Source: a virus
Lineage: Duplodnaviria; Heunggongvirae; Uroviricota; Caudoviricetes
Reading direction: 5' to 3' (one strand)
DNA length: 27,306 bases
IMG/VR virus record: IMGVR_UViG_3300000301_000054
Shown here: piece after piece, positions 1 through 27,306 of the stretch
How positions within the stretch are numbered: position 1 is the stretch's first letter
How the letters are laid out: every line of letters begins with the position of its first letter
Translations under genes and position numbers: made by a program
Notes under the pieces: model-generated
What the model saw: the letters and a program-made list of their open reading frames with translations, nothing else
Database searches by the model: none
Told to the model about the DNA's origin: nothing

Positions 1-339
1 CCTTTTCCCTGTATGGACCGAAGGCTGACCGTAGGGGTGTTACGGGGGGTAAAATCAGGAGTTGAATAAATACGAAAAAGGAGGCGACACCCCTCCTTCC
101 CTCCCCACTTATACATACCTGGCTTCTTCGCTATACATGTTGTGTTTTATTCGTGTTTTATCTGTCTCAACCTCTCTATGGGCGTTAATGCACACTCCTT
201 CCAGAACGTTCTATACGGCGACTAATTCTGTTGGTGAATTGGGTGTGTTGTTTTCTCTGTCGGTGTCTGTGGTTTCGTTCGTTTTGCGGTGGTTCTTCTA
301 TGGGGTGTTCTCGTCGTTTTGGTGATTGTTCTTCTCCGT

Positions 340-735
340 GTATGGAGTAATGGCAGGTGGGCGATTCCTTTCGTTATTGTGTTTGAGTTGTTTGTCTGGA
401 GTGTGTGAAAGGCTTTTGTAGTTATTCGTGTATTGGGTAATGGCGTTTCCCGTGATTGTTATGTTTCGTGTCTTTTGGGATTGAGAGAAACCTTGCGGTT
501 ACAGGCTTCGTTGGGGTTTCAGCGGTTCAGGTGTTTCTTCGCTGTTTGGGTAATGGCGTGTCGTGGGTATCGCGCGTATGAATGTTTTCGGATTGCCTGT
601 GAAAGTTAGGTTGGTTGTCCGGTAGCCTGGGGAGAAGAGGTGGGTCTTTTCGGTAGCCTGGGGAGAAGAGGTGGGTCTTTTCGGTAGCCTGCCATAAAGA
701 GGTTGGTTGTTTTTGGTAATGGCATATGTGTTATT
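340..735. repeat. GT-rich block with a periodic GGTAATGGC-type motif (about 4 copies at roughly 90-170 bp spacing)
   Basis: Motif copies near 349, 437, 549 and 715; plus strand strongly G+T rich, almost no A-runs; no credible ORF. Confidence 0.5.
620..692. repeat. Tandem direct repeat, 31-bp unit CGGTAGCCTGGGGAGAAGAGGTGGGTCTTTT x about 2.3
   Basis: Two perfect copies at 620..650 and 651..681, third partial copy 682..692. Confidence 0.85.
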
Positions 736-1192
736 TAGTTGTTTTGTTANNNNNNNNNNNNNNNNNNNNNNNNNNNNNNNNNNNNNNNNNNNNNNNNNNN
801 NNNNNNNNNNNNNNNNNNNNNNNNNNNNNNNNNNNNNNNNNNNNNNNNNNNNNNNNNNNNNNNNNNNNNNNNNNNNNNNNNNNNNNNNNNNNNNNNNNNN
901 NNNNNNNNNNNNNNNNNNNNNNNNNNNNNNNNNNNNNNNNNNNNNNNNNNNNNNNNAGAATTACGGGTATAAGCAGTGATGTGTGAAAACGTCAATTTTT
1001 TAGACCAAATCGGGTGAAAGCGTTGATGTTTCGTTGATCTGTTATTCAGTTGTTTTCTTATTGGTATAAACAACTGTAACCTATTGATATTTAAGGATGT
1101 GATTCCAGGCATGGAAGGGGAGTAGTGGCGATCAACGGATTCTTATAGAAAAGAATCAAATTGTGACCGCCATTATCAATGAGTTGCAACCG

Positions 1193-1762
1193 TTAGTTGT
1201 TCAGATAAACATTTGGAACACGGACGTAGAAGTTCCTGTCGCCGGTAAGTTCCAGAGTAATGTTAATGTCATTACCATTGTCTAGTGTAGCCGTTGCTCT
1301 ATAGAACTTATCCGTCACCTTGTCCTCTATTGTCACCTTCATACATTTTGGTGCAGTCGAACCGTTATTCTCTTTCAGAATAGTTGTCACGAGAGGGCAG
1401 GCTGCTTCTTCAAGAGCAACCTCGTCCTTGTGTGGGATGCCGATGAAGATAATCCAAGCCAGCGACGCAACGATTATGATAAATGGCACTCTGCTGCCTT
1501 TTGTAATAGTCGCGCGCTTCCAGAGATAGACAGGCAGGAGGAATACCCCCCATAGAATTGAAGGTGGTTCACAGCCAGACTCCGATAGAGCCATTCTGTC
1601 AGCTACTAACAAACCGATGGTAGTTACACCCCCAATTATAATAGCGTAATTGGTATACTCTTCCGGCGATACTCCAAAGAAGAAAGGCATGAACGCTAGA
1701 ATCCACGCATAAATGTTATTCAGAGGTTTTGTTTGTTGGTTCTGGGTTTCCATCACATCCAT
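1193..1762 (-). CDS. Hypothetical membrane protein: four predicted N-terminal TM helices plus about 70-aa C-terminal soluble domain
   Basis: 189-aa ORF; hydrophobic segments IYAWILAFMPFFFGV, YAIIIGGVTTIGLLVA, ILWGVFLLPVYLW, VPFIIIVASLAWIIFIGI; AT-rich promoter-like region upstream (1763..1914). Confidence 0.5.
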   Translation of the reverse strand: MDVMETQNQQTKPLNNIYAWILAFMPFFFGVSPEEYTNYAIIIGGVTTIGLLVADRMALSESGCEPPSILWGVFLLPVYLWKRATITKGSRVPFIIIVASLAWIIFIGIPHKDEVALEEAACPLVTTILKENNGSTAPKCMKVTIEDKVTDKFYRATATLDNGNDINITLELTGDRNFYVRVPNVYLNN

Positions 1763-1914
1763 TCCATCACATAAAAATCGCGTTTATATATTATCAATTT
1801 TCTCACTTGTATAACCTAAATACGCATCCGTTTATCAATCCACCTTCCACAAACATCAGCTTTAGCTATGAAAAATAACAATCTCAAAGTGAAAACCATT
1901 ATCATAGGAAACGA

Positions 1915-2178
1915 TTAGATGAGATGGTCTAATTCATCATCTATCATTGCTTTAACACTTGAGTCATTAACCCCGTATTGATTTATGAACCGTTTCAGCT
2001 CCGGTGAAAACTGAAGGTAGATATCGTGAGCGTTTTTCACTGTAGNNNNNNNNNNNNNNNNNNNNNNNNNNNNNNNNNNNNNNNNNNNNNNNNNNNNNNN
2101 NNNNNNNNNNNNNNNNNNNNNNNNNNNNNCGCCACGCATTTCAAGCGCCTTTAGTAGATATGAGTCTTCTTTAAGCAT
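1915..2178 (-). CDS. Hypothetical small protein (interrupted by N run 2046..2129)
   Basis: ATG at 2178 with GGAG 6-7 nt upstream; 36-nt spacer after the upstream gene; true length unknown because of the gap. Confidence 0.35.
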   Translation of the reverse strand: MLKEDSYLLKALEMRGXXXXXXXXXXXXXXXXXXXXXXXXXXXXXTVKNAHDIYLQFSPELKRFINQYGVNDSSVKAMIDDELDHLI

Positions 2179-2214
2179 AAATTCTCCGTTGTCTAGTATG
2201 AAGCGATTGCCGGA

Positions 2215-2514
2215 TTACCATTGCCAGCACTCTAGCCCTTCAACGACCGGTGCACCACAATCAAAATGTACAGAGTCAAAGCCTACATCAAGTACTTTCT
2301 GAATGTTCGCAATCGCGCCCTCGGATATACCATATCGACGCAACTCATCTTTCCAGTCATCGTCCTGTAACCCGGCGTGGACAATGCAACCGTACTCAAT
2401 TTGTGAAACCCAATCCAGCTCATTGCTTGCGATCATGAATCGGCGAGCATCTTCCTCTGATGTATGAGATGAACTGATCAATGCCACCTGGTAGGCTTGG
2501 GTAATGTTCAACAT
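2215..2514 (-). CDS. Hypothetical small protein (about 99 aa from the ATG at 2514; the ORF track begins at a GTG at 2523)
   Basis: GGAG about 8 nt upstream of the ATG at 2514; palindromic leader element directly upstream. Confidence 0.45.
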   Translation of the reverse strand: MLNITQAYQVALISSSHTSEEDARRFMIASNELDWVSQIEYGCIVHAGLQDDDWKDELRRYGISEGAIANIQKVLDVGFDSVHFDCGAPVVEGLECWQW

Positions 2515-2527
2515 TTCAACCACTCCG

Positions 2528-2540
2528 AAACAATTTGTTT
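2528..2540 (-). promoter_or_regulatory. Palindromic leader element AAACAA-T-TTGTTT, 2 nt upstream of the SD of the 2215..2514 gene
   Basis: Perfect 13-bp palindrome; member of a family recurring at 2578, 15079, 15807 and 26517. Confidence 0.5.
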
Positions 2541-2577
2541 TCTTATGTGGCTTATTATCTCAATCAACAAAAGGTAG

Positions 2578-2592
2578 AAAACAAATTGTTTT
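2578..2592 (-). promoter_or_regulatory. Palindromic leader element AAAACAA-A-TTGTTTT; flanking AAAAGGTAGAAAACAA also present at 10175..10190
   Basis: Perfect 15-bp palindrome; 16-nt identity with the leader of the gene starting at 10111. Confidence 0.5.
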
Positions 2593-2675
2593 AGGGCTTG
2601 TGTAAATCAGGAGGGATTGTGTCTATATGAAAATGCCCAGCGTGTTGCCGGGCATTGTGAAGAATGGTTGTTTAG

Positions 2676-4709
2676 TTACTTAACTTGGTGGCCTGGTTTA
2701 GCACCAGCATCCGGGCTTAACAGGAAGATATCTTTTCCGCCAGGGCCAGCAGCCATCACCATGCCTTCAGAGATACCGAAGCGCATTTTACGCGGAGCCA
2801 GGTTAGCCACCATAATTGTGTGACGACCAATCAGTGCCTGTGGGTCTGGATAAGCAGAACGGATGCCTGAGAAGACATTACGCTTTTCACCACCGAGATC
2901 CAGTGTCAGGCGCAACAGTTTGTCAGAACCTTCAACAAACTCCGCGTTTTCAATCAGCGCCACGCGCAGGTCAACTTTGGCGAAGTCATCAAAGGTGATG
3001 GTTTCCTGAATCGGATCGTCTGCCAGCGGGCCAGTAACTGGCGCGGCAGTGGCTTTCACTTCTTCTTTAGAGGCTTCCACCAGTGCTTCAACCTGCTTCA
3101 TGTCGATGCGGTTATACAGTGCTTTGAACGGATTAACTTTGTGCGCCAGCAGCGGTTGCTGGATGCCATCCCAGGTCAGTTCCGTATTGAGGAATGCTTC
3201 TGCACGCTCGGTCAGTTTCGGCAGTACCGGTTTCAGGTACGTCATCAGTACGCGGAACAGGTTAATGCCCATTGAGCAAATCGCCTGCAGGTCGGCATCG
3301 CGACCTTCCTGTTTCGCCACCACCCACGGAGCCTGTTCATCGACATAGCGGTTAGCCAGGTCAGCCAATGCCATGATTTCACGGATAGCTTTACCAAATT
3401 CACGGCTTTCCCATGCTTCGCCAATCACTTCAGCGGCATCAGTAAAGGTTTTGTACAGTTGCGGGTCAGCCAGTTCGCTTGCCAGCACGCCGTCAAAACG
3501 CTTGTTGATAAAGCCTGCATTACGGGAGGCCAGGTTAACCACTTTGTTCACGATATCGGCATTCACGCGCTGAACGAAATCCTCCAGGTTGAGATCGATA
3601 TCATCAATGCGCGAAGAGAGTTTCGCAGTGTAGTAGTAACGCAGGCTGTCAGCGTCAAAATGATTCAGCCAGGTGCTGGCTTTAATAAAGGTGCCGCGAG
3701 ACTTGGACATCTTCGCGCCGTTCACCGTCACATAGCCGTGAACAAACAGGTTGGTCGGCTTGCGGAAGTTGCTGCCTTCCAGCATGGCAGGCCAGAACAG
3801 GCTGTGGAAGTAAACAATATCTTTACCGATGAAGTGGTACAGCTCGGCGGTGGAGTCTTTCTTCCAGTATTCATCGAAGCTGGTGGTATCGCCGCGCTTG
3901 TCGCACAGATTCTTGAAAGAACCCATGTAGCCAATCGGTGCGTCCAGCCAGACGTAGAAGTATTTGCCTGGTGCGTTCGGAATTTCAAAACCGAAGTAAG
4001 GCGCATCGCGGGAGATATCCCACTGTTGCAGGCCGGATTCAAACCACTCCTGCATTTTGTTTGCCACCTGCTCCTGCAACGCGCCGCTGCGGGTCCATGC
4101 CTGCAACATTTCGCTGAAAGAAGGCAGATCAAAGAAGAAGTGTTCGGAATCACGCATTACCGGGGTAGCGCCAGAAACCACCGATTTCGGCTCGATCAAT
4201 TCAGTCGGGCTATATGTTGCGCCGCAGACTTCACAGTTATCGCCGTATTGATCTGGCGCTTTACATTTCGGGCAGGTGCCTTTTACAAAACGATCCGGCA
4301 GGAACATGCCTTTTTCCGGGTCGTACAACTGAGAGATAGTGCGGTTTTTAATAAAACCGTTCTCTTTCAGGCGAGTATAGATAAGCTCAGACAACTGACG
4401 GTTCTCTTCGCTGTGCGTCGAGTGATAGTTGTCATAGCTGATGTTAAAGCCTGCGAAATCAGTCTGGTGTTCCTGACTCATTTCGCCAATCATCTGCTCC
4501 GGTGTGATACCAAGCTGCTGTGCTTTCAGCATGATCGGCGTACCGTGGGCATCGTCGGCACAGATGAAATTAACCTCGTGGCCGCGCATTCGCTGGTAAC
4601 GAACCCAGACATCAGCCTGGATGTGCTCCAGCATATGGCCGAGGTGGATTGAGCCGTTAGCGTACGGCAGCGCGCACGTCACCAGAATTTTCTTCGCGAC
4701 TTGGGTCAT
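2676..4709 (-). CDS. metG: Methionine--tRNA ligase (677 aa)
   Basis: Translation from [29 protein letters not shown] (class I HIGH motif), KMSKS present, C-terminal tRNA-binding domain; near-identical to enterobacterial MetG as recalled. The ORF-track start at 4838 is a 43-codon upstream extension; ATG at 4707..4709 chosen. Confidence 0.95.
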
Positions 4710-4866
4710 AGTAGGCATTACTTCTTTGTAGTGAAAAGGGGCTTGATAGTAACAAAATGGCCTTATGTCTGCCATGTGATAACAGCATTTCTCATAAATG
4801 ATTAAATGTCGTAGCTGGAGTACACTACAAGGCGACAATTGCGCAAATTAAAATAAAGGAGACGGG

Positions 4867-6126
4867 ATGAGCGAGTCCAAATCGCCGGATGCCCTGAGAG
4901 CAATGGTAGCCGGTACGCTGGCTAATTTTCAGCACCCAACCCTGAAACACAACCTGACTACGCTTAAAGCGTTACACCATGTTGCGTTGATGGATGACAC
5001 ACTGCATGTCGAACTAATCATGCCTTTCGTGTGGAATAAGCCTTTTGAAGACCTGAAAGAGCAATGTAGTGGTGATCTGCTCCGTATCACTGGCGCAAAG
5101 GCTATTGACTGGAAGCTGTCGTACAACATTGCCACGCTTAAGCGCGTCAAAAACCAACCAGGCATTAATGGCGTTAAGAACATTATCGCCGTCAGCTCAG
5201 GCAAGGGCGGCGTGGGTAAATCCTCCACAGCGGTAAACCTGGCACTGGCTTTGGCTGCTGAAGGTGCGAAAGTTGGTATTTTGGATGCCGATATCTACGG
5301 GCCATCAATTCCAACCATGCTTGGNNNNNNNNNNNNNNNNNNNNNNNNNNNNNNNNNNNNNNNNNNNNNNNNNNNNNNNNNNNNNNNNNNNNNNNNNNNN
5401 NNNNNNNNNNNNNNNNNNNNNNNNNNCAACTTCACCGGACGGTACTCACATGGCACCGATTATGTCTCATGGCCTGGCAACCAATTCAATTGGTTATCTG
5501 GTCACTGACGACAATGCGATGGTGTGGCGTGGACCGATGGCCAGCAAGGCGCTGATGCAGATGTTGCAGGAAACACTGTGGCCTGATCTGGACTATCTCG
5601 TTCTCGATATGCCGCCGGGCACTGGTGATATTCAGTTGACGNNNNNNNNNNNNNNNNNNNNNNNNNNNNNNNNNNNNNNNNNNNNNNNNNNNNNNNNNNN
5701 NNNNNNNNNNNNNNNNNNNNNNNNNNNNNNNNNNNNNNNNNNNNNNNNNNNNNNNNNNNNNNNNNNNNCATCGCGCTGATCGATGCGAAGAAAGGCATTG
5801 TGATGTTCGAAAAAGTCGAAGTGCCGGTACTAGGTATCGTCGAAAACATGAGTGTGCATATTTGCAGTAACTGCGGTCATCACGAGCCAATTTTTGGCAC
5901 CGGTGGCGCACAGAAACTGGCCGAGAAATACAACACGCAGTTGTTAGGCCAAATGCCTCTTCATATCTCTCTTCGTGAAGATCTGGATAACGGAACACCA
6001 ACCGTTATTAGTCGTCCAGATAGCGAATTTACGGCTATTTATCGTGACCTCGCAGATCGCGTTGCTGCCCAAATGTATTGGCAAGGTGAAGTAATACCTG
6101 GCGAAATCGCATTCCGCGCAGTGTGA
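4867..6126 (+). CDS. apbC: Fe-S cluster carrier ATPase ApbC/Mrp (interrupted by N runs 5325..5426 and 5642..5768)
   Basis: Three segments read [16 protein letters not shown]...[21 protein letters not shown] (deviant Walker A), [15 protein letters not shown]...[12 protein letters not shown], and ...[16 protein letters not shown]...EIAFRAV; segments fall in different frames only because of the N runs. Confidence 0.9.
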
Positions 6127-6132
6127 TAAAAA

Positions 6133-6151
6133 GGCGGTGCAATGCACCGCC
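6133..6151. terminator. Hairpin GGCGGTGC-AAT-GCACCGCC between convergent apbC and the UmuD'-like gene; U-tract on the minus-strand side
   Basis: Perfect 8-bp GC-rich stem; flanked by AAAAA on plus (TTTTT on the minus transcript). Confidence 0.6.
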
Positions 6152-6163
6152 TAATCAGTTCTC

Positions 6164-6626
6164 CTACATCACGGGACAATCATCAAACTCGCCACTTCTT
6201 GCGTCGTTGATAATGTGAGTGATCACACCAAACACGGCATTGCTGCCCGTGCATCCATCGTCATCCTTTGGCAATGCTTCCTTCTTACCGGTTCTTAAAT
6301 CCTCCAGATGCTGACGTGGGTACTTCCGGTATCTTTTTNNNNNNNNNNNNNNNNNNNNNNNNNNNNNNNNNNNNNNNNNNNNNNNNNNNNNNNNNNNNNN
6401 NNNNNNNNNNNNNGCGATATTCCCCATCCAGAGCGCATACAAGCAGAGAACCATCAACCGGGGTAAGTGAGGAATCGACCACCAGCAATGCACCCTGTAA
6501 TATTCCCTCACGATGATGACTATCAGCTGCCCTCATGAAGTAGGTCGCTGAAGGATGTCTAATTATCTGCTGATCAAGAGAAATACGGCTCTCAGCATAA
6601 TCCGCCGCAGGAGAAGGGAAGCCCAT
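6164..6626 (-). CDS. UmuD'-like S24-peptidase-domain protein, N-terminally truncated at the position of the UmuD cleavage site (interrupted by N run 6339..6413)
   Basis: Starts MGFPSPAADYAESRISLDQQIIRHPSATYF...LLVVDSSLTPVDGSLLVCALDGEY, aligning to UmuD from Gly25 onward; C-terminal segment ...AVFGVITHIINDA matches the UmuD C-terminus; SD AAGAGG upstream. Confidence 0.7.
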
Positions 6627-6641
6627 AATACTCGCCTCTTA

Positions 6642-6661
6642 ATACTGTATATACATACAGT
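6642..6661 (-). promoter_or_regulatory. LexA (SOS) box TACTGTATATACATACAGTA overlapping a sigma70-like promoter (TTCAAA-17-TATACT) for the UmuD'-like gene
   Basis: CTGT-N8-ACAG palindrome matching the LexA consensus; 16-35 nt upstream of the ATG at 6626. Confidence 0.7.
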
Positions 6662-6962
6662 ATATGTTGAAGCTATATATTTTTGAACTCTATCTCTTAA
6701 AAAAAGATGTTAATAAGATGCTAACTATTGAAAGGCATAAATATATACAATTCCAACAAACGTTATTTTTAACAAATTTTTTCTCTCTGTTGACTTTTGC
6801 GAAAGCCTTGTCTGGCCTAAATTGCGCGGAAGCTACTTTTTCCTTCCTGAGTTATCCACAGAGTTATGCACTTGCATGCATAACCTATACACACTATCTT
6901 AATTCGCAAGACACTGATGTTGCGGTATTGAAGGTTCATTGGGTTAAAAATAGACATTAAAA

Positions 6963-6990
6963 AGCCCAGTTGACTAGGCTGGGCTTTTTA
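6963..6990. terminator. Rho-independent terminator hairpin AGCCCAG...CTGGGCT flanked by A-run and T-run (bidirectional)
   Basis: 7-bp stem, about 8-nt loop, TTTTT at 6986..6990 and AAAA upstream. Confidence 0.7.
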
Positions 6991-7026
6991 AAAGGAAACA
7001 GAGTTTGCGGCTCTGTTCCTGAGCCA

Positions 7027-7215
7027 TAAGTATCTGGCGACTGAATTAAGATTAACCGAATGTACTGGATTCATCAAGAAACGTTGAGTGGTCATACCAG
7101 GTAATAATGACCATTTACTAAACATCGTTGTTCTCAAAGAAGATTTAAGTCCAGGTTTTTGGTGACTCTAAAACCTTACCTTAACTCGAAATCGTGCCGT
7201 AAGTATCTGGCGACT
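7027..7215. repeat. 16-bp perfect direct repeat TAAGTATCTGGCGACT (7027..7042 and 7200..7215); second short repeat AAATCGTGCCG (7188..7198 and 7310..7320)
   Basis: Read directly; located in the non-coding junction between the UmuD'-like gene and the phage-type gene run. Confidence 0.7.
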
Positions 7216-7289
7216 ACAGATATTGCAACTGCAAAGGCAAGCCCAAAGGTATTTGCAGCTAGGCGCGATAAAACTAAGTGAGGCCTGTT

Positions 7290-7373
7290 ATGGTTAACTT
7301 ACTGTTCAAAATCGTGCCGCCGATGTTCGCGATTATCAAAGCGATCATTGAGTACGTAAACCAGCGTCCATAA
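7290..7373 (+). CDS. Candidate 27-aa hydrophobic peptide MVNLLFKIVPPMFAIIKAIIEYVNQRP
   Basis: GTGAGG SD 6-7 nt upstream of ATG; followed by terminator hairpin 7387..7411 and a T-run; not in the ORF track because it is under 60 aa. Confidence 0.3.
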   Translation: MVNLLFKIVPPMFAIIKAIIEYVNQRP

Positions 7374-7386
7374 CGCTAGTTGCTAC

Positions 7387-7411
7387 AGGCCCCATCAAGA
7401 GCATGGGGCCT
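7387..7411 (+). terminator. Hairpin AGGCCCCAT-CAAGAGC-ATGGGGCCT followed by a T-rich tract
   Basis: Perfect 9-bp stem; T-rich downstream on plus strand. Confidence 0.55.
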
Positions 7412-7428
7412 CTTTATCGTACTATTGC

Positions 7429-8094
7429 TTATTTTTTACGGACTGAGTTGTTCACTGCTCTGGCAATCTTCTCCCGCAATTGCTGCGTTCCGTGGTACTG
7501 AACCGCAATATCTCTCAACTCGTTCACCAGTTCTCGAATCTGGTGATCTTTAAGCTCATTATTTGGGTGATTGGTAACAACTCTGGTTAATTCACCCTTG
7601 TCTTTTGCTCTTACGTATGCAGCTCTTGTGCATTCGACCCATGTATTACCGCCTACATTAACTTCGTAGATTAGGCTGGACTTATCTGTCAATTCGGAAC
7701 AAATACGGGCCGTGGTCTGGCAACTAGAGCATTCGCAGTTATCGCGGAAACCGTGGTCTACTGGCTTCGGTTTCACATCATCAACTTTTTCTACCCTATC
7801 GGAATTTAAATACTTCGAAGCCTTGCTATGCCAATCGCTGGTTTTAGGATCTTGTCCATCCATCAAACGCCAGGCTTCAGCGATTAACTCATAACTAGTG
7901 ACTGTAGCTTCCTGCGCATCACCAATAAGTCGTGTAATCTCTCTTTCAAGCCGACCGCCTAACTCCGTTTTAGTGCAATGTTCTGACCAATCGCCAGCCT
8001 CAAGAAGCGCGAGAATGCTTAAAATATCGTCCAATAGAACGGTAGTATTATCGACTTCCTTCTGAAACTCACCGGCTACTGATTTATGCATCAT
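7429..8094 (-). CDS. Hypothetical phage-type protein (221 aa), last gene of the minus-strand run
   Basis: Start overlaps the stop of the upstream gene by 4 nt; Cys cluster CECSSC. Confidence 0.55.
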   Translation of the reverse strand: MMHKSVAGEFQKEVDNTTVLLDDILSILALLEAGDWSEHCTKTELGGRLEREITRLIGDAQEATVTSYELIAEAWRLMDGQDPKTSDWHSKASKYLNSDRVEKVDDVKPKPVDHGFRDNCECSSCQTTARICSELTDKSSLIYEVNVGGNTWVECTRAAYVRAKDKGELTRVVTNHPNNELKDHQIRELVNELRDIAVQYHGTQQLREKIARAVNNSVRKK

Positions 8095-8744
8095 TCGTCA
8101 TCCTCATCCGAGTCATCCTCATCACAGGATGAGAGTAGTGGGTTAGTCATTCGCCCTACTTGAGTGGCGTAGCCACGCCGACAGAGATTGCGCAGCACAC
8201 TGTATATTTCGAACATCTCGGTTCGTTCATCGCCAACATCAAGCTCAGATGCTATAGCGTGGCATTCAGTCGCGAGAGCCGATATTTTCTGAAATAACTC
8301 TGCATTATTCACTGTTCGACTCCTGCGGCGTTCTGGTAGTGGCATCCAGTGTGTGACATTGCTAATCAGACCATATTCATTAGTTTGAGGATGGTTGCCG
8401 TTATCGTCTCCGTATTTAAGACTCTCCATAAAGCCATAATGCCTATCACCATTAACGCTCACAAAGCCGTAATAAGCAGGTATAACGCCGATCTCACACG
8501 TAATCAGCAAAGGAAAACCAGTTCTCCAATTTAGCTCGCCGATTACAGGCATTCGCTCACTACAGCTTATCCAACCATCCTTAGATGCGGCTGTATTGGC
8601 ATAGGCCTTACGGTGCTTCTGTAGCTCTGCTGCAATCGCTCTCACGACTTCAACTGGTGCCCTTGCAGCAAACTCAATGTTGGTGATCAGCTCATTAAGA
8701 TATTTCTCGCTTGGGTAGCATTTCTTATTGTTAACGGTGGTCAT
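8091..8744 (-). CDS. DUF551-like phage protein with acidic C-terminal tail
   Basis: DGWISCSERMPV...VTHWMPLPE, the hallmark of the DUF551 family common in enterobacterial phages; C-terminal DEDDSDEDDE. Confidence 0.6.
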   Translation of the reverse strand: MTTVNNKKCYPSEKYLNELITNIEFAARAPVEVVRAIAAELQKHRKAYANTAASKDGWISCSERMPVIGELNWRTGFPLLITCEIGVIPAYYGFVSVNGDRHYGFMESLKYGDDNGNHPQTNEYGLISNVTHWMPLPERRRSRTVNNAELFQKISALATECHAIASELDVGDERTEMFEIYSVLRNLCRRGYATQVGRMTNPLLSSCDEDDSDEDDE

Positions 8745-8929
8745 TAGGCAGCTCTCTCAACAACAAGCAATTCGTCGTAGTCATAATCAGTTTCGGAACC
8801 ATCCGTACCGAACAGAGTCACTTTGTCATTTTCCATCCAAAAAGATTTAACCGCACATTGTTGACCTTTAGATGTTATGAGCACATCACCAGGGATTACG
8901 TCTTCAGCGCGAACCTCTAGTGTTCTCAT
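8744..8929 (-). CDS. Hypothetical small phage protein (61 aa)
   Basis: Stop/start overlaps with both neighbours. Confidence 0.45.
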   Translation of the reverse strand: MRTLEVRAEDVIPGDVLITSKGQQCAVKSFWMENDKVTLFGTDGSETDYDYDELLVVERAA

Positions 8930-9486
8930 CGTGCTGCCCCCTCTTTGGTGAAAATGCCTGCTGCAATGCTGTTTATGATGCTGTCAGTGCATGGAGTAGA
9001 AAGCTGGGCATCTCCAGCAATTTTCATGACCTCAACATCCGCATATCGAATACCGAGGTGTATCAGACCGGCTATGCCTGACTTAAGCCGAGCATTTTCC
9101 ATAAACAGATCCTTTGCCCGCTGTTTTTCTGCCTCAAGCTCAACGCGCAACTTCCCTACCGTTAACGCAATCTCCTCGTTCTCCTGGTCGCGGCGTTTGA
9201 TGTATTGCTGGTTTCTTTCCCGTTCATCCAGCAGCGTCAGCACAGTAGCCGGATTGGCTGCGGCGATGAATTCAGCATTGGCCTGCTGTTCCATTTGGAA
9301 ATCTTCATCGAAACCGCTTTCAGGATGCGCTCCTTCAATTCTGCAAATGGGAATATATCCAGCAGCCTCGCGATGAATTAGTGCATCATCACCATCAAAT
9401 CGGCCCTCTCCATACTCGAGCGACCACACACCACACGTTGCTTTCTCTGCTATCTCACGCAGTGCCTGATAGTCAATCTTGCTCAC
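8926..9486 (-). CDS. ead/Ea22-like protein
   Basis: LLDERERNQQYIKRRDQENEEIALTVGKLRVELEAEK, recalled as characteristic of lambdoid Ea22-family proteins. Confidence 0.6.
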   Translation of the reverse strand: MSKIDYQALREIAEKATCGVWSLEYGEGRFDGDDALIHREAAGYIPICRIEGAHPESGFDEDFQMEQQANAEFIAAANPATVLTLLDERERNQQYIKRRDQENEEIALTVGKLRVELEAEKQRAKDLFMENARLKSGIAGLIHLGIRYADVEVMKIAGDAQLSTPCTDSIINSIAAGIFTKEGAAR

Positions 9487-10111
9487 TGGATGACTCCTTT
9501 ACGAAGCAGTTCAGCAATACTTACGCATATCTCTGCGCCTCTAATCAGCCCCGGAACGTTCTTGTTTGGCCCAACTTCACCATCAACAAAATCAATCATC
9601 GCGTTACGAGCCATATCCACGCCCTGCGCACGTACTTCAGCCAGAAAAGCATCGGTGGCTGGAGTTTCTATGCACTGCATTTCATGCAATGTCTGCATGT
9701 CCATAAAATCCCCGTCAGGCTCTGTGATAGTGGCGTTATATGCCGAGTAAATTTTTGACGCTTCATGTGNNNNNNNNNNNNNNNNNNNNNNNNNNNNNNN
9801 NNNNNNNNNNNNNNNNNNNNNNNNNNNNNNNNNNNNNNNNNNNNNNNNNNNNNCGCAGCCTTAGATCGCAATGCCACATTCTCCGCCGCTAATGCGTCTC
9901 TCTGCGCCCGCAACTTCTCAATTTCGGCAGCCATGTAGTAACCAACCATAGCGAAGACGGCAAAAGAGTTGTCTGCCTCATCAGGCGACACTGAGGCCAT
10001 TAGCAGGCCATCGTAAAAATCGTGACTCCCATTGGTGATCGCCACCGCATAGGAGTCGTGGTTCTCGCGCTTGTGAATGAGAACTACGGGATTTTCGATT
10101 TTGTTACTCAT
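9483..10111 (-). CDS. Hypothetical phage early protein (interrupted by N run 9770..9853)
   Basis: N-terminal segment from ATG at 10111; C-terminal segment ends at 9483 overlapping the next start; coiled-coil EIEKLRAQRDALAAENVALRSKAA. Confidence 0.45.
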
Positions 10112-10248
10112 GTGTTTTTCTCTTCTTTGCTGTTACATAAGCACTACCAAGTGCTGGTTATTTTCACAAATAAGAAAAGGTAGAAAACAATTTATTTAAG
10201 GCCACAACTTATGGCCTTTATTTATTCATGCCGAAGGATTTGTAGCGT

Positions 10249-10629
10249 CTAATTGCCGGATAAAATGGGGTGAGGTGCTTGCCAGTAGGCTCCACCGGTC
10301 CATGTGAACCCCATGCGAATAAGAGTGTTTATTGCGGCTTTGGTAGACTCTGATTCGACACTGACTTTTCGAAACTCTTGAACCTCTTTAGCCAACCTGT
10401 ATGTAATTGTGCAGGGGACGATTGCAGCCCAGCCTTTCTCATGACTGTTAATGACCATCTGGATGTGACCATCCAGAATAGGTTGATTAGGCATGTTATT
10501 GAAAATGTCTGCCTGTTTTTGAATGTGAAGAAAAAGCCTTGCCAGCTCCATTTGCTCACTACGAGACAAGGGATTATCAAGAGGGCTTTTTGCAAAAGCG
10601 GCTATACGCTGTGCGTCAATGCCAAACAT
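10249..10629 (-). CDS. Hypothetical phage protein (126 aa)
   Basis: Start overlaps the stop of the upstream gene at 10629. Confidence 0.45.
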   Translation of the reverse strand: MFGIDAQRIAAFAKSPLDNPLSRSEQMELARLFLHIQKQADIFNNMPNQPILDGHIQMVINSHEKGWAAIVPCTITYRLAKEVQEFRKVSVESESTKAAINTLIRMGFTWTGGAYWQAPHPILSGN

Positions 10630-11414
10630 CAGCGCACCTCACCATCTTTATGGCTGGAGTTAACTTCCGCCATTAAATGTCCGACGTAATCGACAAGAGA
10701 GCCACCTGGTGGAATCTGGCATTCCTCAACTAACTGGAAGTAGATATCCGCTGCATTACGTGTATTACTACCCTCGCATATTCTTTCTTCCCGAAGTGCA
10801 TGAAGCTCGTTGATCAAACGGTCACACTCTCCGTTACGCTGATCCACAACGGCCTCAAGCTCTGCGACGCGTTCACCTGGCGTCTTACCTTCTTTGTGTT
10901 GGATGNNNNNNNNNNNNNNNNNNNNNNNNNNNNNNNNNNNNNNNNNNNNNNNNNNNNNNNNNNNNNNNNNNNNNNNNNNNNNNNNNNNNNNNNNNNNNNC
11001 GCCAATTGCAGGGACGTTGTAATCCAGCTCAAGGTAGTTTTTGGCACCGCTGCGGACGAACTCACCCGCGAACATGGTGGCGAACATCGCAGAGGCCACT
11101 TCGCCGTTGAAAAGTGACTCCAGATCTAACGGAGTCCCGGCAGCAATAGCCTCTTTTGCTGTATCCATTGCATCCATGAACCGATCAAACTCACTAGCGC
11201 GCTTTTCCAGGTCTTTCCATTGCTCGCTCCAACGTTTGGCAACGAAGTCTATGAATGTTTTCGCGGATTCATCAAAATTCCCCTCAAACTTAACGATGCC
11301 TTTATCAATAATGATCTGGCCTACCGCATCCTCTGCATAACCTTTCAATGTAAACTTGAAAGGAAAATCGGAATGTCCTGTGACGTTAAAATGCTCTAAC
11401 TGGAGGTTGCTCAT
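10629..11414 (-). CDS. Hypothetical phage protein, coiled-coil C-terminal part (interrupted by N run 10906..10999)
   Basis: 261-codon ORF across the gap. Confidence 0.5.
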   Translation of the reverse strand: MSNLQLEHFNVTGHSDFPFKFTLKGYAEDAVGQIIIDKGIVKFEGNFDESAKTFIDFVAKRWSEQWKDLEKRASEFDRFMDAMDTAKEAIAAGTPLDLESLFNGEVASAMFATMFAGEFVRSGAKNYLELDYNVPAIGXXXXXXXXXXXXXXXXXXXXXXXXXXXXXXXXIQHKEGKTPGERVAELEAVVDQRNGECDRLINELHALREERICEGSNTRNAADIYFQLVEECQIPPGGSLVDYVGHLMAEVNSSHKDGEVR

Positions 11415-11475
11415 GTGTTTTTCTCTTATCGTTTAGTTACTACATTCTTACACAAATTAAGTAAGCATTTACCTA

Positions 11476-12095
11476 TCATTTAACGCGTTTGAAAACGTAT
11501 ACGCTGACTGTGATCCCGGTATCTTCAAACTCGTTGGTAAACGACTTCCCTCTGGCATAAACGTAATTATCCATCGTCATCCAGCTCAGGATTGGCGCAG
11601 TGCCCGGCAATACTGCTACAAGACGCCCGCCGACTTTCAGATGCCCCAGCGCAGCCAGCGTGTGCTCTCTATGACGACCAAGCGAGTACGGCGGGTTCAT
11701 AACGATTTTGTCGAACTGATAACCTGCGTTGTCCTCAGACCACTTTATGAAGTCGCAGCAAATCGTGTTCGTATACCCTTTTCCACGCAGGATATCAGCG
11801 AAGAGAGGTGCGATTTCTATGCAGGTAACATCTTCCAGATCGGCGTTAATATAGGCCAGAAGATCCCCACGTCCGGCTTGAGGCTCAAGCAGCTTCTCAC
11901 CAGGCTTCAATTCAGTGGCTCTGGCAACGTACTCAGCAATCAAGCGTGGGGTAGGGTAGAACTGGTGTGATTTTGTATCCGGTATTAAACCGGTAGCCAC
12001 AATCGTATTTAGCGTATGGCCGATGTCATACGGGAACTGCCAGTGCTTTTTCTCCTGCACGCCGCCAATGAAGCTCAGTGTGCGCTCAAGCTCTT
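11476..12095 (-). CDS. N6-adenine DNA methyltransferase catalytic domain (gamma-type motif order); 5' end lost in N run 12096..12220
   Basis: FYPTP (motif X), LEPQAGRGDLL (SAM-binding motif I), IVMNPPYS (motif IV NPPY); reading frame stays open upstream into the gap. Confidence 0.6.
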
Positions 12096-12509
12096 NNNNN
12101 NNNNNNNNNNNNNNNNNNNNNNNNNNNNNNNNNNNNNNNNNNNNNNNNNNNNNNNNNNNNNNNNNNNNNNNNNNNNNNNNNNNNNNNNNNNNNNNNNNNN
12201 NNNNNNNNNNNNNNNNNNNNTGTCTTTGCTCAATCGCCCGTCACGAAGCGCAGTGCGAACCGGCACGGAGATCGTCTTCTGGATTAACCCGAACTGCTTT
12301 GGTGCCCGTGTTTTTGGCGCAGTTCGGCATGGCGCGGGAATTGCAGCAGGCATACTGTAAGCCAGCACCTCATTCAACTTCCAGGCCACGTCAGGATGTA
12401 TTTCAAAGTGAACGTTGCCGTTNNNNNNNNNNNNNNNNNNNNNNNNNNNNNNNNNNNNNNNNNNNNNNNNNNNNNNNNNNNNNNNNNNNNNNNNNNNNNN
12501 NNNNNNNNN

Positions 12510-13320
12510 ACATCTTCACGCGCATCAGATTTCCATCGACGTTCATCCAGTCACCGGTCTGGCAGTCGTTTGCCCGATACGCAGCTGATAGCACCTCAGC
12601 AGTGCGGTTGATGGTAATAAATTCTTTGTGCGCGAAGAAATGAAGCAAGACACGCAGATCGTCGATGTAGTCCTCTTTGCGATAGTTCACGCTAACGCTG
12701 TCCCGCCAGAAATCAGAAATGCAGTCAGCGATTATCAGCCGCTCGCTGAAACCGTTTGTCTTATTTGTCTTGTGCGCAGGACTCAGCGCCTTAAACAAGC
12801 CATACACGCGCTCAGAGAGATATTTGTGCCTGTCATTCAGCAAATTAAGCATCGTGGGTATGACCGTTTCTGCTTTGAACTCCGGTACACCAACGAACTC
12901 TTTAACCTTCATCTGGTAGCCGGTTCTGTCAGTTTTGATGACTTCCTGTTTGCCCTCTATAAACTGCTCGCGCCACTCATCTCGACGGGAAGCTGGCATG
13001 ATCAGCAAAACGTTAGTCATGTCCGTGACCTTCCTCCAGTACTCGGCCCAAATATTCTGTTTCACCCATTCCAGATCGACTTTATCCAACCAACCTCGAT
13101 TTAAACGCGAGCGATCTTCATCTGGTCGATGGTTTAGTCTCAGCAGGCGATTAATCATGTTGTGGCGTTCGTCGCCATAAACGAAGTCGTGAACCTGATA
13201 CATGAAGGCGATCTCTTTCTCGCACTCGGCCACAATTTCGTGGATGACGTTCATTTCCTGCCGATAGTCGATAGCAGTGTTTGAGTTGGCATCGTCGATG
13301 ATGGAAAGGGCTGTATTCAT
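12510..13320 (-). CDS. Hypothetical protein (at least 270 aa), truncated by N run 12423..12509; immediately upstream of the methyltransferase
   Basis: Long ORF from ATG at 13320 running into the gap; no motif I can assign. Confidence 0.5.
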
Positions 13321-13423
13321 AATTGCACCATTAAGAAGTGATTTGTTTAATGGTGCAATTATTTCAAAAATGAAAAGGTACTAAATAGAAATAAACAGGC
13401 AATCCTTCAAATAAAGGCATTGG

Positions 13424-14095
13424 CTAATCATACTTGGAGGTATTTATCACCAGAATTTTGTTTGTATAAATTTTCTTAATATCCCATGTGACATTACCGG
13501 AATACCATTGACCGTTATATACTTGGTTTCCAGTTGCACCTGTCATTGTTACATAGACAGGTCTGTCGTAATCGGTTCGTCTATAGTTATATACTCCAAC
13601 CATAGCAGGCATTACCGCACATGGATACCCCATATCTATTGTAAATTGAGGGTCAGAAATAGTGATAAGTTTCGCATCAAGGGGCATCATCTCACCGTGA
13701 TACACCATTGCGCCTGCGCTGTTATACATGGCAATGCCATAGCCAGAATGTGGTAACACCATATCAGAAAAAGCATAAACTGTTATTGTTCCGGGGCTAC
13801 CATTTACCTGATGCAATCTGAGAGCATTGTATCCGTTACTATGCTCATGAATAAACATCATGTTCGCCTTATTACTGCTTTTTATGAAAAAAAAACATGA
13901 TTTGTTTGATGGGATTGATGTTTGAAAAACAGAACCTTTAGATGTAGACATTGTCCCTTTATTAATCAGATTTTGCGGAGTAAATTCTGGACTCATCCAC
14001 AAACTTCCATCTGATTGAGTAATTGACATCCCGAACATAATTATCCCCAGTATGTGTATATGTAAGAACCAAGCCCCGTATATAAATTTGACCAA
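13424..14095 (-). CDS. AT-rich hypothetical protein (moron-like); N-terminal hydrophobic segment, Tyr/Gly/Asn-rich body
   Basis: 223-aa ORF in a markedly AT-richer segment; further ORF fragments (14201..14435) broken by N runs 14133..14200 and 14320..14380 may belong to the same or a second gene. Confidence 0.4.
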   Translation of the reverse strand: MVKFIYGAWFLHIHILGIIMFGMSITQSDGSLWMSPEFTPQNLINKGTMSTSKGSVFQTSIPSNKSCFFFIKSSNKANMMFIHEHSNGYNALRLHQVNGSPGTITVYAFSDMVLPHSGYGIAMYNSAGAMVYHGEMMPLDAKLITISDPQFTIDMGYPCAVMPAMVGVYNYRRTDYDRPVYVTMTGATGNQVYNGQWYSGNVTWDIKKIYTNKILVINTSKYD

Positions 14096-14463
14096 CTAAC
14101 CGTATTTCCATTAATAGTAACTGTTGGAACAGNNNNNNNNNNNNNNNNNNNNNNNNNNNNNNNNNNNNNNNNNNNNNNNNNNNNNNNNNNNNNNNNNNNN
14201 AAATTAATGTAGTTGTCGTTGTTAAGAGGCATCAATGACCACACGGCATGTAGCGATTTACCCGGTGGCGGATTGGAGTACGTCTTAGAGCCTGATGACG
14301 CAGTAAATCGATCAAGAAANNNNNNNNNNNNNNNNNNNNNNNNNNNNNNNNNNNNNNNNNNNNNNNNNNNNNNNNNNNNNGGAAGCCAGTAACGTTAATT
14401 CCTTTATTGTTGTAAATCCCTGTACCGTATGCCATTTTTCATCCTTGTTTTTTATCAACACAA

Positions 14464-14487
14464 TATGGCCGATCATGCGGCCATATC
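14464..14487 (-). promoter_or_regulatory. Perfect palindrome ATATGGCCG-ATCATG-CGGCCATAT in the 55-nt spacer between the gene ending at 14491 and the ATG at 14435
   Basis: 9-bp arms, 6-nt centre; followed on the minus strand by AAGGA SD and ATG. Confidence 0.5.
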
Positions 14488-14490
14488 AGA

Positions 14491-15060
14491 TCAATTAGAG
14501 CTTTGAAAGGCTTTGTGTGGCTGTGTTGCGAGGTTATGTCGATGGCTTAACTCACGCATCATGTCTTCAAGCCGACTCTTTGTGTCGTCGAGTTGGTCGG
14601 CCATTGCTCCCAAAAGCTGACGAACGGCCATCGGATCATCGCTGTTTAGTGATGGCATTTTATAACCCGCCTGAGAAGACATAAGATTGAACGCAGACAT
14701 CAACATCGTTAGAGAGGATTTAAGCCCAGCAATTTCACGATCTTTGCTGGCAATAATCGCCTCACTCTTGTTAGTGTCATCAGTTCGTTGAGTCTCGCTC
14801 ACCATATCCAAAGTCGCCTGCAACTTATCAGCGCGCTCTTTTTCAGCAAGATAATGAACACCGAAATGATGTGCTAAAGCTACAACCTGAGTTGGCTCTT
14901 CAAAGGTGGACTCAAAATTAAGTGCTGTAACCACTCTCTCAAATATGGAAACGTCTTCTATTCCTCGAAGAATGGCTAACATTTTGACCAGTTCATTAGC
15001 ATCCATTTCTTCGAATAAGGCGTTTTGTTCATCAGCTATCGCTTTGCATTTCTTGCACAT
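14491..15060 (-). CDS. Hypothetical protein (189 aa)
   Basis: Leader carries the palindromic element 15079..15091 and an AGGA SD. Confidence 0.5.
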   Translation of the reverse strand: MCKKCKAIADEQNALFEEMDANELVKMLAILRGIEDVSIFERVVTALNFESTFEEPTQVVALAHHFGVHYLAEKERADKLQATLDMVSETQRTDDTNKSEAIIASKDREIAGLKSSLTMLMSAFNLMSSQAGYKMPSLNSDDPMAVRQLLGAMADQLDDTKSRLEDMMRELSHRHNLATQPHKAFQSSN

Positions 15061-15078
15061 GTGTTTTTCCTAATGCTT

Positions 15079-15091
15079 AAACAAGTTGTTT
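15079..15091 (-). promoter_or_regulatory. Palindromic leader element AAACAA-G-TTGTTT, about 20 nt upstream of the ATG at 15060
   Basis: Perfect 13-bp palindrome; adjacent GTTGTTTTCTTATTGG also occurs at 1049..1064. Confidence 0.5.
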
Positions 15092-15176
15092 TCTTATTGG
15101 CTTTATTGTGATGTGGCATAAAAGGGGAGCAAGCTAAACGTAAAGGTGCAAACTCTCTATTTCGGTCAACGAAACA

Positions 15177-15196
15177 CAAGGGCCATTTGGCCCTTG
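15177..15196 (-). terminator. Hairpin CAAGGGCC-ATTT-GGCCCTTG downstream of the small membrane ORF
   Basis: 8-bp stem; partially U-rich tract follows on the minus strand. Confidence 0.4.
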
Positions 15197-15202
15197 TCAT
15201 TA

Positions 15203-15358
15203 ACACGTTGCTTTACGGACTAGCGGATAAGCGAAGTAGATCGCCAGACCAATGAGGACGCCATCAGAAATGACAGACATCATCTTTCCCGTAAAATCCA
15301 CCAACACCGCCATCACCAGAAGAGCAATGACGATCACAAGCCGGAATCTCTCAAGCAT
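15203..15358 (-). CDS. Candidate small hydrophobic protein (about 51 aa, MLERFRLVIVIALLVMAVLV...), start overlapping the stop of the TerB-like gene
   Basis: ATG at 15356..15358 overlaps the TerB-like gene stop (15358..15360) by 1 nt; two hydrophobic stretches. Confidence 0.35.
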
Positions 15359-15783
15359 TAGAGATAAGCATCCAGTGACAACTGAAGCGCCTGGGCGATC
15401 TTTTTAAGTGCCTGCTCTTCTTGTTCACCAATGCCGTCCTGATCGGCAATATCAAGGCACAGACACAGTACATCTACTGCATCATTAGTCCCGGCCACAT
15501 CAGCCAGCTCACGTAAAGCCTGGGCATTAGCGCGGCGCGGTGAGGCTTCGTATTGAGCACGGATATTGGCGCTCATTTGGGCAATCTCACCAGCAAACGG
15601 AGAAAACGCAGGCAGAGCTGCAATTGTTTTCTCAAGAATGGAAATTTCCTTTGCGTCGCATGTGCCATCGGCATAGGAGATCATGTACGCGCCCCACACG
15701 GTGGCTTCAACCGCATCTCGGTTCTCCATTTTTTTGACCTCGATAACAGCTTTACGAGTTTTCTTTTTGAATAAACCTAACAT
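15358..15783 (-). CDS. TerB-like (tellurite-resistance TerB fold) protein
   Basis: Duplicated ADG-type motifs MISYADGTCDAKEISILE and LDIADQDGIGEQEEQALKKIAQALQL typical of TerB-like domains; palindromic element and AAGGAA SD in leader. Confidence 0.55.
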   Translation of the reverse strand: MLGLFKKKTRKAVIEVKKMENRDAVEATVWGAYMISYADGTCDAKEISILEKTIAALPAFSPFAGEIAQMSANIRAQYEASPRRANAQALRELADVAGTNDAVDVLCLCLDIADQDGIGEQEEQALKKIAQALQLSLDAYL

Positions 15784-15806
15784 GTGCTTTCCTTTTGTTA
15801 TTTGTT

Positions 15807-15821
15807 AAAACAAGTTGTTTT
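15807..15821 (-). promoter_or_regulatory. Palindromic leader element AAAACAA-G-TTGTTTT, about 24 nt upstream of the TerB-like ATG
   Basis: Perfect 15-bp palindrome. Confidence 0.5.
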
Positions 15822-15876
15822 CTAGTTACATGAATTGCTTACGAAAAGACGGTCAATGCATATGCACTAACAACCG

Positions 15877-16065
15877 TCAGAAATAACCAAGTACCGAACC
15901 AACTGGAAAAACAAAAATCCCAACAACACGAGCCAAGGTCATACCAGCCTGAAACTGGAGATCGCCAGAGCAAACAAGTTTTATAATGTTCGATACCCAA
16001 CCGGCGGCCATGAGGGCAAGAATTGCCAGCCAAATTTTTCCAAAGTGATTTGAAAACCAGTTCAT
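15877..16065 (-). CDS. Small membrane protein (62 aa, two hydrophobic helices)
   Basis: MNWFSNHFGKIWLAILALMAAGWV...; ATG overlaps the stop of the upstream small gene (ATGA). Confidence 0.4.
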   Translation of the reverse strand: MNWFSNHFGKIWLAILALMAAGWVSNIIKLVCSGDLQFQAGMTLARVVGIFVFPVGSVLGYF

Positions 16066-16280
16066 ACAACCGCCTTAGTCACAACATGATCCTGAGTAAC
16101 TGGATGAACTTGAGGTATCGCATCCACCGTCATCCCATCCAGAGTGACAGGACGCTCTACTGGAGTGGTGGTAATTGTCGTCGACGGAGGTGTGGTGATG
16201 GATGAATCCGGCATCAAAAGGCTCTGGCCGGCTGGAACGGCTACCGTCGCCAGTGAAACTATAATGAGAACGTAGGCCAT
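16062..16280 (-). CDS. Small secreted or lipoprotein-like protein (72 aa from the internal ATG; signal-peptide-like N-terminus, Thr/Pro-rich middle)
   Basis: MAYVLIIVSLATVAVPAGQS...; AAAGAGG SD 9 nt upstream of the ATG at 16280; stop overlaps the next start. Confidence 0.4.
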   Translation of the reverse strand: MAYVLIIVSLATVAVPAGQSLLMPDSSITTPPSTTITTTPVERPVTLDGMTVDAIPQVHPVTQDHVVTKAVV

Positions 16281-16569
16281 TGGTTTCAGCCTCTTTCTTT
16301 GAAAATTTTCCATTCGAACTGTCCTTGTTGTTTTTCTCCTTCACTAAAGGCCGTGCATTTTTCGCTTGGTGTGAAGAACCAGAGGTAACAATCGCCCCCA
16401 CGTTCGCAACAACTGACGCTTGCTTATCTAAACGTTCATTCAGCAACCGAACGGTAGTCTCCAGTTCATCAAGACGTGACAGAACACGACCGCTAAATAA
16501 TTCGGCCAAAATTTGACGTAGTGAACGAGGACGTTTAGTTGCAGAAGTGAAATAGGTTTGACGTGCCAT
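16075..16569 (-). CDS. Hypothetical protein; only the N-terminal half (coiled-coil LSRLDELETTVRLLNERLDKQ) looks protein-like
   Basis: The 3' half overlaps the better-supported 16062..16280 gene in another frame; true end uncertain. Confidence 0.3.
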   Translation of the reverse strand: MARQTYFTSATKRPRSLRQILAELFSGRVLSRLDELETTVRLLNERLDKQASVVANVGAIVTSGSSHQAKNARPLVKEKNNKDSSNGKFSKKEAETNGLRSHYSFTGDGSRSSRPEPFDAGFIHHHTSVDDNYHHSSRASCHSGWDDGGCDTSSSSSYSGSCCD

Positions 16570-16714
16570 GTGGACTCCATCCAGTGTCAGAAAGAGTTGC
16601 GGCTGGCGATTGCCAGCCGCCTTTCTCGTTCCATCCTGGAACTGTGTCTTACCGACACATTGTCATCCTGACGCCGATAAGATACATGATTTAATATGAT
16701 AGGTAAACACTTAC

Positions 16715-17308
16715 TTACCACTTGTTGTAAATAAAACCAATGTCTTTCTTGTGAGGCGTATCGGCTGCGGAAAAAGCTGCGATCTTCGCGAGTCGATCAC
16801 ATATTTCATTTTCACGATGCCCGGCGTGACCTTTAACCCACTTCCAGCGAACATTATGTCGACTTGCGGCCTCATCCAGACGTTTCCACAGATCAACATT
16901 CTTTACCGGTTTTTTATCAGAAGTCATCCATCCATTACGTTTCCACCATTTCATCCACTGTGTCATGCCGTTTTTCAGATACTGGCTATCAGAGTACAAA
17001 ATAACGTTGCATGGATATTTCAAACGCTCCAGCCCGATAAGTGCGCCCATCATCTCCATGCGGTTATTGGTGGTGCTATGAAAACCATCTGAGAACTCGC
17101 GTTCCTCACCACGATACTGGAGAACGATACCGTAACCACCCGGGCCACCCGGATTTTTAAGGCAAGAGCCATCACTGAAGATTTTCACGGTTTTAAGCTG
17201 GGGATTGAACTCTACGACAGGCGTTGTGGGATTGGTGCGGGGAGAATTTTTGTTTTTGGCTTTTTTGCGAGTTTTTGCTTGCGATCGGGCTGGTGTCTTC
17301 GTCGTCAT
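16715..17308 (-). CDS. rnhA: RnhA-type ribonuclease H with a basic N-terminal extension
   Basis: [65 protein letters not shown] align along E. coli RNase HI; ATG at 17308 with AGGAG 6 nt upstream preferred over the ORF-track start at 17359. Confidence 0.8.
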
Positions 17309-17966
17309 ATAAACTCCTGAATCAAGCGCCGCGCCGATTTTTTCCTCGCGCGTGCGCACACGCGTGCGTGTTAATAATTATTAAAATAAACAAATTACTT
17401 CCCAGAACAGGTTTTTATAAACCTGAACTGAACGAACGAAGTGAGTGAAGTTCACCTCGAACGAAGTGAGAGGTTGTCTTTTCAGGTAATACTCTCCCAG
17501 GGAGGTGAGTACAAAATTTCCTCACCAACCTGGTCGTTTCATAACCTGAAAAGTTATGACCTAAGTCTACTGCCAGCTTAGGCTTGGGAAGTTATGGATG
17601 ACAGCACCCCAGAACCGAGATCTTCCCACACTTTATGAAGGGGAGTACTGGATTCAACCTCTCGAAACACTCCAGACTCGACAATCATAAAGTGACCCTT
17701 CTNNNNNNNNNNNNNNNNNNNNNNNNNNNNNNNNNNNNNNNNNNNNNNNNNNNNNNNNNNNNNNNNNNNNNNNNNNNNNNNNNNNNNTTTGGTTCCCCCT
17801 TCCCCAACCCCTAAACGGTGCCGGTTCTACGCTGGTAGTGAGCTTTTTTAAACCTGACGCCAGTGACGCTTACCCCCACCCATCAGGTCGAGTCTCCAGT
17901 CTACGACTGGAAACTATCAGATCTTAGCACTTACAATTCACTTTATAAATAGTTTGTACTTATCTA

Positions 17967-18221
17967 TCATTGTGATTGATTATTTTCTCGACCATGTAGT
18001 TGAACATTCAAGGCAAACACCTCATTGATCAACTCACCTAAAAGCTGTTCAACAAGTTCGCGATGCTCGCCAAGATGCAAGCACTTAATTGCCCACTCGT
18101 ACAAGTTGAAAGCCTGCTCACGATCTTTCATCATTTCACGAGCCTGGGCCAGAAAATCGCTCTCTACGAGCGCAACGACATTAGTCGGGTATGACATGTT
18201 GGTTTCCTTAAAGTGGTTCAT
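17967..18221 (-). CDS. Hypothetical small phage protein (84 aa)
   Basis: ORF only. Confidence 0.4.
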   Translation of the reverse strand: MNHFKETNMSYPTNVVALVESDFLAQAREMMKDREQAFNLYEWAIKCLHLGEHRELVEQLLGELINEVFALNVQLHGRENNQSQ

Positions 18222-18418
18222 AAAATCGATTTTAAAGCGTCTGGGAAGGGGTTCTAGTGGATTCTGTAGTGGTGTTCAGGTCTGGGAGTCTCTGATATAA
18301 AACAGCCTGCTTCCGTATATTAATAATTAATATGTAGTTATTTATATATACAGAAGCAGGCTAATTACAGACGCCAGAACAAACTAAGCAGCCTTCTTTG
18401 ATGGTCTTTTTTTCCTGA

Positions 18419-19131
18419 TCACATTCGCAGGATCATANNNNNNNNNNNNNNNNNNNNNNNNNNNNNNNNNNNNNNNNNNNNNNNNNNNNNNNNNNNNNNN
18501 NNNNNNNNNNNNNNNNNNNNNNNNNNNNNNNNNNNNNNNNNNNNNNNNNNNNNNNNNNNNNNNNNNNNNNNNNNNNNNNNNNNNNNNNNNNNNNNNNNGA
18601 GCATACTGCCACCGGGGTTGATGTTTACTTCTACCTGACCCAAATTGACGTCAGGCTCGACAAACGCTACGCGGCCACCAGACAGAATAATCGTCTCATT
18701 CGCACACTCTGTTGCACGCTCATACCACTTTGTATCGAGGGATTGAGGAATTAGCATCACTGTTGTAACTCCGCGAGCCTNNNNNNNNNNNNNNNNNNNN
18801 NNNNNNNNNNNNNNNNNNNNNNNNNNNNNNNNNNNNNNNNNNNNNNNNNNNNNNNNNNNNNNNNNNNNNNATCAATCCAGGGGGAGATTTTGGAGTAGGG
18901 TGGATTGAGGAAGGCAATTGTACCTGGCTGTCCCCATTCAGATTTCAAAGCATCACGCTCAACGCCTATGAAATTAGGCAGCTTCGCATTGTCCTTGTTG
19001 CAGGCAACGTCAACATCAAATGTCACTCCAAGATAACGTTGAATGGCAGAAAACAGCCAGTCAGGTGTTCTCCAGAGGTCACGAAGAGAGTTGTCGCGCT
19101 TTCGCTGTTTGATTTTTTCGGCTGCAATCAT
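18419..19131 (-). CDS. Phage Dam-family N6-adenine DNA methyltransferase (interrupted by N runs 18438..18598 and 18781..18870)
   Basis: WRTPDWLF, DVACNKDNAK and NPPYS match the phage Dam (N-6-adenine methyltransferase) family as recalled. Confidence 0.6.
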
Positions 19132-19314
19132 CTTCTTTCTCGATAGGTAAGTGATTACCTATTTTTGCATTTGATTTTATGTCTGGCAATCAAATAAAAC
19201 GCGCCAGAAATGCAAACGAGAAGCTCTCTGGCGCGTTTTTGTGGTGCTGGATATGTGATTGGCTTACCCAGCACTATAAAGCTCTCTATGGGCTTTATTT
19301 TCAGTAGGGGGACG

Positions 19315-20300
19315 TCATCCAATAGTGTACTCCGCTACAAACTTCTTAACGATCGGTGATTCTTCGTTCAATGTTAGATTTCCACCGTCTCTAACGGCAA
19401 CTCCTGTCGCTGGAAATACAGCCATCATTTGCCCAGCCTGAGTTGACGCAGTGTTAAGCGGATACGGTTTTTCTGGATTGCTCATTAAAGCAATCTTAAT
19501 ACTATTACTTGTAGCCTTCTTTTCTGTGAGAAGGTGTCTCATGGAAATTACCGTGTAAACACTAATGTCTGGACCTCCGCTAAACCAATTAAGAAGGTTT
19601 AATATCTTATCCTTTGCTTTGACAGGCGCGTTTTCGTAAGCGTCTAAGAAAATATCTGTTTCTAAGCCTGCTTTATTGAAAAACGAATCATCTTTATCAC
19701 TTAAAGTAAAACGAGGACCTCTTGCAGTACGCGCTTTTTTATTTGTGTTGCTATCATTTGACTGTTGAACTTTTAATTCATCATTAACATCAACACACTC
19801 TTCAACCTCAATCAATCCCAATTGTTCTGGCTCGTTTTCGGCAGATTCAACACTTTCAGCGTTAATTACGTTTATAGGCTCATGCGCTAACTCCAACTCA
19901 TTTAAAGCAGAGCTGAAATCACNNNNNNNNNNNNNNNNNNNNNNNNNNNNNNNNNNNNNNNNNNNNNNNNNNNNNNNNNNNNNNNNNNNNNNNNNNNNNN
20001 NNNNNNNNNNNTGCTTTTTCTTCATTGAACAGTTCTTCGGCAACATCATCAGAACTCATGGCTACGCCAGCATCGAGGCCGAGCAGCAGATCGTCAATAT
20101 CATCAGTATTTTCAACCTGTGCGGCTTTTTTTACTGGTTCATCAAGTGATTGCAACATGGCTGTCAGCTCGTCCAGATCATCATTTGTCATTACATTTNN
20201 NNNNNNNNNNNNNNNNNNNNNNNNNNNNNNNNNNNNNNNNNNNNNNNNNNNNNNNNNNNNNNNNNNNNNNNNNNNNNNNNNNNNNNTCAACCGAACTCAT
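19315..20300 (-). CDS. Hypothetical highly acidic protein (interrupted by N runs 19923..20011 and 20199..20286)
   Basis: ATG at 20300 with AGGAGA SD; acidic segments on both sides of the gaps. Confidence 0.4.
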
Positions 20301-20460
20301 GTAAGTCTCCTTCTGCTTGGTTACATTTGCGTTTCGATAGCTACATTTTGACTAAACCTATCAGGCGGAAAAGTATTAAATACAGGCAGGAAATGATTGA
20401 AAGGCGGCTGTTCTTTAAAAGAAAGCCTGCTTTAAACTCTCTTTAAAGCAGGCTTTTGTT

Positions 20461-21018
20461 TTACACAATTTCAGAGGGTAATTTAAAAAATCCGTACTTA
20501 TTACGTGCCTTAAAGAAGCATTGCATCATTAAGTTTGTGTCATATAAGGCACTATGTGCTTTGGCATGATCGTATATAAAGCCAAGAGAGAAGGCCAACT
20601 CTTCAAGGCGGGGACGTTTACCGTCTTCTGTGGCCCACAATCCCGATAACATAGTATCTATAACAGGAACTTCTGGCAGTCTTACTCCATACCCTGAAAA
20701 CTCGTGTCGAATAAATGGTATATCAAATGCTTCGCCGTTATGAGCAACCCACACACTACATGCCCCCATATAAGCGCCAATTTCGCTGGCATGATTTGAC
20801 AACAAAGGTTCAGCTGCGAGCTGTTCCAATGAAATGCCATGAACGGCTTGAGCTTTCGGATCTATGTTTCTGCGAGGGTTAAAACGCATCTCCAGACTAT
20901 CAATATGTCTCTGTGTCTCCAGTTCATAGCGGGTAATTGCGATTTCAATAATTTTATGACCAGCAAGGAAATCCAGTCCCGTAGACTCGATATCGATGCC
21001 TGCAACAATCGTTGTCAT
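20461..21018 (-). CDS. DnaQ-like (DEDDh) 3'-5' exonuclease
   Basis: Exo I GIDIESTGL, Exo II VAHNGEAFDIPFI, Exo III HSALYDT. Confidence 0.65.
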   Translation of the reverse strand: MTTIVAGIDIESTGLDFLAGHKIIEIAITRYELETQRHIDSLEMRFNPRRNIDPKAQAVHGISLEQLAAEPLLSNHASEIGAYMGACSVWVAHNGEAFDIPFIRHEFSGYGVRLPEVPVIDTMLSGLWATEDGKRPRLEELAFSLGFIYDHAKAHSALYDTNLMMQCFFKARNKYGFFKLPSEIV

Positions 21019-21027
21019 CAGAACTCC

Positions 21028-21447
21028 TTACAACTTCTTAGCGCCCTTAAGTAGTGCGCTACGTACAAATTGAGCCGCTTTTTTCAAAGTTTCTTCACTG
21101 GTTTCACAGACAATCGGATCTTTCCACTTACCTGACACAGTGTTGAGAATATTGATTTGGTTGCTATCCAGACAAACAGAGATATAAAGCACCGTGCCAC
21201 CAGCCAGCATCAAATGCATAGGAAACAGAGGCTTTTTACTGCCTTCACTGAACTGAGACATGGCGATGTTAATGGCTTCACCCACTTGTGTACCAACAAG
21301 CCCCTGCGCAGTTTCGAATATGGCACGAATAGCCAGACGAGCCTCTCGATCGCTCATAAGCGACCGGGAATGTTCGTCCGCTACACGAATCAAAGCCTCT
21401 GTTGTTTTCCGATCCAGTTCATCTTCAAGCAACATTTCACTAAACAT
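21028..21447 (-). CDS. Hypothetical protein (139 aa)
   Basis: ORF only. Confidence 0.4.
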   Translation of the reverse strand: MFSEMLLEDELDRKTTEALIRVADEHSRSLMSDREARLAIRAIFETAQGLVGTQVGEAINIAMSQFSEGSKKPLFPMHLMLAGGTVLYISVCLDSNQINILNTVSGKWKDPIVCETSEETLKKAAQFVRSALLKGAKKL

Positions 21448-21508
21448 TTTTTATCCTTAACCCATTTTGAGAGTTTTATTGTCGCAATGTCGAAGAGGCG
21501 AACAATTT

Positions 21509-22153
21509 CTAATGAACGGTCACTCGGCCACAGAACCGGTTTTCTATCTTTTCTACAGCGTTATCTAGCATTCTCATCACTGATCTGGCTCTTGCTTCAA
21601 CCGTGCGATATCGGTTGGAAACGACGAAGGTTTGCAGATCTCCCCTTTGCGGATGCAGGTGAATTTTTGTCAGTTCCCCGCACATCAACGCATCAATACG
21701 AGCGACATACAGACGGTCTAATGATGCTCGTTGTGATCGCAAGTAATCTCGCTCTGAGAGAGCGACTCCCGGGCGTAAGCCAGCAATGGCGTTAAAGTTT
21801 GAAATAGCAGTTTTGTGGCAAAACTTTTCGATATCGAGGGCTAACTCAATACACCGATCTTCATTTGTATGGCCGACCAAATCCAACGTGTAGGCCATAA
21901 CATCAGCAGGTGTGCGATCGATAACAAAGCCTTCAACACCACGCGTAAGTAGCTCTATATGCTTTGCTATTTCCATTTGAATCTGAAGCCGCTCATATAG
22001 AGGCATAGAATCACCTACTCGAACACCGAGGCGGCTCATCAAACTTCCGACACCAGCATCCACGTAAGGGATTCCGTAATGTTTGTCGATATATTTAGCC
22101 AGGGTTGTTTTCCCACTGCCCTGAGCACCAGTGATCCCAATCCGGTAATCCAT
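21509..22153 (-). CDS. P-loop nucleotide kinase (putative deoxynucleoside monophosphate kinase)
   Basis: Walker A GITGAQGSGKTT at N-terminus; start overlaps the DHFR stop (TAATG). Confidence 0.5.
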   Translation of the reverse strand: MDYRIGITGAQGSGKTTLAKYIDKHYGIPYVDAGVGSLMSRLGVRVGDSMPLYERLQIQMEIAKHIELLTRGVEGFVIDRTPADVMAYTLDLVGHTNEDRCIELALDIEKFCHKTAISNFNAIAGLRPGVALSERDYLRSQRASLDRLYVARIDALMCGELTKIHLHPQRGDLQTFVVSNRYRTVEARARSVMRMLDNAVEKIENRFCGRVTVH

Positions 22154-22629
22154 TACGACCTTCTGTATACGATCTGCGAAAAGCCAGGCTCTTCCTCGCT
22201 GGCTCGTTGGGTATAAGCTGTTTCAACAGGCACAAAGCCTAAATTACGCATCATGCTTGCCGGGAAGAATGCATCGGCGTTTGGCACATCAACGCCGATG
22301 TGGGAGAGCCAAATCTCTTCAACATGCGGCATGAATAGCGAGTAAATTTGTTCCCCGCCAATCACCCACACAGGCTCTGGTAATCGCAACACATCATCCA
22401 CACCAGCAGGGTAGAATCCATTTGGTACAAAGCCATGAGAGCGCGTCAAAACGAGGTTATGACGCTCTGGAAGAGGGCGTTTGAGACTTTCCATCGTTTT
22501 ACGCCCCATAACGACAGTGGCGTTTTTGGTGAGTCTCTTAAATAGCTTCAGATCGGTAGAACAACGCCAGGGGAGTTCATTCGCTATGCCGATCTCATAG
22601 TTACGGCCAACAGCAGCGATCATCTTCAT
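22153..22629 (-). CDS. folA: Dihydrofolate reductase
   Basis: MKMIAAVGRNYEIG...LPW...DLKLFKRLT...VVMGRKT..S...PLP.R.N.VLTRS...VIGG.QIY aligns with E. coli FolA; GAGGTG SD. Confidence 0.8.
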   Translation of the reverse strand: MKMIAAVGRNYEIGIANELPWRCSTDLKLFKRLTKNATVVMGRKTMESLKRPLPERHNLVLTRSHGFVPNGFYPAGVDDVLRLPEPVWVIGGEQIYSLFMPHVEEIWLSHIGVDVPNADAFFPASMMRNLGFVPVETAYTQRASEEEPGFSQIVYRRS

Positions 22630-22638
22630 TTGCTCACC

Positions 22639-23118
22639 TCATAGATNNNNNNNNNNNNNNNNNNNNNNNNNNNNNNNNNNNNNNNNNNNNNNNNNNNNNN
22701 NNNNNNNNNNNNNNNNNNNNNNNNNNNNNNNTCGATGGTGAGAGTCGGCTAAAGCGGCACGGAGTCGAGGATCGTGCACCAGCGCAGCGATAAGCAGATC
22801 GCCTTTATGCTCCGCTAATGTGCGCTTAATATGCTTCTCATAACTGGTGCCATTCGGTACGAGATGAAGCCAGTCATAATCAACGCCAAAATCTTTCAGC
22901 CATCGTTTAGTTGGCGCTTCAAGAGTTTCAGAGCGGCTACTGATAAGCACCACTTCAGCCCCTGAGCGAGCAAAACCACGCAACATACGGCTGGTGGGGA
23001 AAATGAGTTCATCACCGGCAATGAGCTGGCCTGCATCCGCGTCAGATACTGATTTACGATGGCTGGCATTTGCCAGCACACCTTCAATTTCGCATAAGAC
23101 ATACATACCTCTTGCCAT
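22639..23118 (-). CDS. Putative HAD-fold hydrolase (candidate nucleotidase) with non-canonical E-x-E in place of the D-x-D motif (interrupted by N run 22647..22731)
   Basis: MYVLCEIEGVL resembles HAD motif I but with Glu for Asp; VVLISSRSE is motif-II-like; ATG 1 nt after the ThyA stop. Confidence 0.3.
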   Translation of the reverse strand: MARGMYVLCEIEGVLANASHRKSVSDADAGQLIAGDELIFPTSRMLRGFARSGAEVVLISSRSETLEAPTKRWLKDFGVDYDWLHLVPNGTSYEKHIKRTLAEHKGDLLIAALVHDPRLRAALADSHHRXXXXXXXXXXXXXXXXXXXXXXXXXXXXXL

Positions 23119-23119
23119 A

Positions 23120-24223
23120 TCACACCGCCACTGGAACCTTGATCCACGGTAGAGGGTCATAGCCAAGAATTAAAACCTCGTCCCATTTGAAATCATCCAA
23201 CTCTGACCATTCATGAGGGAAAATAACGACCGGATCTGAATGCTCTGGAGCCTGTCGTTTCATTAGCTCACACACACCTTCCATGTGGTTGTTGTACAAA
23301 TGCACGTCAAAGCCAAAATGCACAAATGCACCGGCCATGTGACCCGTAATCTTCGCGAGAAAATGAGTGAGAATGCCATAGCCAGCAATATTGAATGGCA
23401 TACCAACAAAAGTGTCTACGCTACGCTGTACGAGGCAGGAGTTGAGGATGCGTTTGGGGATTCCAAGTTCATCCAGTTCAGCTTCAGTAACACTGCCGTC
23501 CATCTCCAGATCGTATAGCATCTTGGTGTAGATAGACTCGTAACCGAGGCGACTGTGTTGAAGACCAATGTCAGTTGCCATCGTTAAACGGGTTTCAAAA
23601 TCCAGCTCACGACTCCACAAAGAGAAGACAAAGTGGCAAGGTGGCAGTTTCATATCCTCAAGCTCGCCTACGTTCCATGCGTTAAGCATGATGCGACGAT
23701 CGGTAGGGTTCGTGCGCAGTGTATCGACAATACGCTGTAGCTGATCGATTTCACGGGACAGCACTACGCGATCTTCACTGATACCCAGGTATCCCTCGAC
23801 TTTGTACCCGCGTTCACGGAAAGTAGCGATCTTGCTCAGATATTCACTATGGCTCACGATGCGGGTATCTTCCCATCGACGCCACTGCTTACCGTAAACC
23901 GGCCCCAAATCGCCATTCTCATCGGCCCATGCATCCCAAATCTTAACGCCGTTATCCTTGAGAAATTGGATGTTGCCCGTGCCTTTCAGATACCACTCAA
24001 GTTCGACAAGTAGTGGCTTAAGATTTACCGCCTTTCCAGAAATAAGCGGCACAGTCCCACCAGTAAGCATGTAGTAAGAGGGAACGTAGCAGGTGCTTAA
24101 AGTGCCAGTGCCTGTGCGATCATCAGCCTGCACGCCGCTTTTAAGCACCGTCTCAATAACTTTTGCATACGATGCGTTTGTTACCTGACCGTTCGTATGC
24201 TCTCGATTCAAAAGGAGTGACAC
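23120..24223 (-). CDS. thyA: Thymidylate synthase (ThyA family) with two insertions of about 30 and 45 aa; GTG start
   Basis: DRTGTGT, WADENGDLGPVYGKQWR, RRIMLNAWNVGEL, LPPCH (catalytic Cys), PFNIAGYGILTHF (Asn retained), GYDPLPWIKVPVAV; 367 aa. Confidence 0.8.
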   Translation of the reverse strand: MSLLLNREHTNGQVTNASYAKVIETVLKSGVQADDRTGTGTLSTCYVPSYYMLTGGTVPLISGKAVNLKPLLVELEWYLKGTGNIQFLKDNGVKIWDAWADENGDLGPVYGKQWRRWEDTRIVSHSEYLSKIATFRERGYKVEGYLGISEDRVVLSREIDQLQRIVDTLRTNPTDRRIMLNAWNVGELEDMKLPPCHFVFSLWSRELDFETRLTMATDIGLQHSRLGYESIYTKMLYDLEMDGSVTEAELDELGIPKRILNSCLVQRSVDTFVGMPFNIAGYGILTHFLAKITGHMAGAFVHFGFDVHLYNNHMEGVCELMKRQAPEHSDPVVIFPHEWSELDDFKWDEVLILGYDPLPWIKVPVAV

Positions 24224-24307
24224 AAAAACCTCACAAAGATAAGTAATTACTTATTCATCGTGTGAGTTTACATTCATTGAGAGAACAAGACCAGACAGAT
24301 AAAAAAA

Positions 24308-24327
24308 TGGTGGCCATAGGCCACCAA
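24308..24327 (-). terminator. Hairpin TGGTGGCC-ATAG-GGCCACCA with a U-run on the minus strand, between the MazG-like gene and thyA
   Basis: 8-bp stem; TTTTTTT follows on the minus-strand transcript. Confidence 0.6.
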
Positions 24328-24393
24328 AACGAATAGTCATTCCAGAGTTTTATTACGCATGTTAAATATACACAGATAGATAACTACCTACAA

Positions 24394-25263
24394 TTATTTT
24401 TTGATCATTCCGTACATTGCTGAGGCTTTAGCTTGCTCAACAAAGGAGGATAAATCGACATCACTATAGGTTGGAGACTTCAGAATCTTTCCATCGGAAA
24501 TTCGAAAACCGATCATCTTATCGGTGCCATCAGCATGGCGGAATCCCAGATCTGAAGAGTCGTATTTGCAGTTGGCCACAGCCTGGCGACGTTCCTCAAC
24601 ATCAGCAGGCCATAATTTTGTCATGTTAGACCGATGAATTTCGCCAACCAGCTCGACGACATTGATACCGAGGAAATCAGCCAGTCGATAAGTCATCATG
24701 CACGCCACATAGATTTTGTTCATTACACGGCGCAGTTCCTGAATCAGCTCAGAATCCTTAACAGTCTTCTTCTCAAGTTTATCTGCCAGCTCTTCGAGCA
24801 TACATGACGCCTCACGAGCTTCCTGAAATGGCATTGCCATATCATCGAAAACAGTGTTACCGGGCACAAAAATTGTCTGCATAAAGCGATCAATGCTCTG
24901 TTCCTGCGTGTAATAGGTCATGCCGGTAGAAATACCACCTTTGATGGAGACCATCGTACCAACACCAACGTATAAAAAGTCGGCCATTGCATCCAGCAGT
25001 TGCTCAATATCCCCATTCATTGCGGCTGGAATACCTTCCACTACAGCTTCTTCATGAATCAGGCTTGCACGGAGACGAAGCAGCTCTGGTGTCGGCATAA
25101 CGCGTCTCGGATGCTGGAAGAGTTCATGAAACTGATCGACCATCTTGTAAATACTTTCAGTGGCTACACCATGGCCTTCATGCAACTCATATGGTTCTGG
25201 CTTAAATCCAATGAGTCGATCGGTGGCAAGTTTCAGGTGGTCAGTCAGTTTGGTAAAGTTCAT
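24394..25263 (-). CDS. Putative MazG-like all-alpha nucleotide pyrophosphohydrolase with C-terminal extension
   Basis: LIHEEAVVEG (EExxE-like) followed by DIEQLLDAMADFLYV (E-x-x-D), a motif arrangement resembling MazG/HisE-type NTP-PPases; 289 aa. Confidence 0.4.
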   Translation of the reverse strand: MNFTKLTDHLKLATDRLIGFKPEPYELHEGHGVATESIYKMVDQFHELFQHPRRVMPTPELLRLRASLIHEEAVVEGIPAAMNGDIEQLLDAMADFLYVGVGTMVSIKGGISTGMTYYTQEQSIDRFMQTIFVPGNTVFDDMAMPFQEAREASCMLEELADKLEKKTVKDSELIQELRRVMNKIYVACMMTYRLADFLGINVVELVGEIHRSNMTKLWPADVEERRQAVANCKYDSSDLGFRHADGTDKMIGFRISDGKILKSPTYSDVDLSSFVEQAKASAMYGMIKK

Positions 25264-25340
25264 GCTAGTTTTGTTCCTTCTTAATTCTTGTGATCCATTG
25301 TGGCCCAGCGTTGCCAGGCCACATAATGCTTTGTATCGGT

Positions 25341-26483
25341 TTACAGGTCTGCAAACTGGCTTAGAGAAGCCTTATCCACGGTAGAATCGATCTGACCTAC
25401 CAGATATGTGCTTTGCTCTGCCTCTTGTGGTGCAATTTGCAGTGTGTCGGTTAACAACCACTTGTTCATCCAGACCAGCGGATCTGTGGTAACTTCTGGA
25501 AATAAAGCCTTCAGGCCAAGACGATTCATAGCCAGATTGGTGCGGTATTTTACATAGGTCTTCAGAATATCCGCGTTTAAACCAATCATCGAACCGTCTT
25601 TGAAGAGATAGTCTGCCCAGTTCATTTCTTGTTCGGCGACTGATTTCATGGTGTCGTAAATGACGTTTTCTTCATCAGCAGCAATCTCTTTCCACAATAA
25701 ACCTTCGCGACCGGTACGCATGAAGCGGATCATGCGTTCAGTTCCTTCGCAATGCAGAGCTTCATCACGGGCAATAAAGCGCATAATTTTGGTGTTACCC
25801 TCAAGCAACTTCCGTTCGCCAAAGGCAAACGTACATGCAAAACTTACATAGAAACGGATCGCCTCAAGCGCATTAATGGACACCAACGTGCGGAAAAGCT
25901 GACGATGCAAAGGGTATGGCTCCCAGCCATATTCATTTACGTACAGACGTTCAAACTCCTTCTCACCTAACGACTGGCGCTCGCATGTCATCCCATAAAG
26001 CCTGTCATATTCAGCAGAGATACTGATCGCTCGGTTGATGATTTCTTCATCCGTAACAATACCGTCAAAAACAATACTCGGATCGTCCACCATGCCACGA
26101 ATAATGTGGGTGTAGCTACGGCTATGGATAGTCTCAGAGAAAGACCACGTTTCAACCCACGTTTCCAGTTCAGGAATAGAGATAAGCGGCAGCAGCGTTG
26201 CATTTGGGCTACGTCCCTGAACTGAATCGAGTAACGTTTGATAACGGAGATTGCTCAGAAAAATGTGACGTTCGTGGTCCCGCAGCTTCGTGTTGAAGTC
26301 GATACGATCGCTCGAAATATCAACTTCTTCCGGCCGCCAGAAGAAAGACAATTGACGTTCAATCAACTTTTCAAAATCACGGTATTTTTGCTGATCGTAA
26401 CGTGCCACGTTGACAGATTGTCCGAGGAACATAGGCTCTTTGGTTGCATCATTAGCACCCAAACGGAACGTTGAATATGACAT
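25341..26483 (-). CDS. nrdB: Ribonucleotide reductase class Ia beta subunit
   Basis: [64 protein letters not shown]; diverged from host NrdB (roughly two thirds identity as judged by eye). Confidence 0.9.
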
Positions 26484-26516
26484 GTGTTTTTCCTTTTTCT
26501 TTTTTTGGTGCGTTTA

Positions 26517-26527
26517 AACAAGTTGTT
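26517..26527 (-). promoter_or_regulatory. Palindromic leader element AACAA-G-TTGTT upstream of nrdB; GTTTAAACAAG direct repeat at 26513 and 26538
   Basis: Same element family as 2528, 2578, 15079 and 15807. Confidence 0.45.
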
Positions 26528-26566
26528 ATCTTATGTGTTTAAACAAGGCTTACAAATCAAAGAGAA

Positions 26567-26585
26567 GGTGGGGATATCCCCCACC
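26567..26585 (-). terminator. GC hairpin GGTGGGG-ATAT-CCCCACC in the nrdA-nrdB spacer (terminator or attenuator)
   Basis: 7-bp G/C stem immediately downstream of the nrdA stop; U-rich tract follows on the minus strand. Confidence 0.5.
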
Positions 26586-26590
26586 ATATG

Positions 26591-27306
26591 TCAGATTTTG
26601 CAGGCTCCGTCGCACTCATCTTCTGGCTCGACGGCTACAGCTTGCGCCAGTGGATTCTGCGGTTCGTCGTCATCACGCTTTCCTGCACCATCTCTGGTGT
26701 TGTGGTAGTAAAGCGTTTTAACTCCCATCTTGTAGGCGAGAAGCAAATCTGACAGTAGCGTCATCATTGGGACTTTATCGCCTTCAAAGCGAGAAGGGTC
26801 ATAGTTGGTATTGGCTGAAATAGCCTGGTCAAAGAACTTCTGGATGATCGCCACCTTTGTCAGATAGCCGCGGTTGTCCGGCATATCCCACAGGTATTCA
26901 TACTGTTCCTTCAGTTTTTCAAACTCAGGCACGACCATCTTAACGATGCCGTCCTTAGAAGATTTCACCGACACCGGGCCACGAGGCGGTTCGATGCCGT
27001 TGGTGGAATTAGTGATCTGGCTGGAAGTCTCGCATGGCATTTGTGCCGTCAGTGTGGAGTTGCGAAGGCCGTATTTTGCAATACGTTCACGCAGTTCTTC
27101 CCACGGCATCTTTAACTCAAAGTTGGTTTCGCCACTTTCGTCTAATGAAGAACGGTAATGGTCGATCGGCAACTGACCAATTGCGTATTTGGTCTGCTCA
27201 AACCAGTCACACTCACCTTTTGCTTCAGCAAGTCGGCAGCTGGCATCAAGAAGGTAATACTGGATAGCTTCGAACGTTTCATGCACCAGTTTATTGCCAG
27301 CGGTAT
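26591..27306 (-). CDS. nrdA: Ribonucleotide reductase class Ia alpha subunit, C-terminal part (gene continues beyond the window end)
   Basis: LRNSTLTAQMPCETSSQITNSTNGIEPP, QKFFDQAISANTNYDPSRF, KTLYYHNTRDGA and C-terminal ...CDGACKI redox tail. Confidence 0.9.
   Translation of the reverse strand, partial: TAGNKLVHETFEAIQYYLLDASCRLAEAKGECDWFEQTKYAIGQLPIDHYRSSLDESGETNFELKMPWEELRERIAKYGLRNSTLTAQMPCETSSQITNSTNGIEPPRGPVSVKSSKDGIVKMVVPEFEKLKEQYEYLWDMPDNRGYLTKVAIIQKFFDQAISANTNYDPSRFEGDKVPMMTLLSDLLLAYKMGVKTLYYHNTRDGAGKRDDDEPQNPLAQAVAVEPEDECDGACKI

What the first reader, a model, noticed from the sequence alone, without database searches (positions are those of the whole stretch)
1..1192. Strand-asymmetric GT-rich repetitive block with a 31-bp tandem repeat and about 100-bp periodic motif
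About 750 nt with no credible ORF, extreme G+T bias on the plus strand (C+A on the minus strand, the strand of the adjacent genes), tandem 31-mers at 620..692, a recurring GGTAATGGC motif, and a 207-nt N run (750..956) probably hiding more copies. A C-rich, G-poor minus-strand transcript is the classic signature of a Rho utilisation region; alternatives are a satellite or iteron array or a packaging or recombination site.
Basis: seen in the sequence. Interest (0 to 1): 0.5.

Follow-up and report, generated by a model that had tools for sequence, protein, structure and literature searches.

The report
Conserved Rho-trap-like spacer in SSU5 phage-plasmids
This is a real, strongly conserved, roughly 1 kb non-coding stretch found in all enterobacterial SSU5-type phage-plasmids; on the gene strand it would give the most C-over-G-skewed and least folded RNA of the genome stretches scanned, so it most likely stops transcription through the host factor Rho, between a variable cargo hotspot and a block of small phage genes.

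Summary
The window comes from an E. coli SSU5-like phage-plasmid, about 97% identical to phage Cyrano/pLF82.

**Observation.** It is real but needs trimming.
- The skewed block runs from about 169 to 1242. Bases 1-168 have the opposite skew.
- The 31-mers and the GTAATGGC motif are real.
- The N run hides about 127 nt in relatives, with no further repeat copies.

**Properties of the block.**
- It is not coding, matches no Rfam family and does not fold stably on either strand.
- It is conserved in 838 plasmids. Cyrano and SSU5 share 68% identity here, against 34-43% at four-fold sites of most core genes (46% pooled).
- Its base composition is the same in every lineage.
- On the gene strand it is the largest C>G bubble in about 98 kb: 949 nt, 15,758 %·bp.
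- It also holds the least-structured RNA windows.
- Published LF82 expression data show a 10-80-fold drop directly after the upstream cargo gene.

**Best reading (confidence 0.4).** It is an oversized Rho-dependent transcription barrier. An oppositely oriented C-rich repeat array and, in two lineages, an intrinsic terminator back it up.

**What this does not explain.** The motif-level conservation is unaccounted for, so a sequence-specific factor or a cis-acting DNA role remains open.

The parts
1..24 (+). Last unit (CCTTTTCCCTG...) of an array of about six C-rich repeats, CCAGCC(G/T)TTTCCC. The units are spaced 22-30 nt apart and the array lies mostly just left of the window start ('module L').
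   Evidence: Repeat search and alignment of nine relatives. C>G on the + strand is +18 to +24%.
60..168 (+). Short C-rich stretch on the + strand (CCCCTCCTTCCCTCCCC...). The skew changes sign at about 170.
   Evidence: 78-nt sliding %C-%G profile.
75..101 (-). Intrinsic-terminator-like hairpin with a U-rich tail on the gene strand (GGGAAGGAGGGGTGTCGCCTCCTTTTT CGTATTTATT).
   Evidence: Terminator scans. The Klebsiella lineage keeps it through an A-T to T-A compensatory pair. It is not detected in the pHCM2/SSU5 lineage.
104..114 (.). Nearly invariant box CCCACTTATAC.
   Evidence: Alignments A1 and the 19-sequence alignment.
169..1242 (-). Continuous C>=G, CA-rich, untranslated and unstructured stretch on the gene strand. 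This is the predicted Rho loading and termination zone.
   Evidence: Bubble analysis, folding energies and conserved composition in seven lineages.
205..222 (.). Invariant box CG(T/C)TCTATACGGCGA at the left edge of the skewed block. A similar CTCT(A/G)TACCGG box heads module L.
   Evidence: Alignments.
326..354 (+). Copy 1 of the 27-29-nt repeat GTTCTTCTCCGTGTATGGAGTAATGGC. It is the best-conserved patch, 82-90% identical between the deep lineages.
416..444 (+). Copy 2 of the repeat ending in GTAATGGC.
529..557 (+). Copy 3 of the repeat ending in GTAATGGC.
697..723 (+). Copy 4 of the repeat ending in GTAATGGC.
589..712 (+). Array of four 31-nt units, GGT(A/T)GCCTG-N5-AAGAGGT(G/T)GGT. One is degenerate, two are identical and one is diverged. 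Read on the gene strand the unit is C-rich (AAAAGACCCACCUCUUCUCCCCAGGCUACCG).
   Evidence: A second array in the same orientation lies 3.6 kb further along the gene strand, upstream of CYRAN_111, in all four genomes checked (three lineages). That site is the second-largest gene-strand C>G bubble. Copy number is polymorphic.
750..956 (.). N run. Relatives have 127 nt here, holding a half-degenerate AAACAAnTTGTTT box and the conserved block AACGCAACGGGAGCG, and no further repeat copies.
985..1038 (.). Cluster of CGTTGA(C/T) boxes. GAAAACGTCAA (985-995) is inverted relative to CGTTGAT (1021-1027 and 1032-1038). The arms vary without compensation, so these look like protein sites rather than a hairpin.
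1040..1081 (-). Degenerate copy of the promoter and leader cassette that precedes each neighbouring small gene (ATCAAGAAAACAAC...). It has no convincing -10 element, no Shine-Dalgarno sequence and no ATG. It includes the inverted repeat CAGTTGTTT / AAACAACTG.
   Evidence: Alignment A3 and leader-box statistics.
1127..1171 (-). Conserved boundary stem-loop just past the cargo gene's stop codon. The outer stem is GGCGGUCA/UGAUCGCC and the inner stem is GAUUCUU/AAGAAUC. The outer stem is complete only in the gene-strand RNA, where a G·U pair replaces what would be an A·C mismatch on the other strand.
   Evidence: Read from the sequence; coordinates; variants in 18 relatives.
1193..1762 (-). Variable cargo gene (189 aa, PHROG 12486, function unknown) whose transcript runs into the block.
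   Evidence: The neighbour at this position differs between lineages.

Best explanation
**What it is.** The block is a conserved, non-coding transcription barrier. Transcripts leaving the variable cargo hotspot on the gene strand (window minus strand) pass a conserved stem-loop. They then enter about 1 kb of untranslated, CA-rich RNA that is G- and U-poor and essentially unfolded.

**How it most likely works.** Rho can load on that naked C>G RNA and release RNA polymerase. In the E. coli and Klebsiella lineages an intrinsic terminator at 101->75 catches what gets through. Immediately beyond it the skew flips. A C-rich repeat array on the other strand (window 1-24 and further left) should do the same to transcripts arriving from the opposite direction. 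Together they would insulate the small-gene cassettes, each with its own promoter, from whatever cargo sits in the hotspot.

**Shown.**
- The composition, its uniqueness in the genome and its conservation.
- The lack of coding capacity and of stable fold.
- The second 31-mer array sitting at another C>G bubble.
- The drop in expression in LF82.

**Inferred.**
- That Rho causes that drop.
- That the function is insulation.
- That the conserved motifs (GCCAUUAC units, 31-mers) are recognised by something specific.
For: 1. The block is the largest C>G bubble on either strand in about 98 kb of Cyrano: 949 nt, 15,758 %·bp, with a maximum %C-%G of 29. It is also the only large bubble on the sense strand. 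It is the largest in SSU5 too and more than twice any bubble in the P1 and pMT1 control halves.
2. In Nadiras et al. 2018 every template with a bubble longer than 78 bp or larger than 700 %·bp terminated with Rho. In that study %CA, %AAC, %ACA and %CAC are among the descriptors that best distinguish the Rho-termination classes.
3. Eight of the ten least-structured 200-nt RNA windows of 48 kb lie here, at -10 to -28 kcal/mol against a mean of -50 ± 9.5. Neither strand folds better than shuffled sequence.
4. The region is untranslated.
5. The second-largest gene-strand bubble is the other site that carries the 31-mer array, and it too lies between two co-directional transcription units.
6. In the LF82 expression table CYRAN_102 reads log2 5.6-9.2. 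CYRAN_103, which starts 110 nt downstream, reads 2.3-4.3 in all ten samples. No intrinsic terminator is predicted between them.
7. In most lineages the flanking cargo gene is co-directional and reads into the block.
8. The skew flips sign at about window 170, next to the terminator hairpin.
Against: - Composition alone does not need this much sequence conservation. Cyrano and SSU5 are 68% identical here, against 34-43% at four-fold sites of most core genes (46% pooled) and about 30% expected from composition. Invariant motifs recur.
- Correctly spaced YC chains are no more frequent than in control sequence, and YC dimers are only about 30% above the control mean.
- The block is roughly ten times longer than a canonical rut site.
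- The LF82 data are per gene, their strandedness is unknown to me, and they cover lysogeny only.
- The intrinsic terminator is missing in the SSU5/pHCM2 lineage.
- In Klebsiella the nearest cargo genes read away from the block.
- No experiment has tested Rho dependence.
Confidence: 0.4

Rival explanations
1. The block is a cis-acting DNA platform. Arrays of protein-binding sites (31-mers at three helical turns, 22-nt C-rich repeats, CGTTGAY boxes, GTAATGGC units) would serve phage-specific DNA transactions. Examples are a lytic-replication origin or enhancer, possibly primed by an R-loop, or looping between the two 31-mer arrays that bracket the small-gene cluster.
For: - Several repeat families recur and are conserved at motif level.
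- The 31-nt and 22-nt spacings fit whole helical turns.
- The arms of the CGTTGAY inverted repeat vary without compensation, as protein sites do.
- The element encodes its own replisome plus UvsW and RNase H homologues.
- The local skew switches sign in the way it does at an origin.
- The block is present in essentially every enterobacterial SSU5-type element, matching terminase counts genus by genus.
Against: - Binding to double-stranded DNA does not explain 900 nt of strand-specific composition.
- There are no conserved DnaA or IHF sites and no conserved AT-rich unwinding element.
- RepA and its own, different iterons lie 33 kb away.
- Y. pestis pMT1 has lost the whole segment and still replicates and segregates as a plasmid.
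- No promoter is found that would drive G-rich transcripts outward.
- GTAATGGC spacings are not helically phased.
Confidence: 0.22
2. The block is the gene for a long CA-rich non-coding RNA of about 0.9-1 kb. It would be made during lytic growth and act in trans. It could be a sponge for an RNA-binding protein that recognises the repeated GCCAUUAC or GAGAAGAAC units, or a decoy that ties up Rho itself.
For: - The layout resembles the neighbouring gene cassettes: a leader-like start at 1040-1081, a body, and a terminator at 101->75.
- A short motif is repeated 4-6 times on one strand only.
- Sequence conservation is far above neutral.
- The RNA would be unfolded and accessible.
Against: - The putative promoter has lost its extended -10 element, and none is detected in any lineage.
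- The terminator is absent in the SSU5/pHCM2 lineage.
- Expression is at floor level in all ten LF82 samples.
- A naked C>G RNA should itself be cut short by Rho.
- There is no enrichment of Hfq (ARN)n tracts.
- There is no resemblance to the fliC leader bound by FljA-type repressors.
- There is no Rfam match.
Confidence: 0.13
3. The block is a decaying remnant of former gene cassettes, or an assembly or low-complexity artefact, and has no function.
For: - It contains degenerate copies of the small-gene promoter and leader.
- The window carries many N runs.
Against: - It is conserved well above neutral and more than the adjacent small genes, which are 60-63% identical.
- Its composition is the same in seven lineages.
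- It is present in 838 plasmids and 237 complete E. coli genomes.
Confidence: 0.03
4. The block encodes an unusual Thr/Pro/Lys/Asn-rich protein on the minus strand, or a small hydrophobic protein on the plus strand.
For: - Stop-free stretches on the minus strand reach 227 codons in some relatives.
- Authors of the Cyrano, PhiR41_1 and SSU5 records annotated hypothetical CDSs here.
Against: - Those stretches break at different places in 92-96% identical relatives.
- Indels of 1, 10 and 20 nt occur.
- PGAP never calls a gene here.
- Long open frames are expected by chance in T- and G-poor sequence.
- The plus-strand frame at the right edge is interrupted by stops in the E. coli lineage.
Confidence: 0.02

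Closest known systems
Rho-dependent terminators and rut sites (for example lambda tR1 and trp t'; the C>G bubble model of Alifano et al. and Nadiras et al. 2018)
   Same: An untranslated, unstructured, CA-rich stretch with C>G on the transcribed sense strand, placed directly after a stop codon. RNA abundance falls abruptly across it.
   Different: - About ten times longer than a canonical rut of roughly 80 nt.
- Conserved at sequence and motif level across genera.
- Carries tandem and dispersed repeats.
- Paired back to back with an oppositely oriented C-rich array.
- YC spacing is not enriched.
- Rho dependence is untested.
Iteron-type replication and control regions (P4 ori/crr, lambda ori, P1 incA/incC)
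   Same: A non-coding region with several families of direct repeats, some spaced at whole helical turns. An 8-bp motif is embedded in degenerate longer repeats, as in P4 crr.
   Different: - No cognate initiator gene next to it.
- The RepA iterons are a different sequence and lie 33 kb away.
- No DnaA or IHF sites and no conserved unwinding element.
- Dispensable for plasmid replication in pMT1.
- Extreme strand skew, which origins of this type do not need.
Protein-sponge RNAs (CsrB/RsmZ, and Pseudomonas CrcZ with its A-rich 'CA motifs')
   Same: Long, non-coding, largely single-stranded RNA with one short motif repeated on one strand.
   Different: - No GGA-in-loop or AANAANAA/(ARN)n enrichment.
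- No recognisable promoter.
- Silent in lysogeny.
- No binding partner is known.
Type III toxin-antitoxin antitoxin repeats (ToxI-like tandem repeats of 34-36 nt)
   Same: Short tandem repeats of about 31 nt whose copy number varies between strains.
   Different: - Only 2-4 units.
- No adjacent endoribonuclease toxin gene.
- No promoter-repeat-terminator-toxin layout.
- A second array sits in another intergenic spacer.

Membership tests
Rho-dependent terminator / rut region | Uninterrupted C>G bubble of at least about 78 nt on the non-template strand | tested here: met
   949 nt and 15,758 %·bp in Cyrano; 169-1242 in the window. It is also the largest bubble in SSU5.
Rho-dependent terminator / rut region | RNA largely free of secondary structure | tested here: met
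   200-nt windows fold at -10 to -28 kcal/mol, against a mean of -50 ± 9.5. The z-score against shuffles is -0.8.
Rho-dependent terminator / rut region | Not covered by translating ribosomes | tested here: met
   No conserved ORF on either strand and no PGAP gene in nine plasmids fetched.
Rho-dependent terminator / rut region | At least one chain of four or more YC dimers spaced 9-13 nt | tested here: inconclusive
   Chains of up to 7 are present, but they are no more frequent than in control pieces of the same genome.
Rho-dependent terminator / rut region | Transcripts end in or just after the region | tested here: inconclusive
   Per-gene LF82 data show a 10-80-fold drop from CYRAN_102 to CYRAN_103. 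No 3'-end mapping is available.
Rho-dependent terminator / rut region | Termination depends on Rho (bicyclomycin or rho mutants; purified Rho in vitro) | not testable with these tools
   No such data were found in the papers searched.
Iteron-type plasmid origin or copy-control locus | Repeats match the iterons of the element's initiator and lie next to its gene | tested here: not met
   The RepA iterons CTCTCTATAGTGGATA flank repA 33 kb away. The block's motifs do not occur there.
Iteron-type plasmid origin or copy-control locus | Required for plasmid replication or maintenance | tested here: not met
   pMT1 of Y. pestis lacks the whole segment. The block is kept in a plasmid typed to a different replicon cluster.
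Iteron-type plasmid origin or copy-control locus | AT-rich unwinding element with DnaA and/or IHF sites | tested here: not met
   No conserved DnaA box or IHF site in three lineages.
Structured or curated non-coding RNA family | Match to an Rfam model, or a fold more stable than shuffled sequence | tested here: not met
   No credible Rfam hit. Fold z-scores are -0.8 and +2.4.
Protein-sponge RNA (Csr/Rsm, CrcZ/Hfq type) | Own promoter and terminator, abundant transcript, enrichment of the partner's binding motif | tested here: not met
   No promoter is found. Expression is at floor level in lysogeny. (ARN)n tracts are not enriched.
Type III toxin-antitoxin (ToxIN-like) | Tandem repeat array immediately upstream of an endoribonuclease toxin gene | tested here: not met
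   No ORF follows the array. The neighbours are unknown-function PHROGs with no toxin domain.

The most novel reading that the evidence does not exclude
The block is a switchable 'Rho trap'. It would be a dedicated module kept in every enterobacterial SSU5-type phage-plasmid, whose repeated GCCAUUAC and 31-nt units are read by a phage- or host-encoded factor. That factor would coat the naked RNA and so open or close the barrier between lysogeny and lytic growth. Alternatively the RNA, once made in bulk, would titrate Rho. Either would be a protein- or RNA-based control of Rho unlike the nut/put systems or Psu.
Probability: 0.12. Interest if true: 0.75.

Novelty: new variant of a known kind. 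Interest (0 to 1): 0.45.

Why it matters
SSU5-type phage-plasmids are common in clinical Enterobacteriaceae. Examples are pHCM2 of S. Typhi, pKPHS1-like plasmids of K. pneumoniae and pLF82/Cyrano. The block itself sits on a plasmid in 237 of 5,426 complete E. coli genomes.

These elements carry defence systems and resistance genes in a variable hotspot, and the block sits exactly at that hotspot's conserved edge. It is unannotated or mis-annotated as hypothetical CDSs in every record examined here.

If it is a built-in insulator, it would explain how very different cargo can be swapped in without disturbing neighbouring phage genes. It would also be a compact, portable and very strong terminator module.

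If the conserved motifs turn out to be read by a specific factor, it would be a new way of regulating Rho-dependent termination.

Tried and rejected
- **Coding, either strand.** Frames are not conserved, indels are not multiples of three, and PGAP makes no call.
- **Known RNA family or stable fold.** None found.
- **Chi-site cluster.** No GCTGGTGG lies in the block.
- **DnaA, IHF or Dam features of an origin.** None is conserved.
- **Plasmid origin or copy control.** The RepA iterons differ and lie 33 kb away, and pMT1 lacks the block.
- **Mimic of the fliC leader.** The element encodes an FljA-like repressor, but alignment scores equal those of shuffled sequence.
- **Hfq sponge.** (ARN)n tracts are not enriched.
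- **Hairpin from the AAAACGTCAAC/GTTGAC inverted repeat.** The arms vary without compensation.
- **More repeat copies hidden in the N run.** Relatives show none.
- **Assembly artefact.** The three-copy 31-mer form is present in four complete plasmids.
- **Sigma-70 promoters.** None is detected inside the block in three lineages.
- **Motif scan of viral contigs.** Of the 89 loci returned, only 19 showed blastn similarity to the region; these are the SSU5-like relatives.
- **Scan of species-representative genomes.** It returned only Buttiauxella plus two contigs labelled Bacillota MAG and Catenulispora that match the region; I read those as probable contamination, which was not tested.
- **Literature searches.** No description of this element was found. 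One listed preprint could not be opened.
Full report
**Where the window comes from.** Window 1-749 is 95-97% identical to Escherichia phage Cyrano (= plasmid pLF82), PhiR41_1 and CMS-2020a. It matches Salmonella phage SSU5 more weakly. The window is therefore part of an E. coli SSU5-type phage-plasmid. In Cyrano almost all genes from CYRAN_64 to CYRAN_111 lie on one strand, which is the window's minus strand.

**Checking the observation.**
- Window 201-749 is 33% G, 40% T, 14% A and 13% C on the + strand. GC skew reaches +0.41 to +0.57.
- Across about 98 kb of Cyrano this is the single most asymmetric stretch. C+A on the gene strand reaches 0.76, against 0.50 ± 0.039.
- The 31-nt tandem repeat is real: 620-650 and 651-681 are identical, 682-712 is 74% identical and 589-619 is degenerate.
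- Four complete E. coli plasmids carry the same three-copy form and most others carry two. It is therefore a natural copy-number polymorphism.
- GTAATGGC occurs four times, all on the + strand inside the block, against 0.71 expected for the whole window.
- Three corrections are needed:
  1. The skewed block spans about 169-1242, and window 60-168 has the opposite skew.
  2. The motif spacing is 90, 113 and 166 nt. In relatives there are six copies at 41-142 nt, forming degenerate two-part units of about 90 nt.
  3. The N run does not hide more copies. Cyrano and pCTX have 127 nt there, with neither motif. In all five N runs compared, the run is 73-85 nt longer than the sequence it replaces.

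**It is not coding and not a known or structured RNA.**
- PGAP annotates no gene in this 1.1-1.4 kb gap in nine plasmids fetched from six genera.
- The hypothetical CDSs placed here in Cyrano, PhiR41_1 and SSU5 differ in position and strand.
- Stop-free stretches on either strand start and end at different places in 92-96% identical relatives.
- The alignment has indels of 1, 10 and 20 nt.
- A recurrent plus-strand frame at the right edge is broken by stops in the E. coli lineage.
- Rfam gives nothing credible.
- Neither strand folds better than shuffled sequence, with z-scores of -0.8 and +2.4.

**It is under selection.**
- blastn finds the region in 838 PLSDB plasmids: Klebsiella 430, Escherichia 224, Enterobacter 90, Salmonella 49, Citrobacter 25, Cronobacter 9 and Shigella 7.
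- Genus by genus, apart from Klebsiella, these counts match those of the terminase gene: Escherichia 206, Enterobacter 91, Salmonella 49, Citrobacter 25, Cronobacter 10 and Shigella 7. In Klebsiella the region is found in more records (430) than the terminase gene (342), partly because large non-SSU5 plasmids carry only its right-hand part.
- It is on a plasmid, and never on the chromosome, in 237 of 5,426 complete E. coli genomes.
- Cyrano and SSU5 are 68% identical across the region. Identity at four-fold degenerate sites is 34-43% in most core genes, 46% pooled over the ten genes compared. It is 37% in the adjacent small genes, which are themselves only 60-63% identical.
- Conservation is patchy. 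It peaks at window 329-368, 623-662, 720-800, 879-958 and 1034-1073.
- Base composition is the same in seven lineages: A .13-.15, C .13-.19, G .32-.34 and T .34-.41.
- Both composition and particular motifs are therefore maintained. A decaying relic is excluded.

**Anatomy, read on the gene strand from right to left in window coordinates.**
1. A variable cargo gene, 1193-1762 here, PHROG 12486 of unknown function.
   - Other lineages carry different genes at this position.
   - Their neighbours include DUF262 with a type I restriction system in Klebsiella.
2. A conserved boundary stem-loop at 1127-1171. Its outer stem is complete only in the gene-strand RNA, where G·U replaces A·C.
3. A degenerate copy of the promoter and leader cassette that precedes each neighbouring small gene (1040-1081). 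It lacks a convincing -10 element, a Shine-Dalgarno sequence and an ATG.
4. A cluster of CGTTGA(C/T) boxes whose inverted arms vary without compensation.
5. The N run.
6. The 31-mer array at 589-712.
7. The CA-rich body with GCCAUUAC units.
8. An invariant box at 205-222.
9. A poorly conserved spacer.
10. An intrinsic-terminator-like hairpin at 101->75.
   - It is kept in the Klebsiella lineage through a compensatory A-T to T-A pair.
   - It is not detectable in the SSU5/pHCM2 lineage.
11. Mostly beyond the window's left end, about six C-rich repeats CCAGCC(G/T)TTTCCC spaced 22-30 nt apart on the other strand. The extended -10 promoter of the next small gene follows them.

**Evidence for a Rho-dependent barrier.**
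- I used the 78-nt C>G bubble definition of Nadiras et al. 2018 (PMC6144790).
- By that definition the gene strand forms one uninterrupted bubble of 949 nt with an area of 15,758 %·bp. That is 2.7 times the next largest on either strand, and it is the only large bubble on the sense strand.
- In that study every template with a bubble longer than 78 bp or larger than 700 %·bp terminated with Rho in vitro. CA, AAC, ACA and CAC content are among the descriptors that best distinguish the Rho-termination classes.
- In SSU5 the bubble is split in two, 4,549 plus 8,427 %·bp, but is still the largest. The top bubbles in the P1 and pMT1 control halves are 7,151 and 4,931 %·bp; in P1 the largest one lies opposite annotated genes.
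- Eight of the ten least-structured 200-nt RNA windows in 48 kb of gene strand lie in the block.
- Another of those ten is the CYRAN_110/111 spacer. That spacer carries the only other 31-mer array, in the same orientation in the four genomes checked (Cyrano, SSU5, pKPHS1 and viral contig L047). It is also the second-largest gene-strand bubble.
- In the published LF82 expression table CYRAN_102 reads log2 5.6-9.2. CYRAN_103, which starts 110 nt downstream and covers window about 606-1072, stays at 2.3-4.3 in all ten samples. No intrinsic terminator is predicted in between.
- The skew flips sign at about window 170. Module L is C>G on the opposite strand at +18 to +24%, which fits a barrier that works from both sides.

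**What this reading does not explain.**
- A rut needs composition, not 68% identity with invariant 8-30-nt motifs.
- Chains of YC dimers with Rho-compatible spacing are no more frequent than in control sequence.
- The block is about ten times the canonical rut length.
- The expression data are per gene and from lysogens only.
- Something sequence-specific is therefore probably superimposed on the barrier. I could not identify it.

**Rivals.**
- Plasmid origin or copy-control locus: disfavoured.
  - RepA and its own iterons (CTCTCTATAGTGGATA) are 33 kb away.
  - No DnaA or IHF sites are conserved.
  - A plasmid typed to another replicon cluster keeps the block.
  - Y. pestis pMT1 has lost the whole segment, from the RNR genes to the CYRAN_109 homologue, at an IS1541 junction. 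It is still a stable plasmid.
- Lytic origin or another DNA platform: still possible, but it leaves the strand skew unexplained.
- Trans-acting CA-rich RNA: weakened by several results.
  - There is no promoter.
  - Expression is at floor level in lysogeny.
  - There is no Hfq-type (ARN)n enrichment.
  - There is no similarity to the fliC leader, although the element encodes an FljA-family repressor.

**Comparison with what is known, and verdict.**
- The block works most like a Rho-dependent terminator. It meets the compositional, structural and translational criteria of that class. Direct tests of transcript ends and of Rho dependence are missing.
- It differs in length, in sequence conservation, in its repeat content and in its back-to-back arrangement with an opposite-strand C-rich array.
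- I found no description of it in the papers searched.
- I rate it a new variant of a known kind, with interest 0.45 and confidence 0.4 in the barrier reading.
- The most novel reading the evidence still allows is a factor-controlled Rho trap or a Rho decoy (probability about 0.12).

Noticed in passing
window 2527(-), 2575(+), 10181(+), 15078(-), 15807(-), 26515(-); Cyrano L014, 16 sites: A near-palindromic box AAGAAAACAAnTTGTTTA sits 10-30 nt upstream of many start codons. There are 7 in the window against 0.21 expected, and 16 in 48 kb of Cyrano against 0.44 expected. It looks like a shared operator or translational control site of the phage-plasmid.
   Followed up: partly
L001 2990-3090 (Cyrano 98,254-98,457, upstream of CYRAN_111); L003:71, L004:617, L047:592: A second array of 31-mer-like units lies in the same orientation, 3.6 kb further along the gene strand. 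The two arrays bracket the small-gene cluster CYRAN_105-110. The second site is also the second-largest gene-strand C>G bubble.
   Followed up: partly
L001 5840-6010, immediately left of window position 1: About six C-rich repeats CCAGCC(G/T)TTTCCC spaced 22-30 nt apart, conserved in all lineages. The window starts inside the last unit.
   Followed up: partly
L001 42-563 (CYRAN_114, about 5.5 kb left of the window): The 'transcriptional regulator' is a clear member of the FljA family (Pfam Flag1_repress, E = 1e-80) with a weak Hfq-like C-terminal hit. The phage-plasmid may therefore repress host flagellin synthesis.
   Followed up: partly
window N runs at 750-956, 2046-2129, 5322-5426, 5642-5768 and 6339-6413: Compared with the closest relative pCTX, these runs stand for only 127, 6, 20, 53 and 2 nt. 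Each run overstates the missing sequence by about 73-85 nt, so window coordinates are inflated.
   Followed up: yes
right of window 1192; L004, L005, L006, L010, L013: The position just right of the block is a cargo hotspot, and the same conserved edge borders different genes in each lineage.
- E. coli: unknown-function genes.
- Klebsiella: DUF262 with a type I restriction-modification system.
- pTB212: a DUF4145 protein two genes away.
- Enterobacter: a GIY-YIG nuclease one gene away.
- Large non-SSU5 Klebsiella plasmids: only the right part of the block plus DUF262 and the restriction system, next to IS elements.
   Followed up: partly
L111 (Y. pestis pMT1) 37,884-38,751: pMT1 has lost the whole segment from the RNR genes to the CYRAN_109 homologue, including this block, with IS1541 at the junction.
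   Followed up: yes
window 2676-4838(-) and 4867 onward(+): The phage-plasmid carries a methionyl-tRNA synthetase gene (metG) and an ApbC/Mrp-type P-loop ATPase gene. In LF82 the ATPase is expressed in lysogeny.
   Followed up: no
L001 2400-5720 (small genes CYRAN_105-111): Each small gene is a self-contained cassette. It has an extended -10 promoter (TGnGATAAT), the leader box, a Shine-Dalgarno sequence, the ORF and a GC-rich hairpin. All the products are unknown-function PHROGs.
   Followed up: partly
L014 100-2500 (Cyrano repA region): About 20 copies of the iteron CTCTCTATAGTGGATA, spaced about 21 bp apart, lie on both sides of repA. This resembles the P1 incC/incA layout.
   Followed up: no

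Follow-up and report, generated by a model that had tools for sequence, protein, structure and literature searches.

A 13-bp palindrome next to promoters of SSU5-like phage-plasmids as a probable operator of a family-wide regulon

Introduction

Short palindromes recur upstream of genes on both sides of a metG-apbC core in the viral DNA analysed here (27,306 nucleotides, referred to as the window), which raises the question of what these palindromes do and whether they act as DNA or as RNA. The window belongs to an SSU5-like phage-plasmid and is 98% identical to Escherichia phage Cyrano/pLF82. An initial annotation had attributed both flanks of the core to one element, and the entire window is indeed contiguous SSU5-like phage-plasmid DNA. 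From its sequence, metG-apbC is host-derived cargo, as its earlier description as host-type implied, with ~94% identity to the E. coli chromosomal locus. A search for previous descriptions of this motif returned none.

Recurrence of the palindrome

The unit repeated next to promoters is the 13-base palindrome AAACAA-N-TTGTTT. The window contains AAACAANTTGTTT six times at ≤1 mismatch, where 0.45 copies are expected, and four of these are perfect 13-mers, where 0.02 are expected (200 first-order Markov simulations). As a 15-mer with ≤2 mismatches the motif is likewise found six times (0.32 expected). Extra matches with two mismatches at 3812, 6770, 15972 and 17388 are at chance level (10 in total, 5.6 expected). 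The individual copies are listed in Table 1.

All five copies named in the initial annotation are present, and the sixth (10185-10197) had been noticed there only through its flanking string. Two longer shared strings also exist with small shifts in position: AAAAGGTAGAAAACAA lies at 2569 rather than 2568, with its second copy at 10175 as given, and GTTGTTTTCTTATTGG lies at 15085 rather than 15083, with its other copy correctly placed at 1049. The distance from palindrome to Shine-Dalgarno (SD) sequence, ~1-20 nt, agrees with the earlier estimate. At the place equivalent to the remnant at 1049-1075, the relatives L020 and L021 carry two intact copies 25 bp apart, before a CA-rich repeat region. 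The window has 17 N-masked runs, and comparison with Cyrano suggests that the run at 750-956 probably conceals a further copy. The palindrome does not fit the LexA (SOS) box pattern CTGT-N8-ACAG; a single SOS box is found in the window at 6645-6660, separate from the palindrome.

Table 1. Palindrome copies and associated features in the window
Feature	Position	Strand	Sequence	Context
Degenerate split remnant of a double copy, non-palindromic	1049..1075	-	GTTGTTTAtaCCAATAAGAAAACAAC	
Palindrome, downstream register	2527..2541	-	AAACAAATTGTTT (perfect 13-mer, 2528-2540)	Gene ATG at 2514; SD GGAG starts 1 nt after palindrome
Predicted extended -10 (read from sequence)	2554..2562	-	TGaGATAAT	Serves 99-aa gene 2215-2514 (= CYRAN_101)
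Palindrome, upstream register	2578..2592	-	AAAACAATTTGTTTT (perfect 15-mer; 13-mer 2579-2591)	19 nt upstream of GATAAT at 2554..2562; 51 bp centre-to-centre from copy 2527..2541
Palindrome, upstream register	10184..10198	-	AAATAAATTGTTT (1 mismatch; 13-mer 10185-10197)	Directly after GC-rich hairpin 10198-10218; TGtGAAAAT (10160-10168) 19 nt downstream; Eae-like gene, start 10111 (= CYRAN_93)
Palindrome, downstream register	15078..15092	-	AAACAACTTGTTT (perfect 13-mer, 15079-15091)	13 nt downstream of CACAAT (15105-15110); upstream of 189-aa gene 14491-15060 (= CYRAN_87)
Palindrome	15807..15821	-	AAAACAACTTGTTTT (perfect 15-mer; 13-mer 15808-15820)	Upstream of 141-aa TciA/TerB-like gene 15358-15783 (= CYRAN_85)
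Palindrome	26515..26529	-	TAACAACTTGTTT (1 mismatch; 13-mer 26516-26528; perfect 11-bp core 26517-26527)	Upstream of nrdB (25341-26483)

Distribution in the phage-plasmid family

A motif search of the genome and its relatives found the palindrome over-represented, intergenic and conserved, as expected of an operator. Motif-bearing relatives are found in E. coli, Salmonella, Klebsiella and Yersinia pestis, with 18 copies at ≤1 mismatch in Cyrano, 20 in SSU5, 13 in Klebsiella phi12.3 and 6 in Y. pestis pMT1. In Cyrano, 15 of the 18 copies are fully intergenic, in a genome of which 13.2% is intergenic (P = 3e-11), and 0.13 copies would be expected in this intergenic DNA. Even relatives with protein identities of only 48-77% have the same motif. 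The nrdB copy lies within a block that is kept in SSU5 and phi12.3, and the remaining leader diverges.

Units bearing the motif include terS, parA, the replicative helicase and cobT. These results support a cis-regulatory site common to the left-flank genes, the TciA/TerB-like gene, the 189-aa gene and nrdB, which the initial annotation had regarded as a regulon of at least five genes. The putative regulon is also far bigger than this, with ~15-20 units over the whole 108-kb element.

Symmetry and promoter register

In a frequency matrix built from 59 unique sites, conservation is 0.89-0.98 at positions -6 to -1 and 0.88-0.98 at positions +1 to +6, while the centre base is free. Both half-sites are therefore conserved symmetrically, as in an inverted-repeat operator, and such mirror-image conservation is predicted for a two-fold symmetric protein on duplex DNA.

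Relative to a -10 of the (TGn)GATAAT type, the palindrome occupies two registers, one centred near +14 of the predicted transcript and the other near -38. In 23 of 80 unique family sites a -10 hexamer (at least 5/6 positions) lies 13-14 nt upstream of the palindrome, the register of the -10 at 2554-2562, and in 10 it lies exactly 19 nt downstream, whereas every other offset accounts for 0-3 sites. The remaining 47 sites have no strong hexamer in register, and the transcription starts used here are predicted ones. The copy at 2527-2541 is 13 nt downstream of its -10 hexamer and thus spans ~+8 to +20 of the predicted transcript. Some promoters have both registers, 51 bp apart. Copies at terS, in L020 and at the Klebsiella nrdB are instead spaced by 25 bp, which is out of helical phase. 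The distance from palindrome to start codon varies (11-40 nt).

The initial annotation placed the palindrome in the 5' leader and not at -35. This holds for four of the six window copies; the copies at 2578-2592 and 10184-10198 stand ~19 nt upstream of a TGnGAWAAT -10 and are thus centred near -38, outside the leader of the accompanying promoter. In the divergent lineage L032/L136 the upstream position is the main one and the leader retains only a half-site. A simple sigma-70 scan found no -35/-10 pair at palindrome sites, and no convincing -10 hexamer was found in the canonical register for the copies at nrdB and the TciA/TerB-like gene (15807-15821). For nrdB, the promoter TTGTAA-16-TAAGAT, which would overlap the palindrome, is one uncertain option.

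A probable dyad-symmetric operator

The palindrome is most likely the binding site of one candidate phage-plasmid regulator controlling ~15-20 transcription units. In our view the site is, somewhat more likely than not, a DNA operator with dyad symmetry that serves a family-wide regulon; an element-encoded dimer would bind it and block RNA polymerase. The sites can be described as a cassette, [palindrome]-tcTGCCTTwT-N11-(TGn)GATAAT-N13-[palindrome]-Shine-Dalgarno-ATG, which would be reusable in SSU5-type phage-plasmids. Its extended -10 element would be read by host sigma-70 RNA polymerase. The 13-bp site, whether near +14, near -38 or in both places with about five helical turns between them, would overlap the polymerase footprint and be occupied by a dimeric element-encoded DNA-binding protein. 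Early, accessory, partition and late units would thereby come under one control, and the sign of this control would most likely be repression in the plasmid (lysogenic) state. In the LF82 lysogen, genes directly downstream of copies are at background (5-25, against a median of 9.8), with the exception of parA at 50 (PMC9928086 S1 table). This silence is non-discriminating because most phage genes are silent there. The fixed register could also result from common descent of a duplicated cassette instead of selection.

Candidate binding proteins

Among conserved proteins, an 88-aa protein encoded just upstream of terS is the best candidate for a binder of double-stranded DNA, as it is modelled as a MarR-like winged helix (pLDDT 82) with Foldseek matches to MepR, MarR and ZitR (probability 1.0, TM 0.70-0.76). 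It is encoded in every relative tested. Its gene is at background in the lysogen, at 7.8 (PMC9928086 S1 table), as would suit a regulator of the lytic phase more than a maintenance repressor. An alternative candidate is a conserved 92-aa protein with good expression in lysogens. The third conserved candidate is a FljA-family protein whose model has a tandem Sm/Hfq fold; if it were the binder, control would be exerted at RNA leaders. No other family-wide protein carries a repressor annotation, and the predicted ligand of this FljA-like protein is single-stranded nucleic acid rather than duplex DNA. All candidates co-occur with the motif, so phyletic patterns do not separate them. The element also encodes two ParB_N proteins in the operon ahead of terS, and their genes are silent in the LF82 lysogen (PMC9928086 S1 table), which does not favour them as the binder.

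Alternative explanations

The leader copies may instead be an RNA-level operator whose single-stranded RNA form (AAGAAAACAAnUUGUUUA) is recognised by the FljA-family protein (CYRAN_114, SSU5_121); the bound protein would mask the ribosome-binding site beside the operator and make the mRNA less stable, like Salmonella FljA on the fliC 5' UTR. We regard this as unlikely, even though CYRAN_114 is a full-length match to Pfam PF03614 (Flag1_repress, E = 1e-80), a PF03614 protein is present in all relatives tested, and FljA-like homologues are found on 831 plasmids, including pHCM2-type plasmids and pMT1. FljA has been described as preventing translation of fliC mRNA (PMC2652032), and the FljA-like gene is expressed in the lysogen, at 18 in overnight LB and log2 7-8 in other conditions (PMC9928086 S1 table). 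The gap between downstream-register copies and the start codon is 11-40 nt, often with the SD directly adjoining the copy, and the Salmonella fliC leader has the palindrome core as an 8-mer, CAAGTTGT, 8 nt before its SD. The settings are alike in that FljA acts on a short A/U-rich, dyad-containing leader stretch just upstream of the SD and the element has its own PF03614 protein. However, the element's protein is only 35-40% identical to true FljA, and FljA has one known target as against ~20 here. The fliC leader shares the 8-mer, but the weight matrix of phage sites gives it -3.7, compared with 14-28 for real sites (shuffle p = 0.14).

The architecture of the sites argues further against this RNA reading. 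Reverse-complement symmetry would be meaningless in a site bound as single-stranded RNA, and the hairpin is negligible, with no support from covariation. The register is tied to the -10 hexamer and not to the ribosome-binding site. About one quarter of copies, including two of the six in the window, lie at ~-38, outside the leader of their own promoter, and so do not stand in a 5' UTR beside the ribosome-binding site of their target; such upstream-register copies cannot act as FljA does, and in L032/L136 they are dominant, with only a half-site in the leader. The motif is constant even where the FljA-like protein is only 48-54% identical, and the FljA-like gene itself has no upstream copy. A wider form of the same proposal, in which the modelled tandem-Sm (Hfq-fold) protein would target the palindrome in leaders as RNA or as melted promoter-proximal DNA and silence ~20 units, appears equally unlikely. 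If it were true, the silencer would be a single-strand nucleic-acid binder rather than a helix-turn-helix repressor, and, in a family to which S. Typhi pHCM2 and Y. pestis pMT1 belong, the choice between plasmid and lytic states would have an Hfq-like protein as its master regulator.

The palindrome could also be a positive element, either a site for a lytic-phase activator, e.g. the winged-helix protein encoded beside terS, or a component of a promoter that is specific to the phage and used by modified host polymerase, so that middle and late units would be switched on and not repressed. This is improbable. Motif promoters are without a -35 hexamer, as in activator-dependent promoters, but a TGn extended -10 can make the -35 hexamer, and hence an activator, unnecessary. 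The -38 centre is close to class II activator positions, yet most copies are near +14, where bound proteins normally repress. A conserved TGCCTTwT box stands ~11 nt upstream of the -10 hexamer and bears a likeness to T4 MotA-dependent middle promoters. The winged-helix candidate is silent in the lysogen and is encoded immediately before the terS promoter with its two copies, whereas parA has a site and is nevertheless expressed in the lysogen.

It is more doubtful still that the palindrome lacks a function of its own and was carried along while duplication and recombination spread a promoter cassette, its recurrence reflecting descent as in the mobile promoter-stem-loop cassettes of T4-type phages. 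The flanks of the copies are indeed similar over 40-60 nt (the CCTTwT box, GATAAT and aACaCCAaCAAGA), the copies cluster in a hyperplastic region of small genes, each with a hairpin and promoter of its own, and the window contains the decayed copy at 1049-1075. However, the 13-mer is the best-conserved part of the cassette (0.88-0.98 per position, flanks 0.5-0.7) with its two halves symmetrically conserved, it is kept amid unrelated flanks (terS, parA, helicase, cobT, nrdB), and it is retained across genera and in the degenerate plasmid pMT1.

The initial annotation left the choice between an operator, which is favoured here, and an RNA hairpin; a 5'-leader hairpin that needs no dedicated protein to control mRNA stability, processing or translation is very improbable despite the self-complementary sequence and the closeness of leader copies to the SD, since a perfect 15-mer has a dG of only -0.6 kcal/mol, the hairpin is absent from the minimum-energy fold in three of four window leaders (z-scores -1.0 to +1.2 against shuffles), 33 of 36 single mismatches break the putative pair, only one of 30 double-mismatch matches is compensatory, and upstream-register copies lie outside the leader. 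A structured RNA leader element was thus rejected, with neither a fold more stable than shuffles nor compensatory changes, and there was no match in Rfam.

Comparison with known dispersed sites

As a probable operator, the motif is of the same kind as known dispersed operators of phages and plasmids. In phage P1, which also lives as a plasmid, sites of one regulator, C1, are dispersed at many promoters of a ~100-kb genome, and such dispersed sites make unlinked operons into one immunity regulon. The P1 C1 operators are 17-bp and asymmetric (ATTGCTCTAATAAATTT), whereas the SSU5 site is a 13-bp dyad. The C1 consensus had no matches in the window at ≤3 mismatches, and no c1 homologue was found among the annotations and candidate regulators examined.

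KorB/KorA of IncP plasmids (RK2) provide a second comparison. A 13-bp odd palindrome, TTTAGCSGCTAAA, occurs ~12 times on the replicon, and one class of copies is centred ~39-40 bp upstream of transcription starts; the palindrome links partition with other functions. Similarly, the SSU5 parA promoter has a site and one SSU5 register is near -38, but the sequence differs and most SSU5 copies are downstream of the predicted start.

The stoperators of L5-type mycobacteriophages, bound by the gp71 repressor, are 13-bp sites at ~25-35 places genome-wide, in short intergenic regions downstream of promoters, where they silence lytic genes in the lysogen. Unlike the symmetric SSU5 site, which also stands upstream of the -10 hexamer, stoperators are asymmetric and orientation-dependent, and the phages, hosts and proteins are unrelated. 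In hyperplastic regions of T4-type phages, many small genes are preceded by a PeSL cassette, a hairpin with a promoter through which genes are probably shuffled. Hairpin, promoter cassette and gene follow one another in the same layout in the SSU5 small-gene region. PeSL cassettes have no defining operator-like dyad, whereas the SSU5 dyad is the best-conserved part and is also found at core genes.

Distribution of the palindromic site

The whole window is placed by megablast in the SSU5-like phage-plasmids. Escherichia phage Cyrano (OV696614; plasmid pLF82 of E. coli LF82) and CMS-2020a share 98% identity with it over 82-95% of its length, and Salmonella phage SSU5 and Klebsiella phage-plasmids show approximately 77% identity in conserved genes. 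The genes of the window are oriented on the minus strand. Judged by its nucleotide match, the metG-apbC block is host-derived cargo. Because the window is wholly SSU5-like and metG-apbC matches the E. coli chromosome, the initial annotation was correct in picturing host-type genes inside one foreign element. The 3' end of metG adjoins a double palindrome promoter at 2527-2592.

All palindrome copies named in the initial annotation are present in the sequence. The window holds four perfect 13-mers vs 0.02 by chance, and six sites with at most one mismatch vs 0.45; a search with the extended 15-mer gives six matches (0.32 expected), and two-mismatch matches are no more frequent than chance. Two longer shared strings reported alongside the copies do exist, at coordinates that were off by one and two bases, and the string at 1049 is a piece of a decayed, split double copy. 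Seventeen runs in the window are masked with N (e.g. 750-956, 2046-2129, 18438-18598), and from comparison with Cyrano the run at 750-956 probably hides one further copy.

Features of the window, with positions
Feature	Position	Strand	Description
metG-apbC block	2676-5500		50% GC; ~94% identity to E. coli chromosomal locus; present on 221 E. coli plasmids
Palindrome site			AAACAAGTTGTTT
Perfect 13-mer	2528-2540, 2579-2591, 15079-15091, 15808-15820		AAACAANTTGTTT
One-mismatch palindrome copies	26516-26528, 10185-10197		
Box (t)GCCTTwT / aCCTTTT	2571-2576, 10175-10180		~11 nt upstream of -10 hexamer; in most cassette promoters
Translation-initiation string	10111-10125, 15060-15075, 15783-15797, 26483-26498	minus	(A)AGGAAAAACACATG; near-identical at several unrelated genes

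The palindrome is a real, statistically solid and family-wide feature. For comparison, Cyrano, SSU5, Klebsiella phi12.3 and Yersinia pestis pMT1 were assembled from annotated records, and 20-kb stretches of three remoter relatives were added, along with two divergent viral contigs. With up to one mismatch allowed, the palindrome occurs 18 times in Cyrano, 20 in SSU5, 13 in the 84-kb record of phi12.3 and 6 in pMT1, and the more distant relatives carry 5-7 each per 20 kb. Of the 18 Cyrano copies, 15 are fully intergenic in a genome with an intergenic share of only 13.2% (P = 3e-11), vs 0.13 expected when the intergenic DNA is shuffled. The remaining three run into annotated starts that are doubtful. 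The palindrome precedes terS, there in two copies, as well as parA, the replicative helicase, cobT, nrdB, the TciA-like gene and the 189-aa gene; in the small-gene region most genes have it. When viral contigs were scanned for AGAAAACAANTTGTTTA, 75 of the 120 matches were SSU5-related by DNA similarity and two divergent contigs, L032 and L136, at the protein level. The remaining 43 lie on low-GC contigs, and those inspected that have at least two sites have them in coding context, so these matches look like chance; the 120 matches revealed no other phage family that uses the site.

Promoter anatomy

Copies occupy two registers relative to the -10 hexamer. In the downstream register, the 13-mer starts 13 (sometimes 14) nt past the hexamer, typically GATAAT after TGn (an extended -10 element), and would span approximately +8 to +20 if transcription starts about 7 nt past the hexamer, as predicted; the Shine-Dalgarno sequence and start codon lie 11-40 nt farther on, and the consensus is CCTTwT-N11-TGnGATAAT-aACaCCAaCAAGA-AAACAAnTTGTTT-A. 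In the upstream register, the 13-mer often directly follows a GC-rich hairpin and is itself followed by tcTGCCTTwT, with a similar -10 hexamer exactly 19 nt past the site, which puts its centre near -38 of the predicted start. A hexamer matching at least 5/6 positions stands at the downstream-register offset in 23 of 80 unique sites and at the upstream-register offset in 10, vs 0-3 at other offsets. Where both registers are occupied, the copies are always 51 bp apart (in the window, 2578-2592 and 2527-2541); doubles 25 bp apart occur at terS and, in Klebsiella, at nrdB. In the window, neither the nrdB copy nor the TciA-like copy could be given a convincing -10 hexamer in register.

A scan for canonical -35/-10 promoters gave no match at any copy, and fewer promoter-like matches overall than in shuffles. 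This is expected if the cassette promoters lack a -35 hexamer; the promoter assignment is a reading, with predicted starts. Where a -35 hexamer would stand, most cassette promoters have the (t)GCCTTwT / aCCTTTT box, conserved across the family, which is reminiscent of the MotA box in middle promoters of T4. T4-like UvsW, UvsY, gp32 and Pnkp genes are also found in the SSU5-like family.

A probable operator acting on DNA

The most likely mechanism, held at slightly better than even confidence, is repression close to the promoter by way of a dyad DNA operator. Conservation of one half of the palindrome mirrors that of the other around a free centre base, as expected if a protein with two-fold symmetry sits on duplex DNA. 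Upstream-register copies fall outside the leader of the accompanying promoter, and in L032 and L136 this register predominates and the leader retains only a half-site. The position of the palindrome is coupled to the -10 hexamer and not to the ribosome-binding site. The RNA hairpin that the initial annotation offered as an alternative to an operator is rejected: a perfect 15-mer folds with only -0.6 kcal/mol, the structure of the four window leaders does not exceed that of shuffles, and three of the four leave the palindrome unused in the minimum-energy fold. Pairing would be lost in 33 of 36 single mismatches, and among 30 double-mismatch matches just 1 is compensatory. No known RNA families were found in the window. 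Together, the weak fold, the missing compensation, the mirrored halves, the copies outside leaders and the coupling to the -10 hexamer favor a DNA operator. Such a dyad near the promoter would probably repress transcription, and both register positions are classical for steric repression. In RNA-seq of the LF82 lysogen, genes directly after copies are at background (5-25 vs a median of 9.8), with parA as an exception at 50 (PMC9928086 S1 table). These values are consistent with the DNA-operator reading and do not discriminate.

The main rival would place a master repressor on the leader RNA, namely the FljA-like protein encoded by these elements, which is modelled with an Hfq fold. FljA is cited in PMC2652032 as blocking translation of fliC mRNA, and the authentic fliC leader has CAAGTTGT 8 nt ahead of its Shine-Dalgarno sequence, which is suggestive. 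However, this leader scores -3.7 on the site matrix vs 14-28 for real sites (p = 0.14), and an E. coli fliC leader and a fljB leader score no better. The palindrome is unchanged in divergent relatives with an FljA-like protein at 48-54% identity; the two do not co-vary, a comparison that carries little information. The FljA-like gene has no palindrome upstream that would point to autoregulation. This RNA-level model is therefore kept as the main rival but considered unlikely.

The palindrome could alternatively be a passenger of a mobile promoter cassette, as hairpin, promoter and small gene follow one another much as in the mobile promoter cassettes known from T4-type phages. Against this explanation, no part of the cassette is better conserved than the 13-mer, which is kept where the flanks are unrelated. 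Identity with a LexA box or, given that the window has no C1-type operator, with the P1 C1 operator was ruled out.

Candidate binding proteins

The LF82 lysogen expresses CYRAN_45, an HTH "putative repressor" of Cyrano, but SSU5 lacks it and still has 20 sites; CYRAN_45 therefore cannot be the universal binder. Three small candidate proteins are conserved in every relative tested, and in the phage collection and pMT1 all candidate genes co-occur with the palindrome, so that their distribution does not separate them. The first, of 88 aa (CYRAN_123-like), is encoded just before terS and its two palindrome copies. It is modelled as a winged helix (pLDDT 82) that matches MepR, MarR and ZitR in Foldseek (probability 1.0, TM 0.70-0.76), and on this model it is a natural candidate for a dimer on duplex DNA; its gene is silent in the lysogen at 7.8 (PMC9928086 S1 table). 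The second, CYRAN_117 (92 aa), is well expressed there at 114 (PMC9928086 S1 table) and has an N-terminus that may resemble a ribbon-helix-helix. A Pfam search of CYRAN_117 returned no match, and sequence searches of Pfam and PDB brought no useful match for either the 92-aa or the 88-aa candidate. The third, CYRAN_114, is a full-length PF03614 (FljA) protein (E = 1e-80) with counterparts on 831 plasmids in PLSDB; its lysogen value is 18, and much higher in other conditions (PMC9928086 S1 table).

Relation to known systems and significance

Dispersed operator regulons include those built on the C1 operators of phage-plasmid P1, on the 13-bp KorB operators in RK2 and on the stoperators found in mycobacteriophage L5. 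The palindrome is alike in concept, a dispersed operator regulon too, and not a member of the P1 family. None of the four 13-mers appears in any paper of the incomplete literature searched. The papers searched on SSU5 and pHCM2 regulation make no mention of the site and describe no regulation for the SSU5-like family, and the searchable papers contain no account of how these elements choose between plasmid maintenance and lytic growth. SSU5-like phage-plasmids are common, as the 831 PLSDB plasmids with the FljA-like marker protein alone show. Their known hosts include E. coli, Klebsiella, Enterobacter and Salmonella (pHCM2-type plasmids), with pMT1 of Y. pestis as a relative, and some of them carry resistance genes (PMC9600943). 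A 13-bp site at partition, replication, nucleotide-metabolism, accessory and packaging promoters offers experiments a direct point of entry: it could serve as bait for the master regulator, to delimit the regulon and to predict cargo silenced in the carrier state. It also marks a reusable promoter cassette, which may explain the shuffling of small accessory genes in these elements.

Neighboring features

Outside the window, the stretch upstream of terS (Cyrano 57-135, SSU5 56-134, pMT1 28524-28601) has two palindrome copies at a spacing of 25 bp and, between them and the start codon, a conserved GC-rich hairpin and its T-rich tail (gagcgcatggacgcgctc tgtgtgtttt). This arrangement suggests that the late operon is controlled by termination or antitermination. 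Window positions 1-1100 (minus strand; Cyrano 94.3-95.2 kb, L001:34270-35230) include about 0.9 kb in which no ORF is convincing and the sense strand is rich in CA and poor in G/T (plus-strand GC skew +0.30, AT skew -0.375). This region carries four copies of GCCATTAC(C/T)C(A/C)A(A/T)ACA spaced 90-135 bp and three tandem units of about 31 nt, and is preceded by palindrome copies, of which the relatives L020 and L021 have two intact, 25 bp apart. A non-coding RNA, a protein-titrating array and iterons are possible readings of this region. At 6645-6660, a short way upstream of CYRAN_98, lies a perfect LexA box (CTGTATATACATACAG). CYRAN_98 is a minus-strand gene for an S24 peptidase (UmuD/HumD-like) and is strongly expressed in the LF82 lysogen; ciprofloxacin induces the phage-plasmid (PMC9928086).

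Follow-up and report, generated by a model that had tools for sequence, protein, structure and literature searches.

The stretch of DNA analysed here, the window (27,306 nucleotides of the virus record IMGVR_UViG_3300000301_000054), carries two housekeeping-like genes placed head-to-head, metG on the minus strand (2676..4709) and apbC, also known as mrp, on the plus strand (4867..6126), as correctly located by an earlier note made from the sequence alone. The metG ORF, which is co-directional with the phage early genes, is intact and full-length (677 aa); its product matches the NF001100 equivalog model with 1019 bits (cut-off 587) over positions 3-676 of 676 and the TIGR00399 model of the C-terminal tRNA-binding/dimerisation domain with 163 bits, and its translation shows the HLGH and KMSKS motifs and a CPKC...CEVC zinc knuckle. 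By every feature tested, the predicted protein is a class I dimeric MetG-type methionine-tRNA ligase (MetRS), in this case a phage-plasmid allele. The apbC gene, for an Fe-S cluster carrier of the P-loop NTPase type that has 366 aa in closed relatives, is broken by nothing but two N-runs, which mask two segments; the 1031 nt that stay visible are in frame with the gene of phage Cyrano, whose N-free copy scored 759 bits against NF008669 (cut-off 348). This equivalog match of the Cyrano copy, together with the Walker A (GKGGVGKS) and CxxC (CSNCG) motifs visible in the window, predicts an ApbC/Mrp protein. A base count against the 1101-nt gene indicated that N-run 5325-5426 stands for 17 real bases and N-run 5642-5768 for 53. 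The apbC frame is apparently 159 nt too long because these two N-runs overstate the missing sequence, as the N-runs do across the window (an excess of about 73-88 nt per run).

The 157 nt that separate both genes (4710..4866) form a near-invariant divergent promoter region. Likeness to E. coli is limited to the ~50 nt beside the metG start, including the stretch TGnTACTAT, which resembles an extended -10 motif, and the remainder is phage-plasmid-specific and nearly invariant. Diversity in this region is 0.017, in comparison with 0.16 and 0.096 at the four-fold sites of metG and apbC, and its apbC-proximal 34 nt were found as an exact match in 31 IMG/VR viral contigs. Folding of the intergenic region on both strands revealed no structure beyond that of shuffled sequences (z of -0.3 and +0.7), and a riboswitch or leader-RNA account of its conservation is therefore unsupported. 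The E. coli chromosomal pair b2114/b2113 (metG-mrp) consists of the same two genes, also head-to-head and of the same families at the equivalog level, but its intergenic region has 131 nt of mostly unrelated sequence. The window differs further from that pair in lacking the yehE/yehF neighbours, in an apbC that is 17% diverged, and in its replicon, a multi-copy transmissible virus.

Hairpins lie just outside both genes. A 10-bp hairpin followed by UUUUCAU (2632..2656, minus strand) occurs 20 nt past the metG stop, with an MFE of -16.9 kcal/mol (z -4.5) that was equalled by 0 of 200 shuffles, a terminator-like element that may insulate metG from the phage promoter that follows. At the opposite end, a 9-bp GC-rich hairpin (6132..6152) sits between the convergent apbC and humD genes, and since its U-tract is found on the minus strand only, it would be primarily the humD terminator, possibly acting in both directions. 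The initial suggestion that metG and apbC have their own terminators holds as to the presence of these hairpins, but they are located outside the chromosome-homologous DNA (that at 2632..2656 is outside the K-12 homology), and therefore their arrival together with the genes cannot be shown. The humD gene itself (6164..6626, minus strand, with an N-run at 6339-6413) occupies the same variable cargo slot and encodes a P1-type, UmuD'-like S24 peptidase (220 bits against NF051876 HumD); identity with phage P1 is about 91% over the aligned pieces within 6414-9668. A LexA box can be read, TACTGTATATACATACAGTA (6643..6662), 17 nt upstream of the humD start, and the transcript of its homologue CYRAN_98 rose from a log2 value of ~7 in LB to ~12 in macrophages in RNA-seq data of strain LF82 (PMC9928086 S1 Table).

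Another element of the surroundings is a leader motif, AGAAAACAANTTGTTT, with 8 matches in the window against 0.14 expected. There are 10-13 copies each in Cyrano, p4_0.2 and the Salmonella phage SSU5, and none in chromosomal metG loci, a distribution that identifies it as a probable backbone regulatory motif shared with SSU5. Copy A (2524..2596, minus strand) has a promoter-like stretch framed by two palindromic boxes of 16 nt, AGAAAACAAATTGTTT (2528-2543 and 2576-2591). Downstream come a Shine-Dalgarno sequence and the start codon (ATG, 2514) of the adjoining phage gene, which this copy would drive (2215..2514, minus strand), a backbone homologue of CYRAN_101 whose product gave no NCBIfam match. 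This copy is 88.6% identical to positions 6951-7019 of the SSU5 record (L004). Copy B (10155..10228, minus strand) is the closest one on the right-hand side of apbC and, in comparison with SSU5, delimits the variable slot on the right; it shares 87.8% identity with positions 9689-9761 of the same record and 82% with copy A across 44 nt. A further box (15079..15094, minus strand) precedes the start of a minus-strand ORF by about 25 nt, and similar ones were found at 15808-15823 and 26516-26531. Scanning the complete window against Rfam (E up to 0.1) and for tRNAs gave no matches, and the leader is therefore not a known RNA family. The earlier note had described the pair as sandwiched between flanks carrying this same family. 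The motif is indeed real and repeated, and adjoins metG on the left (2528-2596), but the right flank at 6127..7428 contains zero copies, the first one being 4 kb off; the sandwich is only loosely true, as copies on either side of the pair belong to a dispersed backbone element and are not paired insertion ends. A transposon or insertion with terminal repeats was also considered and discarded: no repeat pair brackets 2676..6126, and the leader copies are promoter-proximal elements of the backbone.

The relatives of the window are well defined. Cyrano matched it with 98.7% identity over 89% of its length, and three further phage records covered 82-87% of it; CMS-2020a and PhiR41_1 are collinear with it. 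At least 80% of positions 1-9000 was found on 100-120 kb plasmids in 79 complete E. coli genomes. The same metG-apbC block occupies the same place in ~200 closed Escherichia/Shigella plasmids of 100-120 kb, and PLSDB contained 196 matching plasmids, nearly all from Escherichia or Shigella and non-mobilizable. These closed relatives are circular and carry ParB and phage genes; in p4_0.2 the ParB-family genes lie 10 kb to the left, the window itself spanning the early/DNA-metabolism arm only. Judged by these matches, the whole window belongs to a phage-plasmid that carries metG-apbC on a closed circle of ~108 kb, of the kind of Cyrano/pLF82, p4_0.2, pECOH89 and others. Among 5426 genomes, metG was found at 221 plasmid places versus 233 for the backbone, and practically all Escherichia members of the lineage have the block; the chromosomal metG occurs besides these plasmid copies in essentially every genome (5423 chromosomal places). 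For Cyrano, virions were detected by EM and qPCR, and the element was inducible by ciprofloxacin and kept at about 5-5.5 copies per chromosome in LF82 (PMC9928086).

Element family and gene order are shared by the window with Cyrano, which is pLF82 (OV696614 / NC_011917), with pECOH89 (NC_023916) and with the p2009EL-2050 plasmid of O104:H4 (NC_018651). The left flank of the window (1182-2214) is however unlike Cyrano and matches p4_0.2, and its metG allele differs from those of Cyrano-type plasmids by a dS of 0.1-0.2. SSU5 shares the backbone (nrdAB, thyX, dhfr, methylases and RNase H) and the dispersed motif (13 copies in 27.6 kb), but lacks metG, apbC and humD; the two leader copies enclose 2.7 kb of other genes there (SSU5_099-103) and 7.5 kb in the window. 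We thus regard it as very probable that the element is an SSU5-like phage-plasmid of Escherichia, from the lineage that includes pLF82 (Cyrano), pECOH89 and pWPMR2, with the window covering its early/DNA-metabolism arm, and that metG-apbC is a cargo module captured by an ancestor of this lineage from an enterobacterial chromosome.

Two other origins were contemplated in the earlier note besides capture. In the case of an assembly artefact, the scaffold would have wrongly fused, over N gaps, a chromosomal metG-apbC with mobile-element contigs unrelated to it, as could be suspected from the 17 N-runs counted, also by us, within 27 kb, and from a GC3 of metG and apbC (0.606 and 0.534) unlike that of the flanks (0.452 in the backbone). 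Neither junction, however, has an N-run (2130-5324 and 5769-6338 are uninterrupted), the alleles of the window are of plasmid and not of chromosomal type, and identical joints exist in closed circular plasmids and in independently assembled phage genomes, with the same order over both junctions in the 79 complete E. coli genomes and in four phage records. Looking at the same locus in closed Escherichia genomes, as had been proposed, recovered both the block and the junction order on plasmids (those 79 genomes). All N-runs compared were collinear with Cyrano and a mis-join is rejected on that basis, so that an artefact is hardly credible. The same can be said of a native chromosomal metG-apbC locus flanked on each side by an inserted prophage or island, a scenario that gains some appeal from the phage regulatory motif on either side (2528 and 10182). 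Homology to K-12 and to at least 80 other species is confined to the DNA between both stop codons (2676 to about 6122-6127), and the flanks contain neither the chromosomal neighbours yehE and yehF/DUF4132 nor any chromosomal DNA past either stop; moreover, the relatives are circular plasmids with ParB and phage genes, and the chromosomal metG is present separately. Capture of the genes is the option borne out, a closed ~108-kb phage-plasmid carrying the pair alongside the chromosomal metG. The module now occupies a variable backbone slot between two copies of the dispersed, putative promoter/operator motif; it extends exactly from stop codon to stop codon and has retained a divergent promoter region.

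The two genes are not ordinary chromosomal ones, as had been supposed, but plasmid alleles, and the module is a mosaic of an Escherichia-like metG and a long-diverged apbC. The window metG is 94.3% identical to that of K-12 in nucleotides and 98.7% in amino acids (dS 0.27, dN/dS 0.024), and apbC shows 83% nucleotide identity (dS 1.30, dN/dS 0.027), when K-12 and Citrobacter are separated by a dS of about 0.75 (metG) and 1.2 (apbC); the distance of apbC to E. coli equals that of Citrobacter or Salmonella. Both genes are intact, and their dN/dS values (about 0.02), which range from 0.006 to 0.024 for metG and from 0 to 0.027 for apbC, indicate strong purifying selection. The ApbC protein is almost invariant, an identical one (WP_000004356.1) being found on plasmids of E. 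coli, E. albertii and E. marmotae, and the phage-plasmid metG alleles are all intact and all distinct (22/22). In a donor scan of at least 80 species, the best metG among the matches listed were E. coli-like and Escherichia sp. E1V33 sequences, at about 94%, and a close apbC was not found among the matches listed, which did not include the chromosomes of E. albertii, E. fergusonii, E. marmotae and E. ruysiae. Deep divergence from every sampled chromosome and a GC3 that has drifted toward the backbone mark apbC and the promoter region as old residents of the element.

In the metG genes of some plasmids, tracts of 725 nt (pECOH89), 344 nt (S. sonnei) and 275 nt (O9:H10) are identical to chromosomal alleles of E. 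coli, indicating that host chromosomal metG overwrote parts of the plasmid gene. This recombination signal derives from the sister plasmids and not from the window copy, for which a search of conversion tracts gave a non-significant permutation p of 0.21 and a longest run (126-146 nt) matching that of the inter-species control. Moreover, the IMG/VR contig L096 switches inside metG from plasmid to chromosomal DNA on the yehF side. Both the long tracts and this joint would be expected if metG were retained mainly as a portable homology arm through which recombination with the host chromosome would permit integration, the exchange of alleles and the mobilisation of chromosomal DNA in the flanks. 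We consider this quite improbable: an arm need not stay functional, which leaves unexplained why dN/dS is about 0.01-0.02 throughout the 22 intact alleles, recombination is depressed by a 6% divergence, L096 is perhaps a chimeric draft contig, and complete E. coli genomes searched with its joint contained no plasmid-chromosome cointegrate. A more inclusive reading, which we advance tentatively and hold to be possible at most, sees a module in two layers, where apbC and the 157-nt region are an ancient core adapted to the phage-plasmid, which may be the part under longest selection, and metG is a site of ongoing recombination with the chromosome of the host, with the conversion from chromosome to plasmid seen in the tracts and perhaps also reverse transfer or transient integration at metG (contig L096).

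Regarding function, the captured module would provide the cell with one more ApbC and with a second MetRS in multiple copies (in LF82, about 5 plasmids for each chromosome). In LF82, apbC (CYRAN_99) reached 92 fpkm, 9-fold over the prophage background, and metG (CYRAN_100) 16 fpkm (PMC9928086 Table 1, S1 Table), the metG transcript being near background in all five conditions sampled (PMC9928086 S1 Table). In the lysogen, apbC would thus be transcribed as a 'moron' and metG weakly; main expression of metG may therefore be conditional or heterogeneous between cells, and a constitutive dosage effect is doubtful. The near silence of metG in the lysogen, its orientation as the surrounding early DNA-metabolism genes, the company of the element's own nrdAB, thyX, dhfr and mazG, and a conservation that is lineage-wide, beyond clinical clones, could also suggest that the module serves the phage, with extra MetRS (and ApbC) for the lytic translation burst and the maturation of Fe-S enzymes, like auxiliary metabolic genes. 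This seems rather unlikely to us, as the strong hairpin terminator at 6132-6152 is placed upstream of metG along early transcription with an antisense apbC in between, the lysogen expresses apbC, and the published phenotype, in the accessible part of its description, belongs to the lysogen (PMC12452169).

Resistance through aminoacyl-tRNA synthetase paralogues carried by plasmids is a known mechanism, and the plasmid MetRS might accordingly be imagined as a drug- or toxin-insensitive paralogue that replaces the target, like mupA for mupirocin. The MupA/MupB models did match, weakly and only as distant class I similarity, but a protein so close to the housekeeping enzyme, in which all 8 substitutions shared by the plasmid MetRS (8/8) are residues naturally found in other enterobacterial chromosomal MetRS, makes target replacement very improbable, and the window MetRS is not a MupA-like divergent paralogue with altered inhibitor binding. 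The plasmids with MupA/MupB IleRS and the synthetases of large phages likewise provide an extra aminoacyl-tRNA synthetase from a mobile element; those are however divergent paralogues or viral lineages with altered properties, whereas the MetRS of the window is near-identical to the host enzyme.

A metG borne by a phage-plasmid has already been published, at least in the accessible parts of the sources, which describe pWPMR2 (Tam et al. 2024, medRxiv 10.1101/2024.10.27.24316207) as a phage-plasmid of S. sonnei with an auxiliary metG (PMC12452169; 10.1101/2025.09.12.675607) and report that expression of this gene leads to an antibiotic-surviving subpopulation predisposed to evolve resistance (PMC12452169). 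In the survey papers on phage-plasmids that were searched, neither metG nor a synthetase is mentioned. The pWPMR2 type and the window are both SSU5-supergroup phage-plasmids with a second metG besides the chromosomal copy, and the S. sonnei plasmid LR213459.1, which is probably pWPMR2-like, has the metG-apbC block at the same position with 96.5% identity to that of the window. The S. sonnei allele, to which the accessible part of the work of Tam et al. refers, has however the changes G134C, A410T and D565E and the 344-nt K-12-identical tract, all of them missing in the window allele. The age of apbC and its control region as opposed to a repeatedly overwritten metG, the 22 distinct metG alleles and the near-invariant control region appear to go beyond the descriptions we found.

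Altogether, a virus that doubles as a multi-copy plasmid carries an essential translation gene, intact as judged by its sequence, a rare case of a mobile core housekeeping gene, and the literature, as far as its accessible parts go, ties phage-plasmid metG to antibiotic survival in epidemic Shigella sonnei. For the scanning of genomes, the case teaches that a host-housekeeping-like block within accessory DNA can be genuine cargo and not a mis-join. The old apbC and control region, the distinct alleles and the invariance of the control region bear on how metG variants originate and spread. If the exchange with the chromosome were bidirectional, the virus would continuously produce metG variants, tolerance alleles among them, and disseminate them throughout Escherichia and Shigella, and the chromosomal DNA beside metG could be mobilised too.

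The window carries a full-length minus-strand metG ORF (ATG at 4709, stop at 2676-2678), whose 677-aa methionine-tRNA ligase (MetRS) matches the equivalog NF001100 end to end with 1019 bits (cut-off 587 bits) and shows the HLGH, KMSKS and zinc knuckle motifs. Divergent from it across a 157-nt intergenic region (4710-4866) lies apbC on the plus strand (4867-6126), with two N-runs inside the gene; the N-free copy in the closest phage relative, Escherichia phage Cyrano, matches the ApbC equivalog NF008669 with 759 bits (cut-off 348 bits). The limits that an earlier note had drawn for the gene pair were exact. The MetRS differs at nine positions from that of the chromosomal reference E. coli K-12; eight of the substitutions are common to the other plasmid alleles, all eight occurring in other enterobacterial MetRS, and none of the three S. 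sonnei-specific changes is present in the window allele.

The same note had counted 17 N-runs, as did we, and feared a mis-assembly. In the window sequence, neither the left nor the right junction of the block holds an N-run: the stretches 2130-5324 and 5769-6338 are N-free, and each aligns to closed plasmids in one piece. Moreover, every N-run compared with Cyrano is collinear and exceeds the bases it replaces by 73-88 nt (75 N for 2 bases, or 102 N for 17 bases). The N-free junctions and the collinearity with closed plasmids and Cyrano rule out a mis-joined scaffold, and the worry was unfounded. Since N-runs overstate the missing sequence, apbC appears 159 nt too long, its 1031 visible nt plus 17 and 53 missing bases giving the 1101-nt gene of all relatives, and ORFs crossing such oversized runs look too long or frame-shifted.

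Positions 1-25000 match Cyrano (OV696614) with 98.7% identity over 89% coverage, this phage being the E. coli LF82 phage-plasmid pLF82, which forms virions (PMC9928086). Three further Escherichia phage records reach 82-87% coverage, and Salmonella phage SSU5, the namesake of the phage-plasmid group, matches only in the backbone (34% coverage, ~80% identity). At least 80% of window 1-9000 is carried by 79 complete E. coli genomes, and among the matches listed for this segment all are plasmids of 100-120 kb. Gene order in annotated relatives runs from hypothetical genes to metG, apbC, S24 peptidase, ead/Ea22-like and DUF4942 methylase genes, and on to RNase H, Dam-like methylase, exonuclease, DHFR, ThyX, MazG-like, NrdB and NrdA; in the closed sister plasmid p4_0.2, ParB-family partition genes lie farther left. 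Judged from these alignments, the window DNA is that of a phage-plasmid, not chromosomal, and the comparison with closed genomes that had been proposed found the same metG-apbC order in annotated closed relatives, on plasmids. Among 5426 genomes, metG has 5423 chromosomal places, essentially one in every genome searched, and 221 plasmid places, whereas a thyX-nrdB backbone probe has 233 plasmid places in 232 genomes; the block is therefore present in essentially every member of the Escherichia lineage. The same probe has two chromosomal places in complete E. coli genomes. PLSDB contains 196 plasmids with the block, nearly all from Escherichia (E. albertii and E. marmotae included) or Shigella and non-mobilizable, and 34 nt from between the two genes recur without change in 31 IMG/VR viral contigs.

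Homology to K-12 is bounded on one side by the metG stop codon (2676), which it passes by no more than ~10-16 nt, and on the other by the apbC stop codon (6122-6127); the metG loci of at least 80 other species give the same limits. Comparison with chromosomal loci revealed neither of the chromosomal neighbours, yehE and yehF/DUF4132, in the window. Base composition also separates the block from the backbone, with GC3 values of 0.606 for the window metG and 0.534 for Cyrano apbC, 0.452 for 17 backbone ORFs, and 0.625 and 0.619 for K-12 metG and mrp. Identity to the window metG is 95-99% for plasmid alleles versus 93-94.2% for chromosomal ones, leaving a clean gap. The homology limits, the GC3 contrast, the additional metG places on plasmids and the lineage-wide carriage argue that the element captured these genes. 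The earlier note had left a choice between insertion on both sides, capture and mis-joining; homology limits, plasmid prevalence and the allele gap single out capture. Its description of the genes as ordinary chromosomal ones does not hold: they are plasmid alleles, for metG set apart by that gap.

The motif AGAAAACAANTTGTTT (up to 2 mismatches) has 8 matches in the window against 0.14 expected, each preceding by some 20-70 nt the start codon of a gene on the minus strand, 3' of a promoter-like stretch and 5' of an AGGAAA..ACACATG ribosome-binding context. Cyrano, p4_0.2 and SSU5 have 10-13 copies of this leader motif per ~30 kb, and chromosomal metG loci have none; most simply, the motif would be an operator/promoter of phage early transcription units, and its palindromic form would suit a dimeric repressor. 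Copy A (2524-2596), with two boxes 48 nt apart around a promoter-like stretch after the metG terminator hairpin, and copy B (10155-10228) each show an 88% match to an SSU5 intergenic element. Between its two copies SSU5 holds unrelated genes over 2.7 kb, whereas the window has 7.5 kb with metG, apbC, humD and ea22-like genes, which places metG-apbC in a variable backbone slot. Regulatory sequence shared by both flanks, as formerly claimed, is loosely right for this slot, but 6127..7428 contains no leader copy; nothing resembling a terminal repeat was found bracketing the block. Hairpins do adjoin both genes, at 2632-2656 after metG (10 bp plus U-tract, -16.9 kcal/mol, z -4.5) and at 6132-6152 between the convergent apbC and humD (9 bp, U-tract on the humD strand), but both lie outside chromosome-homologous DNA and may not have come with the genes. 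In an E. marmotae plasmid (NZ_CP072690, L086 5630-6726), apbC is followed by der in place of humD, and this ribosome-biogenesis GTPase gene adds a third translation-related host housekeeping gene to the slot.

The two genes differ in their distance from K-12. For metG (dS 0.27, dN/dS 0.024, 98.7% amino acid identity) it equals the distance separating Escherichia sp. E1V33 from E. coli, and for apbC (dS 1.30, dN/dS 0.027, 94.5%) it is as large as that of E. coli from Citrobacter or Salmonella (~1.2); among the matches listed, no genus sampled offered a near relative of apbC. In a sliding-window comparison the switch point falls inside the intergenic region, where only the ~50 nt adjoining the metG start are E. 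coli-like and include TGnTACTAT, a candidate extended -10-like motif. Probably, apbC has long resided on the plasmid and metG was renewed later, with which a GC3 shift towards the backbone in apbC, not in metG, agrees. Among eight to nine plasmid copies, the ApbC protein is almost invariant (one accession is common to plasmids of three species) at a dS of 0.02-0.22, and metG reaches a dS of 0.37 with dN of at most 0.008; all 22 assembled plasmid metG alleles are distinct and intact. Several plasmid metG genes, otherwise ~6% diverged, hold tracts of complete identity with chromosomal alleles of E. coli: 725 nt in the closed sister plasmid pECOH89, 344 nt in an S. sonnei plasmid (p < 0.0005), 275 nt in an O9:H10 plasmid and 1038 nt in the IMG/VR contig L096. 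The window metG shows no conversion tract, its longest identical run (146 nt) being that of the inter-species control, and is therefore of a 'pure' plasmid type.

L096 (IMGVR_UViG_2671180456_000009) consists of phage-plasmid DNA up to mid-metG and, past a junction at locus positions ~12600-13639, matches chromosomal E. coli metG perfectly before continuing into downstream chromosomal DNA (yehF side). Either recombination at metG has produced a cointegrate of plasmid and chromosome, or the draft contig is chimeric; the joint was found in no closed E. coli genome. Among five E. coli chromosomal metG alleles (L003, L123-L126), the largest difference is 91 nt in 2034 (4.5%), a spread that we judge high for an E. 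coli housekeeping gene and that would fit plasmid-to-chromosome exchange.

The 157 nt between the genes show a diversity of 0.017, which falls to 0.005 when the E. marmotae plasmid is excluded, compared with 0.16 and 0.096 at four-fold sites of metG and apbC. We read this uniformity as constraint on divergent promoters or as a recent sweep of that piece; no significant RNA fold was detected in the 157 nt. The near-invariance covers 4710-4866 plus the first ~180 nt of apbC, and holds across plasmids in which the genes on either side are 10-16% different at four-fold sites.

Other parts of the element also deserve mention. Some 800 nt (6627-7428), unannotated in Cyrano and p4_0.2, contain a perfect LexA box (6643-6662) common to humD and a divergent 98-aa ORF without family match (6664..6960), direct repeats GCC(A/G)TAAGTATCTGGCGACT (7023 and 7196) and TC(G/A)AAATCGTGCCG (7186 and 7306), and a 27-aa hydrophobic ORF, MVNLLFKIVPPMFAIIKAIIEYVNQRP (7290..7373), with a strong terminator after it (7387-7411). 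The region looks like an SOS-linked type I toxin/antisense locus, and had no Rfam match. From humD to ea22 (6414-9668), four aligned pieces comprising humD and neighbouring genes are ~91% identical to phage P1, which suggests module exchange between P1 and SSU5, the two main enterobacterial phage-plasmid groups. Finally, window 1-750 is G/T-rich and non-coding with strong strand bias (GC skew up to +0.47, AT skew -0.40). Within it lie three 31-nt units in tandem (620-712) and, at 332-562, repeated units that contain GGTAATGGC. Its conservation is 92-94% in Cyrano and p4_0.2 but weak in SSU5 (~71%), and it may represent an array of iterons or binding sites.

The block thus offers two intact, strongly constrained genes on a transmissible, inducible, multi-copy replicon. 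Cyrano, which produces virions and is present at ~5.5 copies per chromosome, responds to ciprofloxacin with 39-fold induction; its apbC (CYRAN_99, annotated as 'septum site-determining protein') is classed among the morons, at 9-fold above prophage background, and its metG (CYRAN_100) stays near background in LB, DMEM and macrophages (PMC9928086). According to Tam et al. 2024, as cited in PMC12452169, phage-plasmid metG expression gives rise to a subpopulation with a predisposition for acquiring resistance to third-generation cephalosporins; the metG-bearing phage-plasmid is pWPMR2 of the SSU5 supergroup, also present in E. coli CC131, CC23 and CC73 (10.1101/2025.09.12.675607). On the best reading, the window metG would be a functional auxiliary MetRS acting via dosage or heterogeneous expression, and apbC its co-captured partner, which is clearly selected in its own right. 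That the pair boosts translation during the lytic cycle seems unlikely, a role of metG as homology arm for recombination is still less probable, and a plasmid MetRS serving as resistance paralogue strikes us as very improbable.

As metG and apbC of this element are annotated in hundreds of public records and the literature describes a metG on a phage-plasmid together with its phenotype, the finding is already known. The two-layer history of the module, the host-chromosome conversion tracts and the invariance of the control region, for which we found no published description, are modest extensions of it and not a new kind of system.

Follow-up and report, generated by a model that had tools for sequence, protein, structure and literature searches.

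The gene on the minus strand at positions 6164..6626 of the window, i.e. the whole 27,306-nucleotide stretch of Caudoviricetes virus DNA analysed here (IMG/VR record IMGVR_UViG_3300000301_000054), is virtually certain to be humD ('homolog of umuD'). The protein starts where UmuD cleaves itself, a near-consensus LexA box lies just upstream of the gene, and no umuC accompanies it. The proposed mechanism, in which the gene would supply the host's error-prone polymerase with a ready-made UmuD'-like subunit during the SOS response, is probable, and the reading that joins the identification to this mechanism is very probable. The finding is already known. HumD has been described since 1999, is a named family curated as such at NCBI and is already annotated on an element of the Cyrano/pLF82 type; it therefore carries little weight as a discovery. 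Its value is one of calibration, since an earlier note on this DNA had recovered the defining features of HumD, namely: the cleavage-site start, the LexA box and the orphan status, from the raw sequence alone. The core of that interpretation is correct and coincides with the published definition of P1 HumD, of which it is an independent rediscovery, while the interpretation overall is partly supported. The features of the locus are as follows.

6164..6626, minus strand: humD coding sequence, 129 aa after gap closure (ATG at 6626..6624, TAG at 6166..6164)
6414..6626, minus strand: humD codons 1-71, with codon 72 lying across the gap
6164..6337, minus strand: humD codons 73-129 and the TAG
6339..6413: scaffold gap of 75 N in place of 2 nt (plus strand: 'AC'; gene strand: 'GT' from GTA, the codon of Val72)
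6635..6640, minus strand: Shine-Dalgarno sequence AAGAGG, 8 nt 5' of the ATG, read from the sequence
6643..6662, no strand given: LexA (SOS) box TACTGTATATACATACAGTA, 19/20 match to consensus, 16 nt 5' of the humD ATG
6659..6687, minus strand: sigma-70-like promoter by consensus match (9/12), with -35 TTCAAA at 6687..6682, a 17-nt spacer and -10 TATACT at 6664..6659
6132..6152, minus strand: intrinsic terminator, consisting of a hairpin of 9 pairs (7 G-C) and then TTTTAT

As given in the window, humD is not a single reading frame. The flanks of the N run at 6339..6413 are in different frames, and the two halves of the gene belong to separate entries of the ORF list, at 6285..6626 and 6164..6511. 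Taken at face value, this would indicate a broken gene or an assembly artefact in which the frame changes across the N run. Such an explanation is extremely improbable, because in all three near-identical relatives compared at this point, namely: a 113-kb E. coli plasmid, a chromosomal lambdoid prophage and phage Cyrano (the last by flank matching), only 2 nt stand in place of the 75 N and the result is one 390-nt ORF encoding 129 aa. The coding sequence flanking the gap is 99.6-99.9% identical to Cyrano, and the sole difference from the plasmid relative, at 6320, is synonymous (Tyr78, with the codon position worked out by hand).

The same error recurs along the window. In every case that can be measured, i.e. 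the 10 of the 17 N runs whose flanks were found in relatives, the run exceeds the true gap by 73-88 nt; the N runs are thus mis-sized scaffold gaps, and the apparent frameshift in humD is a consequence of one of them. Alignment across the gap and comparison of N-run lengths both speak against a pseudogene. The earlier note had worried that the N run might hide the Ser/Lys dyad. This concern has fallen away, since the only bases missing are two in the Val72 codon; both Ser36 and Lys73 are readable, the Lys73 codon at 6335..6337. The gene does not extend further in the other direction either: an in-frame TAA lies five codons 5' of the ATG, so that no N-terminal extension of humD is possible and no in-frame upstream sequence with a cleavage site is present.

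Profile searches place the protein firmly within one family. It matches NCBIfam NF051876, the equivalog 'HumD family translesion DNA polymerase', at 219.8 bits (cut-off 120; E = 8e-66) and from end to end, with protein residues 1-129 on positions 1-129 of the 129-position profile. The UmuD model (NCBIfam NF007621) gives 87 bits, which is below its cut-off of 110, the Pfam Peptidase S24 family (PF00717) gives 37.9 bits against a gathering score of 23.3, and a LexA profile matches weakly at 27 bits. The protein is 100% identical to CYRAN_98 of phage Cyrano, 91.5-92% identical to P1 HumD (tblastn) and 64-73% identical to the UmuD-like proteins of N15, phiKO2, HK140 and HK639. In RefSeq, the identical protein WP_000506720.1 is labelled either 'HumD family translesion DNA polymerase' or 'S24 family peptidase'; the former name is loose, as HumD is not itself a polymerase but an accessory subunit. 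Given the family match and the existing label, the gene is not the unexplained oddity for which the earlier note had taken it.

The element that carries the gene is nearly identical to a known one. Over its full length the window is collinear with phage Cyrano (94.6-100% identity), and Cyrano is pLF82, an SSU5-like phage-plasmid of E. coli LF82 that forms siphovirus particles (PMC9928086). Its annotation includes a Pol III alpha subunit, an epsilon-like exonuclease, a RecA-like protein, a ribonucleotide reductase, ThyX and DHFR. Among 5,426 complete genomes of E. coli, 709 contain a match to the humD region, in most cases on a plasmid.

The 129-residue protein, MGFPSPAADYAESRISLDQQIIRHPSATYFMRAADSHHREGILQGALLVVDSSLTPVDGSLLVCALDGEYRVKRYRKYPRQHLEDLRTGKKEALPKDDDGCTGSNAVFGVITHIINDARSGEFDDCPVM, starts with M-GFPSPAADY. 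In HMMER alignments, Gly2 falls on Gly25 of full-length UmuD (8gmt_B) and on residue 1 of the UmuD' chain 1umu_A (E = 7e-23), as the earlier note had proposed; the start codon of humD thus takes the place of Cys24 in the Cys24/Gly25 self-cleavage site of UmuD. The whole core aligns with the UmuD' structures 1umu, 1i4v and 1ay9, with E-values down to 7e-23. An N-terminal arm with a Cys/Ala-Gly self-cleavage site is absent from the alignment to UmuD, where the protein begins at the Gly. The start is a property of the family rather than of this copy. Among 121 sequences, made up of the query and 120 homologue cluster representatives from 561 clusters found, 110 begin with M-GFPSP, and most of the other 11 have an upstream extension that ends in a Met just before GFPSP and look like mis-called starts. 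Structure prediction with AlphaFold2 gave a mean pLDDT of 42.8 and a pTM of 0.34 from an alignment of 99 sequences with a 98%-identical homologue at its head, an input that was too shallow (all sequences at least 67% identical).

The active site of UmuD can still be traced in the protein. Ser36 aligns with UmuD Ser60 and Lys73 with Lys97, and the GDSM context of the nucleophile is reduced by a one-residue deletion to ADSH, the alteration that the earlier note had pointed out. Cleavage of UmuD can occur between subunits. A trans-acting S24 protease, which would use Ser36 and Lys73 to cleave its partner in a heterodimer (host UmuD, LexA or a phage repressor), is therefore conceivable from the alignment of the two residues, from the possibility of inter-subunit cleavage and from the conservation of the Lys in 118 of the 121 sequences. 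It is nevertheless highly improbable in view of the rest of the family: the nucleophile position, which is Ser in 76 sequences, is taken by Thr in 43 and by Ala in 2, the Lys is replaced by Met in HK639, and the GDSM motif, degraded to ADSH here, reads ATH or NTC in other members. Because of this variation, catalysis is predicted to be no longer under strict selection in HumD proteins, which is what would be expected of a protein that has nothing in itself to cleave.

In the control region, TACTGTATATACATACAGTA is the only site in the window with three or fewer mismatches to TACTG(TA)5CAGTA, and no such site arose in 100 shuffles. The bare CTGT-N8-ACAG core, by comparison, occurs by chance in 35% of shuffles, and the support for the LexA box thus comes from the 19/20 match together with its conserved position. 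The earlier note was right about a near-consensus box and slightly off in its coordinates, which are 6643..6662 and not 6642..6661. Its promoter, TTCAAA-17-TATACT, was found on the minus strand as described, with the -10 element overlapping the box by 4 nt; the expected transcription start also lies within the box. The region holds 2 promoter-like matches of similar quality where 3.1 are expected, i.e. no enrichment, so that the assignment rests on position, i.e. on the overlap with the box and the distance to the gene. A Shine-Dalgarno sequence, AGAGG or GAGG, occupies the equivalent place in P1, HK639 and phiKO2. At the other end, the terminator starts 12 nt past the humD stop, between humD and the convergent apbC, which is the next gene, in agreement with the earlier note.

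The position of the box is retained across the family. Among 80 IMG/VR loci, 73 carry a LexA box upstream of the gene, 16-19 nt 5' of the ATG in 70 and 43 nt 5' of it in 3 more; the 7 loci that lack one belong to a subgroup in which the gene follows another reading frame and whose proteins share about 71% identity with that of the window. All six diverged phages compared have a predicted LexA box upstream, whereas the rest of their upstream DNA is just 52% identical. The box is found at the homologous position in P1 (as an annotated LexA binding site), N15 and HK639; the annotated LexA site of phiKO2 is slightly further upstream, and HK140 has a small ORF between its box and the gene.

A divergent ORF at 6664..6960 (98 aa) was considered as a second gene sharing the LexA box, in the manner of P1 lxr or phiKO2 dinI, and was rejected as non-coding. 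It has no family match in a profile search, and in a variant about 90% identical over 6600..7000 it is frameshifted and filled with stops. With this ORF non-coding, humD is predicted to be a self-contained, single-gene unit gated by LexA.

It should be noted that the gene has no polymerase partner on the element. A Y-family polymerase was found neither in the window nor in the 108-kb Cyrano genome (best tblastn E = 0.18, with UmuC and DinB as queries), nor does one appear in the Cyrano annotation, and no homologue of UmuC or DinB was found within 3 kb at any of the 80 IMG/VR loci. No umuC follows as an operon partner either, humD being succeeded by its terminator and then by convergent apbC. 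The orphan status claimed in the earlier note is thereby borne out.

The closest described counterpart is HumD of P1, which likewise has 129 aa and shares the start at the equivalent of UmuD Gly25 and the EFDDCPV tail. Its GenBank record states that it 'functionally complements E. coli UmuD''. The similarity in size, start and sequence (about 92% identity) agrees with the earlier suggestion that the protein mimics activated UmuD'. At the DNA level, similarity to P1 (80-87%) covers 6165..6662, beginning at the stop codon and ending with the LexA box. P1 has its annotated LexA site 19 nt 5' of the gene, compared to 16 nt in the window, the two boxes differ at a few spacer positions, and neither gene has an adjacent umuC. 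The surroundings are different: P1 humD lies between the divergent lxr and phd-doc, whereas that of the window lies between captured apbC-metG and the Ea22-like early region of an SSU5-like phage-plasmid. The window has no lxr homologue, and its own divergent ORF 6664..6960 is not conserved.

Other temperate enterobacterial phages, including N15 (gp26), phiKO2 (gp23), HK140 and HK639, encode members of the same family with the same start, tail and upstream LexA box. In these four, the genes are 'moron'-type inserts of one gene each, close to genes for tail fibres, partition or an integrase, and their proteins mostly have Thr at the nucleophile position, where that of the window has Ser. phiKO2 and HK140 have a dinI homologue just upstream on the opposite strand, and in phiKO2 the annotated LexA site lies between this dinI homologue and the umuD-like gene; the window is without dinI.

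Compared to E. coli UmuD/UmuD', the accessory subunit of Pol V (PDB 1UMU, 1I4V and 1AY9), the protein belongs by sequence to the same S24 fold family. Over a core of about 115 residues the identity to UmuD is 44% (MAFFT), the GFPSPAADY motif and the Ser and Lys positions are kept, and both genes are under LexA regulation, which is predicted in the case of humD. HumD differs in the altered active-site motif, in a 10-residue C-terminal extension, in the lack of a umuC operon and in the lack of the 24-residue N-terminal arm with its Cys24/Gly25 site; without this arm and site, RecA-mediated activation should not be needed.

The S24 core is also common to UmuDAb of Acinetobacter and to LexA. UmuDAb is an S24 repressor with an N-terminal DNA-binding domain and a cleavage site. 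Such a DNA-binding domain and cleavage site are present in UmuDAb and LexA but not in HumD, which thus cannot act as a regulator of this type.

A different kind of regulator would be an SOS-controlled anti-repressor acting on the lysis-lysogeny switch of the phage-plasmid, comparable to Tum of phage 186 or the Gifsy anti-repressors. The predicted LexA control is a property of known anti-repressors as well, and the putative repressor of Cyrano, CYRAN_45, is small, with about 128 aa going by the annotation (42188-42574), and might be without a self-cleaving domain and need a helper. Such a role for HumD is nevertheless highly improbable. NCBIfam and Pfam profile searches gave matches to S24, UmuD and HumD profiles only and to no anti-repressor or DNA-binding domain, and since the UmuD' core and the 10-residue tail account for all 129 residues, there is no room for a further domain. 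The gene also resides in phages with unrelated immunity (P1, N15, phiKO2, HK140, HK639 and P22-like prophages), and the P1 record notes UmuD' complementation. Both this complementation and the domain content speak against the regulator or anti-repressor offered in the earlier note, whose other suggestion, a 'modulator of host translesion synthesis', comes near the accepted view.

In the proposed mechanism, host LexA would occupy the box over the -10 element and transcription start in an undamaged cell and keep humD off, as suggested by the sequence and by the P1 annotation. Upon DNA damage, RecA* would bring about LexA self-cleavage, and humD would be transcribed as a single-gene unit ending at its own terminator. 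The product would be a UmuD'-sized protein of the S24 fold, and because it would be made directly in the 'cleaved' form, the slow RecA-mediated conversion of UmuD to UmuD' would be skipped. HumD is then expected to dimerise and to join host UmuC, RecA and ATP in a Pol V-like translesion polymerase, with which damaged host or element DNA would be replicated at the price of mutations. The present analysis itself establishes orthology, the place where the protein starts, the operator, the orphan status and conservation across the family; the capacity for UmuD' complementation is carried over by analogy with P1 HumD, and on the same analogy we infer LexA control, SOS induction and partnership with host UmuC for the window copy.

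According to McLenigan and co-workers in 1999, P1 HumD reportedly restored mutagenesis in recA430 lexA(Def) cells, and it is said to form dimers and to bind UmuC and RecA filaments. Strong complementation was reportedly obtained only from a high-copy plasmid, native expression being poor, and these two points leave the natural role of HumD not settled. Elsewhere, humD is named as a LexA-regulated SOS gene (PMC9603915), and its product is described as already activated UmuD (PMC7092418). By CRISPRi, P1 humD is dispensable for lytic growth (PMC10695390), which fits an accessory role of the 'moron' type.

The least explored aspect of HumD is its C-terminal tail, EFDDCPV[M/I/L]. As [S/N/T][G/A]EFDDCPV[M/I/L], it runs 10 residues past the C-terminus of UmuD, which is without it. 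In the alignment of 121 sequences, conservation reaches at least 90% at each of the last eight positions, the final residue (79% Met) excepted, and the tail is more conserved than most of the HumD core. Such conservation in a segment absent from UmuD hints at an extra or different partner, and the Pol III alpha subunit, epsilon-like exonuclease and RecA-like protein encoded by the element itself could be the real ones.

The tail also enters into another account of the protein, in which HumD is chiefly a replication modulator, i.e. a UmuD'-like brake on, or decoy for, Pol III (alpha, epsilon, beta) or RecA filaments, with the tail as a docking peptide. Either the host proteins or those encoded by the element (Pol III alpha, epsilon-like, RecA-like) could be the targets; the presence of the latter, together with the conserved tail, argues for this account. 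The C-terminal tip of SSB has the sequence DFDDDIPF. In its acidic-hydrophobic pattern the tail is reminiscent of this tip. A reference cited in PMC4713147 reports, by its title, an action of the umuD gene products on the Pol III alpha-beta complex. Against such a role, HumD also occurs in P1, N15, phiKO2 and small lambdoid phages, where no phage polymerase gene was seen in the few kb inspected around it, and the P1 record notes complementation of UmuD' by HumD. On balance we consider a chiefly modulatory HumD unlikely. It is more doubtful still that the tail is a short docking peptide mimicking the acidic tip of SSB, an idea built on the conservation and on this resemblance. If true, the mimicry would provide HumD with a partner that UmuD' lacks, either an SSB-binding repair or replication protein or one of the element's Pol III alpha, epsilon-like and RecA-like proteins, and HumD would be more than a pre-cleaved UmuD'.

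On the preferred reading, namely a ready-cleaved partner for host UmuC, genes of this kind would provide temperate phages and phage-plasmids with a ready-made activator of the host's error-prone polymerase in the SOS response. A higher survival and mutation rate of lysogens exposed to DNA-damaging antibiotics could be the result.

Several minor observations concern the DNA around the gene. A DnaA box, TTATCCACA at 6852..6860, was discarded as being at chance level, with at least one match in 67% of shuffles; P1 has annotated DnaA boxes in a region 75% similar to the one that holds it. At gathering thresholds, Rfam gave no RNA family in the whole window, and a sub-threshold match to AgrB is the lead for a candidate type I toxin-antitoxin system upstream of humD. 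The candidate would comprise a small minus-strand RNA of about 90 nt (7045..6957) and a plus-strand mRNA spanning 7196..7373, with a putative toxin of 27 aa. The metG-apbC pair beside humD is a captured one. Finally, the humD cassette has been transferred between phage-plasmid and lambdoid prophage.

The C-terminal tail of HumD, the pre-cleaved UmuD′ homologue, extends ten residues past the point at which UmuD ends, and this extension is a difference between the HumD family and UmuD as a whole.

6167-6196, minus strand: HumD tail, residues 120-129, a 10-residue extension past the UmuD C-terminus

The family consensus of the tail is [S/N/T][G/A]EFDDCPV[M/I/L], in which each of the seven positions of EFDDCPV is at least 90% conserved among the 121 sequences compared (the query and 120 homologue cluster representatives), while the final residue is Met in 79% of them. 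The acidic C-terminal tip of SSB, DFDDDIPF, is similar to this tail. To our knowledge, the C-terminal tail of HumD has not been discussed. As for proteins with which HumD may interact, the annotation of Cyrano, an SSU5-like phage-plasmid collinear with the window, lists its own Pol III alpha subunit, an epsilon-like exonuclease and a RecA-like protein, as well as UvsW and UvsY homologues and SbcCD. All of these are possible alternative partners of HumD.

The region upstream of humD contains two further elements, namely a DnaA box accompanied by a near-box, and a candidate type I toxin-antitoxin locus at 6957-7420.

6852-6860, upstream of humD: perfect DnaA box, TTATCCACA
6864-6872, upstream of humD: near-box, TTATGCACT
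about 7045 to 6957, minus strand: candidate small RNA of ~89 nt, supported by folding against shuffles
7196-7215, plus strand: putative small-RNA target, complementary to the small-RNA 5′ tail at 19 of 20 positions
7290-7373, plus strand: small hydrophobic ORF of 27 aa, MVNLLFKIVPPMFAIIKAIIEYVNQRP, with a Shine-Dalgarno sequence and its own terminator
7387-7411: terminator of the 27-aa ORF, from the sequence

The sequence around the DnaA box and near-box is 75% similar to the upfN/upfO region of phage P1, for which the P1 record likewise gives two predicted DnaA boxes. A variant with diverged flanks retains both boxes; a single consensus DnaA box is at chance level for the window.

The layout of the toxin-antitoxin candidate is like that of zorO/orzO or dinQ/agrB. 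In the small RNA, a free 5′ tail would be followed by an internal hairpin and then a terminator, and this unit folds far more stably than its shuffles (z = −5.6); its match to Rfam AgrB, at 27.6 bits, is below the gathering score of 40. The complementarity between the 5′ tail and its target, which lies ~75 nt upstream of the 27-aa ORF, is seen as a direct repeat (7023-7042 and 7196-7215). In variants that are ~93% identical, the ORF carries six synonymous versus two amino-acid changes, its start codon changes from ATG to GTG, and its 5′ UTR is almost invariant. Searches of the locus against Pfam and NCBIfam gave no match, and neither RefSeq nor the Cyrano record has any annotation there.

The humD cassette is common to the phage-plasmid and to a lambdoid prophage. 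Window 6063-8580 was compared with the chromosome of E. coli SB0258h1, which carries a P22/lambda-like prophage next to a tRNA-Thr gene that lies downstream of proA. Over the cassette, the candidate toxin-antitoxin locus and the genes that follow, the two are 97.6-99.4% identical. The common block begins within the final 64 nt of apbC, so that the prophage holds an apbC 3′ remnant; the remnant implies that the humD block moved from a phage-plasmid context to the lambdoid prophage. Unlike this longer block, the similarity between P1 and the window begins at the humD stop codon and extends no further than the LexA box.

The window contains 17 N runs, from 750-956 through 22647-22731. Ten could be measured against relatives, and all ten exceed the real gap by 73-88 nt; several correspond to just 0-7 nt in the relatives. 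Reading frames across these runs cannot be trusted, as exemplified by apbC, whose length in the window (4867-6126) is 1,260 nt, compared with 1,101 nt as annotated in the near-identical plasmid relative.

The phage-plasmid also carries a divergent metG-apbC pair (2676-6126), an arrangement that is the same on the E. coli chromosome.

within 2676-6126, minus strand: metG, divergent from apbC
within 2676-6126, plus strand: apbC, divergent from metG

Its metG is ~94% identical to chromosomal metG. The segment has 221 matching places on E. coli plasmids, ~220 of which are copies like that of the window (95-99% identical). It looks like a captured housekeeping segment, which would supply a lysogen with a second methionyl-tRNA synthetase. 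In the Cyrano record, the apbC copy is annotated as ‘MinD’.

Follow-up and report, generated by a model that had tools for sequence, protein, structure and literature searches.

A predicted type I toxin–antitoxin-like module of dinQ/agrB architecture on an SSU5-like phage-plasmid

The analysis of positions 6957-7418 of the window (the whole 27,306-nt stretch of viral DNA, IMG/VR record IMGVR_UViG_3300000301_000054) revealed what is probably a type I toxin–antitoxin (TA)-like module, built like dinQ/agrB and carried by an SSU5-like phage-plasmid, with a small membrane-type peptide as the predicted toxin. The initial annotation had offered two explanations for the repeats and terminators seen here: a scar of integration or recombination, or a small toxin or sRNA locus. 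The second is supported and could be sharpened to a pair consisting of an sRNA and a peptide gene arranged as in dinQ/agrB, toxicity being predicted. The features are listed in Table 1.

Table 1. Features of the predicted module and of the adjacent DNA (positions in the window)
Feature	Position	Strand	Remarks
humD promoter TTCAAA-17-TATACT with LexA box TACTGTATATACATACAGTA (6643-6662)	6643..6687	-	outside module
AT-rich stretch	6753..6876	.	outside module; homologous to P1/P7 upfN-upfO/LPhot region
DnaA boxes TTATCCACA and TTATGCACT	6852-6860, 6864-6872		inside AT-rich stretch
Predicted antitoxin sRNA, AgrB-like, ~86 nt	6957..7042	-	fold, promoter, terminator, AgrB similarity
sRNA terminator hairpin	6957..6991	-	13-nt arms, 100% complementary; A-run before, T-run after
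sRNA internal stem-loop GGAACAGAGCCGCAAACUCUGUUUCC	6993..7020	-	pairs 27/51 and 32/46 kept through two-sided changes
R1, sRNA 5′ end (predicted seed)	7023..7042	-	reverse complement pairs with R2
sRNA promoter, -35 TTGATG (7077-7072), 17-nt spacer, -10 TAATCT (7054-7049)	7049..7077	-	
Candidate toxin-mRNA promoter TTTACT-19-GAAGAT	7114..7144	+	weak, uncertain; 3.6 bits in window
5′-terminal stem-loop of predicted mRNA, AGGUUUU...AAAACCU	7153..7176	+	pair covariation
Element U, upstream copy of AAATCGTGCCG	7189..7199	+	pairs with M; overlaps predicted sRNA target
R2, predicted sRNA binding site in 5′ UTR	7196..7215	+	75-94 nt upstream of start codon
Local hairpin, GGCGACU of R2 in loop	7202..7224	+	kept through differing sequences
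5′-UTR hairpin CUGCAAA...UUUGCAG	7229..7258	+	invariant in 15/15 sequences
Element M, GGCGCGAU	7262..7269	+	partner of U; alternatively of D, only in the window's clade
Shine-Dalgarno GAGG	7280..7283	+	6 nt before ATG; conserved in most lineages
Candidate toxin ORF, 27 aa, MVNLLFKIVPPMFAIIKAIIEYVNQRP	7290..7373 (with stop)	+	ATG at 7290
Element D, in-ORF 11-nt copy	7309..7319	+	codons 7-10; exact only in the window's clade
Intrinsic terminator of predicted mRNA	7387..7418	+	hairpin 7387-7411, 9 pairs

The perfect 16-bp direct repeat noticed earlier, TAAGTATCTGGCGACT, is present in the window in exactly two copies (7027-7042 and 7200-7215), against an expectation of zero in 100 shuffles. With one A/G mismatch it grows to 20 nt, giving the elements R1 and R2. 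These are 173 bp apart and enclose 153 bp, in which there are only promoters and no mobile-element genes. The second repeat of 11 bp, AAATCGTGCCG, also exists (14 nt if one mismatch is allowed), though on its own it is compatible with chance, two or more matches being found in 11 of 100 shuffles. The annotation had further described a LEIVP-stop remnant at 7184..7201 as a partial duplication of the end of the ORF. The remnant is real and lies one base further on, at 7185-7202; it amounts to just five codons following a stop, and what it resembles is codons 6-10 (FKIVP), which belong to the beginning of the ORF and not to its end. Identity of the two 11-nt copies, U and D, is confined to the window's own clade, and relatives differ synonymously in the ORF copy. 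We rejected a duplication scar as the origin of the 11-nt repeat, the upstream copy being a conserved 5′-UTR element that pairs with 7262-7269.

Could the long repeats be att cores or other remnants of a recombination junction bordering the phage gene block, as first proposed? There are indeed two direct repeats, segment 7186-7215 is a composite that resembles parts of two other places, and the region has the humD block, common to P1, on one side and genes not found in P1 on the other. This explanation is nevertheless already contradicted, and we regard it as practically ruled out. No mobile-element genes lie in the short enclosed DNA; at least five co-varying variants of the pair, with matched changes and a spacing of 152-177 nt, occur in flanks and hosts that are unrelated; one repeat ends at the +1 of a conserved promoter; and the mismatches are strand-specific wobbles. 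The single-copy empty site expected in related elements was seen in none of them: the repeats were always paired at this spacing, in different contexts.

R1 belongs to a predicted minus-strand unit in which a promoter, a structured RNA and a terminator follow one another. The predicted +1 is the A at 7042, and the repeat ends exactly there. The promoter, TTGA[AT]G-17-TAA[GT][CA]T, was found in 18/18 lineages in the same place and without indels (10.1-11.7 bits), with 6 nt between its -10 element and the repeat end throughout; in the aligned relatives its TCAA and TTAA columns are invariant. The predicted sRNA would consist of a single-stranded 5′ target-recognition end, an internal stem-loop and an intrinsic terminator. 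Its fold has an energy of -34 kcal/mol (z = -5.5), and the consensus fold contains compensatory pairs both in the stem-loop and in the terminator. The terminator noted earlier at 6963..6990 was recovered as the hairpin 6957-6991 and scored as a minus-strand terminator. Being symmetric in the window (A5...T5), this hairpin is also able to terminate plus-strand transcription that arrives from the left; relatives retain the T-run on the minus-strand side only (GAAAAAGCCC... / ...GGGCCTTTCAAT).

R1 and R2 vary jointly across Escherichia, Citrobacter, Enterobacter, Kluyvera and Klebsiella elements, with at least five sequence variants: TAAGTATCTGG, AATGTATCTGG, ..CCGG.., ..GGCAGC, and GTAAAACACTGG and GTTGTTAACCGG. 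In 12 distinct lineages the duplex between R2 and the reverse complement of R1 is 97.8% paired, compared with 29-36% for slid registers, and 10 of its 23 pairs have changed on both sides, which was matched by 0/500 shuffles. All one-sided core differences (11/11) are G·U or U·G pairs if the mRNA is taken as the plus strand of R2 and the sRNA as the minus strand of R1; in the opposite orientation they would be A·C mismatches. The complementarity comprises 20 bp in the window, one of them a G·U; most relatives have 23-24 bp. Duplex prediction with the full-length sRNA (RNAduplex) was uninformative, shuffled sequences scoring nearly equally, and only the scan limited to the seed was of use. Apart from the sRNA's own template, it placed the best target of the seed in the whole window at R2 (-38.5 kcal/mol), other targets reaching -26.8 kcal/mol or weaker. 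The presence of two direct repeats would be explained by the sRNA seed matching a 20-nt site in the mRNA leader. Gene conversion could in principle have produced the joint variation instead of selection for RNA pairing.

Direct repeats at a fixed spacing are also typical of iterons, and DnaA boxes are located 150 bp to the left, as well as beside the module in several lineages, so that R1 and R2 might be regarded as iteron- or operator-like protein sites in DNA, perhaps tied to those boxes. We judge this to be extremely unlikely, given that there are two copies only, one of them exactly where a promoter-to-terminator unit begins. Moreover, wherever the copies differ, the change is a transition in the wobble-compatible direction, the flanking helices show co-variation as RNA of defined strands, and the unit resembles AgrB.

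In the sRNA–peptide module favoured here, R2 would lie in the leader of a plus-strand mRNA. The predicted 5′ end of this mRNA is at 7153, about 110 nt from the sRNA unit (7077-6957), which gives a leader of ~138 nt. A strong sigma-70 plus-strand promoter for it was absent both from the promoter scan at 9/12 matches and from the PWM scan. The -10 element of the weak candidate ends, in most lineages, 3-8 nt ahead of the 5′ hairpin of the leader, and conservation of this promoter across lineages is not clear. A P1 late-promoter Lpa box, AAGTTACTT, was considered upstream of the toxin ORF and rejected, as by eye it is not conserved in the window.

Helices of the plus-strand leader are retained through G-C to A-U and wobble changes. 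In the 5′-terminal stem-loop, pair 10/33 occurs as AU (6 sequences), GC (6) and GU (3), and since the U-A to U-G changes fit RNA on that strand only, this stem-loop is assigned to plus-strand RNA. The U:M helix (49-55/119-126) was predicted by RNAalifold and also forms when the 5′ UTR is folded alone. The hairpin that presents R2 is built of other sequences elsewhere, CACUG/CAGUG in lineage L061 and GUUAAC/GUUAAC in lineage L112. The invariance of the next hairpin (7229-7258) neither supports nor opposes a structure; it served as an anchor for searches. The terminator reported at 7387..7411 was confirmed, on the plus strand; wherever this part could be aligned in other lineages, the last small ORF is followed by a GC-rich hairpin and then a T-run. 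Constrained folds with either U:M or M:D are near-isoenergetic in the window (-81.5 vs -84.1 kcal/mol), which would allow a switch sequestering the Shine-Dalgarno sequence. We do not claim such a switch as a general mechanism because D differs in other clades and blocking R2 caused no change in predicted accessibility of the ribosome binding site (RBS) in 16/18 lineages.

The terminator-flanked ORF of 27 codons described in the initial annotation was confirmed, with its ATG and a Shine-Dalgarno sequence. It is under purifying selection (pN/pS 0.06-0.63, mostly <0.3), and M1, L4, K7, P10, I15, Y22 and N24 are invariant in 11 distinct homologues of the peptide. There is also a paralogous second type of peptide (hhalign probability 87%), and some relatives have two tandem toxin ORFs. 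The sole named entry in the protein collection is a "hypothetical protein" from one viral MAG, corresponding to a 31-aa N-terminally extended form. Neither peptide type matched the Pfam and NCBIfam toxin models, and literature searches by peptide sequence or motif found nothing. This absence of a match to known toxin models, together with two Lys and a Pro-Pro in the hydrophobic stretch, would suit a small membrane peptide other than a toxin, for example an accessory or regulatory factor such as a superinfection exclusion protein or a membrane modulator. The RNA evidence, being equally suited to any sRNA-regulated small ORF, would then describe a real RNA pair and no TA or addiction module. 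We consider such a peptide unlikely: the compact layout of divergent sRNA, long structured leader, hydrophobic 26-27-aa peptide and terminator is that of the validated dinQ/agrB and dqlB/agrB systems (PMC12365149), the sRNA resembles AgrA/B, and the module travels as a unit among plasmids and phage-plasmids.

A further possibility concerns the antitoxin. The best promoter of the region (9/12 matches) is a minus-strand site inside the ORF, TTTACG-17-GATAAT (7360-7332), whose hexamers, in our own reading of the sequences, stay in place in relatives. It could drive a hok/sok-like cis-antisense RNA. The terminator 7387-7411 has no minus-strand T-run, so that transcription from the minus-strand operon (gene 7429-8094) could also read through as far as 6957. 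In either case the R1 transcript would be secondary. This is very unlikely to be the true arrangement. The promoter-like site is confounded by coding constraints, its hexamers being reverse complements of conserved Ile-Ile and Tyr-Val-Asn codons, and a cis-antisense RNA needs no second repeat and leaves R1, its dedicated promoter and the R1/R2 co-variation unexplained. As regards hok/sok-type features, the locus matched nothing in Rfam or Pfam and showed no overlapping ORF like mok.

The R1-seeded pair was compared with known systems using the features of type I TA loci with a non-overlapping sRNA located 5′ of the toxin mRNA, as used by T1TAdb (PMC8594479). The locus has a hydrophobic ORF of <60 aa (27 aa) with its own RBS (GAGG) and terminator (7387-7411), an sRNA predicted in silico on the opposite strand, upstream and non-overlapping within ~300-500 nt, and, for the required ≥15 nt of sRNA-mRNA complementarity, the 20 bp of the window or the 23-24 bp of relatives.

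The best sub-threshold Rfam match is to AgrB (RF02891), over the full model (7037-6956, minus strand; 27.6 bits, E 0.017), a similarity that rests partly on the generic terminator. It did not reach the AgrB gathering threshold of 40 bits, and in the whole window no Rfam family was found at threshold. The AgrB model is narrow, since the validated agrB of pOXA-48 also fails at E≤1. Conversely, our sRNA-family model (model R1) matched pOXA-48 agrB with 22.6 bits, E. coli agrA with 19.6 and agrB with 19.5, on the right strand and on or ≤7 nt from the annotated gene ends; these were its best non-family matches in 89 kb.

Of the characterised systems, dinQ/agrA-agrB of E. coli K-12 (PMC3567139, PMC5066626) is alike in its divergent non-overlapping sRNA and long structured leader. 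Both it and dqlB/agrB of pOXA-48 have a direct repeat with one copy in the sRNA and the other in the toxin leader, and complementarity of sRNA and leader is known for both (PMC3567139, PMC12365149). In dinQ/agrB, as here, direct DNA repeats provide this complementarity; DinQ also has 27 aa, and the sRNA has the same three parts, with AGAGCCxCxAACUC in its stem-loop common to the AgrB consensus and weak model matches in both directions. In contrast, dinQ is chromosomal and SOS-regulated, whereas this module occurs on phage-plasmids and plasmids with a single functional-looking sRNA copy and has no LexA box at its toxin promoter (none in 7043-7152; the only perfect CTGT-N8-ACAG of the window, at 6645-6660, belongs to humD). 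The dqlB/agrB system, found on pOXA-48 and other plasmids, is alike in being plasmid-borne and usually unannotated, in gene order and in its terminator-sRNA-promoter layout, and the N-terminus MINLL of DqlB resembles MVNLL of this peptide. It has been shown to be an addiction module, with a 35-nt sRNA-leader complementarity tested by compensatory mutations (PMC12365149). It differs in a leader without similarity to this one, and some relatives of the present module have the tandem toxin ORFs.

The toxins and leaders themselves are distant. The peptide (with both starts) and three relatives of types A and B gave no match at E≤10 to the DinQ (NF041472) and DqlB (NF041473) models, which scored 54 and 73.5 bits on their controls; hhalign gave a probability of 24% for the peptide and DqlB over the N-terminal 19 residues and no alignment with DinQ. 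The nhmmer profile of the leader (--max) missed the dinQ and dqlB leaders, and short-word blastn found only chance 7-8-mers. The 5′-UTR similarity to dinQ that marks dql loci (Kristiansen et al. 2016, PMC5066626) was accordingly not found. The tisB/istR-1, zorO/orzO and shoB/ohsC systems (PMC8594479, PMC5397157) share a 5′-located non-overlapping sRNA with a target far upstream of the RBS, and zor/orz systems likewise exist as specificity variants; they differ in having unrelated toxins, and no sequence or Rfam similarity to them was found. The peptide matched neither Fst nor Ldr in Pfam.

In the par locus (fst/RNA II) of pAD1, the RNA-RNA complementarity arises, as here, from direct DNA repeats that are read from opposite strands, and the peptide is similarly small, has a Pro in mid-helix and is charged at its C-terminus. 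The two par RNAs are convergent and share a terminator, while those of the present module would be divergent with separate terminators.

The proposed mechanism is as follows. The minus-strand promoter (7077-7049) would produce an sRNA of ~86 nt, from +1 at 7042 to the terminator at 6991-6957, with the reverse complement of R1 as its first 20 nt. A weakly promoted plus-strand mRNA (about 7153-7418) would carry the 5′ stem-loop, the leader, the ORF for the hydrophobic 27-aa peptide and the terminator, and R2 would be presented in its hairpin within a multiloop of the leader closed by U:M. Pairing of the sRNA 5′ end with R2 (20 bp, one G·U) would block peptide synthesis. As the target lies 75-94 nt upstream of the start codon, repression would be indirect, through loss of a standby site, processing or cleavage; most probably the duplex would direct cleavage or decay, and/or the leader would lose a conformation or standby site on which ribosome loading depends. 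This mode of action is that of AgrB on dinQ and of IstR-1 on tisB. Should the sRNA be the unstable member of the pair, the toxin would be translated once the phage-plasmid is lost, and post-segregational killing (addiction) would follow.

The window matches the SSU5-like phage-plasmid Cyrano/pLF82, and 89 of the 94 plasmids that carry the peptide are non-mobilizable and 85-125 kb in size. The flanks vary: repA in Citrobacter plasmids, IS3 on a Klebsiella IncFIB conjugative plasmid and humD in the window, where the arrangement of humD promoter and LexA box is as annotated in P1 and P7. The locus is without annotation in every public record examined, and likewise in ~115 complete E. coli genomes and 94 plasmids. 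A 98-aa ORF at 6664-6960 was rejected as a gene, being low-complexity, AT-rich and nowhere annotated, and the fragmentation of apbC in the window is an artefact of masked N-runs.

A broader interpretation, to which we give somewhat less than even chances, is that the module represents a new type I toxin family with two paralogous types of 26-27-aa peptides, in some cases encoded one after the other behind a single leader, and an antitoxin distantly related to AgrB, existing in at least five matched seed classes. It would spread mainly on SSU5-like phage-plasmids and serve them for addiction or exclusion, and the specificity classes would let related elements reside in the same cell without cross-neutralisation. 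In practical terms the gain is modest, the principle being already established for dinQ/agrB and dqlB/agrB; the five natural co-varying seed/target variants do provide a ready compensatory set for the study of silencing ~80 nt upstream of an RBS. Type I TA loci are missed by standard annotation. If correct, the present assignment would extend AgrB-type antitoxins beyond the DinQ and Dql toxins and add a stability or defence determinant to SSU5-like phage-plasmids, which are carriers of resistance genes in clinical Enterobacteriaceae.

The region under study matches the E. coli plasmid pW170_1 at 100% identity and the phage-plasmid Cyrano (pLF82, SSU5-like) at 99.8%. In the 800 bp between humD and the gene for a hypothetical 221-aa protein, no feature is annotated in any public record examined. 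The region divides into three separate parts (Table): the humD promoter, a homologue of a P1/P7 locus with DnaA boxes, and a self-contained module that is missing from P1 and P7. None of the 17 N-runs in the window (e.g. 5325-5426, 5642-5768 and 6339-6413) falls inside 6627-7428; elsewhere they split several ORFs in the ORF list, apbC and humD among them. Comparison of 6627-6876 with P1 revealed that the window lacks hot and lxr, which in P1 separate humD from the DnaA-box region; P7 has different genes and IS903 at that place. In elements related to P1 and to SSU5, this stretch is a hotspot of variation. Full-length metG and apbC/mrp are also present on the phage-plasmid in a divergent arrangement, as on the E. 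coli chromosome.

Coordinates of features in and around the module
Feature	Position	Strand	Remarks
metG (methionyl-tRNA synthetase) and apbC/mrp	2676-6199
humD	6285-6626	minus	S24 peptidase / HumD
humD promoter	6640-6690		near-consensus LexA box 6643-6662; likewise annotated in P1 and P7
P1/P7 upfN-upfO/LPhot homologue	6753-6876		two DnaA boxes
DnaA-box motif TTATCCACAGAGTTAT	6852-6872
Weak promoter TTGCAT / TATCTT	6872-6877 / 6895-6900	plus	abuts DnaA boxes
Segment matched by sRNA model	6900-6996	plus
Module	6957-7418
Terminator of predicted sRNA	6957-6991	minus	in symmetric hairpin
R1	7023-7042		terminus at predicted +1 of sRNA promoter (7042)
5' stem-loop of predicted mRNA	7153-7176	plus
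LEIVP-stop remnant	7185-7202		five codons only
11-nt repeat, copy U	7189-7199
Predicted helix U:M	7191-7198 : 7262-7269	plus
R2	7196-7215
ORF	7290-7373	plus	27 codons; GAGG 6 bases 5' of ATG
11-nt repeat, copy D	7309-7319		inside ORF
TTTACG-17-GATAAT	7329-7360	minus	antisense within ORF
mRNA terminator	7387-7411	plus
Hypothetical gene	7429-8094	minus	221 aa

The 16-mer repeat reported in the initial annotation, TAAGTATCTGGCGACT, was found exactly at 7027 and 7200, with a chance expectation of none; when one A/G difference is allowed, the match grows to 20 nt (R1 and R2). The ORF and both terminators proved equally real. An 11-mer repeat, AAATCGTGCCG, is present at 7189 and 7309, but by itself is not beyond chance; the LEIVP-stop remnant also exists, one nucleotide to the right of the position first assigned (7184..7201).

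In plasmids of Citrobacter and Enterobacter, distant blastn matches at 68-83% identity were confined to the module. A further scan employed an anchor from the invariant leader hairpin, AACTGCAAAGG-N12-16-TTTGCAGC, picked for its independence from the repeats; together with loci fetched before, it gave 29 distinct real loci in 18 lineages. The flanks vary by lineage: repA and phd in Citrobacter, IS3 in Klebsiella, humD in the window. Of 94 carrier plasmids, 89 are non-mobilizable and 85-125 kb in size. One additional copy (L112, NZ_CP143910.1) lies beside an IS3 transposase in a 261-kb K. pneumoniae IncFIB conjugative plasmid, placing the module outside phage-plasmids, and carries a fifth seed/target variant. 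The DnaA-box motif also adjoins the module, immediately to the left of the sRNA terminator, in the otherwise different lineages L048, L084, L085 and L099, and in L085 and L099 is paired with an inverted TGTGGATAA; at the homologous spot the P1 annotation has two predicted DnaA boxes. This recurrence could reflect control by DnaA or a hitch-hiking element. Outside the window's clade, most lineages have a palindrome of 12-16 bp, of the type CACTACATGTAGTG, at 60-90 nt to the left of the sRNA terminator (CCACTACATGTAGTGG in L048 and L084; similar in L005, L006, L064 and L061); it may be an operator.

Both R1 and R2 were found in every lineage, 152-177 nt apart and changing jointly: TAAGTATCTGGCGAC in the window's clade, AATGTATCTGGCGAC in most lineages, ..ATCCGG.. 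in L008, ..GGCAGC in L007 and L039, GTAAAACACTGGCGAC in L061 and GTTGTTAACCGGCGAC in L112. When a duplex of plus-strand R2 RNA with minus-strand R1 RNA was scored, L112 included, 97.8% of cells were paired, with changes on both sides in 10 of 23 pairs. This level was reached in 0 of 500 shuffles, and registers shifted by 1-3 columns were only ~30% paired. Every one-sided difference in the core is G·U or U·G with R2 read from the plus and R1 from the minus strand; in the reverse orientation it becomes an A·C mismatch. This pattern points to RNA pairing, with the strands assigned in this way, and speaks against simple homogenisation of the repeats or binding sites for a protein. Overall, the sequence comparison argues that R1 and R2 pair with each other as RNA.

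In its features, the minus-strand partner resembles a complete sRNA gene. Its predicted promoter, TTGA[AT]G-17-TAA[GT][CA]T, is present without indels in 18 of 18 lineages, and its predicted +1 coincides exactly with the R1 terminus. In the predicted 86-nt sRNA (ΔG -34 kcal/mol, z -5.5), a free 5' end is followed by a stem-loop and the terminator; stem-loop and terminator are preserved via compensatory changes, and relatives retain the terminator T-run on the minus-strand side only. Iteron-like protein sites, another possible reading of the repeats, are contradicted by this promoter-to-terminator unit and by the strand-specific wobble pattern. The integration or recombination (att) scar proposed initially is likewise contradicted, since the paired repeats are conserved in unrelated contexts. 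On the opposite strand, segment 6900-6996 scored 25.7 bits with an sRNA covariance model built from the present family; the sequence in its 5' part, UUCGCAAGACACUGAUG, is similar to the seed of the sRNA, GUCGCCAGAUACUUAUG, and the RNA from this segment would use the same bidirectional terminator. The segment is invariant within the window's clade and absent elsewhere, and a search of the window for a target of its RNA found none. The match may reflect a degenerate AgrA-like paralogue, or chance aided by the shared terminator.

The plus-strand partner is, judged from sequence, an mRNA. Its 5' stem-loop is preserved via A-U to G-C and U-A to U-G changes, compatible with the plus strand only. RNAalifold independently predicted the helix U:M, which surrounds both the R2 hairpin and the invariant CUGCAAA hairpin; L061 and L112 re-form the R2 hairpin with other sequences. 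Promoter signals are weak and differ among lineages, a poor -10 ending 3-8 nt 5' of the 5' hairpin in most of them. R2, the predicted target of the sRNA, shares sequence with the U:M helix and lies 75-94 nt 5' of the AUG. As for IstR-1 and AgrB, repression of translation by the sRNA would be indirect: the duplex would be cleaved or decay, and/or a leader conformation or standby site would be lost. A role of the 11-nt repeat was modelled in which M pairs with U or with the identical D, lengthening the SD-containing hairpin. In the window the U:M and M:D folds are near-isoenergetic and blocking of R2 favours M:D. Because the D nucleotide sequence is conserved within the window's clade only, and R2 blocking left predicted RBS accessibility unchanged in 16 of 18 lineages, we retain such a switch as a clade-specific possibility. 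The region's best sigma-70-like match, TTTACG-17-GATAAT, consists of reverse complements of the conserved Ile-Ile and Tyr-Val-Asn codons, and may thus be a coding accident or a cis-antisense promoter. An RNA from it may add a layer of control, but leaves R1 unexplained.

The peptide consensus is MVNLLFKIVPPxVxIIxAIIEYVNQRP, with pN/pS mostly 0.06-0.3. A second type (type B, MLLLFLKLAHPVAVIIMTLLGYWKDR) is a paralogue of this window-type (type A) peptide (hhalign probability 87%). Type B substitutes for type A in L005 and L008; in L006, L081, L007, L039 and L112 it precedes type A in tandem, with one SD each, a single leader and a single sRNA target. Bicistronic type I toxins are unusual. The only named form in the protein collection is an N-terminally extended 31-aa "hypothetical protein", and a literature search on the peptide motifs returned no paper containing them. 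The main residual uncertainty is that the peptide might not be toxic. The co-varying pairing, the sRNA unit and the conserved peptide ORF together uphold the initial alternative of a small toxin or sRNA locus.

In a permissive Rfam scan of the minus strand, the best match was AgrB (RF02891), which aligned over the full model but, at 27.6 bits (E 0.017), stayed under the threshold of 40 bits. This RNA serves as antitoxin to DinQ, an SOS-induced type I toxin (PMC3567139). When a covariance model built from the present family alone was searched against outside sequences, the best matches were pOXA-48 agrB (22.6 bits), E. coli agrA (19.6) and agrB (19.5), on the annotated genes or at most 7 nt from their ends and on the correct strand; the rough E for these three matches is 1e-3 to 6e-3. 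The layout is also shared: in E. coli K-12, direct repeats occur in agrB, agrA and the leader of dinQ, from which the sRNAs are transcribed divergently, and pOXA-48 dqlB/agrB is arranged as in the module. In contrast, the NCBIfam DinQ and DqlB models, which recognised their own controls, did not match the module's peptides, hhalign gave DqlB a probability of only 24% and no alignment for DinQ, and a profile of the module leader did not find the dinQ and dqlB leaders. Unlike SOS-induced dinQ, the module lacks a LexA box at its toxin promoter. Since dql genes are defined by 5'-UTR similarity and signature residues (PMC5066626), the module is not a dql gene by the published definition. It probably works like dinQ/agrB and probably shares antitoxin ancestry with it.

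The kind of system is already known; the toxin family, the tandem two-toxin variants, the association with phage-plasmids and the natural set of specificity variants appear undescribed. In pOXA-48, dqlB/agrB was demonstrated experimentally to comprise a toxin and a base-pairing sRNA antitoxin and to act as an addiction module (PMC12365149). From the pOXA-48 precedent and the host elements, the most likely role of the present module is phage-plasmid addiction, with defence or exclusion as an alternative.

Follow-up and report, generated by a model that had tools for sequence, protein, structure and literature searches.

An SSU5-like phage-plasmid gene at positions 11476 to 13320 of the window (the whole stretch of viral DNA that was analysed, 27,306 nucleotides) probably encodes, in one polypeptide of 561 amino acids, a solitary SAM-dependent N6-adenine DNA methyltransferase. 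The best-supported reading of its role, which we consider on balance the probable one, is that m6A methylation by this solitary enzyme would protect the phage-plasmid from restriction. The features of the gene and its surroundings are listed in Table 1.

A sequence-only reading of this DNA had described two adjacent proteins, a short methyltransferase catalytic domain next to an unassignable protein of more than 270 residues. On the minus strand, 11476..12093 encodes HQFYPTP...LLEPQAGRGDLL...NPPY and is open down to the stop codon, and 12511..13320 is an open 270-aa stretch with an ATG start. The middle segment (12222..12422), flanked by the two N runs, is open in yet another frame, and this gives the region the appearance of separate genes. 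We read the lengths of the N runs from the spacing of their flanks in Escherichia phage Cyrano and plasmid pNT1F31-113kb, which are 99.3 to 99.5% identical. The gene measures 1,845 nt in the window versus a coding sequence of 1,686 nt in these relatives (Cyrano 12477-14162, and likewise 1,686 nt in pNT1F31-113kb), and the difference of 159 nt comes from the two padded runs, with an excess of 77 nt at 12096-12220 and of 82 nt at 12423-12509. These excesses (2 and 1 modulo 3) are exactly the frame offsets, and with the lengths found in the relatives the three segments join in one frame, giving 1,686 nt and 561 aa. The outer window fragments matched database protein P0001 over aa 1-270 with 0 mismatches and over aa 357-561 with 2 mismatches, and the middle fragment corresponds to aa 273-339 in the protein of Cyrano. 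The 19 masked residues are supplied by the relatives only and are not readable in the window.

The two-gene appearance is thus an artefact of the padded masks, and the two adjacent proteins become one ORF once the N runs take the relatives' lengths. A fusion of the two ORFs, which the same reading had named as something to check, was found as an uninterrupted frame in the 99.3 to 99.5% identical relatives. A pair of separate genes, in which a stand-alone protein of more than 270 aa complements a short methyltransferase in trans, would account for the three readable segments lying in different frames but is extremely improbable, given that the offsets match the padding exactly and that one uninterrupted ORF is present both in the close relatives and in homologues down to about 34% identity. 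For the relatives, the two-gene reading is refuted. The window has 17 N runs; the 11 that could be placed on the Cyrano sequence were all padded, by 47 to 88 nt, so the length of an N run carries no frame information in the window. Several of these 11 stand for merely 0 to 7 nt in Cyrano. Further runs lie at 750-956, 5642-5768, 6339-6413, 9770-9853, 18438-18598, 19923-20011 and 20199-20286. Frame breaks across N runs of the window are no evidence for separate genes, pseudogenes or fusions, and calls of ORFs, frames or gene boundaries across any mask of the window are unreliable.

Table 1. Coordinates of the methyltransferase gene, its domains and motifs, and neighbouring features (window positions unless another source is named)
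Feature	Position	Strand	Details and basis
Whole gene, one ORF, 561-aa DUF4942-methyltransferase fusion	11476..13320	-	N-run lengths of relatives
Variable acidic N-terminal extension, aa 1-90	13051..13320	-	AF2 model, high column entropy, net charge
Conserved alpha/beta DUF4942 core, aa 91-295 (about 91-300)	12354..13050	-	
Pfam PF13708 (DUF4942) match, aa 140-295	12354-12903	-	74 bits versus gathering threshold 25, E 1.6e-20
Basic proline-rich linker, aa 297-319 (PAAIPAPCRTAPKTRAPKQFGLI)	12282..12350	-	Median pI 10.1, 33 homologues
Small alpha/beta middle domain, aa 320-394	11980..12281	-	AF2 model, column entropy
Minimal gamma-type methyltransferase domain, Rossmann, aa 395-561 (167 aa)	11479..11979	-	
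Motif X, QFYPTP, aa 400-405	11947-11964	-	
Motif I, LLEPQAGRGDL (LEPQAGRGDL, aa 425-434)	11860-11892	-	
Motif IV, NPPY, aa 489-492	11686-11697	-	
Padded N run, 125 N for 48 nt (aa ~340-356, KGVWYFSDSALQKSQVE)	12096..12220		Relatives
Padded N run, 87 N for 5 nt (CTTGA on the + strand; Phe-Lys junction, aa 271-272)	12423..12509		Relatives
Perfect 16-bp inverted repeat with 12-nt loop	13319..13362	-	RNA fold -27.4 kcal/mol, z -3.6
Phage Dam-family N6-adenine methyltransferase, 197 aa in relatives	18384..19131	-	Pfam, TIGR01712, mapping
TciA/TciB homologues	Cyrano 15928-16511, window ~15200-15783		

The 3-kb stretch around the gene was 99.5% identical to Cyrano, 99.2 to 99.4% identical to E. coli plasmids of about 108 to 115 kb and about 90% identical to Salmonella phage SSU5; on the strength of these identities, the window is assigned to an SSU5-like phage-plasmid. 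SSU5-like phage-plasmids, some of which carry resistance genes, are common in E. coli, Salmonella and Klebsiella. The genes flanking the methyltransferase gene lie nearly all on the minus strand, in a region of DNA and nucleotide metabolism with genes for RNase H, an exonuclease, DHFR, ThyX, PNK and MazG; ribonucleotide reductase, MetRS, an S24 peptidase and Ea-like genes belong to the same region. Pfam returned no match for eight neighbour proteins of this SSU5-like region. Genes for a full-length methionyl-tRNA synthetase, a MinD/ApbC-like ATPase and a LexA-like S24 peptidase adjoin one another (Cyrano 4068-7786, window ~2676-6630), and this block sits upstream of the Ea-like genes; phage-plasmids do not usually carry an aminoacyl-tRNA synthetase. 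Homologues of TciA and TciB of P1 (tellurite and colicin resistance; a TerB-like protein and DUF3927) lie upstream of the methyltransferase gene, at a distance of about 2 kb.

The gene itself is ordinary and already catalogued, with identical proteins in RefSeq, PHROGs and Pfam. Its orthologues, SSU5_095 in Salmonella phage SSU5, CYRAN_90 in Cyrano and WP_156262527.1 in pNT1F31-113kb, are likewise 561 aa long, occupy an equal position among the same neighbours and share 92 to 99% protein identity, with no substantial difference. They are annotated as "DUF4942 domain-containing protein" in Cyrano and RefSeq and as "putative DNA modification methylase" in SSU5. PHROG 6263 ("DNA methyltransferase") matched the protein from end to end (E 1e-299), and phrog_9133 matched aa 328-560, the middle and methyltransferase domains (E 2e-50). 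No functional data were found in the literature on DUF4942/PF13708 (full text) or on SSU5 and pHCM2 methyltransferases and methylomes. DUF4942 appears there in gene lists only, for example beside KlcA, RadC and the YeeU/YeeV module in the Shigella SRL island. Sequence-cluster look-ups for DUF4942 relatives gave generic names only. Short DUF4942 matches occurred mostly on short contigs and look like fragments.

The methyltransferase domain carries motifs X, I and IV, as the sequence-only reading had noted for the segment 11476..12095, and they follow one another in this order on the minus strand. The order X, I, IV together with an NPP(Y/F) tetrapeptide is that of gamma-class enzymes. No substitution occurred at the FYP, P405 and NPP positions in 33 homologues, the most distant of them about 34% identical. 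In an AlphaFold (AF2) model built from these 33 homologues (pLDDT 82.9, pTM 0.69), T404-P405 caps the helix 406-416, which is followed by the strand 424-427; a TP motif capping the helix before the Rossmann core is a signature of EcoKI/TaqI-like DNA adenine methyltransferases according to Iyer et al. (PMC5512222). The domain had also been suspected of being too short for a target-recognition domain of its own, and this proved correct: because the protein stops 69 aa after NPPY (family median, 69.5 aa), a C-terminal recognition domain would not fit. M.TaqI, by comparison, devotes a C-terminal domain of about 180 aa to recognition and HsdM relies on an S subunit, whereas the DUF4942 protein has about 390 N-terminal residues instead.

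Against the Pfam model N6_Mtase (PF02384), the full protein scored 13.8 bits and the isolated domain 17.8 bits, below the gathering cut-off of 20.4, and only 8 of the 33 homologues matched this model at E < 0.01; the methyltransferase part also scored below the cut-offs of the Pfam models RrnaAD and MTS. A profile of the domain searched against sequences of solved structures ranked 7vru (4e-6), M.TaqI (6e-6) and EcoR124 HsdM (7.5e-6) at the top, with rRNA methyltransferases at 2e-4 or weaker and METTL5 at E 0.13, and a PDB sequence search with the full protein found M.TaqI alone (E 0.16). The best match to the catalytic module in the defence library (PADLOC) was mad2 (E 1.2e-15), and deletion of mad2 abolishes m6A at TCAGNNNNTCC in the MADS system (bioRxiv 10.1101/2023.03.30.534895). 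The module was also found inside giant phage virion proteins, one of them annotated as DarB-like antirestriction. Because of this profile ranking, the mad2 match and the virion-protein modules, DNA is the most likely substrate.

These same results bear on the possibility that the protein acts on RNA (rRNA or tRNA) as an N6-adenine or related amino-methyltransferase, with DUF4942 as a module for docking to RNA or ribonucleoprotein, through which the element modifies host translation or evades RNA-targeting defences. We regard this as distinctly unlikely, since the profile search placed DNA adenine methyltransferases about 40-fold above the best rRNA enzyme, mad2 is needed for m6A in DNA, the module is common to virion proteins that Iyer et al. 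assigned to DNA adenine methyltransferases (PMC5512222), and the gene clusters with DNA methyltransferases and replication genes.

DarB-like modules (archetype, P1 DarB; PLxRFG proteins) were 35 to 40% identical over about 120 aa, with PHROG E values of 1e-14 to 1e-19; P1 DarB itself gave no match at E 1e-5 or better. DarB-like polyvalent proteins and the DUF4942 protein have a mobile-element setting and a presumed anti-restriction role in common (PMC5512222). However, DarB-like proteins are 1,400 to 3,900 aa long, fused to SF2 helicases and LPD36, and packaged in the virion, whereas the DUF4942 protein has 561 aa, no helicase and DUF4942 instead, so that the methyltransferase module alone is shared. 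Mad2 is part of an eight-gene MADS defence system with a bipartite site, and its N-terminal part has no DUF4942 match; the DUF4942 gene, in contrast, is solitary and borne by a phage-plasmid. The plasmid enzymes M.EcoGIX and M.BceJIII, single-strand-specific and promiscuous m6A methyltransferases that guard incoming DNA against restriction, offer a functional analogy only, as solitary enzymes of mobile elements (PMC7736820). Both are beta-class enzymes with DPPY and share no architectural homology with the DUF4942 protein, which has the gamma order with NPPY; M.EcoGIX was rejected as a relative for its class and motif.

The 270-aa stretch that had been taken for a separate upstream protein is instead the N-terminal, DUF4942-containing part of the same polypeptide. 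The suggestion that this stretch supplies the recognition part missing from the methyltransferase holds to the extent that the missing part does lie there, fused to the catalytic domain. Since the catalytic domain has neither a C-terminal recognition domain nor a specificity subunit, the N-terminal region of about 390 aa likely engages the substrate. Its first 90 residues were predicted to be mostly helical, with a long helix at aa 15-48, and had a median net charge of -5. The DUF4942 core had a median net charge of 0, the whole protein was acidic and the N-terminal region was not basic; net charge per domain was not diagnostic. Column entropy varied along the protein, with variable stretches at aa 1-90, 121-135 and 316-375 and in the loop 526-540, and the middle domain, which holds the N run at 12096-12220, was the most variable structured part. 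The beta-hairpin at aa 121-145 (window ~12886-12960) is an indel hotspot in the alignment: it is missing in two distant homologues, in the Variovorax protein it is longer by up to about 25 residues, and it may represent a diversifying part of the protein surface. Identity drops only gradually between the N-terminal and C-terminal halves, and a sharp recombination mosaic was therefore rejected.

All 33 homologues matched Pfam DUF4942, and the core was as conserved as the catalytic motifs by column entropy. Among SSU5-like elements it evolved more slowly than the methyltransferase half. This pattern, read from the alignment, appears unlike that of a classical hypervariable recognition domain, and the variable middle domain and the loop 526-540 would be better candidates for specificity than the DUF4942 core. 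Although it was modelled confidently, the N-terminal region of about 390 aa gave no fold match among solved structures, and Foldseek against BFVD returned two uncharacterised viral proteins only. Polar residues are invariant in the core (T185 as well as H183, N186, D221, R223, D262, H277 and H281); reading the invariant His and Asp residues as PD-(D/E)xK-like or dioxygenase-like was rejected for want of fold support.

Such a core might make the protein bifunctional, with DUF4942 as a second active or ligand-binding module, be it a sensor, an enzyme or an adaptor to the replisome or to packaging. Consistent with this, the core is conserved like the catalytic motifs, with the last seven of the residues just named invariant; it changes more slowly than the methyltransferase half, the variable parts lying elsewhere (aa 316-375 and 526-540); and it resembles no solved fold. 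Partner-dependent plasmid methyltransferases also have precedent (PMC7736820), and M.EcoGIX, which associates with DNA polymerase I, provides an analogy for an adaptor. Nevertheless, we consider a bifunctional protein unlikely: fold and profile searches matched the DUF4942 core to no enzyme or binding domain, and no conserved neighbouring partner gene was seen in the contexts examined. This possibility is compatible with the main explanation, a solitary DNA adenine methyltransferase, and does not exclude it.

The fusion extends across the family. When the N-terminal 270 aa alone were searched against 1.84 billion representative proteins, at least 400 clusters matched, and among the matches listed, 110 of the 113 with 450 aa or more had NPP[YFW] 62 to 87 residues from the C terminus. 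Judged by these matches, fusion of DUF4942 to the methyltransferase is the rule for the family. Full-length homologues were found in Aeromonas, Pseudomonas and Marinomonas phages and in prophages of a Variovorax and an enterobacterium. We compared six independent contexts (the window, two lambdoid-type prophages, a 116-kb plasmid-like contig, a 97-kb terminase contig and a helicase-primase module). Each of the six places the gene in a replication or early region of a mobile element (prophage, plasmid or phage-plasmid), and in three of them another DNA methyltransferase adjoins it. No nuclease, hsdS or specificity subunit was found near the gene in any of the six. The protein has no nuclease domain and the gene no adjacent endonuclease gene, as would be looked for in a Type II or IIG restriction-modification system; the earlier remark that no cognate endonuclease is evident thus holds for the window and for the other five contexts.

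A second methyltransferase gene lies about 5 to 6 kb from the DUF4942 gene. The Dam-family gene that had been placed at 18419..19131 is real and gives the element a second adenine methyltransferase, but its true span reaches 35 nt further 3'. In the window it is split by two padded N runs into ORF fragments of 113 and 124 aa. It scored 131.8 bits against PF05869 (cut-off, 28.1; E 2.5e-38) and 113.9 bits against TIGR01712 (cut-off, 97.05). With a full-length match and an NPPY motif, it is an ordinary member of the phage Dam family (PF05869/TIGR01712), from which we saw no difference. Dam relatives occurred in 1,294 phage records, and the DUF4942 and Dam-family genes co-occurred in 12 of the 12 SSU5-like phage records matched.

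The inverted repeat at the 5' end of the methyltransferase gene would fold into an RNA hairpin that buries a GGUG Shine-Dalgarno-like element and the AU of the start codon. The ribosome-binding site lies in the 3' arm, which is conserved, whereas neither SSU5 nor the Klebsiella phage pJN2-26 retains the 5' arm. We rejected the hairpin as a conserved regulator of the start codon, since the 5' arm is not kept in these relatives, and consider it to be at most a lineage-specific translational hairpin or operator. Between 11300 and 13500, no promoter or terminator signals scored above shuffled expectation. Separately, a GC-rich hairpin (AGGGGGCGAAAGCCCCC) lies between the upstream gene and the methyltransferase gene in SSU5 (~5270-5290) and pJN2-26 (~3905-3925), followed in SSU5 by a T run, and it resembles an intrinsic terminator. 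No such GC-rich hairpin is present in the E. coli lineage, to which the window belongs, and because of this the transcriptional insulation of the methyltransferase gene may differ between lineages.

For the solitary DNA methyltransferase that we favour, the following course of action is proposed. Residues 395-561 would form a stripped-down gamma-class catalytic domain, in which a TP-capped helix and the SAM-binding loop are followed by NPPY, and the N-terminal region of about 390 aa (DUF4942 core, basic linker and variable middle domain) would serve as the DNA-engaging module. The enzyme would methylate the element's own DNA to m6A, alongside the Dam-type enzyme, and the methylated DNA would be cut less by host restriction systems. 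Anti-restriction self-methylation is in this sense a reasonable inference. The N6_Mtase score below the cut-off, the non-basic N terminus and the conservation of DUF4942 count against this reading.

A more far-reaching proposal concerns the DUF4942 module itself. It may be a module of new fold, and not a classical variable recognition domain, that equips a minimal gamma-type domain for an unusual action on DNA, a proposal that we put forward tentatively and hold to be rather unlikely. If it were true, the enzyme would perform low-specificity m6A methylation or m6A methylation coupled to replication or entry, giving broad protection against many restriction systems; alternatively, the cluster of invariant His, Asp and Arg residues would provide a second activity. 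The proteins would then make up an architectural class of their own among phage and plasmid methyltransferases, with hundreds of sequence clusters. Overall, the phage and plasmid methyltransferases that appear to depend on an N-terminal DUF4942 module form at least 400 sequence clusters.

What the first reader, a model, noticed from the sequence alone, without database searches (positions are those of the whole stretch)
13424..14487. AT-rich moron-like insert encoding a probable exported beta-rich protein
Base composition drops sharply relative to neighbours. The 223-aa product has an N-terminal hydrophobic segment and a Tyr/Gly/Asn/Thr-rich body typical of surface or secreted beta-sandwich proteins (lectin-, toxin- or exclusion-type). 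Two N runs fragment the upstream part, and a perfect 24-bp palindrome sits in its leader region. Such compositionally foreign genes in phage early regions are often host-interaction factors.
Basis: partly seen in the sequence, partly recalled or inferred. Interest (0 to 1): 0.5.

Follow-up and report, generated by a model that had tools for sequence, protein, structure and literature searches.

The report
Phage tail-tip receptor-binding gene pair
The flagged "exported protein" gene is really two small genes that most likely build the receptor-recognising tip of this plasmid-prophage's tail, a known kind of module sitting far from the other tail genes.

Summary
The window is part of an SSU5-like E. 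coli phage-plasmid (99.7% identical to about 110-kb plasmids and to phage Cyrano). The 223-aa ORF is an over-extension. The minus strand carries two coupled genes: a 93-aa gene (14435→14041) and a 204-aa gene (14038→13424). The N runs stand for only 2 and 14 nt in relatives, so the frame breaks are artefacts. The "hydrophobic N-terminus" is an out-of-frame read of the 93-aa gene's end, and neither protein has a signal peptide.

Both proteins belong to PHROG 557 and 425, labelled "outer membrane" and "membrane-associated" protein. In Drexlerviridae, Nonagvirus and Stx phages this pair lies right after the central tail fibre gene. [quoted passage not shown] The phi24B homologue gp54 is found in virions.

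Sister plasmids without this roughly 1-kb insert carry a distant pair beside their tail genes. Plasmids with the insert lack that pair, yet their J proteins end in the same motif.

Verdict: a displaced, horizontally acquired tail-tip RBP module, not an exported moron. The receptor is unknown; BamA or BtuB are candidates.

The parts
14041..14435 (-). Gene A, the small subunit. It is 93 aa in relatives: MAYGTGIYNNKG...SYIYTYWG. ATG at 14435-14433, TAA at 14043-14041. The window coordinates are inflated by two N runs that stand for 2 and 14 nt.
   Evidence: In pEC332_01 and Cyrano the gene is an intact 282-nt CDS. PHROG 557 'outer membrane protein', E = 4.7e-29. AF2 model of the 98%-identical P0024: six-strand beta-sandwich, pLDDT 83.6. 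SD AAGGA at 14446-14442. dN/dS 0.08 against PhiR41_1.
13424..14038 (-). Gene B, the large 'hand-like' subunit, 204 aa: MFGMSITQSDGSLW...INTSKYD. ATG at 14038-14036, TAG at 13426-13424. It is translationally coupled to gene A (GGGGA TAA TT ATG).
14039..14095 (-). It starts at TTG 14095 and overlaps the 3' end of gene A in another frame.
   Evidence: There is no SD upstream of the TTG. This stretch is the only hydrophobic segment (19-aa Kyte-Doolittle mean 1.71).
14133..14200 (.). N run of 68 that replaces 2 nt (GT) in relatives.
14320..14380 (.). N run of 61 that replaces 14 nt (AAAAATAGGAGTAA) in relatives.
14463..14486 (-). Hairpin with a 9-bp perfect stem and 6-nt loop. It lies between the stop of the upstream 189-aa gene (14491) and the gene A ribosome-binding site, and it is part of the inserted segment. 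It has no U-tract, and its role is unknown (attenuator, RNA-stability element or binding site).
   Evidence: Present in pEC332_01, absent upstream of the JenP2 and Stx-phage copies. Not called as a terminator.
13379..14511 (.). Extent of the segment that is inserted or replaced relative to the empty site of the sister phage-plasmid pEcFELIX526.1. About 1.02 kb of real sequence stands against about 100 nt there.

Best explanation
The region encodes a two-subunit terminal receptor-binding module of the phage-plasmid's own virion. The 204-aa 'hand-like' beta protein, probably together with the 93-aa beta-sandwich protein, is made during lytic growth. It docks non-covalently onto the C-terminal tip of the trimeric J-type central tail fibre and recognises an outer-membrane protein of the next host. 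The cassette was acquired horizontally. Its closest relatives are in virulent Nonagvirus phages (83% aa) and in Stx phages (62%). It inserted between two backbone genes far from the tail operon, and it functionally replaces the distant homologous pair that sister SSU5-like plasmids carry between the tail-fibre and lysis genes.

Shown here: gene structure, family membership, fold, synteny in other phages, the insertion, the reciprocal presence and absence of the two pairs, the shared fibre C-terminal motif, and purifying selection.

Inferred: virion incorporation in this element, docking on J, and receptor binding. The receptor is not established. Similarity along the whole protein, including the variable C-terminal third, is to the JenP/Stx type. 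BamA is the receptor of phi24B, but the role of its gp54 as RBP is still only proposed. Similarity to the BtuB type is lower.
For: (1) Anatomy. There are two coupled intact genes with good SDs, under purifying selection (dN/dS 0.08-0.10) although the allele is far more diverged than its flank (dS 0.65-0.84 against 0.10).

(2) Family. The proteins match PHROG 557 and PHROG 425. The same families hold the pairs of the FhuA phage PeterMerian and of Enterobacter plasmid p205A1.

(3) Synteny. The pair lies immediately after the gpJ or central-fibre gene in JenP2, tonijn, FritzSarasin/Bas04, KarlJaspers/Bas06 and Stx phage P13374. Bas04 and Bas06 are BtuB-dependent (BASEL S5 table). In both of them a lipobox lipoprotein precedes the pair, like the exclusion lipoproteins of the LptD locus.

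(5) Literature. Matusiak 2025 (PMC12309495) modelled the phi24B homologues at the tail-spike tip. Bubenchikov 2026 found phi24B gp54 (204 aa) in the virion proteome and saw extra density at the needle tip.

(6) Docking motif. The fibre proteins of Cyrano, pEcFELIX526.1, p205A1, Bas04/06, JenP2, PeterMerian, Stx gp69 and the J protein next to a fused 315-aa relative all end in ..(I/V)x(V/I)(Y/K/R)DxN(G/N)xLxVxIGR(L/I)-like sequences. The J of LptD-type Oekolampad does not.

(7) Complementarity. pEcFELIX526.1 and p205A1 carry an 84-aa plus 188/202-aa pair (with a lipoprotein in p205A1) between the tail fibre and holin genes. pEcFELIX526.1 also has an empty site where this cassette sits. Cassette-bearing Cyrano and pM-64-197 go from J to tail fibre to holin with no such pair. 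Of 246 plasmids with any homologue, at most 11 have two places.

(8) Expression. The genes are not expressed as morons in LF82.
Confidence: 0.7

Rival explanations
1. Tail-tip assembly factor or adaptor rather than receptor binder. The pair chaperones or caps the J tip, while receptor specificity lies in J itself or in the long tail fibre.
For: [quoted passage not shown] The phi24B small subunit was not detected in virions and gp54 was of low abundance. Cyrano-type plasmids also carry a large P1 S-like tail fibre.
Against: The only strong structural neighbour is a protein solved in complex with its receptor. Locus alleles track receptor use in the BASEL and 2026 screens. The C-terminal third diverges sharply between receptor classes (26% against 50-57% in the N-terminal part). 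That pattern is expected of a binding surface, not of a chaperone.
Confidence: 0.12
2. One reading: a moron expressed by the lysogen, whose beta-rich product is exported or surface-associated and acts as an exclusion, adhesion or toxin-like factor.
For: It is an AT-richer roughly 1-kb insert between backbone genes. It lies away from the structural genes. Database labels read 'outer membrane / membrane-associated protein', and PHROG 425 is filed under 'moron'. In Stx phages it sits next to lom.
Against: There is no signal peptide, lipobox or transmembrane segment once the start is corrected. No PADLOC hit. It is not among the lysogeny-expressed genes of Cyrano. It is present in virulent phages. 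In the loci where exclusion is known, it is done by a separate lipoprotein, which is missing here. Membrane-affinity estimates for homologues are low.
Confidence: 0.07
3. Functionless passenger: a recombination relic of an RBP module with no role in this element.
For: Ectopic position. No adjacent exclusion lipoprotein. No promoter-like site.
Against: Both ORFs are intact in more than 100 plasmids. dN/dS is about 0.1 across a pair of alleles with dS 0.65-0.84. SDs and coupling are conserved. Plasmids carrying it have lost the canonical pair.
Confidence: 0.05

Closest known systems
Stx phage phi24B gp55/gp54 (YP_009168169 / YP_009168170). Homologues in P13374: an unannotated 92-aa ORF plus gp70.
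   Same: The same two families and the same order and coupling. 62-63% aa identity along the full length, including the C-terminal third. The preceding fibre ends in the same motif. gp54 is a virion protein proposed as the BamA-binding tip.
   Different: In the Stx phages the pair lies directly after the needle gene, on the same strand, in a podovirus, and is followed by lom. Here it is tens of kb from J in a siphovirus phage-plasmid.
Nonagvirus JenP1/JenP2 gp22/gp21
   Same: The closest relatives: 83% and 76% aa, about 80% nt over gene B. A two-gene cassette without a lipoprotein, transcribed opposite to the neighbouring genes.
   Different: They are in virulent phages, adjacent to gpJ. The upstream region differs and lacks the hairpin. 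I found no published receptor for them.
BtuB-type 'bona fide RBP locus' of Drexlerviridae (FritzSarasin bas04_0023-25, KarlJaspers bas06_0024-26)
   Same: Same families (39-43% and 51-55% aa) and the same J C-terminal motif.
   Different: They have a third gene, a lipobox lipoprotein that is presumably the exclusion factor. The C-terminal third of the large subunit is only 26% identical, so BtuB specificity cannot be transferred to this cassette.
LptD-binding RBP of Oekolampad / Rtp44 (DUF6453, PHROG 1265; PDB 9rpt) with exclusion lipoprotein Rtp45
   Different: It is a single chain of about 320 aa rather than 93 + 204. It is below the Pfam threshold for the window protein. The J C-terminus is different. 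Its receptor is known, whereas here it is not.
Canonical pair of other SSU5-like phage-plasmids (p205A1: 84 aa + 202 aa + lipoprotein; pEcFELIX526.1: 84 aa + 188 aa)
   Same: Same PHROGs. The J C-terminus is identical in pEcFELIX526.1 and near-identical in p205A1. Presumably the same job.
   Different: Only 26-29% identity. It lies between the tail fibre and holin genes, and where one is present the other is usually absent.
T5 pb5 (oad) with Llp
   Same: It works alike: a monomeric RBP attached non-covalently to the tip of the central fibre, encoded away from the main tail genes (established knowledge; cited).
   Different: No sequence or fold relationship was found. Here the module has two subunits and no lipoprotein.

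Membership tests
Two-subunit tail-tip RBP module (PHROG 557 + PHROG 425; BASEL 'bona fide RBP locus') | An all-beta protein of about 200 aa matching PHROG 425 | tested here: met
   E = 2.2e-72 over residues 1-204. AF2 pLDDT 93.8, all strands.
Two-subunit tail-tip RBP module (PHROG 557 + PHROG 425; BASEL 'bona fide RBP locus') | A beta-sandwich protein of about 90 aa (PHROG 557) encoded immediately upstream and coupled | tested here: met
   E = 4.7e-29. TAA-TT-ATG junction with GGGGA. Model pLDDT 83.6.
Two-subunit tail-tip RBP module (PHROG 557 + PHROG 425; BASEL 'bona fide RBP locus') | Location directly downstream of the gpJ or central-fibre gene | tested here: not met
   In Cyrano, J is at 17.7-22.4 kb and the cassette at 81.9-82.8 kb. 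The same holds in pM-64-197. There is no J in the window.
Two-subunit tail-tip RBP module (PHROG 557 + PHROG 425; BASEL 'bona fide RBP locus') | A central fibre in the same genome ending in the shared C-terminal motif (..VYDxNxxLRVRIGRL) | tested here: met
   Met in near-identical replicons (Cyrano, pM-64-197). It cannot be checked in the window itself.
Two-subunit tail-tip RBP module (PHROG 557 + PHROG 425; BASEL 'bona fide RBP locus') | Protein present in the virion | not testable with these tools
   Only the literature on phi24B gp54 is available.
Two-subunit tail-tip RBP module (PHROG 557 + PHROG 425; BASEL 'bona fide RBP locus') | Binds an outer-membrane protein receptor that determines host range | not testable with these tools
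   Correlative evidence in BASEL and the 2026 screens. Direct evidence exists only for the DUF6453 relative.
Two-subunit tail-tip RBP module (PHROG 557 + PHROG 425; BASEL 'bona fide RBP locus') | An adjacent cognate superinfection-exclusion lipoprotein (frequent, not universal) | tested here: not met
   The upstream gene is a 189-aa non-lipoprotein (PHROG 5508). The lipoprotein is also absent in JenP2 and the Stx phages.
DUF6453 / PHROG 1265 LptD-binding RBP (Rtp44, RBP_Oeko) | Pfam DUF6453 above the gathering score | tested here: not met
   15.4 bits against a cut-off of 25. hhalign probability 0.9%.
DUF6453 / PHROG 1265 LptD-binding RBP (Rtp44, RBP_Oeko) | Fold of 9rpt chain C | tested here: met
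DUF6453 / PHROG 1265 LptD-binding RBP (Rtp44, RBP_Oeko) | A single chain of about 310-320 aa | tested here: not met
   Two genes of 93 + 204 aa. Fused 315-aa relatives exist next to GpJ elsewhere.
Moron (autonomously expressed lysogenic-conversion gene) | Transcribed in the lysogen well above the prophage background | tested here: not met
   CYRAN_88/89 score 7.6 and 11.4 against J at 12.5. They are not among the genes at least 5-fold above background (PMC9928086).
Moron (autonomously expressed lysogenic-conversion gene) | Own promoter and terminator | tested here: inconclusive
   There are no sigma-70-like sites in 13200-14700 and no terminator-like site on the minus strand around the cassette. 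A hairpin without a U-tract lies upstream.
Moron (autonomously expressed lysogenic-conversion gene) | An insert of deviant composition between backbone genes | tested here: met
   Empty site in pEcFELIX526.1. GC 38.7% against 46.0%.
Sec- or lipoprotein-exported protein | An N-terminal signal peptide or lipobox | tested here: not met
   There is no hydrophobic N-terminus in either protein. The only such stretch is the spurious extension.
Peptidase C39 (RefSeq name of WP_000467662.1) | A match to a C39 peptidase model | tested here: not met
   No such Pfam or NCBIfam hit at E up to 1.

The most novel reading that the evidence does not exclude
SSU5-like phage-plasmids change receptor specificity by capturing a complete RBP cassette from unrelated phages (the virulent Nonagvirus or Stx-podovirus lineage) at an ectopic site in their early or accessory region. 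The captured RBP plugs in trans onto an unchanged J tip through a universal C-terminal docking motif, after which the native pair next to the tail genes is lost. If the receptor is the one used by phi24B, this would place BamA-targeting on a widespread E. coli plasmid-prophage.
Probability: 0.4. Interest if true: 0.55.

Novelty: new member of a known kind. Interest (0 to 1): 0.35.

Why it matters
Correct annotation matters here. About 150 complete E. coli genomes and many phages carry these genes under misleading names: 'outer membrane protein', 'membrane-associated protein' and 'C39 peptidase'. If the reading is right, the host range of a common family of E. coli plasmid-prophages is set by a 1-kb plug-in cassette that is unlinked to the tail genes. 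Some of these elements carry resistance genes in the literature (mBio 2022, listed but not read). Tools that look for RBPs only near tail genes would miss this cassette. The shared fibre C-terminal motif across siphoviruses, Stx podoviruses and phage-plasmids suggests a general docking interface that could be used to retarget phages. It is not a new kind of system: the module has been proposed before and is partly supported experimentally.

Tried and rejected
- Sequence searches of the PDB with both proteins and with a 58-sequence profile found nothing meaningful.
- NCBIfam and PADLOC gave no hits.
- The Pfam DUF6453 hit is below threshold. hhalign of the family profile against RBP_Oeko was not significant, so I do not file the protein under DUF6453.
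- The idea that 93 + 204 aa is a split form of a 315-aa protein rests on modest profile hits to the N-termini of fused relatives (single-comparison E from 1e-5 to 2e-3; BLASTP 0.024) and on their position next to GpJ. It is plausible but not proven.
- The promoter scan found none, and the only terminator-like site lies on the opposite strand inside the upstream gene.
- A BtuB assignment was considered and set aside, because the C-terminal third is only 26% identical to the BtuB phages.
- Literature searches for a JenP1/2 receptor and for PhiR41_1 gave nothing useful.
- The Sp5 gene-knockout paper does not report on the homologues.

Full report
WHAT THE WINDOW IS. The 1.3 kb around the finding is 99.7% identical to about 110-kb E. 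coli plasmids. It matches 150 of 5,426 complete genomes, almost always on plasmids. It is 99.1% identical to phage Cyrano and to CMS-2020a. These are SSU5-like phage-plasmids; Cyrano is pLF82 of E. coli LF82 (PMC9928086). All genes around the finding lie on the minus strand.

CHECKING THE OBSERVATION. An alignment with pEC332_01 and Cyrano shows that the 68-N and 61-N runs stand for only 2 nt (GT) and 14 nt (AAAAATAGGAGTAA). Every N run of the window that I could compare is longer than what it replaces. The frame breaks seen in the window are therefore artefacts of the N runs.

In the relatives the stretch holds two intact genes. The first is a 282-nt gene for a 93-aa protein. The second is a 615-nt gene for a 204-aa protein. 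In window coordinates these are 14435→14041 and 14038→13424. The junction reads GGGGA-TAA-TT-ATG, which indicates translational coupling, and gene A has an AAGGA Shine-Dalgarno.

The true proteins have no signal peptide, lipobox or transmembrane segment. Without the Ns the region is 38.7% GC against 46.0% for the window, about 2 SD low. The 27-29% in the raw profile is an N artefact. The 'perfect 24-bp palindrome' is a 9-bp stem with a 6-nt loop at 14463-14486. The Tyr/Gly/Asn/Thr-rich, beta-rich character is real.

IT IS AN INSERT. The sister plasmid pEcFELIX526.1 has the same backbone, but the DUF4942 gene and the 189-aa gene are separated by only 141 nt. Homology to the window breaks at about 13379 and resumes at about 14512. 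The cassette, with its flanking spacers and the hairpin, is therefore about 1.0 kb of extra DNA.

WHAT THE PROTEINS ARE. The 204-aa protein matches PHROG 425 ('membrane associated protein', E = 2.2e-72). It matches PHROG 1265 more weakly (2.6e-6) and DUF6453 at 15.4 bits, below threshold. The 93-aa protein matches PHROG 557 ('outer membrane protein', 4.7e-29). NCBIfam, PADLOC and PDB sequence searches give nothing. The RefSeq label 'C39 peptidase' is not reproduced by any scan.

The family is small: 72 clusters at 50% identity among 1.8 billion proteins.

In other phages the pair sits immediately after the gene for the central tail fibre. I saw this in Nonagvirus JenP2, Warwickvirus tonijn and FritzSarasin/Bas04, Hanrivervirus KarlJaspers/Bas06 and Stx phage P13374, where the 92-aa ORF is unannotated. 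This position is the 'bona fide RBP locus' that the BASEL paper and a 2026 preprint link to terminal-receptor specificity. Bas04 and Bas06 use BtuB. In both, a lipobox lipoprotein precedes the pair. This mirrors the LptD-type locus of Oekolampad and Rtp, which holds an RBP plus the exclusion lipoprotein Rtp45. The FhuA phage PeterMerian has a 103 + 197-aa pair of the same PHROGs. The family therefore spans several receptor specificities.

LITERATURE ON DIRECT HOMOLOGUES. Matusiak et al. 2025 modelled the phi24B proteins annotated as 'outer membrane protein' and 'membrane associated protein' as an Ig-like plus 'hand-like' cap on the tail-spike tip. They predicted low membrane affinity for them. 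Bubenchikov et al. 2026 detected phi24B gp54 (204 aa) in the virion proteome and saw extra density at the needle tip. They proposed that gp54, alone or with gp55, is the BamA binder, and said this still needs proof. The window's proteins are 62% and 63% identical to the Stx-phage pair.

A SHARED DOCKING END. The following proteins all end in closely related sequences:
- the J proteins of Cyrano, pEcFELIX526.1 and p205A1
- the J proteins of Bas04, Bas06, tonijn, JenP2 and PeterMerian
- the needle protein of Stx phage P13374
- the GpJ next to a fused 315-aa relative

Examples are ...RIDVYDDNNVLRVRIGRL...ISVKDSNGVLRVQIGRITGSW and ...KIEVYDQNGRLAVRIGRLR. The J of LptD-type Oekolampad ends differently. 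This agrees with the 2026 preprint's remark that the GpJ tip co-varies with the locus-encoded RBP.

RECIPROCAL PATTERN IN PHAGE-PLASMIDS. pEcFELIX526.1 and Enterobacter p205A1 carry a distant pair of the same PHROGs (26-29% identity) between the tail fibre and holin genes. In p205A1 a lipoprotein is included. Cyrano and pM-64-197 carry the ectopic cassette and run from J to tail fibre to holin without such a pair. Among 246 plasmids with any homologue, at most 11 have two places. A J C-terminus covering the last 32 residues is found in both groups.

SELECTION AND EXCHANGE. Between pEC332_01 and PhiR41_1 the cassette has dS 0.65-0.84 with dN/dS 0.08-0.10, whereas the neighbouring gene has dS 0.10. 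The locus is therefore constrained but swapped as an allele, as expected for host-range genes. The window's large subunit is evenly similar to JenP2 (80/83/85% in its thirds) and to the Stx type (60/61/64%). Against the BtuB phages it falls from 50-57% in the N-terminal part to 26% in the C-terminal third. I therefore do not transfer BtuB specificity to it. BamA, through the phi24B link, is the better but unproven candidate.

EXPRESSION. In LF82 grown in LB, CYRAN_88/89 score 7.6 and 11.4. That is like J (12.5) and the tail fibre (9.6). They are not among the 13 Cyrano genes at least 5-fold above background. This argues against a lysogeny-expressed moron. No promoter-like site was found around the cassette, so it is probably read through from upstream. 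The hairpin could modulate that read-through, which is inference only.

CONCLUSION. The most likely reading (0.7) is a horizontally acquired, ectopically placed two-subunit tail-tip receptor-binding module that serves the element's own virion. The rivals are less well supported: an assembly factor (0.12), an exported moron (0.07) and a relic (0.05). The module type is already described, so this is a new member in an unusual position. Its main value is in correcting the annotation and in showing that RBP cassettes can act unlinked from the tail genes.

WEAK POINTS. J is outside the window. No virion or binding data exist for any SSU5-like phage. The RBP role of the PHROG 425/557 pair itself rests on correlation, modelling, one proteome and a fold match to a related solved RBP.

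Noticed in passing
window 13319-13362: A perfect 16-bp inverted repeat (ATAATTGCACCATTAA, 12 nt, TTAATGGTGCAATTAT) has a 3' arm on the minus strand that runs into the ATG of the DUF4942 gene. In pEcFELIX526.1 the stem is kept with a two-sided change (G..C becomes A..T). This suggests a conserved RNA or DNA structure over that gene's translation start.
   Followed up: partly
window, all N runs compared (9770-18598): Each N run (61-161 N) replaces a much shorter stretch (2-81 nt) in the 98-99% identical plasmid pEC332_01. N-run length therefore carries no information, and it shifts reading frames throughout the window.
   Followed up: yes
window 1-750: A G/T-rich non-coding stretch (GC skew up to +0.47, AT skew down to -0.55). 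It has a 31-bp tandem repeat (620-707, 2.3-2.8 copies) and by eye several copies of a G(G/A)GTAATGGC-like motif. This looks like an iteron or partition-site array.
   Followed up: no
L001 4125-5023 against L016 1625-2526: The cassette alleles of pEC332_01 and PhiR41_1 differ about seven-fold more at synonymous sites than the adjacent 189-aa gene (dS 0.65-0.84 against 0.10). This indicates allele replacement by recombination inside an otherwise near-identical backbone.
   Followed up: partly
L017 395-6948; proteins P0082, P0084, P0089, P0092: Single-chain relatives of about 315 aa have an N-terminal 80 aa that weakly resembles the 93-aa protein, while the rest matches the 204-aa family (E about 1e-42 to 1e-46). 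P0082 overlaps the end of a 1,869-aa GpJ-like gene whose product ends in the same C-terminal motif. This suggests that the two-gene form is a split, or the one-gene form a fusion, of one RBP.
   Followed up: partly
L001 4125-4739 (WP_000467662.1): RefSeq names this protein 'cysteine peptidase family C39 domain-containing protein' in some plasmids and 'hypothetical' in others. No C39 match was found in Pfam or NCBIfam at E up to 1.
   Followed up: yes
L004 5717-5995 (Stx phage P13374): The 92-aa partner gene (TTG start) is not annotated in this RefSeq phage record, although it is 63% identical to the window's small subunit. It is probably missed in many Stx-phage annotations.
   Followed up: partly
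L001 7312-7975: rnhA is marked as frameshifted in pEC332_01 but is intact in Cyrano and pEcFELIX526.1. The state of the window's copy was not checked.
   Followed up: no
L008 43137-46576 (Cyrano): The phage-plasmid carries genes annotated as dimethylbenzimidazole phosphoribosyltransferase and cobalamin synthetase. This is only a curiosity, given that relatives of the cassette are tied to the cobalamin transporter BtuB.
   Followed up: no

Follow-up and report, generated by a model that had tools for sequence, protein, structure and literature searches.

The tciA-tciB gene pair as exchangeable cargo beside a backbone unit with nested reading frames in an SSU5-type phage-plasmid

The TerB-family gene tciA and the small membrane-protein gene tciB of an SSU5/pHCM2-type phage-plasmid of Escherichia coli form a separable and exchangeable cargo, which is situated between an operator-like palindrome and an intrinsic terminator. 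They belong to a cluster of five open reading frames (ORFs), which a preliminary description had regarded as one module. It was verified that all five ORFs exist and that all of them are located on the minus strand. However, it was revealed that they constitute two adjacent, separately inherited units rather than one module. The analysis was performed with a window of 27,306 nucleotides, i.e., the whole stretch of DNA under study. Over 3 kb at the locus the nucleotide identity to Cyrano, a phage-plasmid of E. coli LF82, is 97.3%.

The stretch is mostly ordinary, the tciA-tciB pair has been annotated since P1, and this copy by itself adds little beyond one more member. TerB domains have recently been found in several validated anti-phage systems. 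Among natural units of a TerB protein and a membrane partner, the tciA-tciB pair is the simplest. P1, the classic transducing phage of E. coli, carries it, as do hundreds of clinical phage-plasmids, and it thus offers a tractable entry to the action of TerB at the membrane.

Two units and a variable slot

The features of the two units and of their borders are listed below, with positions of the window.

16599..16620, minus strand: strong G+C-rich hairpin with T-run, nine pairs (eight G-C), in the interval between rnhA and orf164
16569-15877, minus strand: unit A, backbone, comprising orf164, orf83 and orf62
16075..16569, minus strand: orf164, 164 aa, soluble, GGAG Shine-Dalgarno motif 5 nt ahead of the ATG
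16062..16313, minus strand: orf83, 83 aa, signal-peptide ORF in the +1 frame of orf164, ATGA stop/start overlap with orf62
15877..16065, minus strand: orf62, 62 aa, two hydrophobic helices, ATGA-coupled to orf83
15852..15871, minus strand: weak hairpin, eight pairs (three G-C), immediately past the orf62 stop
15822-15176, minus strand: unit B, tciA-tciB, cargo of the variable slot
15806..15822, no strand: palindrome AAACAAgTTGTTT in the tciA leader, 24 nt ahead of the ATG
15358..15783, minus strand: tciA, 141 aa, TerB family, AGGA Shine-Dalgarno motif 6 nt ahead of the ATG
15200..15358, minus strand: tciB, 52 aa, DUF3927 two-helix membrane hairpin, start overlapping the tciA stop (TAATG)
15176..15197, minus strand: intrinsic-terminator-like hairpin ACAAGGGCCAAATGGCCCTTGT with T-rich tail at the cassette end, starting 3 nt past the tciB stop
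15074..15094, no strand: other copy of the 21-nt repeat with the palindrome, located in the promoter-like leader of orf189, right border of the slot
14491..15060, minus strand: orf189 (phrog_5508), conserved backbone gene, downstream flank of the slot

Unit A lies in a neighborhood of replication and early genes (RNase H, methylase), and the annotated neighbors around both units in Cyrano are RNase H, orf189 and DUF4942. The hairpin at 16599..16620 is the predicted terminator of rnhA and would mark the upstream limit of unit A; its stem is kept in other lineages, as was deduced from translated leader ORFs. An Rfam search with the whole window gave no match, and NCBIfam gave no match above the cut-off.

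Depending on the lineage, the slot between orf62 and orf189 contains tciAB, a gene for a Rha-family regulator or other genes, or it is empty. The genes of unit A persist in lineages with other cargo or without cargo, and PLSDB contains roughly 680 copies of this unit. The notion of one module was therefore abandoned: tciA and tciB are cargo in a variable slot, whereas the three upstream genes belong to the backbone. The situation resembles that of P1-like plasmids, where tciABC counts among the eight hypervariable regions, alongside res-mod and sim (PMC9603915).

The palindrome AAACAAnTTGTTT has eight matches in the window, compared to 0.11 expected, and its occurrence is thus non-random. Within the window it precedes six genes, and in every lineage one copy lies 25-83 nt past the orf62 stop, irrespective of the cargo. 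The palindrome is described here as a putative operator-like element of the backbone. The cassette is flanked by 21-nt direct repeats that are 729 nt apart, and one copy holds the palindrome of the tciA leader. The earlier statement that two leaders of the cluster carry the palindrome was right in that the element is real, but only the copy at 15806-15822 lies inside the cluster, and the second copy (15079-15093) belongs to the leader of orf189. At the tciA loci of P1, LMessi and SP-076 the palindrome is not present, and its presence in the tciA leader distinguishes this SSU5-type locus from P1.

The TciA and TciB proteins

The previous assignment of a TerB-like gene was confirmed. TciA matched the Pfam family TerB (PF05099) over residues 33-136 with 32.4 bits (cut-off 24.4, E-value 1.2e-7), and the match in PHROGs was phrog_632, "tellurite resistance" (E-value 7e-63). 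The AF2 model (pLDDT 88.4) consists of a six-helix bundle that follows a disordered basic tail (residues 1-12). Its best Foldseek match in the PDB was 2h5n (PG1108), which we take to be TerB-like, with a probability of 1.0, TM-scores of 0.53-0.60 and a weak E-value of 0.016. According to the model, TciA is thus predicted to have the all-alpha TerB-like fold. The AF2 alignment was shallow, because two wide protein searches with TciA yielded, among the relatives listed, only proteins that were at least 63% identical. The residues D39, G40, E46, G117 and E122, which form D-G...E acidic motifs, are unchanged in seven divergent phage homologs. These putative metal-binding motifs resemble the D-x-D-G...E loops of EF-hands; a search of the PDB with the TciA sequence returned centrin/EF-hand matches only, and all of them were sub-threshold. 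TerB has been placed at the inner membrane by published work.

The same family (PF05099), the all-helical fold and the acidic motifs are shared with the terZABCDE operons of IncHI2 plasmids, Klebsiella and E. coli, which are connected with tellurite resistance, phage inhibition and colicin resistance. In contrast to these operons, the only partner of TciA is a 52-aa hairpin, in place of TerC, TerD, TerZ, TerA and TerE. None of the genes terC, terD, terZ, terA and terE was found among 26 features annotated within 15 kb of the matching region of Cyrano, and no other ter gene was found among eight proteins of the window that were scanned against Pfam.

TciB matched the Pfam family DUF3927 (48.3 bits, cut-off 25) and phrog_1470 (E-value 3e-21). 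Its conserved features are a VDFTxK loop, an S..DG motif in helix 2, with Asp32-Gly33 invariant, and a WP/YP-L-x-K end. The overlap of its start with the stop of the TerB-like gene had been described correctly, but its length is 52 aa, not 51.

In 26 of 26 phage records for which tblastn matches to both proteins were listed, TciB adjoins TciA downstream on the same strand. These phages include P1, P7, D6, lambdoid and N4-like phages, and Salmonella phage Arash, and inspection of loci added the adjacent pair in Erwinia jumbo, Pseudomonas and Pantoea phages. The pair was found in 662 plasmids and in about 100 genomes of temperate as well as virulent phages; the carriers include N4-like and jumbo phages that are strictly virulent. 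From the conserved adjacency and the coupling we infer that TciA and TciB might be in physical contact. A TciA-TciB fusion (P0093), a Rosetta-stone lead, turned out to be a single frameshifted Logan assembly of P1 genes. Several TerB-bearing phages have no TciB, namely PMBT3 (no partner), Zuri (a different one-helix protein) and a Vibrio phage, in which the gene of a TerC/Alx-family membrane protein is found directly upstream of the TerB homolog instead. The idea that TciB is a fragment of TerC was dropped, because a comparison of the TciB family with a phage TerC using hhalign showed no similarity.

The closest known counterpart is tciABC of P1. TciA is 83% identical to P1 TciA, the next gene encodes a TciB of the same DUF3927/phrog_1470 family with an overlapping stop and start, and both loci are downstream of repressor-operator-type elements. 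In contrast, tciC, which encodes a third small one-helix peptide, is absent here: a terminator follows tciB, and no minus-strand ORF of at least 30 aa that resembles TciC exists between tciB and orf189. The P1 neighbors are upl/plp, tRNAs and ban, whereas no tRNA genes were found near tciAB here. TciB has diverged far faster than TciA and is only about 39% identical to its P1 counterpart. At the DNA level, the similarity to P1 does not extend beyond tciA, and therefore tciA and tciB could also be exchanged independently of each other.

The nested reading frames of unit A

The preliminary description had proposed a small coiled-coil protein, followed by a gene for a signal-peptide protein. Both ORFs are present, and AF2 predicted one long helix (residues 17-63) for orf164, but the genes are not consecutive. 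In five of five lineages orf83 is nested entirely within orf164, in the +1 frame. The remainder of the orf164 model has a low confidence, the C-terminal half is rich in Ser, His, Asp and Cys and is predicted to be disordered, and the protein is devoid of any hydrophobic segment. It matched phrog_10411 (E-value 7e-77), it is annotated as CDS in Cyrano and PhiR41_1, and its frame is open in five of five lineages. A contig search for relatives of orf164 revealed only three loci, all of them from one known lineage.

The orf83 product has the layout of a signal peptide, with a basic n-region (MENFQRKRLKP), a hydrophobic core within the span 8-34, as determined with a 17-residue window, and a cleavage-like site (VPA-GQ). 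This is followed by a stretch rich in Thr and Pro and by a conserved LDGMxxDxIP motif, and the match in PHROGs was phrog_15659 (E-value 5e-48). The previously proposed length of 72 aa corresponds to the second ATG at 16280; the ATG at 16313, with AAGGA as Shine-Dalgarno motif 8 nt upstream, is the more likely start and yields 83 aa. The proposed check for signal peptides and transmembrane segments supported the hydrophobic core in orf83, the two hydrophobic segments in orf62 and the two-helix hairpin in TciB, and the ATGA overlap of orf83 and orf62 was also verified. The orf62 product matched phrog_6006 (E-value 2e-25); within the clade its gene exhibits 11 non-synonymous and 21 synonymous polymorphisms, and recombination has truncated it in the lineages L007 and L049.

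The patterns of sequence change suggest that both nested frames are coding, i.e., frame 1 (orf164) and frame 2 (orf83). Synonymous change in frame 1 was lower in the overlap than outside of it (20/79 vs. 48/85, p=7e-5), and the same drop was observed with two other pairs (p=1e-5 and 2e-3). The most variable codon site within the overlap was position 3 of frame 2, and the amino acid identity was 55-66% for frame 2 compared to 40-57% for frame 1. The n-h-c structure of the orf83 signal peptide, its Shine-Dalgarno motif and the ATGA coupling are all conserved. The codon-usage score was +0.16 for orf83 and only +0.01 for the overlap part of orf164, and the scores of both overlap frames exceed the 95th percentile of ordinary off-frames. 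The probability that frame 1 is open by chance is 0.03-0.15 per lineage and, given the ancestry, 0.03-0.29 per branch, with a product of about 7e-4 for a chain of four branches. The orf164 frame has a constant end among all lineages.

Alternatively, just one of the nested frames could be a gene, and either orf83 would be a by-product of the amino acid composition of the orf164 protein, or orf164 would have a meaningless read-through tail as its C-terminal half. We regard this as rather unlikely, although frame 2 stayed open by chance in 11-76% of the cases when frame 1 was resampled synonymously, only orf164 is called by PGAP and most annotators, and changes within the clade are balanced (five synonymous only in frame 2, seven only in frame 1). 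The predicted disorder and the low codon-usage score of the overlap part of orf164 also fit a single gene. The first option is opposed by the drop in frame-1 synonymous change, the variability at position 3 and the higher identity of frame 2, and the conserved start signals, and the second option by the low chance of an open frame 1 along the chain and by its constant end. With two coding frames, the orf164/orf83 pair is mis- or half-annotated in public records and would add to the known overlapping phage genes.

A programmed frameshift from orf164 to orf83 was considered and rejected, because it would need a +1 shift, a prfB-like site is missing, and orf83 possesses a conserved Shine-Dalgarno motif and ATG of its own. 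One chimeric translation (P0016/L044) originated from a frameshifted assembly. The arrangement is reminiscent of lambda Rz/Rz1, in which a small exported Pro-rich protein is also encoded in the +1 frame inside the gene of a longer helical protein, with the gene of a small membrane protein adjoining. However, orf164 has no N-terminal transmembrane helix, orf83 has no cysteine and hence no lipobox Cys, unit A is outside of any lysis cassette, and a spanin family match was not obtained in Pfam or PHROGs; as the defining features are missing, the spanin reading was discarded. A holin reading of orf62 and TciB was likewise discarded, because no holin family matched in Pfam or PHROGs and the context of a lysis cassette is missing.

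Expression and a possible role of tciAB

Published RNA-seq data from an overnight LB culture of a Cyrano lysogen show log2(fpkm+5) values of 2.3-3.3 for CYRAN_83-87 and of 6.8-6.9 for the neighboring moron CYRAN_81 (PMC9928086 S1 Table), and CYRAN_83-87 are not included in the authors' list of morons (PMC9928086). Thus, in the 97%-identical Cyrano both units show next to no expression when the lysogen is cultured overnight, and autonomous expression, as expected for a lysogenic-conversion or exclusion moron, was not seen in this data set. One hour after transfer of LF82 to fresh medium the expression was about 8-fold higher (PMC9928086), and some expression of both units in growing lysogens is possible. 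A scan for the sigma-70 consensus did not reveal a minus-strand promoter ahead of tciA or orf164, and therefore the transcriptional control of tciA was deduced from the palindrome and from the RNA-seq data of the relative.

The best explanation overall, which we put forward tentatively and slightly short of an even chance, is that tciAB is a minimal phage-borne Ter-like accessory of the lytic program that guards the membrane of the infected cell. Both units would be under a repressor-controlled lytic program, and CYRAN_45 is the putative repressor of Cyrano. TciB would be a membrane partner that either retains TciA on the cytoplasmic side of the inner membrane or is regulated by it. The TerB domain could sense or buffer perturbations of the membrane or of divalent cations via its conserved acidic motifs and the basic N-terminal tail. 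Thereby the inner membrane of the infected cell would stay intact and shut to secondary insults, e.g., DNA entry of superinfecting phages, pore-forming colicins or premature collapse, until the phage performs its own lysis. A function within the lytic program is plausible; it might consist in protection of the membrane or in exclusion. In this sense tciAB would be a mini Ter-like accessory and not a prophage defense island. A functional analogy may be drawn to T4 Imm/Sp and lambda SieB, which are small inner-membrane or membrane-associated, non-essential exclusion proteins of the lytic phase. Iyer et al. (2021) have hypothesized that phage-borne TerB genes serve competition with other phages (PMC7824862).

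A more far-reaching version is doubtful. According to it, phages of many kinds would use TciA-TciB as a lytic-phase "mini-Ter", in which a TerB sensor on a hairpin seals or conditions the inner membrane against DNA injection or pores; the unrecognized nested orf164/orf83 together with orf62 would be a second envelope-directed set, and cargo would be exchanged at operator palindromes.

The preliminary description had favored a prophage-encoded superinfection-exclusion or abortive-infection system that guards the lysogen, with TerB as sensor and the small membrane proteins as blockers or killers. As it had stated, TerB domains indeed occur in defense contexts: Shango (SngA) and Bunzi (BnzA) are validated anti-phage systems with TerB domains, and Dionysus consists of DinA (MAEBL and TM), DinB (TerB) and DinC, a four-helix pore-forming toxin (bioRxiv 10.1101/2025.09.30.679545). 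These systems share with tciAB a TerB domain and membrane-embedded partners, and "membrane surveillance" has been proposed as their role. Furthermore, the ter operon has been tied to phage inhibition and colicin resistance in published work, and the hypervariability of tciABC beside res-mod and sim would also fit a defense of the lysogen. However, the near-zero transcription in the overnight Cyrano lysogen, the presence of the pair in virulent N4-like and jumbo phages, and the separate inheritance of the five genes speak against it. The tciAB unit has two genes only, and the 52-aa TciB with two helices is not a four-helix pore-forming toxin; Dionysus is set apart by its described architecture. 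PADLOC-DB 2.0 yielded zero families at E<=1 for TciA, TciB, orf62, orf83 and orf164, and no toxin, nuclease or pore-former family matched in Pfam, PADLOC or NCBIfam, so that abortive infection in particular found no support. We therefore consider protection of the lysogen improbable. The cargo slot, the silence in the lysogen and the occurrence in virulent phages argue against filing such genes as prophage defense.

Several genomic contexts of the pair favor a place in the lytic program, as do its silence in the overnight lysogen, its presence in virulent phages and the TciA peptides in P1 virion preparations. The P1 annotation places the tciABC genes downstream of C1-operator-controlled ban promoters. 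The late operon of E. coli lambdoid prophages and of phage LMessi has tciA-tciB immediately ahead of the genes for holin and endolysin. This location would fit a role of TciAB in lysis timing or lysis protection, by tuning membrane energization for a correctly timed triggering of the holin, but the pair is far from lysis genes in the window, in P1 and in N4-like and jumbo phages, and holin or antiholin families did not match in Pfam and PHROGs; such a timing function appears very improbable.

Enterobacter prophages keep the pair in the early-left operon, which in lambda is the site of kil-type genes. This is compatible with host takeover, i.e., with an inhibition of cell division (the "i" of tci) or a retuning of divalent-metal homeostasis via a TerC/Alx-type pathway. 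The Vibrio phage with TerC/Alx in place of TciB and the EF-hand-like loops of TciA also fit, but the label "inhibition of cell division" was assigned by homology only, and the TciB profile has no similarity to TerC. The probability of a takeover function is judged to be low, comparable to that of lysogen protection.

Lastly, the phage TerB could be a decoy that mimics or titrates TerB-containing surveillance systems of the host. Host defense systems use TerB domains, and many virulent phages have the phage copy, which is also found in early regions. However, this idea is purely speculative, it leaves the obligatory membrane-hairpin partner unexplained, and PADLOC showed no similarity to the TerB models of defense systems; it is very hard to credit.

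In P1, tciA, tciB and tciC were scored as non-essential in a CRISPRi study, and tciABC is dispensable for plaque formation (PMC10695390). TciA peptides have been found in P1 virion preparations (PMC9024508).

Gene units and slot of the phage-plasmid

Four phage records matched the 3 kb around the cluster at 96-97% identity. Two of them, each of about 108 kb, are Escherichia phage Cyrano, which is the phage-plasmid pLF82 carried by E. coli LF82, and PhiR41_1. The neighbouring genes encode RNase H, a Dam-type methylase, Pol III epsilon, DHFR, ThyX and a DUF4942 protein. Hundreds of the related records are non-mobilizable plasmids, and the fetched examples were IncFIB plasmids of about 105-120 kb. 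Taken together, the phage matches, the neighbouring genes and the plasmid records identify the element as a phage-plasmid of the SSU5/pHCM2 type. Seventeen stretches of the window, 61-207 nt long, are masked as N runs. Several fall within ORFs, and ORF lists and translations are unreliable where such runs are crossed; 14400-17700 is free of them, with a run at 17703-17787 just outside. The minus strand carries every gene of the region, and the features of the cluster are:

16620-16599, minus strand: terminator-like hairpin upstream of orf164
16569..16075, minus strand: orf164, with a GGAG Shine-Dalgarno sequence
from 16313 (first ATG, 83 aa) or 16280 (second ATG, 72 aa), minus strand: orf83, in the +1 frame within orf164
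16065..15877, minus strand: orf62, two hydrophobic helices, its ATG overlapping the orf83 TGA (ATGA)
15871-15852, minus strand: weak terminator-like hairpin after orf62
15783..15358, minus strand: tciA, TerB-like ORF, its stop shared with the tciB start (TAATG)
15358..15200, minus strand: tciB, 52-aa hydrophobic ORF
15197-15176, minus strand: terminator-like hairpin after tciB

The observations of the preliminary description were largely right: the ORFs are present, and the two-helix 62-aa ORF, both start-stop overlaps and the TerB-like assignment (a Pfam match exceeding the gathering score) were recovered. However, order and lengths had to be corrected. The ORF described as a 72-aa signal-peptide protein exists, but it lies wholly within orf164 instead of 3′ of it, and 72 aa apply to its second ATG only; the hydrophobic peptide has 52 and not 51 aa. 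The description also merged two units and overlooked the nesting. The interpretation, a candidate module for superinfection exclusion or abortive infection, was partly supported at best.

Related phage-plasmids share the gene order rnhA, orf164/orf83, orf62, slot, orf189, DUF4942. The slot (window 15060-15880; compared loci L005, L006, L008, L045, L046, L048, L050 and L051) was occupied as follows:

tciA-tciB: window, Cyrano, Klebsiella pF77_2, Cronobacter
nothing: Citrobacter
Rha-family regulator: Salmonella
unannotated 271-280-aa ORF in the position of the Rha-family regulator: Kluyvera loci
other genes: metagenomic contigs

In Klebsiella pLH99-d-B and Buttiauxella orf62 was cut short by recombination. 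A palindrome-bearing 21-nt repeat is present on both sides of the cassette (15803-15823 and 15074-15094, 729 nt apart). These comparisons indicate that the cluster genes are two separately inherited units and not one module. The nesting of orf83 in orf164 and the slot with its operator-like borders are the only points that are new, and mildly so. Eight hypervariable regions are described for P1-like plasmids; tciABC is among them, and about half of these plasmids lack it (PMC9603915). In the Rha-cargo lineages a hairpin, AAGGGCC-loop-GGCCCTT, follows about 30 nt after the palindrome and resembles the window terminator after tciB; it is as though leader and terminator had lost the tciAB cassette from between them by excision, or had never received it.

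Overlapping reading frames of orf164 and orf83

The frames of orf164 (frame 1) and orf83 (frame 2) were both open in five lineages, which are 30-45% apart in nucleotides and additionally differ by in-frame indels. In all lineages the signal-peptide layout of orf83 (in the window MENFQRKRLKP, hydrophobic core, VPA/GQ), its purine-rich Shine-Dalgarno sequence and the ATGA coupling were conserved. Outside the overlap, three lineage pairs differed most often at codon position 3 of orf164 (48, 54 and 47 differences), the pattern expected of a gene. Within the overlap, frame-1 position 3 was least or near-least variable (20, 23 and 24 differences) and frame-2 position 3 most variable (31, 36 and 36), and the change at synonymous frame-1 sites fell in the overlap (p = 7e-5, 1e-5 and 2e-3). 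With the exception of a few pairs, the overlap was better conserved as protein in frame 2 (55-66% amino-acid identity) than in frame 1 (40-57%).

When codons were resampled synonymously with frame 2 alone coding, frame 1 stayed open in 3-15% per lineage, and in 3-29% per branch when only codons differing from the relative were resampled; the product over a four-branch chain was about 7e-4, a rough value that ignores dinucleotide bias. In the reverse resampling frame 2 was open in 11-76%, a range that does not discriminate. The "silent" positions of frame 2 changed somewhat less than silent frame-1 positions outside the overlap (p = 0.03, 0.03 and 0.27). In the overlap, frame 2 had a codon-usage log-odds score of +0.16, frame 1 one of +0.01 and the third frame one of -0.56, compared to 0.37 for real genes (5-95%: 0.16-0.55) and averages of -0.39 and -0.49 for off-frames (95th percentile -0.18). 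In the E. coli clade, six changes in the overlap alter both proteins, five are silent only in frame 2 and seven only in frame 1. Dual coding is the most likely reading of these patterns, and it is favoured with reasonable, not high, confidence.

For orf164, no hydrophobic segment was found. In a single-sequence AF2 model, residues 17-63 form a single long helix (pLDDT 73-95), and the roughly 100 residues after it are of low confidence. The predicted products of the trio would be a cytoplasmic helical protein, an exported or anchored Thr/Pro-rich protein and a two-helix membrane protein. The nested architecture recalls the Rz/Rz1 spanin pair, but the defining spanin features are absent.

Distribution, expression and function of tciA-tciB

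TciA is a Pfam TerB protein and TciB a DUF3927 protein, with the PHROG labels 'tellurite resistance' and 'TciB-like', and the Cyrano annotation already names them 'P1 TciA-like' and 'P1 TciB-like'. The confident AF2 model of TciA (pLDDT 88.4) has six helices and a disordered basic tail (residues 1-12, MLGLFKKKTRKA). Its best match among solved structures was 2h5n (probability 1.0, TM 0.53-0.60, E 0.016), which we take to be a representative of the TerB-like fold; a PDB sequence search with TciA detected no relative. Two acidic D-G...E motifs are among the residues invariant in seven divergent phage homologues. The two helices of TciB make up a hairpin. Its conserved features are a VDFTxK turn, an S..DG within the membrane part of helix 2 and a W/Y-P-L-x-K terminus, and by the positive-inside rule both ends would be cytoplasmic.

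TciA homologues were found in 97 phage records (Escherichia, Erwinia, Klebsiella, Pseudomonas, Salmonella, Vibrio and others). Wherever both tblastn hits are listed (26 of 26 records), TciB was on the same strand, its end no more than about 160 nt away from that of the TciA hit. Inspection of loci verified a hairpin after TciA in P1, D6, lambdoid LMessi, N4-like SP-076, Erwinia jumbo phage ChrisDB, Pseudomonas phiK7B1 and Pantoea LIET2. In PLSDB the cassette was present on 662 plasmids, 649 of them non-mobilizable, under the PGAP names 'tellurite/colicin resistance protein' and 'DUF3927 family protein'. Judged by this conserved adjacency, the pair is an evolutionary unit; it is a known, widely distributed phage accessory module, to which the window adds one more copy. 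TciA is 83% identical to P1 TciA, TciB only about 39% to P1 TciB (locus L003), and nucleotide similarity to P1-type plasmids is confined to tciA and ends with it. Either TciB evolves much faster, or tciA and tciB are exchanged independently of each other.

There are exceptions to this pairing. At the PMBT3 locus no partner of the TerB protein was found, and in Zuri the partner is instead a different, one-helix protein of 67 aa. In Vibrio phage vB_VpaP-MS02 (L055:378-1926) a TerC/Alx-family membrane protein gene is located immediately upstream of the TerB homologue, no TciB-like hairpin follows this homologue, and the TciB profile had no similarity to this TerC. The Vibrio arrangement suggests that a membrane partner of some kind is required by phage TerB proteins and that it can differ.

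Phage tRNA genes often adjoin the pair, as in P1, D6 (L056), ChrisDB (L053), phiK7B1 (L054) and the E. coli prophage loci L060, L061 and L063, with one to four tRNAs between Q and tciA in E. coli lambdoid prophages; the window contained no tRNA gene.

Expression was read in the near-identical Cyrano, in which CYRAN_83-87 are orf164, orf62, TciA, TciB and orf189 (log2(fpkm+5), S1 Table of PMC9928086). After overnight growth in LB their values were 2.3-3.3 (2.32 being zero reads), compared to 6.8-6.9 for the neighbouring small ORF CYRAN_81 and 6.4-6.8 for the putative repressor CYRAN_45. After 1 h in fresh medium they were 4.5-6.0, and none of the five is in the authors' list of genes more than 5-fold over prophage background. 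In the P1 annotation the ban promoters, which bear a C1 operator, are upstream of tciABC, with no promoter annotated between. Enterobacter prophages have the pair between cI and int, in the early-left operon, and in N4-like and jumbo phages it is found amid early/replication genes and tRNAs. The order in E. coli lambdoid prophages is Q, tRNAs, tciA, tciB, holin, holin, endolysin. P1 virion preparations yielded TciA peptides (PMC9024508), and CRISPRi showed tciA, tciB and tciC of P1 to be non-essential (PMC10695390). Together, these data place tciA-tciB in lytic-programme transcription units, not as an autonomously expressed lysogenic-conversion pair; the window copy occupies a cargo slot and, going by the Cyrano data, is silent in the lysogen.

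The function names of the P1 tci genes had been assigned 'by homology'. An exclusion or abortive-infection system protecting the lysogen is one rival, less likely explanation: TerB domains do occur in the defence systems Shango, Bunzi and Dionysus, and phage-borne Ter genes were proposed to act in competition with superinfecting phages (Iyer et al., PMC7824862), while no PADLOC defence model matched. Further rivals, also less likely, are a takeover of cell division or metal homeostasis, a role in lysis timing and an anti-defence function. In the reading that we favour, TciB would serve TciA as its membrane partner, and while the phage develops the two would condition or protect the infected cell's inner membrane. 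Identity and context of the pair are established; this mechanism is tentative and rather doubtful.

The palindrome and the upstream neighbourhood

The palindrome AAACAAnTTGTTT had eight matches in the window, both strands counted, compared to 0.11 expected, and is found upstream of six minus-strand genes or operons. It had been reported in two leaders of the cluster; it is real, but only one of these copies lies within the cluster, and the other leads orf189. The listed copies are:

15806-15822: tciA leader
15079-15093: leader of orf189
2528-2593: two copies, one over the -35 region (overlapping copy 2577-2593)
10183-10197: one copy
26516-26530: one copy

In the window and related loci it is part of a promoter-like repeat unit: TTnaCg-CCTTTT, about 11 nt, GAtAAT, about 13 nt and AAACAAnTTGTTT, which is followed by the ATG after 10-25 nt. 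For the six window genes or operons, the usual distances are 13 nt from a GAtAAT box and 10-35 nt to the ATG. Some units, e.g., 2577-2593 and the compared locus L049, have a second palindrome over the -35 region. A sigma-70 consensus scan found no promoter upstream of tciA, and no Rfam family matched. In every lineage compared a palindrome lies 25-83 nt past the orf62 stop, regardless of the next gene, and it is absent at the tciA loci of P1, LMessi and SP-076; therefore, it is an element of the SSU5 backbone and not part of the cassette. We regard it as a candidate operator of a dimeric repressor at or just after the transcription start, and the set looks like the operators of one repressor for early genes of SSU5-type phage-plasmids.

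Upstream of the cluster, the RNase H gene (16715-17359, minus strand) encodes about 55 basic, low-complexity residues as an N-terminal extension ahead of the RNase H domain (Pfam match to residues 57-195), and its annotated start varies among relatives, giving products of 197-216 aa. CYRAN_81, a 44-aa ORF upstream of rnhA, stands alone in this neighbourhood in being strongly transcribed in the lysogen LF82, with about 117 normalised counts vs. a background of about 7. Its window counterpart, at about 17577-17711 on the minus strand, is partly under the N run 17703-17787, and just downstream of it the 13-nt direct repeat CGAACGAAGTGAG is present at 17433-17445 and 17458-17470.
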